Assembly (NCBI RefSeq): GCF_006345805.1
Contig: NC_042998.1
Span: forward strand, 86,366,001-86,430,000
Origin: Octopus sinensis
Taxonomy: Eukaryota
Reading direction: 5' to 3'
Length of the DNA stretch: 64,000 bases
Shown here: one piece after another, positions 1 through 64,000 of the stretch
Position numbering within the stretch: position 1 is the stretch's first letter
Layout of the letters: the number at the start of each line of letters is the position of its first letter
The notes under the pieces: generated by a model
Told to the model about the DNA's origin: nothing
Seen by the model: only the letters and a program-made list of their open reading frames with translations
Databases searched by the model: none
Position numbers and translations under genes: made by a program

Positions 1-275
1 ATTCATACATAAATATTCATTGTCTAAATATTTTCAGTCTTTATTTTCTCTCTATTTACATGCATATATGTCTATATATTTTGTGTATATAGCCAAAGCA
101 GTGTCATTTCTTAATTTGCATCGTTGTCTCTACATCTACTTCTTGTTATAGCCACTCTTTACCCCATTGACTTAGTCCTTGGAAAGATTTCAGAGTGTAA
201 CTTCAGATCATTTGAGTGCTAAGTCTTTTCTGTTTGAGTATCTCTGAATTTTATTTGTTAACTCTCTCTCTCTTC

Positions 276-546
276 TCTCATATATATATCTATATATATC
301 AATATATAATATATATCAATATATATATATATCTATCTATATATATCTATATCAATATATATATATATCTATTATATCTATCTATATATATATATAATAT
401 ATATCAATATAATATATATATCTATATATATATATATAGATATATATATATATATATATATATCTAATATATATATATAATCTATATATATATATATTAT
501 TATCAATAATATATATATCTATATATATATATATATAATATATATC

Positions 547-580
<34 letters not shown>

Positions 581-1521
581 ATATATATCAATATATAATA
601 TATATATATATATATATATCTATATTATATATATCTATATATATATTATATTATATATATATATCTATATATATATAATATATATATATCATATATATAT
701 ATATATCTATATATATATATCAATATATATATATATATATATTATCAATATATATATATATCTATATATATACTTATTTTAAGCAGCAGAAAATTCAACA
801 AAATCTGTTACTCTGAGTTTCTCGTTGCCGTTCAACGGCAACGAGAAACTCAGAGTAACAGATTTTGTTGAATTTTCTGCTGCTTAAAATAAAGCATATT
901 ACTCTACCACTGGTATTTGAGTACTCTTTTTTCCACCTTGTTTCACATTTATGTGTTTACTCCGGCTACATAATATCTATATATTATATATATAATATAT
1001 AGATTAATATATATATATATCAATATATATATATCTATATCAATATATATATATCTATATCAATATATATATATATATATCAATATATATATCTATATCA
1101 ATATATATATATATATCTATCTCAATATATATATATCTATCTATCTATCTATATCTATCAATATATATATATATATATTATCTATATATATATATATATC
1201 TATCTATATATATATATATATAATCTATCTATATATATATATATATATCTATCTATATATAATATATATATATCAATCTATATATATATATATATATTAT
1301 ATATATAGATATATATATATATCAATATATTATATATAATATATATATATATTATATATATATCAATATATATATATATATATATCAATATATATCAATA
1401 TATTATCAATATATATCAATATATATATCAATTATATATATATATATATATCAATATATATATATATATATATATCAATATATTATATATATATATCAAT
1501 ATATATATATATATATCAATA

Positions 1522-1561
<40 letters not shown>

Positions 1562-1765
1562 ATATATATATATATATATCAATATATATCAATATATATA
1601 TTATATATATATATATATATATCTATATATATATTATATAATATATATATATCAATATATATATATATATCAATATATATATATATCAATATATATATAT
1701 ATCAATATATATATATATATATCAATATATATATATATCTATATATTATATATATCAATATATAT

Positions 1766-1800
<35 letters not shown>

Positions 1801-1841
1801 TATATTATATATATATAATATAATATATATATTATATATAT

Positions 1842-1880
<39 letters not shown>

Positions 1881-2395
1881 TATATCATATATATCTATAT
1901 AATATATATATCAATATATATCTATATATATATATCTATCTATCTATCTATATATATCTATCTATATATATATATTCTATCTATCTATCTATCTATCTAT
2001 CTATATATATATATCTATCTATCTATATATATATCTATCTATCTATATAATCTATCTATATATATATATCTATCTATATATATCTATCTATCTATATATA
2101 TATCTATCTATCTATCTATATATCTATCTATATATATATTATCTATCTATCAATTATATATATATATATCTATATATATATCATCTATCTATATATATCT
2201 ATCTAATATATATATAATATCTATCTATCTATCTATATCTATATATATATATCTATATATATATATCTATCTATCTATCTATCTATATCTATATCTATAT
2301 ATATATATATCTATATCTATATATATATATCTATCTATCTATCTATATCTATCTATCTATCTATCTATATCTATCTATATCTATCTATCTATCTA

Positions 2396-2444
<49 letters not shown>

Positions 2445-2515
2445 CTATCTATCTATCTATATATCTATCTATCTATCTATATATATATATATCTATCTAT
2501 CTATCTATCTATCTA
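276..2515. repeat. Very long (TA)n/(TATC)n microsatellite
   Basis: Read directly. Interrupted at about 773-970 by a complex sequence. Confidence 0.97.
774..892. repeat. Perfect palindrome, 59-bp arms with 1-nt spacer
   Basis: 774-832 is the exact reverse complement of 834-892; the centre is C833. Confidence 0.95.
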
Positions 2516-2516
2516 G

Positions 2517-4830
2517 CCGCTGCCGCCGCCGTCGTCGTTTAACATCCGTTTTCCATGCTAGCACAGGTTGGACGGTTAGACCAGGGTCTGGGAAGCCTGG
2601 AGGCTGCAGCAGGCTCCAGTCTGATCTGGCAGTGTTTCTACAGTTGGATGCCCTTCCTAACGCCAACCACTCCGTGAGTGTAGTGGGTGCTTTTTACGTC
2701 CCACCGACACAGGTGCCAGGGGAGGCTGGCAGCGGCCACGATCGGTTGGTGTTTTTTATGTACCACCGGCACGGAAGCCAGTCAAGGCGGCGCTGGCATC
2801 GGCCACATTCGGATGGTGCTTTTTACATGCCACCGGCACAGGTATCACAACTACAATTTTACATTTGACTTTTATTGTGATGTTCATGTACTTGACTCAA
2901 TAGGTCTCCTCAAGCACAGCAGGTCACCCTACAATCCAAGGTAAGCACAGCAGGTCGTTCTGCGATCCAAGGTACTTTGGATGGGCTGAAGCTGCTATGC
3001 AAAACTGGTGCAGGAAACAGCCATGAACTCACATTATTTGTCGGGTCTTCGCAGTCACAGCATACGAGGGGCGTTCAATAAGTAATGCCCCTGACCCACT
3101 TCCTATAGCAGTAGAGCAACGAAACTTGGCACAGTTATTAGTCTTTTTCTACATAGGAACCACCCAGAGTTACGCATCTCTCCCATCGTTTGATGCAGCG
3201 CTGGAGACTGTTTTTGTAGAAGACCCCAGCTTGGTCCTCCAACCACGACGTGACTTTAGAAATCAAGGCTGCATCATCTGTGAAATGCTTTCCTTTCAAA
3301 AAAAACTTCATGGCTGGGAAGAGGTGAAAATCAGAGGGTGCAAGGTCAGGAGCGTAGGGGGGATGGGGAAGGAGTTCATAGCAGCACGCCTGTGCTTCTG
3401 ATCTGGCGACACACGAGTTGTGGACCGGAGCATTGTCCTGCAGGAGGAGGATGCCTTTGCTGATCTTGCCCCACCTCTTGATTTTGATAGCTTCTCATAA
3501 TTTCCTCAAAAGTGAAGCATAATAGGCTCCTGTAATTGTGGTACCCTTTGCCAGGAAATCTGTCATCACTACTCCATCCTGGTCCCAGAAGACTGTGAGC
3601 ATGACCTTGCCAGCAGAGGGCTGCACCCTTGCCTTCTTTGGAGGAGGTGAGTCACGGTGCTTCCACTGCATTGACTGGGCTTTGGTCTCTGAATCATAGT
3701 GATGGACCCAGGTTTCATCCTGTGTAATCAGTCTTTTGAAAAATTTTGACTCATCTTCTTGGCACATCTCCAAATTCATCCTCGAGCACTCGACGCGTTC
3801 TTGCTTCTGAAAAGGTGTGAGCAACCTGGGAATCCATCTGGCAGACACCTTTTGCATATGCAAATGGTCATGAATGATAGTTTCCACAGACCGGTACTAA
3901 TCTTGACCTCATGGGCTATTTGGCGAATAGTTATGCATCGATCTTCCAAAATGGCAGCCTCAACTTGACGGACAGATGCCTCATCAATGGCAGAAGGGGG
4001 TGACCAGATCTGGGAGCTGTTTCCACAGAGTTCCGACCATGTTTGAATTCACGATGCCAGCGCTTTACAAGGTCATATGATGGGGCATCATCACTATAAG
4101 TTACTTTCATTTCATCAAAAGTCTCCTGTGGTGTGCGTCCTTTCAAATACAAAAACCGGATCACTGCTCGACACTCAACAGGCTCCATTTCACACTTGAC
4201 TCAGTTCAAACACCTGTAAATCAGAAACCACAATTGGCTCAGAGCTGTAATTTGCCAATTAATCTATAGAGATATAAATAATTGCACATGCAAAATTTCA
4301 GCTAGATCAAACAACTGCAAATGGGTCAGAGGCATTACTTATTGAACGTCCCTCGTATCTCCAGAGATCTCGGTCTTTCGTCATTGCCTCTGTGAGGCCC
4401 AACATTTGAAGGTTATGCTTGACCACCTCATCCCATGTCTTCCTGGGTCTACTTCTACTCCGGATTCCTTCAACTATTTGGGAGTGGCACTTCTTCACAC
4501 ATCTCTCTTCATCCATCCATAGTACATGACCATACCAGCGCAAGCGTCTCTCTTGCACACTACATCCAATGCTTCTTATGTCCAGCATTTCTCTCAGGGC
4601 ACTTACACTCTGTTGTGTGTGCACACTGACATTACACATCCAGCGGATCATGCTAGCTTCATTTCTTTCAAGCCTACACCTGTCTTCTACAGTCACAGCC
4701 CATGTTTCACTACCGTGAAGCATGGCAGTTCACACAGATGCGTCGTACAATCTACCATTCACTCTGAGTGAGAGACCCTTTGTCACCAGTAGGAGTAGAA
4801 GCTTTCTAAACTTTGCCCAGGCTATATACA
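2517..4830 (-). mobile_element. RTE-type LINE 3' portion, split by a mariner insertion
   Basis: ORF 4307-4723 (MLHGSETWAVT...RLRWYGHV...RPRKTWDEVV) plus the 3' UTR shared with many copies in the window. The empty site CAGCA-TA-TCTCCAGAG matches the copy at about 53345. Confidence 0.88.
3065..4355 (-). mobile_element. Full-length defective mariner transposon (about 1.29 kb)
   Basis: TIRs CGAGGG(G/A)CGTTCAATAAGTAATGCC(C/T)CTGACCCA with TA duplication at 3063-64 and 4356-57. Transposase fragments MEPVECRAVIRFL..., WIPRLLT, TQDETW and a PY-x-PDLAPSDF-like motif. Frameshift and stop present. Confidence 0.95.
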
Positions 4831-4869
4831 CACATACACGCACACACATATATATCGTCATTATCATCT

Positions 4870-6180
4870 TTATCACTTATTGTCTATGTTTTGGCATGGG
4901 TTAGATGGATTGGCCATAGCTGGTAAGTCTAGAGAGCTGCACCATGTTCCAGCTGTCTGTTTTGGCATGGTTTCTATGGCTAGATGCCCTTCCTAACATC
5001 AATCACTTCCCAGAGTGTACTGTGTGTCCTTTATGTGTCACTAGCATGGGTGCTTTTTATGTATCACCATCATTAGACATGGCCATGATTTCACTTACCT
5101 TGATGTGTATTCTCAAGCACAGAAAATTGCCATGATTCTCATTTACTTGAAATCACCACCATGATACTCAACAACCAGAGATCATATTTCACCACCTTGT
5201 CCCATGCTTTCCTAAGTCTACCTCTTCCACAAGTTTCCTCCAATTTAGAGATTGACACTTCTTTACACAACTGTCCTCATTCATACGCACCACAAGACTA
5301 TATTAGCACAGTCTTCTCTTTTGCACACTACATCTGAGGCCTCTTATACCCAATTTTTCTCTTAAGGCACTTACACTATCATATGTGCACACTGACATTG
5401 CACATCCAGTGGAACATCCTAGCTTCATAGACCCAGGAAGACACGGGACAAAGTGGTGAAGCATGATCTTTGAACTTTGAGTCCCACAAAAGCAATGACT
5501 AATAACTGAGACCTTTAGTGGTATGCTATACTTGAGAAGCACATCAAGTCAAGTGAAATCATAGTCATGGCTGATGTTGGTGTCGTGTAACTGGTACAAA
5601 TGCCAACAGCATGTAACCGTTCGAGCATTGAGCCTCACAGAGGCAAAGTGGATGAGTTCCTTTCAAGTGCTGGGCCTCACGGAGGCAAAGTGGTTGAGTT
5701 CCTTTCGAGTGTTGGGCTCCCTGGATGCAAAGTGGCTGCATTCCTTTCCAGTATTGGGTCTCATGGAGACAAACTGACTGAGTTCCTTTCGAGTGTTGTG
5801 CTTCCTGAAGACAAAGAGGCTAGGTTTCTTTCAAGCATTGGGCCTCACAGAGGCAAAGTGGCTGACTTCCTTTCAAGTGTTGGGTCTCACGGAGGCAATG
5901 ACCAAGACCTTAGGCATTATGTCGTGCTTGAGAAGAAGACCTGTCAAACCAAGCAAAATCACAGTTGTGACATATACCAGTGTCATGTAAATGGCTCCCA
6001 TTCTGGTGGCATGAAAAAGCACCCATTACACCCTCAGAGTGGTTGGCATTAGGAAGGGCATCCAGCCACAGAAAACCATGCCAAACCAGACTGAAGTCTG
6101 ATGCAGCCTTCCAGCTTACCAACCATCCAAACCATCTAACTCATGCCAGCATGGACAACAGACATTAAATGATGATGATA
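4870..6180. mobile_element. Two RTE 3' fragments head-to-head (minus about 4870-5423, plus about 5424-6180)
   Basis: The RPRKTWD-VV coding segment occurs in both orientations (about 5187-5218 and 5428-5460). The plus copy ends in a (GAT)n tail. Confidence 0.75.
5626..5898 (+). repeat. 42-bp tandem array (about 6.5 units) within an RTE 3' end
   Basis: Unit resembles GGGCCTCACGGAGGCAAAGTGGTTGAGTTCCTTTCGAGTGTT. A shorter array of the same unit is at about 60052-60156. Confidence 0.88.
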
Positions 6181-6346
6181 TATATACATATATGTATGTA
6201 TAAGTATATATGTGCGTGTATACACACACACACCTGCTAAAAGACGCATGCAGACACCCATATATGTTCTCCCAAACAAAGCGGTATGCAACCATAAGTT
6301 TATACACAAATGCAGAAATGTACATACTTACTTATACACCCACCCA

Positions 6347-6382
<36 letters not shown>

Positions 6383-7172
6383 AATATAAATATATATGTG
6401 TATATATATCACAGTATCACAGAAATGACCAGACTATCAGGTGCTATTATACAATGCTGGTCATAATGCACTTCCAATTCTGTCTTTTCCATTTTGACCC
6501 AAATTGCTTAGCTAGATCATCTTCCCATTAGGCCATTCAAGTGGCCTATTCTGAACTCTTAGATACCACCCGGCAACTGCACAAGTCCACCTGTTGTCTG
6601 TGAACTTTGCAACATTTTAGGTCCAGTGGAACTTGTGCTTTCAGTATTCACCAATCACATCATTCACTCTGCTCTGTTATTGAATGATATCATTTCAAAT
6701 ATGTTCTTTTAATGATATTCCTAGCATGGATCTTTCTATAACCCTTTGCATCACCACCAATCATTCTATCCTTTTCATAGTAGCTCAAGTCTGACTTGCA
6801 TATAAAAGCACAGGTAGGATGGTATTATTGAAGTGTTTGGCATGTATGGTATTGTCTATCTTTGTTTTGAACACATTCTTTATTGAATTAAACACTTTCC
6901 ATCCTGCCCTTATTCTATTTACTAGACATATGCTCCATCATTCATGTACATTAACATTAGACATCAAGCAAATGTACACTCATCTTATTTCTTGCTAATA
7001 TTCACAAACCTTCTGCATGTAATTCCCATGTTTCACTATCATACAATATCTTACACCCACATGCATGGTAGTTACATGTGAAGAGTATGTTGTCATCAAG
7101 TCGCAATTTGTAAAAAGGTATAAATGGCTGCATACAATGATCACAGAACTATTATTAAAAAAAAGAATGAAG

Positions 7173-7550
7173 TAGGCACAGGCATGCCTGTGTGGTAAGA
7201 AGCTTGCTTCCCATCCACTTGGTTCCAGGTTCAGTCCCACAGCATGACACTTAGGGCAAGTGTCTTCTACTATAGCCTCAGGCTGACCAAAGCCTTGTGA
7301 GTGAATTCAGTAGATGGAAACTGGACGAAGCCTACTGCATGTGTGTGTGTCTTTATGTCTGTACTTGATAACCAGTGTTGGTGTCTTTACATCCCCATAA
7401 CTTAGCAGTTTGGCAAAAGAGACCAATAGAATAAGTAAGAGGTTTAAGAAAAAAAGTACTGAGAGTAGATTCTTTCAACTAAAAATTTTTTAAGGTAGTG
7501 CTCCAGCATGACTGCTGTCTAATGACTGAAACAAGTAAAAGATAAAGATA
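7173..7550 (+). mobile_element. tRNA-derived SINE (family 2)
   Basis: 5' end GGCACAGGCATG..TGTGTGGTAAGAAG...GGTTCAGTCCCA with A/B-box-like motifs. Related fragments at about 20030-20165, 22880-23050 (minus) and 44915-45070 (minus). Confidence 0.75.
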
Positions 7551-8011
7551 GCAATAAATAGGAACAATACAGGACATATGTACTGTCCCTATGCTAGGAT
7601 ATTTACATGGACCCATTAAGCAATTGTTATGAATTAGTTTATATAATAAAGTTCTTTCATTTCATCCATTCAATGATTAGTGCAAGAGTGAAACAAGACA
7701 ACTTTCTAAATGTATATTTGGAGAAAGTTGCTTCAAATAAGCTCTGATTGTTGTCTTTTAGTCCCAGTTTAGACCTATGGTCAAAGACAAAGTAGCCATG
7801 ACAATCTTAGCCAGACAATATTATCCAATGTGCCTTTATTTAATGACAATACAGCGTCATTTAAGGATATACGACTGCAATTTTTAGCTGGTTCAGTGAT
7901 CACTTACAGACTCCTTTTTGGCTAGATCTTATTGATTTGTAAACTTGATAATGAAGAAAAAATATGTATGTACTCAAATTGTTTTAGAAAAGCAAAATGG
8001 TGTAAACATAC

Positions 8012-8242
8012 CTTAACAGTAGCTGTAGTATCCAAGCCATTGGTGTCGTTAGCCTTAATAAGCATTTGAATATATCCACTGACACTTGAATCAAGATCTG
8101 CTTTTCGATAAATACCACTATTTCTTATTTCAAAGGGAGTCTTCAATTGTTTCAATGCATCATTGCCAAAGTATTCAAAGGATTCAATGAAATATTTATG
8201 CTGCTTATTCTTTGGGTCAGTATCTGCATCATTCACATAATA
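8012..8242 (-). CDS. Cadherin gene (minus strand), 3'-most exon found; atypical last-type EC repeat
   Basis: Acceptor TTCTTGTTAG, donor GTATGT, phase 0/0. Encodes YYVNDADTDPKN...DLDSSVSGYIQMLIKANDTNGLDTTATVK. No stop codon; I found no transmembrane exon in the window. Confidence 0.88.
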
Positions 8243-9094
8243 CTAACAAGAAAATATCAAAGAACCTTATAAATACTTTTGATCCACATATAATAATCTT
8301 AAAATTCAAGAAATACATACATAAATAAAATGGTACAAGCTCTAATAAAATAAATGTGAGCAAAATGTTAAATTTTATAATGAATTGAGTAAATCCCACT
8401 AATACTTATTTTATAATTCCTCTAAAGGGATGAAAAGGCAAAGTCAAATTCCATGTGTTACAGACTCAGAACAATTTCAAATTCCAACTGAAGTTGCACC
8501 ATATGAATTCAAGAAGAGATATCTTCTCTATCAACTTGAGAAATTCAAGACTAAAATATGTATAAAATCTCCCCTACCATAAATTCAATTGAAGGGGAAA
8601 CATGATAGATCTTATTGATTTCTAATCTAAAATAAGGAAGAAATTTATATCTCATCTGTTTGAAACCCTGATAGATTATGGAACTAATTGTCTTGTTTAG
8701 TTTTGTTCTCAATGCCTGGAGTTCAAATACGACAAATACTGAATTTATTTATCCTCCTCTGACCATATGAAAACTATTCAACAACACAACTTAGAAAATA
8801 AACTTGAGTTTCATAAAAAGTAATCAACATAAAGAAAGCTCAGCAATGAATGAGTTTATGGATGATTAATGGGTTGGATGGGTGTTGATAAAGGAGCAAA
8901 AACTCCCAAAATATGGCATATATACCCATTACTCATTTTCCCCTCTTCAATCTCATTGTTTGTCTTCATCTGGCACCTTGGATATGAAAATCATAACTAA
9001 ATCAATACTGGTTACAATTTCTATGAAAAATCAGTAGAGATGATCTTATAACATGGTTTAAGTGCACTACTAATACAGTAGTACACTGTAGTAC

Positions 9095-9317
9095 AAAGGT
9101 GGTGAGCTGGCAGAATCATTAGCACTGGGCAACGGTATTTCGTCTGCTGTTACGTTCTGAGTTCAAATTCCGCCGAGGTCGACTTTGCCTTTCATCCTTT
9201 TGGGGTTGATGAAATAAGTACCAGTTACGCACTGGAGTTGATGTAATCGATTTAATCCCTTTCTCTGTCTGTGTTTGTCCCCTCTATGTTCAGCTCCTTG
9301 TGGGCAATAAAGAAATA
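9095..9317 (+). mobile_element. tRNA-derived SINE (family 1) with probable TSD
   Basis: AAGG(T/C)GGTGAGCTGGCAGAA...GAGTTCAAATTCCGCCGAGGTCGAC. Flanked by AATACAGTAGTACAC at 9072-9086 and 9318-9332. Confidence 0.82.
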
Positions 9318-9395
9318 AATACAGTAGTACACAGTATTGACTCATGAAAACATTTAAAATAAGCTCTGAAAGTTTCAGCATTTAAATATACTTAC

Positions 9396-9703
9396 TTTAA
9401 ACTCTAATATTTTTTCTTCTTTAGAAATATCAAATATAATAGCTTTACTAAGTGTCTTTTCAGTAAATATTGGTGAATTGTCATCAGCATCTTGAATGAC
9501 AACATCTATAATCATTTTGTTGAGTAAATCAGGAGAGGGAGATTTAGGACATGAAGCATTATATGTGACCTCAATACAATTCTGGACAAATACCACCAGT
9601 TTTAAGAATTTTGTTGTTTCATAATCAACTTCTTTCTTGGTCTCAATTAAAGCAGCATTAGAATCATTCTTTAAAACAAAATAGCTTGCAGGTTCACTAT
9701 CAA
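9396..9703 (-). CDS. Cadherin gene (minus strand), exon
   Basis: Acceptor TTTTTCAG, donor GTAAGT, phase 1 in and 0 out. Encodes (V)DSEPASYFVL...KEVDYETTKF...VIQDADDNSPIFTEKTLSKAIIFD...KILEFK. Confidence 0.92.
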
Positions 9704-12439
9704 CTGAAAAAGTTCAAAAGATGTAAATGAAAGAGAATCAAAGCAATTAAAATGGGTTTAGGAAAAAGAAGAAAATCAGTATGTAATTTATTTAATGGGT
9801 AATTTAAGTAAACAGTTGTTTCAAGATGACATAGATTGTAGTAGTCTGAAATTCAAATCAAGTTTATTATTTTCTTTTGCTATGTGCATGAATAGTCAAA
9901 GCCCCACATGAGAACTCAATCACAACACTGCAGACTAATTTATATAATTTCATAATTCTCTCACTGCTCTTTCTTATGTGCTGCACTGTTCTATGATACA
10001 TATAGCTAGATAGACTGGACCATCGAGATTCAAGTGTTTTTGCTAATAAAAAATAGTTTATCTGTTCTGATGTCACAGACAGTAAAAGGCTCATACAACT
10101 TTGAACAGGTTACACAAGCCTCTCCCAAAAGACATTCTGATTCATCTAGACTTACAGATTTGTAATGTGATTCCAAGATACAATATACAATTTACAATAT
10201 ATTCTTTCCTTCTAAATCTATAAGTATAATTCCATGCTGCTCAATATCTCTTAACTTGTCTCGCTCTTTTCTTTATATCTTATAGTATTTTATACAACAC
10301 TGTTCCATTACAATGTTTCCCTTGTTCTGTGTGAACTTCAGTTTAAAACAGAACTTCTCAGTGGTTTGCAATAGAGTGTCTCTTTAGAATGCTCATCATT
10401 CCTCTAGATTATATAATTTCACCATCATTGTACTTAAACACTATAGCATAGATTATAAATCTTTCGCAAATCTGCAGACAAGGATTGATTTATAATTATA
10501 GTAGTTCCTCTTGCTTTTTTAATGCCCTCAATTAATGTATAAACAATAAAACTCTTAATACTGCCTTGAGCTCACTGAGTCTGAAAACCCATTAAATGAT
10601 ACATCTGATGATGAATATTCAAGTAATTTACTTATTTGAATTTGAGAAACAAATAGATATTTATCCTTAAATTTTAAAGAATAGTAGGAATGTGGAATTT
10701 TATTATGCAACTCTAATGTACTATAAAATATATTAAATGTTTTTATAAGTCAACACCACATCCTAGCAGTGCTCTTTACAATATTTTGTTACGGTTATTT
10801 CTACAGAAACTATAGCCAGCACTGATTTTTTGCTATAACGTTTCATATCTTTATATTTAAAACTTTTTAGAATAAAATATATCCAAACAATTCAATATAA
10901 TGAAAATGAACCAGCTCTGGCTCTGAGTACAAATGTCTTGTTTTCATAAGTTTTGAATTAAAATCTTCCACCAAACTCTAGTCACAATTTATGTTCCTAA
11001 CACTAGCTTAATGATAACTAAGTTATTTTAATTAAATTCTTTGTTATATTTAAGATTAATTGAAAGATACATAGATCATCTCAAAATAGGTACGGTAATG
11101 AAAGGGTTAAAATGGGTATCAAAGTTGCTTAGCCCCAGGCTAGCCCTAATCAGACAGACTAATTTCAGTGACTTTCCTTTATTTATCAGGATAGCTAGGA
11201 TCACTCTTTCAGTTTACTGTTTCTATTTTCAAGGTGATATGGAGAGAATTGAGGGCATTGGTTGCTATCAATTGGGTCAAGTGAACTTGTAGAAATTCCC
11301 ATTTGCTAGTGATTGGGCATTAAACTTAACTGCAATATTAATGATTCTTGTCACCTACTTTGGCAATAGTTCTCATTAAGGATATAAGAAAATTTACCTT
11401 CCAGTAACTCAAGGGTGCACCCTGACACATTTTCACCACCATTCTTTTTCTCTTCCAACTGGAGTATCCAGCAAGATATTCTATTATCTTTAACTTCTTA
11501 TCACATAGCATAAAACCAGCTCCCCCAATACATCCCTACCACCTCAATTGAGGAGGAGACTTGCAAGTTACATGGTAACCATACTAGTGCTAGTACCATT
11601 TAAAAAACACCTGACATACTGTGTAAAGTGATTGGCATCAGGATAGGCATCTAGCCATAGACATCAGATCAAAGCAGACATTGAAGATTGAAGTTGTCCT
11701 CTGGCCTGCCAGCTCCTGTCTCACTGGTCAACCCACACTAGCATGGAAAATGGACATTAAATGATGAGGATAATGATGATGATGAACTTGGCACTTAAAT
11801 ATTTGTGCTTACACTGAGGTTTCAATTGTTGACACTTTCTAAATCAATAGTTACTGTTGTTTGACTCAGGTCAGCCTTGATTGAGTGGCCCTATGTTCAA
11901 AGGTATTCCAGATATGACTATGCTGTCTCAACAACAACATTGTTTAATGCCTTTCTTGCATTAAGACAGTAGAGTGTGATTTGAAGGAAATTTGACAGTT
12001 ATTTCTGGAAAGTCCAGCAACCTTTTATAAGCACCCTCAGTGGCTTGTATTCAATAGTTAGGGTATCACAACCAATTCCAAGAGGAACACTCCACTCAAA
12101 ATCCAAGTTTTATAATCTACTCCAAAGGAATTAAATCCATACTCCTTATTTATATCTAAGTGAAGCATTTCTTTATCTTAAATAGCAGCATGCAACCAAC
12201 ATCAAATTGCCTTTCTTTTGACATTTGTACCATAGAAGTGACCAATCAGAAGACTAAATTCCTACAGCATTTGGCATTGTACTTCTTTTAATCTATCCTC
12301 AAAACTGTCTATATGCTGCTCACCTAAACAAGGTGGAGGACATCTTGCTGGTGAGTTTCATTTTAGGCTTGTTTTTACATCTAGGTACCCTCACTAATAC
12401 CAACCAATTTAGAGAGTGCACTTGGTGCATTTCTCTTTT

Positions 12440-14010
12440 TGTGGCACCAGGGAACAACAAATTGTAGTCTGAATGTTATATTAGGAGTGAGCTAGAGAAA
12501 ATAGGCTATAGGCGAAGGTTATTAAAGTTCTGGAAAAAATATTATCCTTAAGAAAGATGTGAATGAATAACGACTGACTGATCAGATTAGACAAATTAAG
12601 ACCAAAGGGTCGTTAGAGAAGATGGGAAAAGAGAAGATTATAATGGAAGTGAGAAAGGAACTGCAAGGATCTACTGGTCTGGAAGAAATGGTCATAGAAC
12701 AAGGGAGCTTACAAAGCTGGGACATAAACAGAGAGAATCTATGTACCTCTAACTAGAGAGTCACTTGCAGAAAATAGCCCAGAATTGGCTACTTTAAGTG
12801 ACAGAATTCTGGAAGTAATTGTCCTTGAGGAAAGGAAAATGTTGCCATCATTAAAGCTATGTGATAGAGTAAAGTTAAGGTCAGAACTAGGAAAGTAAAT
12901 GAAGTTGTCATGAGAATTCCAATTAAGGATATCACTGTGTTAAATTCCTTGATGCATGCTGTTGCTTATGTCATTACCAAGAAGATGGGAATGTTTATAG
13001 AAAAGAAAGTACAGAGTAACAAAGTCTTATACCAGAAAAGGAGAATAAGAAGACTTAAGTAAGATAAAGGAAGTAAGGAAAGGAAATACGAGGTTCAATG
13101 AAAGAGAACATATTTACATAAATAAAAAATACCTGGTAGACAAGGATATTCAATTTATATTGGATATGTTAAAACAAAATATCAAAACAAGTACCAAAAG
13201 ATATGAGGGAAGGTGTCTACAGTTTAAACAAAATCAACTGTTTAGAACAAATAAGAAGCTGTTCTATGAGAGACTCTAGATGGAGGAGATAAAGAAGAAA
13301 GAGAGTTACTCAATCCCAAAGAAGCAACTTCATTTTGGAGCAAGATCTGGTCAGAGAATGTCAAATACAACAAAAGGGTATTCAAACTCCATGAAGTGGA
13401 AGAAGAATTCAAAGATATGGAGACACAGGACATTGTCATCATGTTGGAAGATAGTTAAGCCAGTGTTGGTAAGATGAGAAATTGAAAGGCAACTGGTCTG
13501 GACCTAGTTCAGGCATTTGGGTTCAAGGTTTTGACAAATTTACATCCTAAATTACAAAATATCCTGCAAGGCTGTATAGACCAAGGAACTGTACCAGAAT
13601 GGATGGTCAAAGAAAGAACTACCTTGATTCAGAAGGCCCCAGTCATAGGTGCCATTACCAATAACTATCATCTAATTGCCTGTTTACCTCTGATGTAGGA
13701 GCTTCTAACAGGGATAATGAGAAAGGAATTGTACTACCATCTTAAAGGAAATGAACTACTAAAGACAGCAGGAACATATCATGAGGAACACAGGATCAAT
13801 TGCTGATTGACAAAGCAATTCTTAGGAACTGCCAAAGAAAGTTGACAAATCTATCAATAGGTTGGATTGACTAAAAGGCATATAATATGGTTCCTATTCT
13901 TGGATTCTGAAATGCCTAGAGATGGCTAGGGCAGCAGAAAATTTGATTTATTTGTTCAAAAACAGTATGAGAAATTGGAAGATAGTTCTGACTACAGATG
14001 GAAAAGAAAT
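12440..14010 (+). mobile_element. Degenerate R4/Dong-like (RLE) LINE, RT N-terminal part
   Basis: Remnant motifs FWSKIWSENVKYN, NW/KATGLD, VPEWMVK.RTTLIQK, IACLPLM, WID.KAY.MVP.SWILKCL. Many stops and frameshifts. Confidence 0.75.
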
Positions 14011-14547
14011 TAGACCAAATGCTATCTGGATGTCTTGAGAGGAAATTCATACGGTCTGAATAAGGGATTCCATAAACTGCAGGCAATTAATTGGTTTCAT
14101 GTTTTTGTGCAGTTTGTAATCAGCTCTAATTTTTTCTGAATCATGGAGAGCAGCAACTAACAATAAACAGTAAGGGTGATATAGAGTCTACTTCCAAGAT
14201 TCCCCTCTTAATAATAAATCTTTGCATCAATTTTCATATGCCAACAAATAGGTTTCATGTGACATATTTTTTCTGAGCATGGAAAGCAGAGGTTAAATGA
14301 TGATGGTGATGATGTTGATGTATAGGCTCTAAATGCACTCTATAAAAAATCGTTCAGAAACAAAGCTTTCATGAAAATAAATAGCCTTAAACATAATCAA
14401 GATATTTAAAATTATGATATTTATTTCGTAAGATGCATTATGATTTTGAGGTGTATCTTTTGCTAAAACAAATTTGTCTTATATTCTTTAAATGCAGTAA
14501 TTGACTCATTTATTTTTGTTAACAAAGTTTTCAAAGTTTTTACTTAC

Positions 14548-14758
14548 CAATAGTATAACATAAATCAAATCCAGAATCTTTAGCCTTCACCGAACCAATA
14601 ACTATCGGTGGTGGTCCTTCTTTAATTGTGAATGTGTCATTAGGCTGGAGAAATTCAGGGGGCTCATCATTAATGTTTGTAACTTTCACAGATAACAAAA
14701 ATACTGTAGGAATTGAAGGGAGCGATGGAGTACCAGAATCAGAAGCTTTTATTTGAAC
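14548..14758 (-). CDS. Cadherin gene (minus strand), exon not in the ORF track
   Basis: Acceptor TTTCTAG, donor GTAAGT, phase 0 in and 1 out. Encodes VQIKASDSGTPSLPSIPTVFLLSVKVTNINDEPPEFLQPNDTFTIKEGPPPIVIGSVKAKDSGFDLCYTI. Confidence 0.92.
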
Positions 14759-15089
14759 CTAGAAATTAAATATTGATAACATTTTTTTTTATTCACATTT
14801 ACTTTTATTTATAATTCACATTTACTTTTATTTCTTTCTATTTATATCTGCAGCACCAGCAATGCTTATATTTACAATGCTCATAACGCTTATACTTACA
14901 ATGTTGCTAACACTTACTCTTACCCCCAGTAGGGGCAAAAATCTTAACATGCTCAAATATTTCAATGCTGACAGGTCAAAAGTGAGAACAGGTGTAGCAT
15001 GTCTATCAAACAAACATGGAAACCTTTTTTTCAGGCGCTGAAAAAATCTCCCCTTACCTGGTTTCCTCCCACATTCCTTTCTAAGTTTT

Positions 15090-15871
15090 TAGAGTTGGCA
15101 CTGTCAACATAGGCGCATTAAAAGGTAGGTCTATTGTGATTGTAGTGATGCTTGAAGGAGATGTATTGATGAAAGAGGTGAGGTGGAGAGGAGCTTCAGC
15201 CAGGGTCCTCATAGGAAAGGCACATAGGCATAAAATCACAAGCAAAGCACAAAGGTATAAAATCTTCAGGGAAGGTAACAGTGATGGAGTAAGGGGTGTA
15301 AGCATACTCCTCACAGAGAAATGGATGGATAGGGTGATAGAGGTAATAAGGGCATGCAATAGAGTGCTTAAGTTTAGGCTAGTCTTGCAGAATAGTATAT
15401 CTACAATTATCTCTGCCTATGCACCACAAGCAGTCTACCAAATGATCAGAAGGACCACTTTTATGATATACTTCTACAGGCTACCTCAAAGACAAGTGAC
15501 AATGATCTCATCTTTGTGGCTGGAGATTTTAATGAGCATGTTGGACAGAAATTTGGTATCTTCCATGGTGTTCATGGAAGCCATGGAATTGGTTCCTGAA
15601 ACAAAGAGGGGGCTAGGTTATTGGAGTTCTGTGATGCAATCTGCTAGCCGGATTGATCTCATTCTCACCAGATAGCGGGATGTATGATTGCTCTTAAATA
15701 CAAAGACCCTCCCTGGTGAAGAATGTACCCACCAGCATAGACAAGTCATCAGTGACTTTAGACTCAAGGCCAGAAGGATGCCAAGAAGCAGACGAATACA
15801 GAAAAGAAGGATTTGGAAGCTTAAGAACCCTTCACATGGTCAGAGATTTAGGGACATCCTCATTGAGAATT
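15090..15871 (+). mobile_element. RTE LINE fragment, apurinic endonuclease region
   Basis: GV.ILL.EKWMDRVIEV.R...TIISAYAPQ, IDLILTR, NTKTLPGEEC..QH..V.SDF. Homologous to about 55350-56040 (minus). Confidence 0.82.
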
Positions 15872-17790
15872 TGTAGTCAGATTGAAAAAGAGGCATTGGC
15901 AATCATATTTGGTGACAAGAAGTTCCATAGGTTTTTCCATGGAAAATGTTTCTGTTTGCAAACAGACCATCTCCCACTAATGACAATATATGGATCCAAA
16001 ACAAGGAATCCCAACACAAACAGTAAATAGATTGCAGCAATGGGGCACTGTACTATTATAGTACAACTACAAAATGGAGTATTTGAAGCTGAAAAATTAG
16101 GGCATACAGATGGTTTGTCCAGATTGAGACCAAAACAGGGCGAGCCATTCAACTACAGCTCTAAGAGCTGAAAGTGAAGTGAAAAACGTGATGTGGAACA
16201 TGGTACGAAAGTTACCGGTGACTCTGGAGGATATAAAGCGGAATGCAGTAAATGACAAGTTTATAATGGAAACAAAAAGAACACTGTGGTCAACAAAAGA
16301 AAATAGGAAAAGTTTGGTGCAAAACAAAACCAAGATGTGAACCTATACTTAATATGTGATGACATACTGATGTATGCACAAAGAGTAGCGATGCCAGAAA
16401 CACTACAACAGAAAATGATGAGAGAATTTCACATTGAACATCCTGATATTTCAAGGATGAAAGCTTTAATGTGCAGTTACATATACTGGCCGAAAATGGA
16501 CAGAGAAATTGAAAATTTGGTAAAAGGCTGTAGAGAATGTGCTCTAGCAGCAAAATTGCCCACTATAAAATGTGAAGTTTGGCCAAAAGTAGATGTTCTG
16601 TGGTCAAAACTACACATTGATTTTGCTAGTCCTCTAAATGATTCATACTACTTAGTGGTAGTTGATAATTTTCCAAAATGGCCTGAAATTTATAAGTGTA
16701 AAAAACAAACCTCCTCAACCGTAATAAATCTTTTACATGAATTGTTTGCAAGATTTGGCATCCAGACAAGATAGTGTCTGACAATGGAATGCAATTTGTG
16801 TCTAGCGAATTTTGTTCACAGTAGAACATATAACTACAGAGCTATACCATCCCAAATCTAATGGACAAGTAGAATGCTTTGTCAATACCTTCAAAAGAGT
16901 CCTGAGAAAATTGAATAAGGAAGTCACGGATGAAGTAGCACTAGAACAATTTTTAAGAGTGTACTGTGTGATGCTAAATTTGAATACACCAGCAGGTAGC
17001 TCACCAGCAGAGCTGATGTTTGCAAGGAAAGTAAAATCAGTTTTTGATAAATTGCTATCTGGCAAGAAAAGAAAAAGTGCCAGGGAAGACATAGTAGGAT
17101 TTCCTAAAGTTGGTGATAAGGTGTATATGAGGACATACAAAAATGGAAAGCAGAACTGGGAAGCGGGCGAAATTATCAAATACATGTTTTTATTATAAAG
17201 TGAAGCAAGAACAATACACACACACACACACACACACACATACAGGTAGACAGTGAGGTTACTAGCCTCTGGCTAACTTCACAAAGCATTGCCTCTTCAT
17301 TTACAATGATATATTGGGTGAAAAGTAGAAAAGGCATACAAAAGAGACACAGGAACCAACTGAAAAAGAGATTCATAGAAAGCGAACCAAAGAAGTCGGA
17401 AGAACCAATGGAATGGTTGTACAATATTTTCCAAGTACCAATGCTACTGCAGGTGATCAAACCCAGGCATACAAGTGAGAGGAAAAGAAAACATGGAATT
17501 CTTGAAAATAGATACCAAGCAAAAAAAATTAAATTGTATGGAAAAAAAAAAACTCAAAACAGGGAGGTGGGGGGGTGAATAAAAAAATTTTACTAAATAA
17601 AATAATTCTTCCACATAAAAACTTAAAATGGGAGATGTTGTAGGTAATAATAATACACTCTCCCATGTGACAAGTGGTATGACATAGTCACTATAAATAG
17701 GAGAGTACAAGACAGTAGAGAGCATATGCAGCAGGCAGTTGAGAGATAGTCATGTCTTTACTGATGTTTGGGCATTATTAAAATCCAACA
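15872..17790 (+). mobile_element. Ty3/Gypsy LTR retrotransposon remnant (RNase H, integrase, PPT, 3' LTR)
   Basis: SQIEKEALAIIFG.KKFH, QTDH.PL, HPDISRMKAL..YIYWP, LHIDFA, SDNG.QF, YHPKSNGQVE. Purine tract AAAATGGGAGA followed by an LTR with TGTTG...CAACA ends. Confidence 0.9.
17636..17790 (+). repeat. 3' LTR of the Gypsy remnant (155 bp)
   Basis: Starts TGTTG at 17636 right after the PPT and ends CAACA at 17790. Contains TATAAATA and ATTAAA. Confidence 0.78.
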
Positions 17791-18099
17791 TTTTAAAGAT
17801 TATAACTGGTGATGAGGGTTATAACAGTTGGTTCTGGACTTGTGCAGCTTACATTTTCTTTGTGCTTCTGTGATCTTATTCTGTTTATAGAGGTAGCAAC
17901 TCTGTTGGTGCAGCTACACCAGGCAAAGCAGTCTTGTGCCTGCATTTCCCAGGTGTCAGAGTTGATCTGAGCGCACTTCTGTGAGGTTTTGAGTGTATAT
18001 TTGAAGTGCTTTTTCTGCCTACATTATGTGCACTTGCTTTTTGACAATTCACTCTCCAGATCTGTGTATATTGACATGAAGCTGACACATGCTTCACAA

Positions 18100-18510
18100 A
18101 TGGAAGCTCAGCTTGCAGGTGGCTATGAAAATCAATATGGGAGAGGAGAGGCATTAAGCTGGCCACCAAGTTGAAGATGTACAAAGCAGTTGTACTGCCT
18201 ACACTACTGTATGCCTGTGAGACTTGGACAGTTTACAAACACCATGCCAAATGGCTAAACTGCTTTTGCATGTAGTGTCTGAGAAAGCCAATGAAAATCA
18301 CCTGACATGGTTCCAGACACTGATGTCTTCTCTTGAGCTGATCAGCCAAACATTTATGCTTTGCTGAGGAGAGCACAGGTTAGGTGGGCAGGCCAACTTG
18401 TTTGAATGCCTGACACATGGCTACCCAAAAAACTGTTTTACAGTCAACTGGCAGTAGGTAACTGGAACACATATGAATAAGCTAGAAAACACACTGAAAA
18501 TAAGAATACA
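18100..18510 (+). mobile_element. RTE/BovB-like LINE, C-terminal fragment
   Basis: YKAVVLPTLLYACETWTVY.HH, RW.G...RMPD..LPKKLFY.QL motifs, degenerate. Confidence 0.7.
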
Positions 18511-18571
18511 AACACTGGCATACACAAGAATCATTGGAATACACATGGATAACACTTTATAATGATCTTAC

Positions 18572-18751
18572 TTCGTATGTTGTTTTCTTTTCATAATCTA
18601 GCTGCTTGCGCAAAATAACATTTCCAGATTTGTCTACTTTAAAATTACTGTTATCAGCTTTACTTTCCAGTTCATAATTAATTTCAGCATTAACACCAAA
18701 ATCTTCGTCTTTTATGTTGATTTTATATATTCTAGTGTCAGGACATGTTGA
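18572..18751 (-). CDS. Cadherin gene (minus strand), exon
   Basis: Acceptor TTTGCAG, donor GTAAGA, phase 0/0. Encodes STCPDTRIYKINIKDEDFGVNAEINY...KQLDYEKKTTYE and continues the preceding ...TIPE. Confidence 0.92.
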
Positions 18752-19725
18752 CTGCAAAGAAGAAAGAAAAATTAAACAAATATTAGAAAACTATTTTTGA
18801 AAATTGTCATTGTTTTTATATTATTGGCATTGTGTATCAATGCAGCATTTGTATATTGGTAAAGCTGTTTATATTGATCATGTACCTGCTGTACCTGTCT
18901 GATAAGGGTGCACCAGGCACACACATCACAACCATATGTGCACAACATAATGATCTTATACCAAGATAAACAGCACATGAGCTTGCAGGTGGAGCCCAGT
19001 CAGAATTTTCTTCAGGTTGAGTAGCCCATCCTGCTCAAAAGATCCCTGAATAAGGTTCATTTAAGGATGATGAACAAAACACCCGTTTCCAGAGGTGAAT
19101 TATTCAAATGCCAAAGAATTTCTCTCAACACACGATTATGATGCTTTCCCACTACTTCTGCTCGTGGTCAGAGATGCACATGTCATCAGCCACTAAGAGA
19201 CATGCTCAAGTGGTTTAGGTCAAGCAATTGACAAGCAAATCTGTGGTATGGAGCAGAATATTTGCTGTGGCCTATCTTTTATATCAAGACAAAACAATGT
19301 ACAAGATAACACTTCCAATCAGTTAAGACCAGAAGCCATAAGGGCCACTGCCTGGTACTGCATCAGGGCATTATTATTATTATTATTATTATTATTATCA
19401 TTATGATTATTATTAATTTATCATCATCATCATCAATAATATTAATATGCTAACGTTTTGTTTTTGTATGTACCTGTGGTGTGTGTCACATTTCAAAGAA
19501 GTGGCAAAGCAAGAGAGAGGAGGACAGAGAGGAAGCAAGAGAAAGAGAGAGAGTGAAAGAGAAAGTGAGTGGTGACGCCGTTCATTGCAAGAGAGGTAGA
19601 TACATAGATACATATACACATTATTAAATCAAAAGTGGGAGAGAAGAGGGACAGCAGATACTTACACACAGCAAATACTGGATGCCAATTTCACATCTGA
19701 AGGCAACTAAACTCCAGTCAGTGGC

Positions 19726-19764
<39 letters not shown>

Positions 19765-20247
19765 TAAAAATTTCGTAGTGGACTATCTGACACTTACTGT
19801 CTGACTGTATCCCTCTCTCTCTCTTGGTATATATTTGTGTATGTGTGTGCATTTATGTGTGGCCCGCTGGATCTCTTTCACATACCAGCAAACCACAAAA
19901 TTGCACTGGCCAACATCACCACTACCTCCAAGCACATCATATATATATGTATGTATGCGTGTGTTTGTGTCTGTGTTTGTCCCACCACCACCATTGCTTC
20001 ACACTGTTGGTATGTTTGCATCTCTGTAATTTAGCAGTTCAGCAGAAGAGACTGATAGAATAAGCACCAGGCTTACAGAGAATAAGTCCAGGGGTCAATT
20101 TCTTCGACTAAAGGGTGGTGCTCTAGCATGGCCACCATCAAATGACTGAAACAAGTAAAAGAATAAAAGAATACCAGAAAAATGTTCCGTACCACTAAAC
20201 CAAGAAGGTTCTTTGAATATGTATGATGTATTCTAAGGTTAAATAGT

Positions 20248-20846
20248 TGTAGTGACGTCATATTCCAGTGTGCGCACACGCAACGTCATTCTTCAGTGTG
20301 CGTGTGCGGAACGTCACCTTTGTAGTGACATCATGTTCCAGTGTGCGCACACGCAACGTCATTCTTCAGTGTGCATGTGCAGAACGTCTTTCTTCAGTGT
20401 GCGGGGTTGGAACCTTCTGGAACCTTCTGGAAAGGCATAAGGAAGTTCTCTCATGCACATGCGCTAGAGACTGAAGAATAAATTCCATAGCGTTCCTTAA
20501 TAGCATCGGGGACTTGAGACACGGCGATAGAAGAGAAAGGAAGTATATTTTGAATCCTGTGATCAGCCTATTCTCCTGTCCCAGACGCTTAGGATTTGAC
20601 CTGTTCTGTTGCTGCTGAATTGTTGTAAAGCTTACAAACGTTTGAATTCAGCCTTGCTGCATTGAACTAGGTGGATACCAGCATACCATCGTGTTTCTTG
20701 TTGAACCAAGAAAATAAAGAATTATATATATTTTTAAACTTGCTTTTCGTTCCTGACTGGTAGTTTCTAGAAACAAAAAGAAAGGAAATTGTGTTGCACC
20801 CAAGTTGCACCCCAAAAGTGTAAAGAAGCAACCAGTTCCCTTTACA
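20248..20846 (+). mobile_element. Solo LTR (599 bp) with 4-bp TSD
   Basis: TGTA...TACA termini, TAGT duplicated at 20244-47 and 20847-50, 73-bp tandem duplication at the left end, AATAAA motifs, CpG retained. Confidence 0.85.
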
Positions 20847-20989
20847 TAGTAATTCCATTAACATTTGTGTAACAGATATTTTGTTTGGATTATATAGTCA
20901 TTGGTGTTACATTACTTTCTATATTCTGTAACTTTCACAATATACTATTCTAGGCCTGAAATTTTTGTGGGGAGGGGGCCAGTTGATTA

Positions 20990-21415
20990 GATTGACTCCA
21001 GTACACAACTGGTACTTAATTTATTGAGCCTCAAAGGACAAAAGGCAAAATCGACCTCGGCAGAATTTGAACTCAGAACATAAAAACAGACAGTCATAAT
21101 ATACAAACATTTCTCATGGCACCATTACACTGTTTATAGATGCTTACATTTTTAATGTTTTCCATGAATTTTTCACTGGTCCAGCTAGTTATTATTATTA
21201 TCATTATAATAAGGCAGTGAGCTAACAGAATTGTTAGCACACTGGATGAAATGCTTAGCAGTATTTCGCCCGTTCTGAGTTCAAATTCTACTGAGGTTGA
21301 CAGTACCTTTCATACTTTTGGGGTTGATGAAGTAAGTACCAGTTGAGTACTGGGGTCAATGTAATCAACTATCCCCCTCCCCCAAACTTCAGGCCTTGTG
21401 CCTATAATAGAAAGG
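20990..21415. mobile_element. Two family-1 SINE copies (minus about 20990-21110, plus about 21210-21415)
   Basis: Same GAGTTCAAATT...GAGGTCGA/TGAC core as 9095-9317. The plus copy ends in (ATT)n. Confidence 0.72.
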
Positions 21416-21451
21416 ATTATTATCATTATTATGATTATTGTTATTATGAAA

Positions 21452-21483
<32 letters not shown>

Positions 21484-21489
21484 GAAACC

Positions 21490-22015
21490 TCACAGATTAT
21501 TTTGCTGGGTATGATGGAAAATATCAGCTGTTCACACCCTGCAGACTCAGGTGACATGCTTCAAGAACCCTGTGAAGAATTCTTGCATTTCCAAGCAATG
21601 CTGATTTTTGTAGATGTTCTACTTTCACACTTGCACCCATCTTTTTCAGCCATGTTGGTAGCTGAGTGATGATAGTTCCAAGTGCATCAATTACAGTTGG
21701 TATCACTTCTACTCTCCTCATTGACCACAACTTTCATATTTCCCACTTACAATCATCATAGTTAATTTTTCCTTATTCTTTCATATTGATCCTATTGTCA
21801 CTGGAGCATACCATGTCGATGATCATACATGTTCTTTCTTTTTTATTCATCACAACAATGTCCGGTTTTTGATGTCTGGTCAGGTGATCACACTGGCTCA
21901 TTGTATCCCACATTGTTTTGCAATTCTCATTCTAGGTGACTGCTTCTGGAGTTTGCTCATACCATGACTTTGCTCTTTGTAGGCCATGATTTCCACAGAG
22001 CTCCCAATGGATCAC
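21490..22015 (-). mobile_element. R4/Dong-like LINE 3' end (RLE endonuclease)
   Basis: HDNVARVIHWELC, KPDIVV, VEHLQKSALLGNARIL. Ends in an (AAT)n tail (plus-strand TTA repeats 21415-21482). Confidence 0.82.
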
Positions 22016-22034
22016 TCTTGCCACATTGTCATGA

Positions 22035-22262
22035 CTATTATCATTATTAATGCGACAAGCTGGTACACTTGTTAGCATGCCAGACTAAATGCTTAGTGGT
22101 ATTTTGCTTGTCACTACATAATGAGTTCAAATTCTGCAAGGTCGACTTTACCTTTTATCCTTTTGAGGTAGATTAAGCAAGTACCAGTTATGCACTGGAG
22201 TTGATATAATCTGCTAGTCCCCTCCCACCAAATTTTAGGCCTTGTGCCTATAGTATAAAGGA
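22035..22262 (+). mobile_element. Family-1 SINE
   Basis: Same core and (ATT)n tail as other copies. Confidence 0.72.
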
Positions 22263-22844
22263 TTATTATTATTATTAATATTATTATAAATATCTTTGAT
22301 GCGATCTTGATTGCTGTCAAAGACATCAACAGACGTCTTTATCAGTGGTCATATGATCACAGAAAGGAAATATGATAGCTTGTAGTCACTGAAAGTATAA
22401 GCTTTGCAAACTAGTCTGATTGAAAGTCCATAAACAGGATGCAGGATGGGTTTGTTGTCTTTCCTAAGTTCATATAATGCAGATATGTCATTGTTTGTGA
22501 CTTGTATTATCTTACTTGGAAAATGTTGCACCACATACCATGTGTGCATTAAGGAATTGCTTTCTGTTTTTTCATAATCTTAAGTTGTTAGCTCTTTCAT
22601 ATTATTGATGTGGGGCAGCATTAACTGGACACAGTTTAGTAAACTGTCTACACATATTCAACCAGACTTGACTGTGGAGAAAAACACTACATCTCTGTTT
22701 TTAATATCCTATCTCAGAATTTATTCTTTGTAAGCCTAGTACTTATGCTGTCAGGCTCTTTTGCCAACATCGGTTGTCAAGCATTGGTGGCAGAGACAAA
22801 CAGACACACAAATACATACATACATATATACATACATACATACA

Positions 22845-22880
<36 letters not shown>

Positions 22881-23154
22881 TATATACATACATATATGAT
22901 AGGCTTCTTTCAGTTTTTGTCAACCAAATCCACTCACTAGGTTTTGGTCGACCAGAGGCTATAGTAGAAGGCACTTGCCCAAGGTGCCATGCAGTAGGAC
23001 CGAACCCAGAACCATGTGCAAGCTTCTTACCACACACCCACTTCTGCACCTATAAAATAAATTGCAAGCTCTTGAAGATTCGAACTCAGAATCTTCTGAT
23101 CCATAGTCAGACACATTATCCATTGTGCTACAAAACCTATCTTATATATATATA

Positions 23155-24172
23155 CAGTGGGGGGAAATAATTATTCGTACATGTCAAAATTCTTTATTTA
23201 TTTAATTTCTAATGAACATAAATGGGATATACCAATACTATATATGCATACACATGCATAACTAATGAATTTATATACAATTATAAATATTTAGGGGTGA
23301 AAAAAGTATTCATACAGAATAAATTTATGATTTTCTATGCCAATAATTATTTTTTACTAGAACTTCCTTGTTTGTTCCAAAAATCTTATCAGTTGTCATT
23401 TTTAAGTGTCAAAACACTAGCTTATTCTTTCAGCATTGAGACAACATAAAGAAGTATCGTAATAATGGCGAAAAGTAAAGAACTCACAAATTTAGTGATA
23501 ACTTAATTATTGAACAGTGGAAAGCAGGTAAAAGTTACAGGAAAATATCAGAGACCCTTGGTATTCCATTTTCTACCATATCTTCATTTATTCAAAGATA
23601 TAAAAAAAATCGAGAACTGTTGAAAACAGAATAAGATCCAGTGCACCACGCAAGATTTCCCCTTTAAGAAAAATGAAGCGAAGAATCGGAAAAAATGCAA
23701 TGATCATCAGAAAGGAGTTGGAAGAAGATTTGTTAGTTTCAGGGACTAGTGTTACACTTTAAACAATCAGCAATGAATTTCATAGGAATAAACTGAAATC
23801 ACACTCTCCTAGAAAAACTCCGCTGTTGACTAAAAGGCCTAGAGATGCCCGTTTAAAATTTGTTTATGAACATAAAGATAAATCTGATACATTCTGGGAA
23901 AATGATCTATGAACAGACGAGTCGAAAATTGAATTGCTTGGACAAAATTCGCGTAGCCATGTTCGGAGGAAAGATGGTACTGCCTATTTGCTGAAAAACA
24001 CAATTCCTACCATAAAATTTGGAGGTGGCAACATCATGGTGTGGGGGTATTTCTCTGCAAATGGTACTGGCAATTTACATGTGATAGATGGTAGAATGAA
24101 TGCAGAGATGTACCAAAATATTTTGAACAATGATTTATGGCATTATTTGAAAATTAGAATTATTTCCCACTA

Positions 24173-24175
<3 letters not shown>
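23155..24175 (+). mobile_element. Internally deleted Tc1-like transposon
   Basis: TIRs CAGTGGGGGGAAATAATT and AATTATTTCCCACTACTG in TA context. Transposase remnant MAKSKEL..., [22 protein letters not shown]. The C-terminal catalytic part is missing. Confidence 0.88.
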
Positions 24176-24208
<33 letters not shown>

Positions 24209-25195
24209 TAGATGACATACCCGGCGGTAATTTCCAGAAGAGTGGGGTTTATCCCTCGGTTTCATTCTCATAATTGTTTTACTAATCCAATAAAAATACA
24301 AAGTATGTAGCCCTTAAAATGGTTTTTGTGCCTTAATTGAGAATACCAAACTGTCTTCCATAGGATCTTGTTTTTAGGAATTCCCAATGAATTATGAATA
24401 TCCAAATTGTGAAGTCAGTTACATAATAACCTGAAATTAGTTACCCGATAATAAGAATTCAAATAAAGTAGCACTGAAAAGGGTTTTAATGCATTCCCAG
24501 AGTATATAGAACATAGGAGGAAATACTAATAAGGTATGTATACTAAAATCGTGAAGCATGTTACATAATAAGAGGCTAATCAGGTATGAGATAATAATTC
24601 AAAGTAAAAAACTCTGAAAAGGGCTTTTGTGCATTCCCAGAGAATATTATCCTCAGGGGTGGTAGTATTGGTATATTCGTAAATAAGTCACTAACCGAAA
24701 TAGTGAATCAATTGTTTAGGAAAATATTATTTACTTGTTTAAGGGTTGCACTGGATAAATTGCGAAAATAACTCTAGCAGTTCAAATATTAAGGAATAAG
24801 CATATTCAATATCATTTTTACCAAATAATTTAGGAAAATGAATAAGTTATTTCCCTTTGCTATATATAAGGATCCCTTCCTATGGCGAATGGGTTATTTC
24901 CCTTGGTTTTTAAAATAAAATATATTAGATATATATAAGGATCCTTTCCAGTGGCCCTATTATCGACTTTTTTTCAACAATCTGAGTACGCCATGAGGTT
25001 CCTAAACATGAGTTCTACTAATGAGTCAAATTTCATCAAAATCAATAAAACGATGTAGGAGGAGTTAGCTAACAACTCCACAAACATACCCACAGACAGA
25101 ATTTCACACATATGTAGTAGATAAACAGCAGTTTGCAATGTTTCACCAAAAAGGAGAATTATAATTGTCACTAAATTTCACTAAGGTATGAGAAA

Positions 25196-25720
25196 ACGTT
25201 GCTAGAAATAAGAGCTAAGATGCTGTAATGCAGTAATCAATACACATAAATGAAAACATGTGTGCTAATAGGGGTCTTAATCATCTGAAAAGTGCTGACC
25301 GAGAATTTCCTAAACTGACATCAGTTTCACAATTTCCATTTTCCTCCTTAATAGGGACTGGCTTGAACATTTGGCTCCTTTTGGCTAGCTTCCCGATTAG
25401 CATAAATGTTTGTGTTTGCCTATAGAAGAGGCAAGTGGAGATTGCTACAACTGATGTCAGTATAGGTAATACTTGTTAGGCACTTTTCAGATATTAAGGT
25501 CCCTGTTAGCATATATGTTTTCATTTATGTTCATTGACTACAGCATTAGAGCATTTTAGTTCTCATTTCTAGCAATGTAGGTGTTTTCTTATATCCTAGT
25601 CATACGTAGGTATCCATGTATATCATTGGTGATTTTCTTCCTCCAGCTTCCTTTCTACTGGAACATCCTCTGTTTCTGAAGAAGAGTATTGCTCGAAATA
25701 TTAAACCACTTTTCTTTCCT
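25196..25720 (+). mobile_element. Penelope-like inverted-repeat remnant with an adjacent hammerhead-like motif
   Basis: About 140-bp inverted repeats (25196-25337 and 25437-25577, roughly 80% identical by eye), followed by the CTGAAGA...GAAA motif at 25672-25706. Confidence 0.55.
25672..25706 (+). ncRNA. Minimal type I hammerhead ribozyme-like motif
   Basis: GUUU CUGAAGA A GAG-UAUUG-CUC GAAA UA UU AAAC. Stem I is GUUU/AAAC, stem II is GAG/CUC, and stem III is the palindrome AUAU. Confidence 0.55.
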
Positions 25721-25802
25721 TCCCTGAGCGTCTGCTAATACTTTACATGTACCACATCTTTGTGTAGTTGTTTTTTTTGTGTTTGTTTTTTTTGGGATTT
25801 AC

Positions 25803-25843
<41 letters not shown>

Positions 25844-25989
25844 CATCATCATCATCATCATCGTTTAACGTCCGCTTTCCATGCTAGCATGGGTTGGACG
25901 GTTCAACTGGGGTCTGGGGAGCCCGAAGGCTGCACCAGGCCAGTCAGATCTGGCAGTGTTTCTACAGCTGGATGCCCTTCCTAACGCCA

Positions 25990-25994
25990 GAATG

Positions 25995-26025
<31 letters not shown>

Positions 26026-26047
26026 GTATATATTATATTGAGGATAT

Positions 26048-26078
<31 letters not shown>

Positions 26079-26236
26079 GTATATATATGTATATATTATA
26101 TTGAGGATATATATGTATATATATATATATATATGTATATATATGTATATATGAGTGTGTGTGTGTGTGTATGTATATATGTATATATATATATATGTAT
26201 ATATATATATTTATACATATACATATATATCTATAC

Positions 26237-26278
<42 letters not shown>

Positions 26279-26335
26279 ATATATATATATCTGTATATAC
26301 ATATGTATATATATATATATCTGTATATACATATG

Positions 26336-26370
<35 letters not shown>

Positions 26371-26393
26371 ATATATATCTGTATATACATATG

Positions 26394-26424
<31 letters not shown>

Positions 26425-26633
26425 ATATATATATGTGTGTGTGCATGTGTGTATATATATATATGTGTGTGCATGTGTATATATATATGTGTGTGCATGT
26501 GTATATATATATATATATGTGTGCATGTGTATATATATATGTGTGTGCATGTGTATATATATATATATATATATGTGTGCATGTGTATATATATATATGT
26601 GTGTGCATGTGTATATATATATATATGTGTGCA

Positions 26634-26665
<32 letters not shown>

Positions 26666-26678
26666 CACACACATATAC

Positions 26679-26709
<31 letters not shown>

Positions 26710-26730
26710 TATACATATATATATATATTT
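25990..26730. repeat. Composite (TA)n/(TG)n microsatellite with higher-order GTGTGCATGTGTATATAT units
   Basis: Read directly. It is the source of the Y/I/C/V-rich spurious ORFs. Confidence 0.95.
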
Positions 26731-26744
26731 CTTTGTCTTGTAAT

Positions 26745-29620
26745 AGTATTCATCTAGGAGGGGTTAAGCCAGCACCAATGCTGCAGCATTTTGAAGTCAT
26801 TCCCAGCTCCACCGACAAACGTCAAAGACTCAATGACCAGAAAGAAGCTCCATATCTGCTTTGACTATTGTGAGCCATGTCTTCAGCAAACCACTTCTCC
26901 ACTTACCCCAACCCAGGGGTGGATCTGGTATTATTGGCCTCCAGACAAGCTCATTGTCAGAGTGCCACAATGTGTGACCAAACCATTGTAGTCTCATTGT
27001 CAAATGAGTTCCCTCAAGAGGTGAGAGACTGTAGTGAGCATAAAGTTTTCACTTCAAAGCATAGTGTGCAATTCAGTCTGAGAAGACAATGAATACAGAA
27101 GCAATTGAACCTCCAGCTTATGGAGATCAATAACACGCATTGGCCAGGTCTCAAAACCATAGAGGAGAACTGTTCGGACAAGTACCTGGTAAATACAGCA
27201 TTTCATTACAAGGCTCTCCTGATACAACTACATGCACTTATGGAGGAGGCAGAAAGTCAACTGTGTGCAACTGATTCAAATGTAGATCTCATCCTTCCCA
27301 TAGCCAGTGGCTGTCTGTAAAAGGTGATCTGATACATTTGAACTCCTCCACCTCATTCGCAGCCTCTCCATTAAGATGAATAGTGACCCTGAAGGAGGCA
27401 GGCATGTTGGTTGAGAGGATCTTTGTTTATGAGACATTGATCTTCATTCCAATTCTTGCAGCAGTGAGGTTTAACCCATCAAGTGCATGTTGGATGTTGC
27501 TATAGGACTCCCCAAGGATGGCAACATTGTCAGCATAGTCAAGAGAAATCACATCCTACCCTGGCACCAGAGAGACCATCTAGAGCTTGGTTGAGCATCC
27601 AATAGATGATGAAATTGAAAAGAGTGGACAATTGAACAAAACCCTGTGAACACCCATTTGAATGGTGAAGAACTCAAACTCCTCAACACCACACTCAATG
27701 GTTCCAACCATATGCCAACTTACGGCTCCACTTGAAAGCCCTTAGAAAGGTTATATCTTCCATCAAAGTGGATATGAACAGACTTCGGTGCCCTGAAGTG
27801 GCTACACATTTTCAGATTGAGATAAGAAATAGATTCAATGGTCTCTCTATCCATGACCCAGAGATGACGGTCACTGAGCACTGGGACATTTTCATATGAC
27901 ACCGCAAAAAATTGTTGTTGACAGACTTTGGCAGATATTATTTGCACCTCAATGGACGTCATTGATTGGTTGAAATTGCCAAAAATGAAGAAATTAAAGA
28001 GGAAATAGCTTACAAACTACAGAATTTTCTCAAGAAAGCCAAGAGAAAAAGATGTTTTATAAACACATTCTACCAGTATACGAAGTTTAAAAGTGTTTTC
28101 TTACAAAGAAATTATTTTAAAAATCTGCCGGTCAAAGCAAAAAGATCCCAAGTTTGGGATGTGGGAGTAGCAGTTTTTCATTCATTTTGGCAATTTCATG
28201 GCAATATGTTTCTGTAGTAATGTTGTTTCCAGGTTTTAAGAATTTATAGTTGATGAGTCCAGCAGTACACCATCAAACAGTCACCATAACCTTCTTTTTG
28301 AAGAGCTCGGATTTAAGGAAGTTTTTTGGTGCTTCATTTTGGTCCAACCACTGCGAAATATGTACCTTATTATAGTACAGAATCCACTTTCCATTGCAAG
28401 TTACAAGACGGTCGAAATTGGATTTGTCTGGTTACAAAGAAGTGATGAGCAAATTTCACATCTACGCATTTTCTGATTTTCATTCAAATCGTGTGGTATC
28501 CATTTGTGGAGCTTGTTTGATTTACAAATCGTATGCAAATGGTTGCAGGCAGTTTTCTCGCTAACTTGAAGTTCTTTTGCCAGTTCTCAAATGGTTTTAC
28601 ATGGATCTTTCTCAGTGACTGTCTTTAATTAACCATCATCAATGACATTATGCTCACAATCTTCAAGGCTGAGGTTTCCACTGTGAAATTGTTTAAACCA
28701 TTTACAAGCTGACCACTCACAGGTCATTTCCTCACCAAACATTTCGTTGATATCACAAGCAGTTTCAGCTGCTCAATGTCCTTTTTTGAAGTTGAATAGC
28801 AGAATTGCTCAAATATCATGCTTTGACAGTTCCATTTCAGATGATTGTAACAAAGGTGAAAAAATATCAATATTAATTTTTTGATGCATTTGGGCAAGTC
28901 TATGTCTGTATTATCAGACAGTTTCAAAAACAATGTTTTAAAAAAATTCAGAACTCTGTAAAAATTCAGTACAAATTCTTCATGATTCAAAACATTACTT
29001 ACTTTTTACTCAGCCTGATACTAAATCATAACCCACCAGCTTGACAGCTTCCCAAGAGCATGAAATTCTTGATTCCTATGCTTGTATGTCAGAAAACTGA
29101 GGAATAACAAAGTGGAAGGTGAAGATGGCCTACCAGCAGAGCTCTTTAAGAACTGTTCTGATACCATGGCATGATGGCTACACAGGATTATCAGCTGCAT
29201 CTGGGAATCCAAAGAAATTCCACAAGGTTGGAATGATGTGATCCTTTTGCCATTCTACAAGAAAAGTGGCAGATATGTTTGCAGCAACTAACATGGCATA
29301 AGCCTTATTTATGTCACATCAAAGATCTTCACAACTCTCTTTCTGAGAGACTTTCAGGAGGTACATGACAGAAGAACCCGGCCAAACCAATGTGGTTTGC
29401 AATGAAGAAGAGGATGCACTGATTAGATTTTCATCCTACGCTGAGTCCTGGAACAAGACTGGTGCTATCAACAGGCCACCATATTCTACATTGCTGGCTT
29501 TGCAGCAGCCTTTGATTAAATGAACTATACCAGCTTATAGGAAGTCATAAGGCGAGATGCTTTTCCAACCAAGCTCCTAAACCTTATTCATGTGTTTTAT
29601 GCCAACACAAGTACCAGAGT
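26745..29620. mobile_element. RTE-type LINE with inverted 5' part (minus about 26745-27715; plus about 27720-27960 and 29030-29620)
   Basis: Minus part: GVHQG..LSPLFN, DYADNVAIL, MKIN..KTK. Plus part: LRLHLKA...FQIEIRNRF, GEDGLPAELFK, W...ILLP.YKK, HGISL, AAAFD...FYANTSTRV. Confidence 0.7.
27960..29018 (-). mobile_element. Degenerate mariner transposon inserted in the RTE element
   Basis: One TIR-like end TCAGGCTGAGTAAAAAGTAAGTAATG next to TA at 29019-20. Remnants AAETACDINEMFGE, LVTC.GKWILY, KKVMVTV.W. The other end is truncated. Confidence 0.75.
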
Positions 29621-29872
29621 GTGGTGCTACATACATACATACATACATGCATACATACATATATACATATATACATACATATATGAGATGCAAGTTATCT
29701 TGCTTGTCTATGGATTCCAGGTGTTTTAACACACACCAGGCCAAGTGATAAGAATATTTTCTCTCATGCCTTTAATCACAGCCTTCCCACAAGCTGGCAA
29801 AACACATACCTTGCATGTGTTCAATATTGTTTATATCCCTCAGGCTGCTCTTCATTGAAATCTCTCTCTCTC

Positions 29873-29919
<47 letters not shown>

Positions 29920-30289
29920 GTGACAATTATTTGGTAGCCAAGATAAAACTCCGAGTTTCGGATACCGGAGCGGAAACCCACGCTGGCATCTCTTCTGTTA
30001 TAGGGCCATAAAAAACAATGCTATGAAAATGACCATTAAAACAAAGGGAAATTATTGTGTGATTGGCCATGATTAAGACAAAAGAGCTATTAGAATGACC
30101 ACTAAGTAAGGGGAGGGAGTAAAGGTAAGGGAGTAAAATTGTTCATAGTAATCGCATAAGCACACATGTCCATACATACACATGCACACCCACACACCCA
30201 TGTACATGCGCCTATATGTATATACTCATCCACCTTCACTTGAAACACACACATGCTCACCCACACATTCGCCAAAAAATATATACATA

Positions 30290-30710
30290 ACCGCATACAC
30301 ACTCGCACACACACACACACACATGTGCACAAAAACGGTTTATACACACATCTATATGCACACATGCACAAGAAAAAACAGGACTAAAGGCAAAATACAG
30401 AAAAAATGTGAAAAAAGTGTAAAAAATAAGCAATAAGAGTAAGACACCTCTATATACACACATACTTGCAGGCACACACACGTCTAATATATGCACATAC
30501 CCGCACACGTCTACATACACACAAGTGCACAAAAAAAGTTCATACACATTTCTATATATGCACATGCACAAGAAAAAACAGGGCCAAAGGCAAAATACAG
30601 AAAAATATGTTGGAAAAGTGTAAAAAATAGGCAATAAGAGTAAAACATGTCTATATACGCACATACTTGCATGCACACACACAGATACGTCTGTATACAC
30701 ACATACTTAC
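30290..30710. repeat. 200-bp tandem duplication directly after the donor of the 516-nt exon
   Basis: ACAAGAAAAAACAGG at 30368 and 30568 (period 200). Confidence 0.8.
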
Positions 30711-31226
30711 CTCTGGTATAGTGATTGTATCATTTGGCTTTTCAAATTTTGGATTGTTGTTGTTAATGTCAGTAATATTAATACAAATAGATGTAGTTGA
30801 ACTTAATGGTGGATTTCCTTCATCTTTTGCAGTAACATTGAAACACTTGACTCCTATTTTATTTGTTAAATCTGAAGCAATACTCAGAACACCTGTACCT
30901 GGATCCATTTTAAATAACACAGATTCCTTTCCTTGTAGTGAGTACTGAACTTTACCATTTTCTCCAATATCTTCATCAGTGGTTGCAACAGTCAAGATAG
31001 TTCCTGTTGATATGCTTTCTTGTACATTTTTAGAATATTCATCAGACTTAAATACTGGAGGATTGTCATTAACATCAGTTACATTGATTAAGATTGTAGT
31101 TGTATTTTCTTTCCATCCAGGTTTTTGAAAATTATTTTTATAGTCATAGTTATCTAGAGCAGTAATAATAACAGTGTACTTATCCACAGCCTCTCTGTCA
31201 AGTTCTGAAATTAACACTATTTCTCC
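30711..31226 (-). CDS. Cadherin gene (minus strand), 516-nt exon
   Basis: Acceptor TTTCAG, donor GTAAGT, phase 0/0. Encodes GEIVLISELDREAVDKY...VTDVNDNPPVF...TDEDIGENG...SDLTNKIG...ITDINNNNPKF...TITIPE. Confidence 0.95.
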
Positions 31227-31739
31227 CTGAAATAGAAACAAAATGATATTAATTAAGGAAATTTTGTATTCACTGAAAATTTCAAAACTACAGTTTATTT
31301 TGAAAAGAATTAGTAATGAAAATAAAAAGGCATTGGAGGGGGTGATGCATACCCTGCACGCAGATGAATTTTTTCAAAAATCATTTTTGCAAGAACAGTA
31401 AAATATTGGTTGGCAAAAAAATTTGAAAGTTATTTTAGAGTGGATTGGAATTAAAATTTTTTAAAAATTACATAAAATGAAGATTCTTCTCCAATTTTTC
31501 ACTGAATTATCAGCATGTCCAAAAAAAAAAAAATTCTATTTCAATAGTTTTACAGTGAAATGCTAAAATATGAGTTGAAAAATAAAATCAAAGGTTGTTT
31601 CGTAAAGTTCAACATACCATATGAGTAAAATTTGCTTATCTAAATAAATGATTATTCAAATAATAATAATGATTATGAAAAAGAAAGTGAACAAAACGAA
31701 ATACTTATAGAAAATATCGTCAAACTCCAGTGTTTGACC

Positions 31740-32578
31740 TGAGCAAAAAAAAAAAATAGTGCAATAGGTGTAAAACAACATATAAGTAAACAAAAATGAA
31801 CAAAAAATGAACGCTGGCAAATGAGAGTTGGGGGAGACGACTCAGAAAATTCACACAATCAATTTCACTGGATCCAAAAACTCACTGTTAACACCTGGTC
31901 ACAAAAATTAAGAAAAAATACAGTAATAGGTGTGTAACAACATGTAGTAAATGAACATGAAAAAATAAAGCGTGCTGGCGAACGGGAGGTGGGGGAGACA
32001 ACTTAGAAAATTCACATTGGGAATGTTCCGAGTCCTCTCAACACTTCCCCATTTGTCAACAAAATTTGTTTCCTTCATATTCATTTACTACACACTATTT
32101 TACACCTAGTACACTAGTTTTTATTTTTTATTTTTATGACCAGGTATTAACGTTGAGTTTTCGGATCCTGTGAGATTGATCGTGTGAAGTTTCTGAGTCC
32201 TCCTCCTGCTCTCCTTTTGCCAGCACACATTTTTTTTTCATATTCCTTTACTACATGTTGTTTTACACCTATTACACTATTTTTTCATTTTTGTGACTGG
32301 ATTGTGTGAGTTATCCGAGTCTGCACCCTACCCCCACCCCCGTCACAAAAATTGAAAAACCAAATAGTGTACTAGGTGTAAAATAATGTGTAGTAAATGA
32401 ATATGAAGAAAAAAATTTTGCTGACAAATGGGGAAGTGGTGAGAGGACTTAGAACACTCCAAATGTGAACTTTCCGAGTCCTCTCCCTTGCCCCCCCTTC
32501 TCCAGGGCACATTTTTTTTTCATATGTATTTACTACATGTTTTACACCTATTGCACTATTTATTTTTTATTTTGCTCC
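31740..32578. mobile_element. Foldback/MULE-like non-autonomous element made of about 110-bp modules in alternating orientation
   Basis: About 115-bp imperfect TIRs (GAGCAAAA..AATAGTGCAATAGGTGTAAAACA...GACTC.GAAA.TTCAC). Flanking direct repeat AGTGTTTGACC at 31729-39 and 32579-89, extendable to 15 bp. Confidence 0.75.
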
Positions 32579-33040
32579 AGTGTTTGACCAAAGAGATTGC
32601 ACAGAATTTGAGAAGTGTTTTGAATGTTTTGCAATGATGGCAGGTGAATCAAATGAACTGTAGTTTATTGAGGGATATGAATAATATGGCCACTTGCTTA
32701 TCAGGAAATCTGAAAGTTTAATTTAACAAACATTTTTTTTGTCTTTTAAGTATCACCATTATAGGTATTTTATAACTGGTGAAATTAAGAAATCAACTTG
32801 TAAGTAGTCGAAACTCTCAAATCCATCACTGCGCACATGCATGCACGCACACACATACACACAAACACACACACAAATTTGCATATCTATGTATTTATTT
32901 ATGAATCTTTGGAGACAATCAAACCAAATTTTCATCATTTTGAGCCACTCAACCAATGATTATTTCTGCCAAATTTTATGAAGTGTTTTGAAAAGGGAAA
33001 AGAATTAACAACTTAATACAAGAAGATATTTAACACTTAC

Positions 33041-33354
33041 AGTTATTTTGTCAATTTTAAAAGGAGAATTTCCACCAGAAACTGTCAGAGTATAACTAAC
33101 ATTCGCATGTATTCCTATATCTTTATCAGTAGTTGTTATTGTAGTAATTATGGTATTTACAGAAGTGTTTTCTGGTACAGGTAATATAGAGTCAAGGTTC
33201 TGAAATTCTGGGGCATTATCATTAAAATCTTCAACAACAACAAAAACTGTTGCTGTGGATGATAATGTTGGTAACAAGGAATCACTGGCCACAACATTAA
33301 ATGTGATGTTTGGATTTTCTTCACGATCCAGCTCTGCTTTTAATGAAATTTCAC
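33041..33354 (-). CDS. Cadherin gene (minus strand), exon
   Basis: Acceptor TTTCAG, donor GTAAGT, phase 1 in and 0 out. Encodes GEISLKAELDREENP...VEDFNDNAPEF...VPENTSVN...TDKDIG...FKIDKIT. Confidence 0.93.
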
Positions 33355-34476
33355 CTGAAAATTGAAAAAATTTACAATAGACAAAAATGCCATTTTATAG
33401 ACAAAAATAAAATACTTTAATTTTCTGAGTACTTAATTACAAATGTTAACCAAGCCAACAGTCATACTGAATAGAAGTACTTATTTCTTCATATGATTCC
33501 TTGAAGAATTAAGTAACTCTAAATAATAGTTCAATTTGTTAAATATAAAAGTCAAATCTCCTTCAAATCATAACCTGTAGTCTTGAAAAACTGGACATGT
33601 TATATAATGCATACCAATGCTCAGGAGAAAGAGAAGATGGTCATTGCTGGAATACCTTTAATCATTGGTCTGCTCAATTTAAAGATGATCTGAAGTTAAA
33701 CAACACCAATTGCCCCCTCCTAGTAAATTCTTCAGCTATCTTCAGCCTGGAAATATATGTTCTTGAGCAGGACAAACCAAAGCAGACAGTTGCTACACTG
33801 GCTTTTCATCGATCAGTAGGATAAACCACAACAGACATTTCATTATGTAACCAAGCAGAATGTTTACTTCCTTCTTTCATTTAGCTATTGGAAATAAATA
33901 CCAGATCATCTAATAATTGAAATTTCTATTTTATTTGCTTGGACAGAGAATTTGTTGGCGCAGAGAATTTTACACTTGGAAAACCCCCATAAGACTGGTG
34001 AGATTGATGCCATGAATGATCCATTGAAGGCCAGCATTACAGGAAAGACAAAAAACAAGGAGAAGAGTCCAAAGAGTGGAGAAAAGGGTAGCAGAGACAG
34101 CATGGCTGAGAACCAAAGGCTGGAAAGGGTCCATTAGTGATGGAGTGTCAATCAGCTAAATGATCTTTCTCTGGATGCAATCCAGCATATCAGTATGCAT
34201 AGCAGTATCACTGTCCAATGTGAGAGCAATATCCCATGGTGGACCTCATTTGCACCTTGTAGATGGTTGACTTGTATCATATTATCAACTGTTTCAAGCA
34301 TCACTACTCAAAAGTCCATTTAAGGCATACAGACATTTACAATTACCCAGTAAAACAATATCAACAGTAACAGCAATTGAAATTTCATAAAGTAAAACAT
34401 ACTAAAAATCGCTTTTAATTGCTTTGAAACTAGAAAAACAGTAATTAAAAGAAATTAAAAGAAAATATATATGTAC

Positions 34477-34677
34477 CAGTTTTATTGTTAATGCCAAACT
34501 TGTTAGAACTGTCAAGAACTTCATATGTTACAAAGTCATTTTTGTCATCATCAGTGGCTGTAAGTGTTGCAATAATGCTTCCGACAGGATAGTTTTCAAC
34601 CAAATTTAGTAATGTAAAATTTTCTCTAAAAACTGGGTAACAATCATTTATATCCTTGACTGTAATTGTCAAAAATC
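34477..34677 (-). CDS. Cadherin gene (minus strand), 5'-most exon visible in the window
   Basis: Acceptor TTTCCTCAG, donor GTACAT, phase 1 at both ends. Encodes GFLTITVKDINDCYPVF...LVENYPVGS...ATDDDKND...NNKT(G), with the DxNDxxPxF, xEx and DxD cadherin motifs. Confidence 0.88.
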
Positions 34678-35659
34678 CTGAGGAAAGAAAAAGAGAGTAC
34701 TTTGCGATTAATTTAGAAATTATCATTTTCTCCAATAGTTCATTGAATAATTAATTCAGTAAAGGATTTAAAGTTTATCAAATATTCCTACTATATTTTA
34801 TGCTCTATTTTATAACTGTAAATATGAAAGAGAAAAGATTATTGAACAAATGTTGAATTTTTTTTTTATGTGTCAGTTACGAGAAAAGACAATTTTATGA
34901 ATGTAAGATTATCGTTTTGGAATTGTTAGTTGATTTGATGATGCTATTTACTTCAATGATGCAAATATATCCCTAGCTTGAGTATTGTATGCTCATTTTA
35001 ACAAGAACTGCATAAAAGTTTCATTACTATGAGCTTAAAAATGAAAAGACAAGTGTTGAAATTATAAGCTTATTTTTTAAATTTAAAATAGGTGTTGCAG
35101 AAACATTTTTTATTTGATTAAGGAGAAAGGGACAGTGGGACAGTAAAAGATAATTTGCAGTAGATGAGAATGAGCTAATTTTTGCAATAAATTATAGAGT
35201 AACTATAAACTTCTGTAACATACCCTAAAAAGTTGAGTTTGCCATTGAACTTAGATAATATTCATAGGAATCTCCATTAATTGGTTTACAAATTCTATAT
35301 TACAAGTCAAAATTTAATGTTATTTTGTCATTACACTTTTGCATATTTATTCTAAACGATGATGATGATGATGATGATTCTGGTGTTTACTATTTATTTA
35401 TTTGCACTTTTATATGCTGTATTTACCAAAACCTTTTGATTTTTTTTTATTTCTTTTCCATAAGAAAATGTTTTGTGATGTGATACTAAATATTTAATGA
35501 CCAAGGCACCACCTATTCAGATAGCAGAAATTAAGCAAATGTGTTCTCTTGCACTAGGTTAGAGGTAATAAGTCAAGCAAGCAACTGGACAAAATGGCTA
35601 AAGAAAGATGATGATGACGACGACGACGAGAAGAAGAAGCAGCAGCAGCAGCACAGAAA

Positions 35660-36683
35660 AAGCTAAGTGCATGAAAACCCGTGCTAAAACTGCTGCCTTA
35701 GATATTCTGAATGATAAATGGCAAGAAAAACCTCTCAATGGCAAATACCCAAAGAGAGCAAATAATGCAGATATTGACAAAGCTCTGACCCATCAATGGC
35801 TAATGGCCTCTGTCTTAAAATCTGAAACAGAAGGGTTTATCATAGCAGCTCAAAATCAATGCCTACCTACAAGGAACTACCAAGCCAACATATTAAAGAA
35901 CGGCAGTAGCCCAACATGTCGTGTATGTCAACAACAAAATGAAACCATTGATCATGTTGTCTCCAAGTGCAGTCTTCTTGCACCTACAGAGTATCTCAAC
36001 AAGCATGATAGAGCTGCACAATATATTCACTGGGTAATTTGCAAAAGCCTGGACTTGCCCCATGATAAAAACTGGTGGGAACACAAACCACCTCCAGTGC
36101 TTGAAAATGACCACATCTCACTCCTCTGGAACTTCACCATTCAAACTGACAGAAAGATAGATGCGAATAGGTCAGACATCATAGTAAAAGACTTCAGACA
36201 TAGTAAAAGACTTCATTGATATGACTGTCCCAATCAATATAAACATATCTGTCAAGACCTACCAGAAACTGAGCAAATATAAAGATCTGGAAATAGAAAT
36301 CAGCAAAATGTGGAACCTGAAGACTAAAACAATACCTGTTGTCATAGGTGCCCTGGGAATGATAGCAAAAGGGGCTGATTGCTCCCTAACTCAGATAACA
36401 GGAAACCCAAAAATGGCAGAATTTCAAAAGATAGTGCTCATGGGAACTGCTTATATCCTACGCAAAATACCTTCTATGTAATCTCAAGTTTTAAAACAAA
36501 CATAATTTTTGTATGGTTTTTTAGACATTCACTAGTACAACACTAAGTACAAAACCAAATATATGGTATCCTAGGCATAACACCAACACGAACTTCCAAC
36601 TAGTCTCTTGAGGTCTCTGGGTGAGACTTGGAGCCAGCTTGTGCAAATGTAAAACAAAAGTCAAACATAGAATAATAATAATA

Positions 36684-36729
<46 letters not shown>

Positions 36730-36730
36730 T
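35660..36730 (+). mobile_element. R4/Dong-like LINE 3' part (CCHC knuckle + RLE) ending in (AAT)n
   Basis: ETEGFIIAAQNQ.L.T.NY, CRVC...ETIDHVVSKC, HD, DIIV, DMTVP...KLSKY, PVVIGALG. One frameshift. Confidence 0.9.
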
Positions 36731-36734
36731 ACCA

Positions 36735-37326
36735 GCCAATGTACTACAGAAGGAATATAAAAGACACCACGACAATATAGCCAGGCTTGTCCATTGGACA
36801 CTTTGCAACAAGCATGAACTTGACAAAGCAAAAATAGAAGTGCAAAGATCCTATGGGATTTTATGATTCAGTGCGACCATGAGATTGAGAATAGGAAGCT
36901 GGACATAGTCTTAATTGAGAAAGAAAACAAACTATGCTGGATCATAGATATAGCATGCCCAGCTGACAACAAGGTATGTGATAAGGAAGAAAGAAAAGTC
37001 GAGAGATATGACAGGTTAGCTTGGGAAGTTAAATAGTTGTGGTCAATGAAAAAGGTAGCAGTAGTACCAATAATTGTCAGAGCCCTGGGAACAGTAAGTA
37101 AAAATCTCGAGAAGTACGTGGAACAAATAGGGGCTGCAATAAGGGTGGAGCACTTGCAGAAAACAGCACTGCTTGGAACCGCTAGAATACTCCGGAAGGT
37201 GCTCAAAAAATAAGGTGGTACTTTAGTTCACTGGTAGTGAACAGCTGACACTGTAGTACATCTCCAGCATTAGAAGCTGTGCAAAGGCAACAATAACAAC
37301 CACAACAATGATAATAATAATAATAA
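36735..37326 (+). mobile_element. Second R4/Dong-like LINE 3' end, different subfamily, ending in (AAT)n
   Basis: KILWDFMIQCDHEIE.RK.DIV, IIDIACP, K.E.Y, VEHLQKTALLGTARILRKVL-stop. Confidence 0.85.
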
Positions 37327-37426
37327 NNNNNNNNNNNNNNNNNNNNNNNNNNNNNNNNNNNNNNNNNNNNNNNNNNNNNNNNNNNNNNNNNNNNNNNNNN
37401 NNNNNNNNNNNNNNNNNNNNNNNNNN
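37327..37426. other. Assembly gap (100 N)
   Basis: Exactly 100 N, the usual placeholder for a gap of unknown size. The left contig ends in an (AAT)n tract. Confidence 0.98.
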
Positions 37427-38810
37427 AATGCGTTCTAGTTTGGTGATGGTAGGGTCAGGACAAGGCACGATGGTCAGGCAGTTGTAGATGATGGATGCGA
37501 TGTATGTGTTTGCCACCTCTGCCCAACCTTTTAGGGACAGTTTCCTCTCGGCCCATTGCCAGGCAAGAGTGACCACCATACTCTTTATCTTGTTCCAGTT
37601 CTTCTCCATTTGGAGGTCCGGACCAAACCAGACCTCGAGCAACTCAACAGGACCGTCAGTCCAGTGTCCCATGATGGAGACTCTGGTGGACGGCATGGGC
37701 TTGGTTCTCCAGGTACCGAGCCGCAAGCTCACTAACTTTTCTCGGATGATTGTTGTTCCTTTACCACTTTGTAGTCTTTCAGTGTCTCACCGACCAGCTC
37801 GATGTGCTTGTGACTAGACACTATGATGGTGACATCGTCCGCATATGCAGACATGTTTGTCCTGCATCCCAATTCTCGCGGGATGCCCCTCAGTTACCAG
37901 CTTCTGCAGTAGTGGCTTGAGAGTCAATACGTATAGAAGCGACGAGAGAGGGGCATCCCTGACGGACCGAATGTGCAATGTCAAAAGGTCTCGATAGATG
38001 TCCATTTACGCAAATTACCGAACGGATGTCTCTGTACAAAGCAGCTATCCAGCTGCAGATGACGGGACCGAAACCAGCCTCTCTGAGGATAGCCTCCAAA
38101 TATTGATGGTCTACCCTATTGAAAGCTTTCAATTGTTCCAAATTGATCTGGGCCCCACCCATGCCAGGTTCCTTAACTACCTTGTATATGATGTAGCGCA
38201 TCAGTTGTCATGGATGATCCGGCCCGGCACGGCGCACTTTTGTGCCTTGTTGTCGAGTTTCTTGATGCCAAGGCCAACGTTTGGCTAACACCTTGACCAA
38301 AATTTTCAAGTCTGCATTAAGTAGAGTGATGGGCCTAAAGTTATCTATTACATACCCCTTGTTTAGATCTTTTTTCAGCAGTGTTATGGCTTCTCGGCTC
38401 ACAAAACCGGGGATGCTCCTGTTTTGCTGCGAGTTGCAGTACACCGCTGCCAAGAGTCTCCAAACAAGTCTGGCATACAACTGTAAAGCTCATAGGATAG
38501 ACCATACAAACCCGGTGATTTGTCCCTCGAGCATTCTGCCATCGTGTCCTGCACTTCCGCCACGATGATGGCACCTTCGCAGTGCCCTGCCTCTCTTGTC
38601 AAGAGTCATGGCAGGCTATGTATGTAGGTACTGAAGTCCCCCCTGCATTCTCTCCTGCCACTCGTCCCGAACTGTTGGGCAAAATGCTGTTGAAAAGCCT
38701 CACACATTTTACTTGACTTGAGTAATTCGTGCCCCTGTTCACCTACCAGAGACCGAATGGTGGCTTTGTTACCTTGTTGCACCTCTGCCACCTGGGCCTC
38801 TCATGTGGTT
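37427..38810 (-). mobile_element. Tx1/L1-clade LINE, RT region
   Basis: KSPGL.GLSYE.Y, NFRPITLLNADLKIL.KVLA.R, KAF.RVDH, VRQGCP, YADDVT, LSLKG.AEVAN. Confidence 0.85.
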
Positions 38811-38813
38811 CCA

Positions 38814-38863
<50 letters not shown>

Positions 38864-39309
38864 CAACAACAACAACACCAGATATTCTGCTGAAAACCAC
38901 AAATTTGCTTGTTAGTTGTTTGACCTAAATCAGGTGAGCATGTCCATAGTGGCTGACGATATGTGCATCTCTGATCACAAGCGGAGTAATGGGGGAGCAT
39001 CATAAGCATGTTTTGAGAGGGATTCTTTAGCGGCTTGAATAATTCACCCCTGGAAACAAAGGTGTTTTTATTTGTCATCCTTAGACCACCCTTATATAGG
39101 AACTTTTGTGCAGGATGGACTAATTCATCTGAAGAAAATTCTAACTGGGTTCCATCTTCAAGACCATGTACTGTCTTTTGTGAAATGAGGTCACCATGTT
39201 CCACACAATTGGTTGTGATGCATATGATTGGTGTACCCTTATCAGGTGCGTTGTCATGATGAGTATATTGCTTTTTCCATATTTGTACTCCAGCATCACT
39301 TTGGTATAT

Positions 39310-40125
39310 ACTGTTCATCATCATCATCGCTTAACGTCTGCTTTCCATGCTGGTATGGGTTGGACGGTTTGACTGAAAACTGGTAAGGTGGGGCTGCACT
39401 AGGTTCCAGTCTGATTTTTCAGGGTTCTACTACTGGATGCCTTTCCTAATGCCAACCACTCAGAGAGATAGTGGGTGCTTTTTACGTGCTACTGGATGGG
39501 TGCCATTGACCTGACATCAGTATCACTCATGATTATGATCTTAATTGGCTTGACAGATTAACATAAGCACTGTATATTGCCAAGGGTCTTGGTCACCTGA
39601 CACTGCCTCCATGGGGTCCAATGCATGAATGTTGCTTTTTATATGCCACCGGCATGGATGCCAGTCAGATGGCATTGGTATGGTCACGACTATGATTTCA
39701 TTCGGTTCAACAGGTTTTCACAAACACAGCATATGCCCAGTGATTGAAGGGTGCTTTTAATGGGCCACTTAAACGACATTGGCATCAGCCATGACTATGG
39801 TCTCACTTGAGTTTTCTCAAGCATGGCATATCGCCAAAAGTCTTGGTCATTTGTCATTGTTTTGTGAGGCCCAGCATTTGAAGATTATGCTTCACTACCT
39901 CATCCCACGTCTTCCACAGGTTCCCTCCATCATTAGAGTGCAACATTTCTTCACACAGCTGTCCTCATCCATACACATCACATGACTATATCAGTGCAAT
40001 CATCTCTCTTGCACACCACATCTGATGCTTCTTATGTCCAACTGTTATCTCAGGAGCGCTTACACTCTGTTATGCACGCACACTGACATTACACATCCAA
40101 AGGAGCATACTAGCTTCATTTCTTT
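39310..40125 (-). mobile_element. RTE LINE 3' fragment
   Basis: (CAT)n tail, CGTCTGCTTTCCATGC 3' end, ERNEASML.WMCNVSV segment. Confidence 0.78.
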
Positions 40126-40149
40126 CAATGTTGTTATTATTATTTGTTG

Positions 40150-40217
<68 letters not shown>

Positions 40218-40219
<2 letters not shown>

Positions 40220-40382
40220 AGTGGGGGATGCGATGGCAGAATGCTCGAGGGACAAATCGCCGGGTTTGGATGGTCTATCCTATGAGCTTTACAGTTGTAT
40301 GCCAGACTTGTTTGGAGACGTCTTGGCAGTGGTGTACTGCAACTCGCAGCAAAACGGGAGCATCCCCAGTTATGTGAGCTGA
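40218..40382 (+). mobile_element. Short inverted copy of the Tx1-like segment at about 38390-38555
   Basis: About 165 bp, about 90% identical by eye, opposite orientation, next to a (TTA)n tract. Confidence 0.82.
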
Positions 40383-40689
40383 GGAGCCAATACATATCTT
40401 TTGAGCCTATGCATGTCCTCAGCAGTCTCTGTATAACTAAACAAAAAAATATACAAAAAAATTCGCAATGTCTATTGACGAAAACACATACCAGATCAGT
40501 TGTCACTTGAATCAACAAGGGCTGCATCCCTCAAGGAGGAATCAGCCTGGGGTTGAAAAGTTTGCATTTGAAACAAGCTCTTCTCCAAATATGGACTTGA
40601 ATAAGATTAATCTCAACCCAGTCCTTTCAGGTTCAGATGCACTAAGAAGTCAAAGATCTAAATATTACAAATGAACCTGAGAAACTTAC

Positions 40690-42989
40690 AAGTAAGTGAT
40701 ATATACATTCTATTGCTCATTGGGCAAATAATCTGAATCCAAATACATGATAAATTCTTTTAAGGTATGGAGAGAAAGAAATCTAGACATTAGACCAAAC
40801 ATGGATGAAAACAAACTTACAAATATAAGAGACATTCTTAGAAACAAATGATTACCAGATGCAGAATTAAATGAAATCAAGAGGAAAGTTGGAAAGATTT
40901 GAAAATATAAACACGAAGGAAGGATGAAAATGAATACATGACAGTAGAGAAACCTTAAAACTTTGTGACCAAGTTGTCACCAGAAGAAATTGCACAAAAA
41001 AAAAAAAATGAAAATATCAGAAATACCACAGAGCAAGTTTAAGTTGAAAGATATTTAAACAATATGGATGAAGATATTTTTAGTCATGAGCTTTAAGATT
41101 GGCTAGAACCCTAACCCTAACTCTAATCCACCTAACCCCTAAACTTAATCCTAACCCTAAGAAATTTCTCAATGAACTTGGAAAAGTAAAAAACATTAGT
41201 ATGAATGAAAGAAAGTCATTGCAAAAACTGACAAACAATCCCAGGACACATAAGAATTAGAAATCAGGCTGTTAAAGCAATAATTGAAGAGATGGAGCCT
41301 GATGTATCAAACTGAATGAAGTTTATATTGCCACAGTAATGGTAATATAAAGGAAATGTAAGTCAATGAAAAGCAAAAAGGACACTGCACTAAAAAAAAA
41401 ACAAAAAAAAAATGAAAGATAAAAATTGAGTAAGAATTGAAATGATGAGAGGAGAATTATCGATCTTGGATTAAATATATGTTAGTAAATCTGTCAAGAT
41501 AAGAACAGAAGGTGATTAAGAATATCTAAGTAACTTCAAAACATGATACTCCATCAATCAAAGAGACCCTGAAACAATAAGTACTGTTGAAAGCTCAAAG
41601 AATGAGATTTGATAAATGAAACAAACTTCACAGGCAACAGTTGTTTATGTCAGATGCAAAAGATGTTTTTCATGGAAATTGGGTTATAGACAAAAGAAAC
41701 TCCTTCAATTCATGAGATTGATGAATTTTGGAAAAAAGATAGTACAGAAAATTCCCATAATGAGAATGGAGAATGAATAAAGAACATAGAAGAAATGGTC
41801 AATAATTTAGAGAGGCTGACTTGGCCATTTCTTCAGAAATGATCATACTATTGCCTGCTTCTCCACTTCATACAAAATGCTCACCTCAATTTTGACTGAG
41901 ACGATGTATAAATTTATGAACAAAATTCATTTCCCTACTGAGCAGAAAGGTTGCCACTGTGGGTCTTATAGCTGTGAAGACCAACTTCTAATTAAACTAT
42001 CATAACAAGAAAAGAAGTTTGAGAACTGCTTGGATTTATTATTAAAAAGTGCATTTGATTGTGTGCCCCATTCATGAATTTTGAAAACTTTGGGTGTTCT
42101 GAGGATTTTCCCAGTAATATCAAATTCCTGAAATACATGTCTGTATAGAATACACATCTAACTTTGTCATACACTACAACTGTTAATATAAATTCCAGCA
42201 GCATAAGCATTAACTTTTTCAAGATAATTCATTTTCTCTTTCTTTTATTTTGAATTGCATTCAAACCACTAACTGTAGATTTCAACAAAAAATGGCTACA
42301 AAATAGATAGCAAAAACTACAACCATCTGTTTTTTGTGGATGATTTGAAAATGCATGCCGAAAATGACAACATGTTGGTAAGACTGTTAAAGAGAGTTAA
42401 GGTGTTCAGTGATGAAGCAGGGGTAGAGTTTGGGCTGGAAAAATATGTGAAAGGCAGAATGACAAGCACATATCCAATGGATAAAGATGTGGGTGTAGTA
42501 ATTATGGAACAAGATCAAACCTAAAAGTATTTAGACGTCAATGAAGGCTAAAGTATTCATTATGCTAGCATGAAAGAAACAATCAAAAGGAACGCTACAG
42601 GAGAGTATGTGCTGTCTTAAAAACAGAGCTCAACTCAAAGAATGAAATGTGTATCTGCTATAAATACCCTTACAATCCCAGTTATCACCTATGATTGCAA
42701 TATCATAAAATGGACCAATAATGAAAATGGACTAAAAAGTTGGAAAAATTTTGACCTATAATAAATTAGATCCCTCAAAAGCAGATGTGGATCACCTTTA
42801 TTTCTCTGGATGAAGTAGAGTTAGAGGAATGATCGCGCTTGAGCTGCTGTGCAAAATATCAAGTTTTGGGCTCAAACAATACCTTAAAACTTCAGATTAC
42901 TGGATGTTGAAAACAGTTTCAGAATATGGAAGGAAGAAAAGTTTGCGATAAATCTTGAAAGAAAGTTGGAAATTTGTGGAAGAGTTAGG

Positions 42990-43032
<43 letters not shown>

Positions 43033-43830
43033 TCATCATCATCTCATCATCATCATTTCATATCGTTTGCGTCCGTTTTCATGCTAGCATGGGTTGGACG
43101 GTTCAACTGGGGTCTGTGAAGCCGGAAGGCTTCATCAGGCCTAGTCAGATCTGGCAGTGTTTCTACGGCTGGATGCCCTTCCTAACGCCAACCATTCCGT
43201 GAGTGTAGTGGGTGCTTTTTACATGCCACCCGCACAGGTGCCAGACAGAGCTGGCAAAGAGCCACGAACGGATGGTGCTTTTTATGTGCCACCGGCACGG
43301 GGGCCAGGCGAGGCTGGCAATGGACACGAACGGATGGTGCTTTTTACGTGCTACCGGCACGAGGCCAGTCGGGGCGGCGCTGGCAACGGTCACGAACGGA
43401 TGGTTCTCTTACATGCCACCGGCACTGGTAACACATCTGCAACATGTACACTGAAAATTATGGTCATTCTGAAATTGAGGGTAATGTTGGTGAAAAATGG
43501 TTAACAGAAACTGTGCCCTAAATGGGAACAAAAACCACTGCACAGGTGGTATGTCCTCCATAGCAAAGAATTTTATATAAAATCAAAATTTCACCCATGT
43601 TGCTGATTTCTGGACCAAAAGCAGAGTGAGGACTTCATTGTGGTTGCACAAAATCAGTTTCTTTCAACATACAACTTTCAAGTCAATGAGATCAGAAATG
43701 TAACAGACCCAAAGTGTTGATTTTGCAATGAGCAAATCGAGATCATTGAACACTCTGTTTCAGGCTGCAAAGTATTGGTTCCCCAGAAGTATAAAACTGG
43801 GCATGATTGAGTAATTTTCACACACACATA
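40690..43830 (+). mobile_element. Near full-length, heavily decayed R4/Dong-like LINE, interrupted by an RTE 3' fragment at about 42985-43445
   Basis: N-terminal WRERN...LRNK.L...ELNEI, QKGC, FVDDLKM, GVEFGLEK, DPSKADVDHLY, KWEQKPLH, SEDFIVVAQNQ, C.FC.EQ.E..EH..SGC. Confidence 0.75.
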
Positions 43831-43840
43831 CATATATATA

Positions 43841-44738
43841 AGGGGGTACCCAAAAGTAACTGGAAACATTCTCTGTGGGACAAGCCCACTGTAGTTCAGA
43901 CTTCTGCCTGTAGAAGCCACTTGATGTAATCCTCAAGCACGTGTATGCTGGGCAGCGTCGTTGAGTGTAGTCCTACTGCCATGTGGTGTGTCTTTGTTTT
44001 TCAGTGCTTCTTCCCTGTGCATTAATCTTTGTGAAGGCTGAAACGAAGAAACAGCATGTTTCCATGAAATTCTGTTTTCTACTGGGGAAAATGGCTGCCA
44101 AAACAGTTGTTATGCTTCAAGTAACTTACAAAGACACTGCCATGAGCAAAACACAAGTTTCCACTTTTTAGGAATGGTCATTTGTCACTTGAAAACCAAC
44201 TTCATTCAGGGTATCCATTGACCTCCTGAATGATTAAAACCATCATGAAAATTCATGAACCGATCTTGGAATACCATCACTGACAGTTGACAAACTTGTT
44301 GATATGATTGGTGTGTCTTGGAGCTCCTGCCAACAAATTTTGAGCAAGGAATTGCGAATGAAAAGAGTTGCAGCAAAATTTGTGCCTCACTTACTCTCGG
44401 AAGATCAAAAACAGTCACAACTGAATCCATGTCATGAACTGAAAGAATATTTGGAAACTGATCCAGACCTTTTTTTTTTATTTTGAAGGTCATCACTGGT
44501 GATGAAATCTGGTGCTATGGAATTTGCAGATGTAGAAAAGGTGAAGTGAAGAACAACAGAGGTGTTAAAAGGCATCATTTTGCAAGAGTTCCAGCACTGC
44601 TTTGAACAGTGGAAAATGCATCTGGAATGATGCATTGCTTGAAATGGAGAAGAGTTTGAAAGTGATCAAAGTGTAAACATATAGAACTGTGTGAATAAAA
44701 TAATATTGCAAAATTCTGGCTTCTTTTGGGTACCCTCA
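43841..44738 (+). mobile_element. Internally deleted mariner transposon
   Basis: TIRs (A/T)GGGG.TACCCAAAAG and TTCTTTTGGGTACCCTC. Remnants KFCFLLGK, RVAAKFVPHLLSEDQK, ITGDEIWCY. Confidence 0.83.
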
Positions 44739-45099
44739 CATATATTATTTTCTACTCTAGGCACAAGGCCCAAAATTGTTGAGGAAGTGGGGCAGTCGAT
44801 TAGATCGATCCAAGTGTGCAACTGGTGCCTAATTTATCGTCCCAGAAAGGCTAAAAAAACAAGTTAATCTCGGCGGAATTTGAACTCAGAACGTAAAGAC
44901 AAACATATATATACAACAGCCTTCTATTTTCATCTACCAAATTTACTCACAAGACATTGGACAGTCTGAATATTATAGCAGAAGACTAAAGTGCTGCTCA
45001 GTAGGACTAAAACCAAAATTATTTTGTTGTGAAATGAACTATTTAACTTCATAGCCATGCCTGCACCTATGCATACAAAGATCACTTAATAATCAGTTA

Positions 45100-47520
45100 A
45101 ATCATAACTGAAAACTCTAGGATGAGAAAAAAGTGTCAGATCTTGGCATAGGTTGATTGGTATCCAGAAGGCTTTTATAGTGTTCTCCACTCATTGATTC
45201 TTGAAACATTAGCCAATCACAAGTGAATACACCAACCATGTGAAATGAATGAGAAATAAATTTGGAGATTCAAACAGAAGAGGTAAACATAAAAATGAAC
45301 TACATTGCTATTAGAAGAAGAATATTCCACGTAGACTCTCTGTCCTCATACCTTTTCTGCATGGTATTGTTCCTCTGGAATAAATGCTAAGCCAGACTGA
45401 CTATGGGTATAAGTATTTCGATAACAACTTTCTGTTATATATTAACTCTTAACATTCTATACAACATGAAACAAATAGGACCAAACCATCTTCGTTTACA
45501 TTTGTTGTAAAGAAGGTTATGAACTCTCTAATCAAGAAAATCATTTATGTTTTGCAATGCTTGTTATTAGCATCAACTCAATGTGTTGCTGAATTTTTGT
45601 GATTTTTTCCTAGACTCTGTTTTATAGAAACTTATTTTTAAAAATGGTTATGGCAGATAAGTTTTTGAAGGTGATAACAAGAGGAATATATCTCTTTCAT
45701 GCACACTCAATATCTGACTTTGATCTGTCTAAATTTTCATTGAGTAACTTGAACAAAATATTGTCTGAAGAATGTTTAGACAGTGAGCCTTTTTGTTTTG
45801 TTGAATCTTTTCTCAATTTTTTCTTCTTGTGATTTCAACAGTACAACTAAGAAGCTATAAGGATCTATCACTTTCTTCTAATGCTTTGAAATTTGGGCAG
45901 ACTTGGGTATATTTATCATTGGGCTAACAATAATGAACTTAAAAATCTGCTGGAACATGCATGTATTTTGTTTGTGATATTTGTATGCCCATATTTATTA
46001 CCAATATCTTTCTTTTCATAATTTTTTTAATATTGTATCTGTTTTCAGTTAATATTATGATATTAATTAACAATCTCATTTGTATACATAAAATTCAATA
46101 CAAATAAGACTAAGTCTTTTCTTCAATACTGTCTATTTTGACAATAATCTAGCCATAATGAAAGACTTATAAACATTTGAATAAACAAACCCATTTGCAA
46201 ATATGTTCTGCTCAGTTATTACAGCACTGAGATTTTAACTTTGAAAAGTTTCAATACAATGTTAAAAGTTAATGTACTCAAGTTGTATTCTGCATATGAA
46301 AAGCAAGAAACCTTGCATGTGAGACATGGTGTACAGCTTTAATATGGAGATTAGTACAAAATACCTTTTAAAACAATGTACCAAAGCCACCTAAAAAGTG
46401 AGGGAAATATATAAAATATAGACATACCATATTATACCTAAATAAATGTTAAATTGAGACAGATTTATAATTAGCAGATAACTTGCTATGTACAAATGAA
46501 AGAAAATGTTAGGGTAGAATATTACAAATTTATTAGATTAATTCTTAAAAAAGTTCATGCACATCAATACTTTTGCTGTATTGGTAATTAGTTATAGCTT
46601 AATATTCTCAACTGGATGCTAAATGACTTGGTTAGACCAGACTGGAAATAATGATTTGTATTTAGAATATGCCACTCAAAATCTGACATACGAATATTAT
46701 ATTCACCATGAATACAGGGATGTAGGGGTATTATGCATGTAGAAAACTATTATAAGATATCAAATGTGGGACTACAAAATTATTTAAGAATAAAAGGAGA
46801 CTAATACAAAGGGTGACAAAAGATGAACAAGAATAAAAGCAAAACTGCTTTTTGTTTCTTATCAGATCATTAACTACAAAATTGAGGTTGAAATAACCTT
46901 CAGCTGTGAGAATGATAGAAAAATAACAAGAGATATTGTGGAAACAAAAAGTTCAAAATGGAGATAGAGAACTAGCATGATAAAATGATGCAAAGGAAAG
47001 ACACTACATGGCCAATAGATGAAAAGGCTGAAAAGAAGAAAGAGGGCAATAAATAATAGGGAAAACTCAGGACTGGCTGAGAAGCTTAGAACTTACAGCT
47101 AAGACTAAATTATTTTTGATTTCTGGCACAAGAACAAAGCAACACACCAGAAACTGCAGAAACTTGTAACGAAGTTGGAAATGTAAAATATGTGGAGGTT
47201 GTAAAGAAATAATTAGTTCAGTCTATGACAAAAGGGAATATATGCATACCTGACAGAGTTGGAGGTTTCATACATTTGACATTATGCCATTATTGTGAAA
47301 TCATTGAAGGAAAGAGGTGGTGCAAATCTACACTACAAAAGGATTCTACAGAAGGTGAAAGTGACTGTACATATAGATTTACACAAGCAGTGATATTAAG
47401 TTAAATAACCCCAAGAAAGAAGAAAAAACCAAAAAAAAAAGGCATCCTAACAGAAAGAAATAAGGTCACTTTCCAAGTATGAAGACATACAAGAAGAGAT
47501 GTCTATAAGTATAATGTGAT
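45100..47520 (+). mobile_element. Highly degenerate R4/Dong-like LINE pieces
   Basis: Recognisable remnants: IQKAF.SV.H, IF..DSLS..LFC, INTFAV, AQEQ, KCKICG. Extent approximate. Confidence 0.55.
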
Positions 47521-47899
47521 TGAAAACAAACAATCCCCCATAATATCAGCAACCTTGAGATAATACAAAGAATAGATGCATGATGAATACATAACCAAAA
47601 CACCAGAATTCTCTCTCTCTCTCACACACACACATACATGTTCATGCTATATACAGAAATCTCACTACTATGTACTGCATACATATTATATGGAACACTT
47701 AATGCAATGTAAGACAAATATTAAACAAATCATTGCATGTACTTTAAGGCAACCAGGACTGTGGTTGATTGTGCCTTGAAAGCAAATTAAAAAAGACTAC
47801 TGAAATATTAATAATGATTAACAAGTAAATACACACATTATTAAACAAATAAAAAAACAAATAATGAAACTTAAACATTTCATTTTCTTTTACTTGTAG

Positions 47900-48019
47900 A
47901 ATTCAAAAGGAATTGAAGACTACATGAAAATTGAAGATAAATATAATGGTTTCATCACAGTAGTAAAAGCACTGGACTATGAAACAAGAAACTTTTTTGA
48001 ATATACAGTACAAGTATTT
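47900..48019 (+). CDS. Cadherin exon on the plus strand (second half of an EC repeat)
   Basis: Acceptor CATTTTCTTTTACTTGTAG, donor GTAAGT, 120 nt, phase 0/0. Encodes NSKGIEDYMKIEDKYNGFITVVKALDYETRNFFEYTVQVF (G-x-I-T-V...LDYE motif). Confidence 0.85.
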
Positions 48020-50639
48020 GTAAGTATTTAAACTTAAATTATCTTTTCGTGGGTTTCCATTCTTATTGAAATGAAATGGTAACAGTATAATATATATACA
48101 CATTCATACACACATGTCAAATCTGTAGTAAGTTCTTAAGTTTTCTATATTTATTTTATGGTTTTAAGTTGAAATTTTGTAGACCAGCCCACTGAACGGA
48201 ATATTGATTTTAAGAAGGGCATCCAACCATAAAAACCATGCCAAAACAGCACACAGAAGCATAGCACAGGCTCCAGATTCACCTGCTCCAGTCAAACCGT
48301 CCCACCCATGCCAGCATGGTAAGAGGACAATGAACAATGTCTGTCTGGTCAAACAAATCAGTTCCTTTCTCTTTATTCTTTCTGCTTGCACCAAAAGTAT
48401 ATGAATTTCAATGAGGTGCTCAACTCTCACATATTTTCAAAGAAAATAATTTTGCAGTTTCTTTAGCAACAAATAGTTTGGACATGCTTTGCTAATGGCA
48501 GCAAAGATATCAAGAAAAAGGGAAATATGAACTCACTTCACAAAACACATACTTATACAAACATACATACATCATCATCATCATTGTTGTCACCGTTGTC
48601 ATCATCATCATCATTGTTGTCACTGTTGTCATCATCATCATCATCATCATTTAATGTTCATTTTATTTGCTGGTATAGGCTGGACAGTTTGGCAGTAAGT
48701 TCCAATGTCAACTTTGGCATAATTTCTATGGCTGGATACCCTTCCTAGTGTCAGTCACTTTACAGTGTGTATTGAGTACTTTTTTATGGCACAACCAATG
48801 GTGAAGTTGCCAAGTAACTTGCAAGACAAAAAAGAAAACAAAGAAAATGTCTCCTCGACTGAGTGGACATGTATTTGAGAAATGAGGTGACTTTATGGCT
48901 GGTATTGGAGGCAGAAGTATGATAGAGTGACAAGCAGAGGTATTTTGCTATAGAGGAGATACATGGTTACCCTATTTCACATGAGGGTGAGTGATAGTAG
49001 CTGGGAGATAAGGATGGTGGGGATGAGTGCCAGAGTATACTCTCAAAATATAAGAAGGTAAATATGAAGGAGAAAAAAGGTAGTAGATCAGGAGGGAAGA
49101 GGACCAGAAGGGTAATTTCATAAGAGTATGAGAGAATATTGACAGGTAGAGATGGGGCTGGAATTAGCTGTAGTGAGTGATGAACAAGGGTGGAGGTGTA
49201 GCTGATAGTAAATATCAGTATTGAAGTGGGAGAGTGAGAGAAATAGAAGTGGCTCAGAAAGGAAGAGTGATAAGCAGCAGCATAGGAGGTATGGAGAGTA
49301 GCAGTATCATAAATAGGTGGACAAATCAGAAGTAATAAGATGCTGTGCAAATTTTGAAATTGGATGGGGATGGAAGGCAAGTGACAGTCGTAGAGATGGA
49401 GGTTAGAGGCTAAAGTGAGTGGGAAGACAGAAGTGATTAGGGAGTTGGGGCTGTCATCAATAGCAGATATGAGAAAAAGATACCTGATATCACACTTGTA
49501 AAAGATGAGGGAAATCAGAGGTGGGGAAGAAAAATTGATGGTACTGAAAAAGGGTTGATTAGTGGAAATTGTACATTGACTGGGATGATAATGAAAATAA
49601 GGACTGGAGTTTAAAAAGAAGTGGTTCCAGAGGAAGAAGGAGGTAACTAATAGAGTAAAAGGAGGATGAAATGTGACTGTTCTGATTCTGCTAAAATGAT
49701 TATAGCGCTGAGTAGTGCTATAGAAGAGTGATGGGAGAATGGATGCAAGAAAGATGAGATGTAAGGGAATGCTTGATGTGGGTAGATTGGTTTCAGGGCC
49801 TAACATATACAGGCATAATGCTTTTAGCATTTCATTTTCACCATGATTCACAGTTCTTGAATACAATGAACTGTTGTTCATCTTGGTCCTTTCTCATCTA
49901 TTCTGTGAGGCTCAGTATCCTGAGATCAGCCTTTGCTACCTTATCCCACGTCTTCCTGGGTTTCCTTCTTTTATTATTTCCATCCATTTTAAACAATTGG
50001 CATTTCTTTATACAGGTGTCTTCATCTATATCCATCACATGACCAAACTATCACAGTCTTGTTTCTTATATGCTACTTCTGATTCTTCTTATACCTTATT
50101 TTTCTCTTAACACATTTACTCTTTATAGTACATGCACATTGATGTAGATCCAAGGGAGCATATCCCCTCCATTCTTCTCCAGTCTTCACATGTCCTCTGT
50201 GTTCAGTGCCCACATCTCATACCAAATAGCATTGCATTTCATGCCCAAGCATCATACAATCGGACTTTCACTCTGGGAGTTAATAGTCCTCTGAACATTC
50301 ACTGTCCTATTCTTATTCTAATAATTAAACATTCAAAATATCTTGCTTCACTGCTAGTTAAGCCACCTAGATAGCAGAAATTATCTATGTCTCTAGAGAA
50401 CCTCCTTGGCATTTGAGAAAATCTGTCCTGTGTGCCTCAAGTGTTTATTCCCCTGTGCATCTTCCATTACAAAGACTACTTTTTCTAGGAATTACTGCTG
50501 AAATTCTTAAAAACTGCTCAGGATTCAAGTGTACTAACCCCTGTGGTTAATTAGATTTTACAGGAAGGTGTGTCATTGTCAATAGATGCTTTTGTATGTG
50601 TGTGTGGGGGGCATGTTAGATTTGTAAGTAGGTATGTAT

Positions 50640-51470
50640 GTTCATAGGGGGGTAATTCAATAAATAACTCTAATCTAACAAAAGTCAACAAGCATTTTTA
50701 TAAGATTATTCTAAGAACATGCCTCAACTTTGATGACTGTTTCAATGCGAGTCACAGATTTTTGACATATCTACACTAAACAGACCTTTTTTTGGACATC
50801 ACCTGGACAATGGCAGTATTCAGTGAAGCTGTGATATCTTGAGTAAATTGATTAGTCTCCCTTGCAACAATAACCCAAATGTAATCAATGGATTTAAATC
50901 TAGTGATTGTGTATGTCACAAGATAGGTGCCATATGACTAAAGATTGTCTAGATTGTCTGGCATTGATTCTTGGATTTTGTTAGATGGTACTGAGTCTTG
51001 TTGAAATATGCATGGCCTTTCACTGGACACTTCACCTATCCAAAGCTTAACAAATGTCTTCCACACTTCGATGTATCCAACAGCTTTAATTCTAATATCT
51101 TGTTAAAAGATGTGAAGTTGTGTGACATGACCTTCATTACTCACCACTCCTAAAACCGTCACAGTTGCTGGAAACTTATTGTTCATTACTCAATGAATAA
51201 CAGAAGGATCTGCACACACTGATGTTTTTCTCATTAAAGAAGAACAAAACATGCTATGTTTGTGAGGGTTCTAGCCTCGTTAAGTAACCACTTGGCATAG
51301 ATCAAATGGTTTTCCTGTTTTCGCTGACATAAATCAGCTTCTCCTCAGTACATATGACTTGTATTAAATGTTTGTGGACCACGATTTTGATAATCCATTC
51401 CACACCTATGGTTCTTTGGTGGTGAGCCTCAATGTTTTCAGAATCATCAATGTTTTGCGCCTGTTGGATG
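50640..51470 (-). mobile_element. Degenerate Tc1/mariner-superfamily transposon, maT (DD37D)-like
   Basis: KFPATV.VLGVVSNEG.V, IFQQDS.P, DLNPLDY.W..V.RETN motifs. Confidence 0.65.
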
Positions 51471-52462
51471 AATTATGGTATCCTTATTATGTCTGAACAT
51501 TTAGAATTTTTTTTTCCTCTTTGATACAATTGAAACATTCTGCCAGAGTCTTTCAATTCCATCTGAACTTTGTATAATAAAAAAGATTGTAAAATATATC
51601 TAAGAGTTGTTAAAGATGAGGGAAATCGAAAGGGTAGGAGGAAAGAGGGCTGATCAGTGGAAAGTACATATTGATAGGGATGAGTAGTGCCATAGTTAGA
51701 AGAGTGATGGGAGGATCTTGCAACATTTGGACAGTTGGCAATTTCTAAATCACTTTGTTCTACACAATGAATGCATATCTTTTCATTTCTCATGTTAACA
51801 TGTTATTTACTATGATGGATCTAGAAAAAACAACCTTTTTAACTGCTTTGAAGAAAATAATATACCGATAAGTAAATTTTCTGAAATACCCTGTATATGC
51901 TGCTCTCAATTATTGTAAGCACATTGAATGAAATTAACCTCATAACTTGAAGCAATCTAATGCTACTACACCATGATATTTGCCTCAATGCATCAGAGGA
52001 ATTACTGACTTCCTTGAAGTGAAGATTAGAAAGATATACATCTTGAAGAACTTCAAAGGGCTTGAAACAACCTTTGTCATTGAAAACTACAAAAGTCCTT
52101 GTAAAGGACACTAGTGCACAATGCCAAAAGTTCAACCTTTGCTATGTAAAGTTTGAACCAAATAGTGCATTGTTTAGGTTTCAAAGGTCCATTGCACTTC
52201 ACATTTTTGCCAAAAAGCTTGGGAAATCTTTTTGGTGTGGATATAAATGTTTTTAAAAGACAACTGGATGTCTTGTTATCTGATATTCCTGATGAACCTA
52301 CTTCATAGTAAATAATGCAAATGAGAGTTGCAGCTTCAAAGAATGAAGGTTAATTAAATTGTAGCAACATCAATGTCAGTATCCCAGTATGTACACAGAT
52401 TGCAGCCAAAATGTGTCCAAGAGTAGAAGAGTAACAGAGGAAATGTGTAAATATATATGTGT

Positions 52463-52507
<45 letters not shown>

Positions 52508-52679
52508 ATTGTTCAGTTTTATTTCAAGATTTCTTGCCAATAGAGAAAAAGCCAGTTTCTAACCTAGATCCAACATCAACAACAGGGTAATTTTGTTTGT
52601 ATGTATGTGTATGTGCAGATTTGTAATTCTGCCTTATGCATGTATTCTCATGCACATAGTTGCATATCTAGACATGCTC

Positions 52680-55600
52680 TTCATCATCATCATCATCGTT
52701 TAACATCCGTTTTCCATGCTGGCATGGGTTGGATGGTTTGACTGGGGATTGGCAAGTCAGGAGGCTGCACCAGGCACCAGTCTGATCTGGCAGTGTTTCT
52801 ACAGCTGGATGCCCTTCCTAACACAACCACTCTAAGAGCGTAGTGGGTGCTTTTTACATGCCACCAGCATGGGAACCAATCAGGTGGCATTGGCATCGGC
52901 CATGTTCGGATGGTGCTTTTTACATGCTACCGGCACAGGATCCAGTTGGGGTGGGAGACTAGCATCAATCATGTTTGGATGGTGCTTTTTACATGCTACC
53001 AGCACAGGAGCCAGTTGGGGCAGGGAGGCTAGCATCAATCATGTTTGAATGGTGCTTTTTACATGCCACCAGCACAGGGAGCCAGTAAGGTAGCAATGGC
53101 AATAACCCATGCATGGATGGTGCTTATTGCGTGCCACCAGCATGGGAGCCAGCCAGATGGCACTGGCAGCTGCCACAACTACAATTTCCATTTGATTGTG
53201 ATTTGATTTTACTTGACTCAATAGGTCTCTTCATGCACGGAATATCGCCCAACGATTCAAAGATACTTTTTAAATGGGCTGGTTATGCGACACTGGTGTA
53301 GGCTATGGCTGTGGTGTCACTTTACTTGCTTGGTCTTCTCAATCACAGTATCTCCAGAGGTCTCGGTCTTTCATCATTGCCCAACATTCGAAGGTCATGC
53401 TTCACTACCTCGTCCCATGTCTTCCTGGATCTCCCTCCTCCATGGGTTCCTTTCACTCTTAGGAGGTGACACTTCTTCACTGAGCTCTCCTCATCCATAT
53501 GCAGCACATAACCATACCATCACAGTGGTCTCACTTACACATCACATCTGATGCTTCTTATGTCCCACATTTCTCTAAGGGTGCTTACACTCTGTCGTGT
53601 GCACACACTGACATTATATATCCAGCGGATCATACCAGCTTCATTTCTTTCAAGCCTGCGCATGTCTTCAGCAGTCACAGCCCATGTTTCACTGCCATGT
53701 AGCATGGCAGTATGCACACATGCATCGTACAATCTATCTTTCACTCTCAGCAAGTGGCCTTTGTCACCAGTACAGCTTTCTGAACTTTGTCCAGGCTATT
53801 CTTATTCTAGTAGCAACACTGCCCGAGCATCCACCCTCACTACAGACTTGGTCACCTAGGTAGAGGAAGCTATCAACTACTTCTAGTTTCTTCCCTTGGC
53901 ATGTGATGGAATCAGTTTTCTGAGCATCTGCGGTGTTTATTACCCCTGTGCATCCGCTGCACACAAAAGCTGTCTTCCCAGTTAACCTTCCTTTGATGTT
54001 GCTTCTCCTCTTATGCATCCATAGCTTACACTGGGTACATCTTATGGAGTTTCTACCTACAACTTTTCTACAGATTGTGCAGGGCCATCTACCTGAAGGG
54101 GTTAATGATGTGTTCACCTTTCTACTTACTGGGACTTTAGTTTTGCAACATTGAATCTAAGGCCCTTCAATTCTAAATCTTGCTTCCACCTGAAATTTCT
54201 TCTCTAGATCTTGTAGTGATTCTGCTATGAGATCAAGATCATCAGCATAGAGGAGCTTCCAGAGGCAACTTGTCTTGAATTCCTGTGTTATTACCTGGAG
54301 GACTATGATGAATAAGAGAGTCCTTAGGGCTGATCCTTGGTGAACCTCTACTTCTACCTGGAATTCTTCACTATGATCATTGGCGACCCTTACCTTACAA
54401 ACGGCATCCCTGTAAAGGTCTTCTACAGCTCTTATTAACCACTTGTCAATCCCTAGTTTCCACATTACCCACCCTGTCAATGGCTTTCTCTAAGTTAACA
54501 AAAGCCAAGTATAGGGGTTTATCTTTTGCTAGGTATTTCTCCTGCAGTTGCCACACCAGGAATATAGCATCAGTGGTGCTTCTACCTGGCATAAAACCAA
54601 ACTGCAAACTCTCTCCTTAATTAGTTGGGCTATCACCCTCTCATGACCTTCATCACCTGATCCAGCAGTTTGATACCCCTGTAGTTATTTCTATCTAAAG
54701 TATCACTATTACGTTTGTAGCAGTTGACTATGGGGCTGCTACACCAGTCATTGGGTACGACTCCTTTGTAAACTACCAGGTTTACAATACAGGTGACTGG
54801 GCCAAAATACACAACACCAGATATTTTAAGCATCTCAGCAATGATTCCTGATGGGCTGGGTGCTTTTCTTAACTTCATATCCTTAATTTCTTTATCTACC
54901 TGGGCACTGTCGTTTCAAGTAGCTGGTCTCTCAATTTGGTCAACCTTTAGCAGACTCTCCTTCTTCCATTCCTTCTCCACATTTAGCAGTCTTTTGTAAT
55001 GGCTTCTCCAAGCCTCTTTTTGCAGAATCTTTAAAAGTAAGTGCACCGTCATCCATGCTGACACATTTCTCCCCTGTGACATCATATTTTTTCTCACACA
55101 CTGTCTTGCAATCCAAAATACTTCAGTTCTTTGGTCCTCACATCGCTGAACATCGAAAACCTCTTCTTTTCTGCCTCTCCTTAGCTTTGTATACCTGTTC
55201 CCAGCCTCCCTCTCTGGCTATCTGGTACAGTTCCTTGCTACCCCCACTCTTCCAGGCTTTCCAGGCCTGTTTGTTTGCTCTAATGGCCTTGTCTACTGTA
55301 TTATTCCACCACCACGTTACTCTAGGTCTGGAAGGGACTTTACACTAGCCACAGATTTGATCTGTGGTGCTCAGTAAGCTGTCCTATGGGAATTCCCAGT
55401 TACCCTCTATGTCCAAAGTCTAGCTCTTCTTCCCTTTCATCAAATTTCTCAATGAGGATGTCCCTAAATCTCTGAATATGTGAAGGATTCTTTAGCTTCC
55501 AAAGCCTTCTTTTCTGGATTGGTCTGCTTCCTGGCATCCTTCTATAATGTGACTCATGACTAGTCTATGCTGGGGGGGGGGGTGCATTCTTCACCAGGAA

Positions 55601-56040
55601 GGGTCTTTGTATTTAAGAGCAATCTTGCATCCCACTGCCTGGTGAGGATAAAATCGATTTGGCTAGCAAAGTCACCTGATTGATAGGTTATCAGGTGGCT
55701 GTCTGGCTTCCTGAAGTTAGTGTTGCAGATTAATAGGTTGCATGCATCACAGAACTCTAGTAGCCTAGTTCCCTCTTCATTTCGGGAACCAATTCTATGA
55801 CCCCTGTGAATACCATGGAAGATACCATATTACCATCTGACTTGCCCATTAAAATTTCCAGCCACAAAGATGAAGTCATTGCCACTCGTCTTTAAGGTAG
55901 CCTATAGAAGGGTATCATAAAAGTGGTCCTTCTGATTGTTTGGTAGGCCCACTGGTGGGGCATAGGCAGAGATAATTGTGGCTTTACTATTCTGCAGAAC
56001 TAGTTTGAGCTTAAGCACTCTATTGCAGGTATGATAGAGG
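52680..56040 (-). mobile_element. Long decayed RTE LINE (endonuclease, RT, Cys-rich domain, 3' UTR, tail)
   Basis: TIISAYAP, KAP.PSGI.AEMLK, NYRGIKLL, VHQGS, LLYADDL, WPCTICRK.VG.NSI.CTQCKLW.HK, MLHGSETWA, (CAT)n tail. Confidence 0.92.
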
Positions 56041-56057
56041 GGATAGGTTTTCCTGTG

Positions 56058-56207
56058 AGAGAAGAGTGATATCTGACGATGGTGGTAGGAGAAGTGAGAG
56101 ATCCGGTAATGGTGGTAGAAGAGAGATCCCGTAATGGTAGTGGGAGAAGAGAGAGATATCCGGTATTGGTGGTAAGAGAAGAGAGAGATATCAAGTATTG
56201 GTGGTGG
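56058..56207. repeat. About 30-bp purine-rich minisatellite (about 5 units)
   Basis: Unit resembles GAGAAGAGAGAGATATCCGGTAATGGTGGTA, at the truncated 5' edge of the long RTE. Confidence 0.75.
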
Positions 56208-56487
56208 GGCTGGGAATGGGTGGGCGCACCACAAAAAAGCAAAGGTTAATTTAGGAGATTTCATTTAGAAAATTACATGAAGAATTAAGGTGAAATAAAC
56301 AAATTACATGAAGAATTAAGGTGGAACAAACAAGCAAGGGTTGATTCAGAGAGTTGGTATGAAAAAATATGTAGTCAACTTTAAATTTCATCAAGAAAAT
56401 TACATGAAGAATTAAGGTGAAATGAAGGCTGAGGGAGAGAGATTAGGAAGTAATATATTGAACGGTCAATTGAAATAATTCTTTTCT

Positions 56488-56700
56488 TGTCTAGGCACAA
56501 GGCCCAAAATTTTGGTGGGAGGGGTTCAGTCAATTAAATTGACCCCAGTGCGTAACTGGTACTTAATTTATCGACTCCAAAAGGATGAAAGGCAAAATTG
56601 ATCTCGGTGGAAATTGAACTCAGAACGTAAAGACAGATGAACTTCTGCTAAGCATTTCATCCAGCGTGCTGACATTTCTGCCAGCTCGCTTCTTTTCATT
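56488..56700 (-). mobile_element. Family-1 SINE (another minus copy at about 44750-44900)
   Basis: Reverse complement of the GAGTTCAA...GAG(G/A)TC core. Confidence 0.72.
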
Positions 56701-57149
56701 TTAAATAATTAGCTTATGAAAGCAGGTATTAGTAAATACACATTAAAGTATTAATAGTGATGATGGATGAATGCGTGAAAAGGTCGAAAAAAATGAGAGA
56801 ATATCTTAGTTTAGCAATGCATAACTGGGCATCTAAGAAACGTTTGCATTGGAAAGAGTTGTGTGAAAAGCAGGGAAGAAAGCTTGTGAGTAAGTGTTTT
56901 ATAGACATGCTATGGCTGGAAGTGGACATTATGGAGGGTGCTGAAGACAATAGCAATGATAGTAACAGAGTAGCATAAGAAGCCATAGTGAGTGGGAAGG
57001 AATAAGAGAATAGTACGAAAAGTACTTAGCCACCATGAACAAGCAAGGGTTAATTTAGGAGATTCCATTTAGAAAATTAGATGATGAATTAAGGTGAAAC
57101 GAAGGCAGAGAGAGAGAGAGAGAGAGAGAGATTAGGAAGTTATATATTG

Positions 57150-58100
57150 AAGGGTCAACTACAAAGTTTTATAGATTTTTACAGTTCCAGTGATAAATTT
57201 GATCTGTAGTTTTCGAATTTGCTTTCTCCTCTCTGATTTTGAGAAGCCTAATTTCTCAAGATTGGTATTTAGGTGGTGTGTTATATATCTCAGGGCCCCA
57301 AGAATTACAGGTATAAACCTGAACTTGTAATCTGGATAGAGTAACTGCAGATTTCTCAATAGTTCAGTGTAGGTGTTCTCATTTTCACTGATTGTCAGCT
57401 TTATGTTAACATCTGCTGGGCAGCTAATTTCCACAGCTGTGCACAGTTTCTCTTCTCTATCTCAAATCAGGTCTGCTGTGTTTACATTTTATTGAGGTCT
57501 TCACTGGTACATTCCATCAGTATTCCTTTTTATTATGAGTGGCTATGGCTTCTACCATACTGTAGGTTCTTATTTCTTTGGCCTTGGGGTTATTCTTCCA
57601 ATGGATTTCATTATAGAGTGTCCTAGCTACAACATCATGTCTCATTGGTAGATAATGCCATGATGACATTTTCAGACAACTACTTATGATGTGGCTGATA
57701 TCTTCTGTGTTAACTACACAAAGTATGCATTGGTTGTCACATTTTACTGCTTTTCTTGCATCTCTATCCCTTTTGTGCATCAGGTACTTGGTTAATATTT
57801 CCCGTTCCTGGATTGCAAACACATATCCTTTAAAGAGGGAGGTAGTAATCCGGCTATTGGTCCATGATAAACTGCTTTGATGATCAATGTTACTATCATT
57901 TTGGAGCTTTCTACTAACACTCATGCATAGTCTTCTGCTCATACAGGCTCATCCTTTCATCCGATGATACGTTACAGTAGAGTCGTGCGACTTCTTTGGG
58001 CATGTATTCTAGGTTATGAGACAATGAATGTTGCAGAAGGAGCTGCTTTCCAAGTCTTATGACGTTATCAGTCTCATGTATGCAAACTTGGTGAGGGGAT
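57150..58100 (-). mobile_element. RLE-type non-LTR retrotransposon 3' part (family distinct from the R4-like copies)
   Basis: GY.FAIQE.EI.TKY, C..C....EDISHIISSC, RHDVVA, EISCP.D.N...Y..L.RNLQ..YPDYKF..P.ILGA. Confidence 0.78.
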
Positions 58101-58308
58101 GCACTTCAACACTTGGTGTATGCATGTATGTTCTTGGATATAATCATCATTATCATCATCATCATTTAACATCCAGTTTTTATGCCAACATGGTTTGAAT
58201 AGTTTGACAGGATTGGACAAGCCATGGGACTATGGTTTCTATGGCTGGATACTTTCCTTAACACCAGTAACTTTATAAAGTGTGTATGTATATGTATGCC
58301 TATGTATG

Positions 58309-58345
<37 letters not shown>

Positions 58346-58346
58346 G

Positions 58347-58387
<41 letters not shown>

Positions 58388-58398
58388 CACACAAACAT

Positions 58399-58431
<33 letters not shown>

Positions 58432-58714
58432 CACACACACGCCACACACATATATATATATATATATCACACACACACACATATATAATATGTATCATCA
58501 TCATCATCATCGTTTAACGTCCGTTCTCCATGCTAGCAGGGTTGGACGGTTCGACCGGGGATCTGGGAAGCCAGGAGGCTGCACCAGGCTCCAGTCTTAT
58601 CTGGCAATGTTTCTACAGCTGGATGCCCTTCCTAACGCCAACCACTCCGTGAGTGTAGTGGGTGCTTTTTACGTGCCACCTGCACTGTATATATATATAT
58701 ATATATATAAACTA

Positions 58715-58918
58715 TCAATAATACTATTCCACAGCCAAACCAACAAGAACTGGAGACTGGTTTATTTGAAGTATGGACAAAAATTCCTTTGGAAACAATT
58801 CAAACTTTGTAAGAGTCCAGAATTCAAGCTGTTATTACTGCCAAAGGTGGTCCTACCCCATATTAAAATAAATTTGTTTGAAATTTTAAGGTATTTCCAT
58901 TATTTTGTCCAACCACTG
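58715..58918 (+). mobile_element. Tc1-like transposon 3' end
   Basis: RIQAVITAKGGPTPY-stop, then a TIR-like end ATTATTTTGTCCAACCACTG followed by TA. Confidence 0.75.
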
Positions 58919-59147
58919 TATAATCATCAGCATCATCATGATCGTTTAATGTCCGTTTTCCATGCTGGCATGGGTTGGATGGTTCGACTGGGGTCTGGAA
59001 AGCCAGGAGACTGCACCAGACTCCAGTCTGATCTGGCAATGTTTCTACAGCTGGATGCCCTTCCTAATGCCAGCTGCTTCAAGAGTGTAGTGGGTGTTTT
59101 TTACGTGCTATCGGCACAGGGGCCAGAGGGGGCTGGCATCAACCACA

Positions 59148-59216
<69 letters not shown>

Positions 59217-59299
59217 GTCATAGTAAGTAACTAGATGACCCTGCTCAGTCTGTAGAAAAGGTGTAGGTAGAAACTTCATAAGATGTACCCAGTGTAAGG

Positions 59300-60430
59300 T
59301 TTGGACACAAAAGGTGCAGCAACACCAGAGGAAGGTTAACAGGGAAACTAACTTTTGTGTGTGGAAGGTGCACAGTTACAATAAATGCTGCAAATGTGCA
59401 GAAAATAGACTGCCAGGGGGCAAGCTAGAGATAGTAGATAGCTTCTGTTATCTAAGTGACCAAGTTAGTAGTGGAGGTGGATGTTCTGAAAACATAGCTG
59501 TGAGAATAAGATTAGGCTGGGCAATGTTTAGAGAGCTCCTACTCCTGCTGGCAACAAAGGGCCTCTCTCTCAGATTGAAAGGCAGATTGTTTGATGACTG
59601 TGTGCAAACAGCTATGCTGCATGGCAGTGAAACATAGGCTATGACAGCCGATTACATGCATAGACTTGAAAGAAATGAAGCCACTATGCTTCACTGGGTG
59701 TGCAACATCAGTGTGCATGTTCAACAGAGTGTACGCATTTTGAGAGAAAAGTTAGGCACAAGAGGAATCAGATGTGGTGTGCAAGAGAGATGACTGTGCT
59801 GGTATGGTCATGTGATACCTATGGACGAGGACAGCTGAGTAAAGACGTGCTGGTCTCTAATTGTGGAAGAAACCTGTGTTATAGGTAGACCCAGGAAGAC
59901 ATGGGATGAGATGGTGAAGCATGATCTTTGAACTTTGAGCCTCACAGAGGCAATGTCTGGTGACGGAGACCTTTGGTAATGTGCTGTGCTTGAGAGAACC
60001 TGTCAAACCAAGTGCATCCATGCTGGTGGTATGTAAAGGACATCTTTTGAACATTGGGCCTCACAGAGGCAAAGTGACTGAGTTCCTTTCAAGTGTTGGG
60101 CTGCATGGTGGCAAAGTAGCCAAGTTCCTTTTGAGTGTTGGGCCTCATGGAGGCAATGATCAAGACCTTTGGCATTATGTAATGCTTGAGAAGACCCATC
60201 AAGCCAGGCAAAATTGTTGTCGTGTCAAACATATTGGCACGTAAATGCACCCCAGCATCATGCAAATGACCTGTGCTGGTGGTATGTAAAAGCACCCATT
60301 ACACTCAGAGTGGTTGGTGTTAGGAAGGGCATCTGGCTGTAGAAAACCATGCCAAATCAGACTGGAGTCTGGTGTAGCCTTCCAACCTATTACAGCATGG
60401 ACAATGGACATTAAATGATGATGATGATAT
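59300..60430 (+). mobile_element. RTE LINE 3' part with short 42-bp array and (GAT)n tail
   Basis: LEIVDSFCYL.DQVSSGGGCSE, KGLSLRLKGRLFD.CVQTAMLHGSET, RPRKTWD. Confidence 0.85.
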
Positions 60431-60661
60431 ATATATTTAAATCAACTTATACACATTATTTTTTTAGTATCCATTGTTCCATACTGGCCTATTGCACAGC
60501 TTATCATATCACCATTCATTTTAGTTTCCTTTGTTTCCTCACCTGGGATGTGCAACGTACTAAAAGGAATGTTAGGGAAATAGAAATGTAATAGCGTGTA
60601 CATAAATTATATTCTACAATGAATTGAAGATAGAATGAAATAATTTTAAACTTAATTTCAG

Positions 60662-60778
60662 GATGGAAACTTTACAGCAAATGCTTCTGTATGGATCCAA
60701 GTTGAGGATGTTCAAGATATGCCACCAGCATTTACAAGTTCCGGCTTTGTTGAAAAAATCAAGGAAAATTCAAGCAAG
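60662..60778 (+). CDS. Cadherin exon on the plus strand (EC linker DVQD-PP-F)
   Basis: Acceptor TAATTTCAG, donor GTAATA, 117 nt, phase 0/0. Encodes DGNFTANASVWIQVEDVQDMPPAFTSSGFVEKIKENSSK and joins the 47900-48019 exon in frame (TVQVF|DG). Confidence 0.87.
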
Positions 60779-61179
60779 GTAATACATTACATTTCCAGTT
60801 CAGTTTTTATTGTTAGTTTTGGTGAAAAATAATCACAAAAAATGTTTAAAAATTATATATGCATATTTAATTGTTCTGTATGTATGTCTGCATGTTTGTA
60901 TATTATGTATACATGCCCACACCATCATTTGATCTTCACATTTCCATGCTTGCATTAGTTGGATGAAATTTATGTAGGTAGATTTTTTTTTACAGCCAGA
61001 TACTCTTCCTGATACCAACCTTCACCTGTTTCCAAGTGAGGTGATATTCCCTGTGGCCAGACATGTCTTTCTGTTGAAGATTGGAAACAACTACATGGCT
61101 TGTATGATGGTGTTGATCATTTACAATCTTCATGTGATGTCAGGACAAGGGTACACACATACACACACATGAAGATACG

Positions 61180-61223
<44 letters not shown>

Positions 61224-61225
61224 GT

Positions 61226-61975
61226 ATTCAATACACATAAAGGGCGAAATATAATTAATTTAATAAAATTAATAAATTTCACCTAGTAGTTTTTTCGGTA
61301 TGGAAATGACCATATTTGGTAAGGATTATATTAATTATAATAAAGGGTTAATTGCAACAAGTTGCTCAAAACCACATACTGAAAATATTAGAAATAGTAG
61401 CCAAATAGGTCACTATTTCTACTACTAGTAAAAAAGTCTCCACAAACAAACAGAATTTGTAACCCGTATATGGTTATTAAATTAATTATATTTCACCCTT
61501 TATGTGTATTGAATACTATTACTCCCATACAATGAATCTGCGAAACTTCATTTCGTTGGTAAAGTTTTTGTAACTCACGTGGTAATTTTGAAGGGAGATA
61601 CGAATTCGCCTGTCTATATAAATGTGGAGATGCTAGCGGACTGTTATATCGTTCGATGTCGCCTGTTCGAGTTGATGTAATGGGTGAGTTTTTTTTCTAG
61701 CATTTCTAGATTTATAGGAAATATTATGTTGACAAGGAAATGAACTTTCGATTCTAATCCAGAAACGAATTCGTCCATAATTAATCCAATAGGCTGGGAT
61801 TTCGTTGTCTTCTTTCTCTTTACCATATACGGGTTACAAATTCAGTTTGTTTGTGGAGACTTTTTTACTAGTAGTAGAAATAGTGACCTATTTGGCTGCT
61901 ATTTCTAATATTTTTGGTATGTGGTTTTGAGCAACTTGTTGCAATTAACCCTTCATTATAATTAATATGTATGTA
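61226..61975. repeat. Nested inverted repeats, probable Penelope-like remnant
   Basis: About 61330-61475 inverted against about 61822-61965; about 61226-61260 inverted against about 61478-61513. Confidence 0.6.
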
Positions 61976-62434
61976 TGTATAATGGTCTTTTTTCAGCTTC
62001 TATCTACCAAATCCACTCATAAGGCTTTGGTCAGACTTTGGCTACTGTAAAATAATTTGCTGATCATGAAGGAAACTAAGTGTACAAGCTACATACAAAG
62101 ATGCTTTGCATGGGGCCATTGTGAGGAATGCATGCACCAAATTCCAGAGCCTTCTTGAGGCATTGGTAGAAGTTGAGAGTGGCTACTTTGAATACCGATA
62201 ATCTAATATTTTTTGATGTTTTAAAATAATTTATTTTTTGATTGGATACTGTGTTTTCTTTACTTTTCCCTCACTGACTTCACCACAGTTTCTATGCCTC
62301 TCAAATGCCCTTATCTTCCTCACTCTCTGACCTACCTGCATGGCCCATTCACACCTCTCTTGCCTTCAATGACTCTGGATTTCTCTATCTTTGTGACTTC
62401 TTTCTGTTCTATATTTTAAAGATGAGGTATTCTG

Positions 62435-63600
62435 TTCATTATCTACATTATTGGATGGATGTGTCTTCATCTTGTTTGTTGTTATCACAATGTTTTGGCT
62501 GATTTACTCTCCAGCCTGGTGTAATTTTGTCTGTTGTTCTGGTGGAATTTCGAACCCAACCCTGGTATTTTTTGCTGGTGTTATTATTATTTATTCAAGG
62601 CACTGCCTGGAATTGAACTTGGAATCTTGGAGTTAGTAGCCCATGCCCTTAACTATTTTGCTATATGCCCGTGGGCAATTACAGAGTAAATTTTAGGGCT
62701 TATAAACTTGATATTTTCCTATCCTTCCTTAATACCAGTATCCATATTCTACTCATATCTGCACTAGGTTTGCTTAGGAGATTATTGTGTCATAGCATAT
62801 GTGCTGCTTGTTTTAGGAAGAGGAGAGAGGATGAAACCTATAAACTGACCACAGTCTGTTTCCCCTGTGTGAAAGACCTCTCAGAAAAGATACAAAAGAT
62901 ATGCGGTTCATATGACATCAGGACAGTATTCAAAAGTATAACAAAACACTTAGCAAATATCTCTTTCAAGTAAACCACCAATAGAAGAGAATATGACCAA
63001 AGATTGTGTGTACTCCATCCCATGCAGTTGTGGTAGGTTATACAAAGGCAAAACATATCGCCCACTCAAAATAAGAGTAGAGGAACATTTTAAAGCTGTG
63101 ACATGAGGAGATGTTGAAAAATAAAAGAAGCAGCACATATGCTAGGACACAATAACCTCCTAAGCAGACCTAGTGCAGATATGATCATGTATGGAGAAAC
63201 GGAGACCACCTTCACCTGTGGGATGAAGTTAAAATAATAGACAGAGAACACCACTGGAAAATATGAAAACTAAAAGAAGCAGCATATATACTAGGACACA
63301 ATAACCTCCTAAGCAGACTTAGTGCAGATACGAGTAGAATATGGGTACCAGTATTAAGGAAGGATAGGAAAATATTAGATTTATAAGCCCATATAGTGAA
63401 ATGGTTAAGACTAACCCCAATATTCCAAGTTCAATTCCAAGCAGTGCCTTGAATAAATAATAATAACACCAGCAAAAAATTCCAGGGTTGGGTTCAAAAT
63501 ACCACCAGGACACCTGATGAAGGCAGGAGAGTAAATCAGCCGAAACATTGTGGTAACAACAAACAAGATGAGGACACATCCGTCCAATGTAAATAATGTA
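62435..63600 (+). mobile_element. Penelope-like element remnant: GIY-YIG fragment flanked by about 330-370-bp inverted pseudo-LTRs
   Basis: V.FP.VK.LSEKIQKICG.YDIRTVF, VYSIPCSCGRLYKG.T.RPLKIRVEEH.KAV at about 62850-63110. Inverted flanks about 62435-62809 and 63275-63600. Confidence 0.85.
63511..63552 (+). ncRNA. Minimal hammerhead ribozyme-like motif in the Penelope pseudo-LTR
   Basis: CAC CUGAUGA A GGC-AGGAGAGUAAAUCA-GCC GAAAC AUU GUG. Stem I is CAC/GUG and stem II is GGC/GCC. Probable decay mismatches at A63525 and A63547. Confidence 0.6.
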
Positions 63601-64000
63601 CTTCTTTCTTGTCCCCTGTCCCTCACACATGTTCATTGCCCAAGACCCCAACCCATTACATAAAGTTGGAAAAGGCTATGATAAATAAAATAGTCACTCG
63701 TTTTCCCATAGCACAGGAATATTTCAAAATGTTCTCTCTCTATGCACTTGCGGAGGAAAACACAAGCACATTGCCATTGATTTGAATGAAACTTACATCA
63801 ATGAAAATATCCTTTTCTTCCCTCTTTTTAAAGCCTAGGATCTTTATTTCTATTGAAAAGAAACCCATATATTTTGCTAATGATGCTTTTTTGGTTTAGC
63901 CTCCAGTCATCCCCAGTTCAACAGACCAATGAGTAAAGCCATGGCCATTCCATCATAACTTCAGAAGTAGTATAACTTGGACTAGTTTATCTAATGTGTC

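Follow-up and report, generated by a model that had tools for sequence, protein, structure and literature searches.

Complementary exon sets of a CDH23-related cadherin on opposite strands either side of a scaffolding gap in Octopus sinensis

A stretch of 64,000 nucleotides of the Octopus sinensis genome (contig NC_042998.1, positions 86,366,001 to 86,430,000; hereafter the window) carries cadherin exons on opposite strands either side of a run of 100 Ns, raising the question of whether two genes stand head to head here or whether a contig was joined the wrong way round. The sequence-only reading had counted seven minus-strand exons to the left of the gap and two plus-strand exons to its right, and splice borders, phases and homology confirm this layout. 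The gap occupies exactly 37327-37426 and abuts the intron 5' of the first minus-strand exon (m1) against the intron 5' of the first plus-strand exon (A), head to head. Scans of the window in six frames with motifs, phmmer and tblastn recovered no further cadherin exons beyond these nine.

Exon A (47900..48019) encodes the second half of EC2, and exon B (60662..60778) the end of EC2, the linker EDVQDMPPAF and the start of EC3; both lie on the plus strand and are flanked by ag/gt. Spliced in frame, they give a peptide of 79 residues, NSKGIEDYMKIEDKYNGFITVVKALDYETRNFFEYTVQVF followed by DGNFTANASVWIQVEDVQDMPPAFTSSGFVEKIKENSSK, which matches solved cadherin structures with an e-value of 8.7e-23. 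The proposal that they splice over the long intron is borne out by the O. sinensis model XP_036356629.1 (P0129), in which the junction is contiguous at aa 452-530 and 79/79 residues are identical. For exon A by itself, comparison by eye gives 40/40 identical residues with aa 452-491 of P0129 and 33/40 with XP_036356631.1 (P0009), and tblastn gives 97.5% identity to an upstream copy within P0129. The window's version of these exons includes the residues KYNGF and DGNFTANAS.

The minus strand holds exactly seven exons between 8012 and 34677, all bounded by AG...GT and matching in phase, which together encode 653 residues without a stop. This peptide matches solved cadherin structures with an e-value of 5.7e-106, and all of its exon junctions are contiguous both in P0129 and in the Argonauta protein P0010. 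The first exon, m1 (34477-34677), encodes the last strand of EC8, the linker KDINDCYPVF and the start of EC9; it begins in phase 1, and its obligatory preceding exon is absent from the window. It is followed by m2 (33041-33354; EC9 end, EC10 start), m3 (30711-31226; EC10 end, EC11 and the EC11/12 linker) and m4 (18572-18751), which forms the first half of EC12 and is the most divergent exon. Then come m5 (14548-14758), with the EC12/EC13 linker NINDEPPEF, m6 (9396-9703), which starts in phase 1 and spans the EC13 end, the linker DADDNSPIF and the EC14 start, and m7 (8012-8242; phase 0/0), which supplies most of EC14, YYVNDADTDPKNKQ...TTATVK. Identity of P0129 to the window is 100% in A and B and 98-100% in m1-m3, m6 and m7. 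Within this range, m3 has 170/172 residues identical by eye (97.7% over 176 aa by tblastn), and m7 has 77/77 identical within the exon (98.7% over 78 aa, the single mismatch lying beyond the exon). Identity is 91% in m5 and 81-83% in m4, where the window has the diagnostic sequence STCPDTRIYKINIKDED and the other type reads STCPGSTIYKINISDKD.

The protein reconstructed for this gene has 1829 residues, comprising 14 EC repeats, a CDH23-type membrane-adjacent domain (MAD), one TM helix and a tail of 141 aa. Exons A and B account for aa 183-261 (EC2 end, DVQD linker, EC3 start) and m1-m7 for aa 893-1545 (from the final EC8 strand through EC14, directly before the membrane-adjacent domain), leaving about 630 aa between them that are encoded by roughly ten exons in Argonauta. 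The suggestion that the two sets are complementary, the plus exons N-terminal and the minus exons membrane-proximal, is thus correct. Thirteen linker motifs were found on the reconstructed protein, whose tandem EC repeats with DRE and DxNDN-type calcium linkers place it in the cadherin superfamily, and orthologous models match the Pfam Cadherin profile PF00028 with e-values of 1e-98 to 5e-121. The cytoplasmic tail of the octopus family is marked by the motifs RKLRAA..., PGTN... and NPLY.

The family affinity was first read as CDH23/Cad87A-type, and this holds at the family level. The ferredoxin-like membrane-adjacent domain was tested on orthologues, the corresponding exons being outside the window. 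A profile of 15 homologues (A1), among them P0010 from Argonauta and P0132 from O. sinensis, aligned over the full length of CDH23 MAD28 (8tri_A 348-458) with an e-value of 1.9e-30, and matched PCDH15 MAD12 (6c10, 6bxz) with 1e-6; the octopus proteins alone gave a weak match to MAD28 (0.16). Homologues from Potamilus, Nucella, Argopecten, Lymnaea and Ptychodera, chosen by C-terminal similarity only, each have one D[VT]QDT.P motif at aa 190-257; in its longer form, D[VT]QD[TMK]PP.F, the motif of such homologues falls at aa ~240-257. A D[VT]QD..P.F linker at EC2/EC3 is thus a feature of the family. The corresponding CDH23 junction reads DMQDMDP. The octopus N-terminal EC1-EC3 is in register with the solved EC1-3 fragment of CDH23 (5w4t_C), and CDH23 likewise has a membrane-adjacent domain between its last EC and its TM helix. 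However, CDH23 has 27 EC repeats in about 3350 aa, whereas the octopus family has 14 EC plus the MAD in ~1830 aa and its homologues measure 1600-2340 aa, and we accordingly do not regard it as a CDH23 orthologue proper. Molluscan, brachiopod and hemichordate homologues carry the automatic names 'cadherin-23' or 'cadherin-23-like', after the tip-link cadherin that is placed in the subfamily named Cr-2 in bioRxiv 10.1101/460097.

Protocadherin-15 and Cad99C resemble the octopus family in being single-pass proteins with a long ectodomain, and Argonauta P0010 matches the Pfam PCDH15_12th domain with an e-value of 5.7e-5 at 23.5 bits, which is under the curated cut-off of 27. PCDH15 nevertheless has 11 EC repeats against 14, and the match to its membrane-adjacent domain is much weaker than that to CDH23 MAD28. 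The names given automatically to the octopus models are misleading, as no 7TM, EGF or LamG elements are present. CELSR/Flamingo, the RefSeq name of P0009, calls for nine EC repeats followed by EGF, LamG, HormR, GAIN and a seven-pass region; Pfam found only cadherin-type and PCDH15-like domains, with one TM helix and the 141-aa tail. CELSR1 is the best PDB match of both window peptides, a score that sums over nine EC repeats, and was rejected as the family. FAT4 and Dachsous (RefSeq names of P0129, P0010 and P0017) would entail 27-34 EC repeats, with EGF and LamG in the case of FAT, against the 14 EC without EGF or LamG found here.

XP_036356629.1, XP_036356631.1, LOC115232682 and Argonauta hians GAB1597288.1 belong to the same gene family as the window and share its exon junctions. 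Argonauta hians and two O. sinensis RefSeq models have their A/B-type and m-type parts on a single strand, running A, B, about 630 aa, m1-m7. In Argonauta hians the exons from aa 325 to the end are collinear on one strand, with a same-strand cadherin model upstream. XP_036356631.1 ('CELSR2-like', 106 kb) combines exons of the A/B type with exons of the m1-m3 type on a single strand, and XP_036356629.1 ('protocadherin Fat 4') has A and B identical to those of the window followed by m-type exons, also on one strand. When the right contig of the window is turned, A, B and so on to m1-m7 all fall on the minus strand, in order. The proposal of a single gene with a flipped contig is thus upheld as regards complementary parts and their order; assigning both sets to the same copy goes beyond the data, since the O. 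sinensis model closest to both, XP_036356629.1, is a 549-kb chimera in which EC1-EC3 is repeated and AVEN enclosed, and since the 3' half is paralogous. Same-strand order elsewhere had also been offered as a refutation of a pair of paralogues. The order was found, but as a criterion it is too weak with several Octopus copies: the locus is single-copy in Argonauta and multi-copy in Octopus, so that a collinear arrangement in other genomes is no proof of a single gene in the window.

The neighbouring gene AVEN lies just downstream of the cadherin gene and on the same strand in Argonauta, and inside the 549-kb model on the opposite strand in O. sinensis, which hints that a 3' block is perhaps inverted in that assembly too. 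A tblastx search for AVEN in the 10 kb downstream of the O. bimaculoides locus gave repeat matches only, and AVEN was not among the listed genes of the 10-kb downstream flank of L003, the O. sinensis locus that holds m5-m7 and the membrane-proximal exons of XP_036356629.1. The opposite-strand AVEN also speaks for a real inverted head-to-head pair. In that case the minus exons would make up the 3' half of one paralogue, the plus exons would come from the 5' part of a second, the order and orientation of the scaffold would be correct, and both 5' regions would lie hidden in the gap, within a long stretch that was left unassembled or was collapsed. We take this possibility seriously without favouring it.

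The content of the window bears directly on such a pair. The roughly ten intermediate exons, the exon preceding A and all 5' exons are absent from the window. An earlier observation that 37427-47899 holds no signal-peptide or EC1 exon was sustained by sensitive tblastn, and no such exon or other upstream exon was detected on either strand of 34678-47899, so that only the unsequenced gap could hold them. Querying the whole window in this sensitive mode with three portions of the O. sinensis proteins (451 aa from the N-terminus, 630 aa from the middle, and the C-terminal parts) likewise gave nothing orthologous to them. A head-to-head pair would therefore require the gap to conceal well over 100 kb, namely aa 1-892 of the minus-strand gene (most of the 106 kb of P0009, from its start to m3) and aa 1-182 of the plus-strand gene, none of whose exons occur in the 13 kb from m1 to A or elsewhere in the window. 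There is, moreover, no RefSeq O. sinensis protein for the minus-strand m1-m7, and the cluster of P0009 and P0129 has only these two members.

The gap is surrounded by transposon and microsatellite sequence. To its left, the intron upstream of m1 contains a plus-strand LINE fragment (zf-RVT; 35608..36219), and the left contig ends in an (ATA)n microsatellite; to its right, a minus-strand LINE reverse-transcriptase fragment (37427..38480) continues into the Ns. No reading frame spans 37327-37426, and frames checked on either side gave nothing coding across it. The final 635 bp of the left contig (36692..37326), single-copy within the window, are collinear with positions 6264-5602 of the O. bimaculoides locus L001, and this homology extends up to the gap edge; the following 1.7 kb of L001 have no match right of the gap in either orientation, suggesting that the gap is not a small and faithful one. 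It should be noted that L001 is gap-ridden, scrambled upstream of m3 and without m1 and m2, which makes its bridging of the gap weak evidence. Look-ups for independent contigs with a 112-aa ORF beside the gap and with P0001 gave nothing on record.

The Octopus copies comprise at least three different 5' parts (copies 1 and 2 of P0129, and P0009), and their 3' parts fall into at least two old lineages; P0129 and P0009 are 73-83% identical in EC1-3 and 92-100% thereafter. The plus exons are ~80% identical to P0009 and m1-m3 91-96%, a difference first read as pointing to two genes; this reading was dropped because P0129 and P0009 differ from each other likewise, P0009 being a different paralogue. 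In the 3' half, divergence of the window from the fetched O. sinensis copy is a mosaic, ranging from 0-2% to 25%. A tract at 7650..12450 is 98-100% identical to L003 (99% at the nucleotide level in m7) between flanks of 75-91%, and the 472 bp surrounding m5 are only 95% identical. Past m7, on its downstream side, the window clearly resembles O. bimaculoides more than L003, and in the sequence upstream of m5 the window, L003 and O. bimaculoides stand at roughly equal distances from one another. The window is accordingly not the L003 orthologue, the 99% identity being confined to this tract, which we infer from the alignments to be a recent gene-conversion tract between paralogues. Apart from these 4.8 kb, the 3' half of the window represents an old paralogue lineage other than L003. 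Given that the window-identical A and B are chained in P0129 to the non-orthologous L003, the two pieces in the window may belong to different copies. A head-to-head pair would be in keeping with this match of A and B to a 5' part joined to the other 3' lineage, and with the multi-copy locus, its old lineages and conversion tracts; the family pieces on unplaced O. sinensis scaffolds also render large missing stretches plausible.

These unplaced scaffolds include 3'-end copies diverged by 0.3-0.7%, as well as truncated models. One of them, VCDQ01000287.1, duplicates a 37-kb stretch of the copy on the chromosome with a haplotig-like divergence of 0.3-0.5%. This brings up the possibility that one contig of the window is an uncollapsed alternative haplotype (haplotig) which the scaffolder placed beside the matching allele, so that the inverted duplication would be spurious; the reported 5.2% BUSCO duplication of the O. 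sinensis assembly and 1.22% heterozygosity of O. vulgaris (PMC10700109) would also agree with this. The two contigs, however, hold different parts of the gene, so that within the window there is no duplicate of either, and outside the conversion tract the 3' half diverges by up to 25%, far more than alleles would; we hold this explanation to be highly improbable.

Comparison with O. bimaculoides showed that the exons change as fast as the introns while keeping their frame. In all nine window exons the splice sites are intact and the reading frame is open, and 1095 exon bases compared with O. bimaculoides show 0 indels and 0 stops, against ~7 indels expected from the intron rate of 6.7 gap-opens per kb. 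The dN/dS ratio is ~1.4 overall, 1.5 in m6, and >10 in the EC12 exon m4 (dN 0.156, dS 0.015). This intactness suggests that the gene is in use and hence should be collinear in life. It also bears on the idea that the locus underwent a genuine recent inversion, or was in part duplicated and inverted, leaving gene fragments, with at least one exon set a truncated, non-functional copy. Partial copies do exist in O. sinensis, namely the extra EC1-EC3 block upstream in P0129 and the scaffold L005, in which the TM and tail exons directly follow middle exons, and a dN/dS of ~1.4 could pass for relaxed constraint. Set against the nine intact exons, the missing indels and the 79/79 identity of A and B to an annotated O. 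sinensis protein, this idea appears very unlikely.

Taken together, we consider it more probable that a contig was mis-joined or flipped within a duplicated region than that the exon layout reflects a true head-to-head pair, and hold this with middling confidence. The region is hard to assemble, given its diverged unplaced copies, truncated models, the 549-kb chimera and the scrambled O. bimaculoides locus. The window holds two non-adjacent pieces of a multi-exon CDH23-related cadherin gene from a locus duplicated several times: on the minus strand, the left contig bears the exons for EC9-EC14 of a single copy, and on the plus strand the right contig bears the two EC2/EC3 exons. The gap of 100 Ns is a scaffolder's join, which no transcription unit can cross; under the mis-join explanation, one contig would have been mis-oriented or misplaced in the course of scaffolding a repeat-rich, segmentally duplicated locus. 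Should both pieces stem from one copy, the right contig's far end, unseen here, rather than its end at 37427, is predicted to abut 37326. Before that far end about ten further plus-strand exons would be expected, encoding GTLITTVTAEDQDRG... to ...NTVVGVGTAT, and beyond the contig end or gap minus-strand exons for aa 1-182, with the signal peptide MLSIIFIGLLLMLGTVEA, EC1 and ILDENDNVPVF....

As scaffolded, the window would be annotated either with a false inversion or with two cadherin 'genes', each of them truncated, in a family so far named Fat4, CELSR2, dachsous and protocadherin-11 in O. sinensis, all misleading. A curator who recognises the pieces as EC2/3 and EC9-14 of a CDH23-like gene with 14 EC repeats knows which exons to seek on either side, and whether the head-to-head layout is real decides the origin and regulation of the copies. 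The multiple copies in Octopus, combined with fast, frame-keeping exon change, make the CDH23-like gene a candidate for a rapidly diversifying adhesion or recognition molecule. Octopus protocadherin clusters are reportedly expanded. Octopus protocadherins are short (6-7 EC), mostly encoded by one big exon and arrayed in large tandem clusters. The CDH23-like gene shares with them an Octopus-specific multiplication within the cadherin superfamily and divergent ectodomains, but differs in its 14 EC plus MAD, many small exons, introns of 4-13 kb and few copies. More tentatively, the arrangement itself may be real, consisting of a small cluster of inverted and tandem copies of this 14-EC cadherin next to AVEN that diversify under positive selection, in line with the dN/dS values and the dissimilar EC1-EC3, and exchange segments by gene conversion; we think this rather doubtful, but if true it would constitute a second family of cadherin-based recognition molecules in cephalopods, independent of the protocadherins.

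The cadherin exons of the window lie on both sides of its sole run of Ns (37327-37426), and the sequence-only reading had placed and described them accurately. To the right, plus-strand exons A (47900-48019), which follows ...ttgtag with AATTCAAAAGG and closes with GTATTT before gtaagt, and B (60662-60778), which follows ...ttcag with GATGGAAAC and closes with AGCAAG before gtaata, splice in frame 0 to NSKGIEDYMKIEDKYNGFITVVKALDYETRNFFEYTVQVFDGNFTANASVWIQVEDVQDMPPAFTSSGFVEKIKENSSK. To the left, exactly seven minus-strand exons, m1 (34477-34677), m2 (33041-33354), m3 (30711-31226), m4 (18572-18751), m5 (14548-14758), m6 (9396-9703) and m7 (8012-8242), have AG/GT borders and compatible phases, and are spliced to give 653 aa without interruption. 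The 3' ends of m7 (8012) and B (60778) form the outer limits of the exon region, and motif, phmmer and tblastn searches in six frames drew in no cadherin exon beyond these within the 64 kb. The nine exons and their assignment are real. Three other stretches were also noted. A short ORF encoding EIVTSIDLVMIFISKVPDEDKQ up to a stop, just after an acceptor site at 8956-9030 (minus strand), shows 60% aa identity to the terminal exon of Octopus bimaculoides XP_014782467.1, and is bypassed by the m5-m6 splice in every longer model; the probable reading is a spurious terminal exon, with a truncating alternative exon as a possibility. The region 25593-29390 (minus strand), in the m3-m4 intron, is the collinear counterpart (64-93% aa identity) of about 200 non-cadherin aa in O. 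bimaculoides XP_052821843.1 ('dachsous'), which look like intronic or transposon sequence absorbed into that model. Finally, an open frame of 308 aa in the A-B intron (48970-49893, minus strand) has no Pfam match.

The gap itself joins two different introns head to head. The left contig terminates 2.6 kb upstream of m1 in an (ATA)n microsatellite, with a LINE fragment (zf-RVT) nearby at 35608-36219 (plus strand), while the right contig starts inside a LINE reverse transcriptase (37427-38480, minus strand), 10.5 kb upstream of exon A. Other repeats include intronic remnants of a mariner-type transposase (3141-3896, minus strand) and of an LTR-retrotransposon integrase (Integrase_H2C2/rve; 16307-17195, plus strand), and long TA-rich simple repeats at about 974-2865, 25869-26861 and 58271-59212. 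No coding sequence spans the gap; an ORF apparently running through the Ns was set aside as an artefact of ORF calling. Exon m1 begins in phase 1 with the final strand of an extracellular cadherin (EC) repeat and exon A begins mid-repeat; therefore both require upstream exons, which are absent from the window. The O. bimaculoides sequence continuing the left flank likewise has no counterpart to the right of the gap.

A search with the concatenated window peptides, followed by cluster look-ups, recovered the relatives. The 1876-aa O. sinensis protein XP_036356629.1 (P0129) contains A/B at aa 452-530 (79/79 identical) and m1-m7 at aa 1161-1815, with identities of about 100% for m1, m2 and m7, 98-99% for m3, 98% for m6, 91% for m5 and 81-83% for m4. 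O. sinensis XP_036356631.1 (P0009; 1262 aa, gene span 106 kb), a paralogue, has its A/B-type exons, about 80% identical to those of the window, at aa 183-261 and m1-m3 at aa 890-1236 (91-96% identity). In Argonauta hians GAB1597288.1 (P0010), mid-gene exons lead into m1-m7, a non-EC domain, a membrane helix (TM) and a tail, and LOC115232682 of O. sinensis (P0132) has the same C-terminus. From these four we reconstructed a protein of 1829 aa with a signal peptide, 14 EC repeats, a membrane-proximal domain of about 115 aa, a TM (aa 1667-1688) and a tail of 141 aa. In this protein A/B occupy aa 183-261 (the end of EC2, the EDVQDMPPAF linker and the start of EC3) and m1-m7 occupy aa 893-1545 (the end of EC8 to EC14), which upholds the earlier proposal that the plus exons are N-terminal, the minus exons membrane-proximal and the two sets complementary.

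The comparison with other cephalopod assemblies that had been proposed did reveal a one-strand order. At the Argonauta locus the exons encoding P0009 from aa 325 onward are collinear on one strand within 28 kb, a 622-aa upstream cadherin model on the same strand supplies the remaining part, and AVEN lies 7 kb downstream, again on that strand; in the O. sinensis P0009 gene the A/B-type and m1-m3-type exons share one strand within its 106 kb. Because these exons lie in order on one strand, the ancestral gene is collinear, running from A and B through about ten exons (630 aa) to m1-m7. In the window, only a flip of the right contig that brings its unseen far end against 37326 would restore this order. 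Collinearity elsewhere is not decisive for the window, since the locus is multi-copy in Octopus.

Several observations bear on this multiplicity. EC1-EC3 are present twice in P0129 (aa 41-296 and 297-560, about 93% identical as judged by eye in the alignment), the second copy matching the window A/B exactly and the first at 75/79 positions; between P0129 and P0009, identity is 73-83% over EC1-EC3 and 92-100% thereafter. The P0129 gene spans 549 kb of CM016860.1, encloses AVEN on the opposite strand and stops short of the TM exons. The model is chained and chimeric, and seems to string together several gene copies or contigs in the wrong orientation. The O. sinensis stretch CM016860.1:86575730-86652389 (L003) holds the last P0129 exons (m5 to the membrane-proximal domain) together with the TM and tail exons of LOC115232682. 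We compared the window (6384-18109) with L003 (1-13484) and with O. bimaculoides DNA. Across m6 and m7 (7650-12450) identity is 98-100% between the window and L003, and about 93% between either of them and O. bimaculoides. Substitutions amount to 1.0% between window and L003 in the shared tract as against 7% to O. bimaculoides, which points to an Octopus of the vulgaris/sinensis group, although the window coincides with none of the O. sinensis loci that were fetched. In the sequence downstream of m7, the window shares 92-94% identity with O. bimaculoides but only 78-91% with L003; at m5 and further upstream, all three are about equally distant from one another. From this mosaic we read the 3' half of the window as the orthologue of the O. 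bimaculoides chromosome copy and as an old paralogue of L003, from which it differs except in a recent conversion tract some 4.8 kb long. The m6 exon of L003 (about 9813-10120) has a 1-bp indel relative to the window; tblastn splits it in two frames, and LOC115232682 begins at an internal Met directly after. Either the assembly has an indel error here or the copy is frameshifted. Among the RefSeq proteins of O. sinensis none corresponds to the minus-strand half of the window, and the 90% cluster of P0009 and P0129 has those two members only. The A/B exons identical to those of the window are chained, in O. sinensis, to the L003-type 3' lineage, and sequence similarity cannot assign the window A/B to the same copy as its m1-m7. 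Of the two earlier proposals, a flipped contig or a paralogue pair, the former agrees with the complementary parts and the restorable order, and the latter gains some support from the copies found.

The region also defeats assemblers. Two unplaced O. sinensis scaffolds (VCDQ01000287.1:1-37549 and VCDQ01000384.1:1-41957) contain the 3' end of the chromosome copy once more, differing by 0.3-0.7% substitutions, and are haplotig-like; the second joins P0009-type middle exons directly to the TM/tail exons, skipping about 850 aa. The O. bimaculoides assembly is without m1/m2 and is scrambled upstream of m3. The O. vulgaris genome was scaffolded by Hi-C with small contigs placed manually, at 1.22% heterozygosity and 69% repeats (PMC10700109).

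Scaffolding of a duplicated locus most likely produced the layout: obligatory neighbour exons are missing from either side of the join, every exon is intact and frame-constrained, the relatives are collinear, and the right side lacks the O. bimaculoides continuation of the left flank. In duplicated, repeat-rich DNA, moreover, short contigs are commonly placed in the wrong orientation, which favors the same reading. We regard the chances of an artefact of some kind as about even; the larger share of this goes to a single gene with a flipped contig and the smaller to a wrong join of different copies. A real head-to-head pair is somewhat less likely than an artefact: paralogues exist, AVEN is inverted within the P0129 model and exons of the A/B type are tied to another 3' lineage, but one gap would have to conceal more than 100 kb. 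The small remainder is divided between real broken fragments and a haplotig insertion.

The exons themselves change at the pace of the introns. Over m3-m6 (365 codons, 1095 exon bases), the window and O. bimaculoides differ with a dN of 0.091 and a dS of 0.065 (ratio 1.40), and m4 alone gives 0.156 and 0.015. Substitutions reach 8.0% in exons and 7.0% in 15.3 kb of introns, with no indels or stops in the exons as against 6.7 gap-opens per kb in the introns. Because the frame is kept despite fast residue change, this suggests diversifying selection rather than decay.

The automatic names of the relatives (Fat 4, CELSR2-like, dachsous, protocadherin-11) do not fit, as Pfam finds cadherin-type domains only, plus a sub-threshold PCDH15_12th match directly before the TM. 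When the C-terminal 276 aa of the Argonauta protein served as the query of an exhaustive search, single-stretch matches came up close to the C-termini of proteins of 1600-2340 aa from bivalves, gastropods, annelids, one brachiopod and one hemichordate, and all homologues with a descriptive name are labelled 'cadherin-23(-like)'. A profile of the membrane-proximal domain built from 15 homologues matched the solved membrane-adjacent domain (MAD) of CDH23, MAD28 (8tri_A 348-458), with an e-value of 1.9e-30, and PCDH15 MAD12 with about 1e-6; MAD12 is a ferredoxin-like dimerising domain, also predicted for CDH23 and PCDH24 (bioRxiv 10.1101/460097). The homologues, chosen by C-terminus with their N-termini disregarded, each show a single D[VT]QDT.P motif at aa 190-257; its counterpart in the octopus proteins is EDVQD[MK]PPAF. 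Molluscan and hemichordate members from outside the window (P0142, P0147, P0161, P0175 and P0188; 1600-2340 aa) share this motif at the EC2/EC3 linker, a juxtamembrane RKLKAAT and PGTN...NP[LIV] tail motifs. The profile match and the linker motif together place the octopus gene in a conserved family of 'short' cadherins, related to CDH23 and equipped with a MAD, which resembles CDH23 in the MAD but differs from it in EC number (14 versus 27), and CDH23 itself was rejected on this count. The layout of the window is an ordinary annotation problem, and the gene family behind it, a conserved 'short CDH23-like' one that is apparently unstudied, is moderately interesting.
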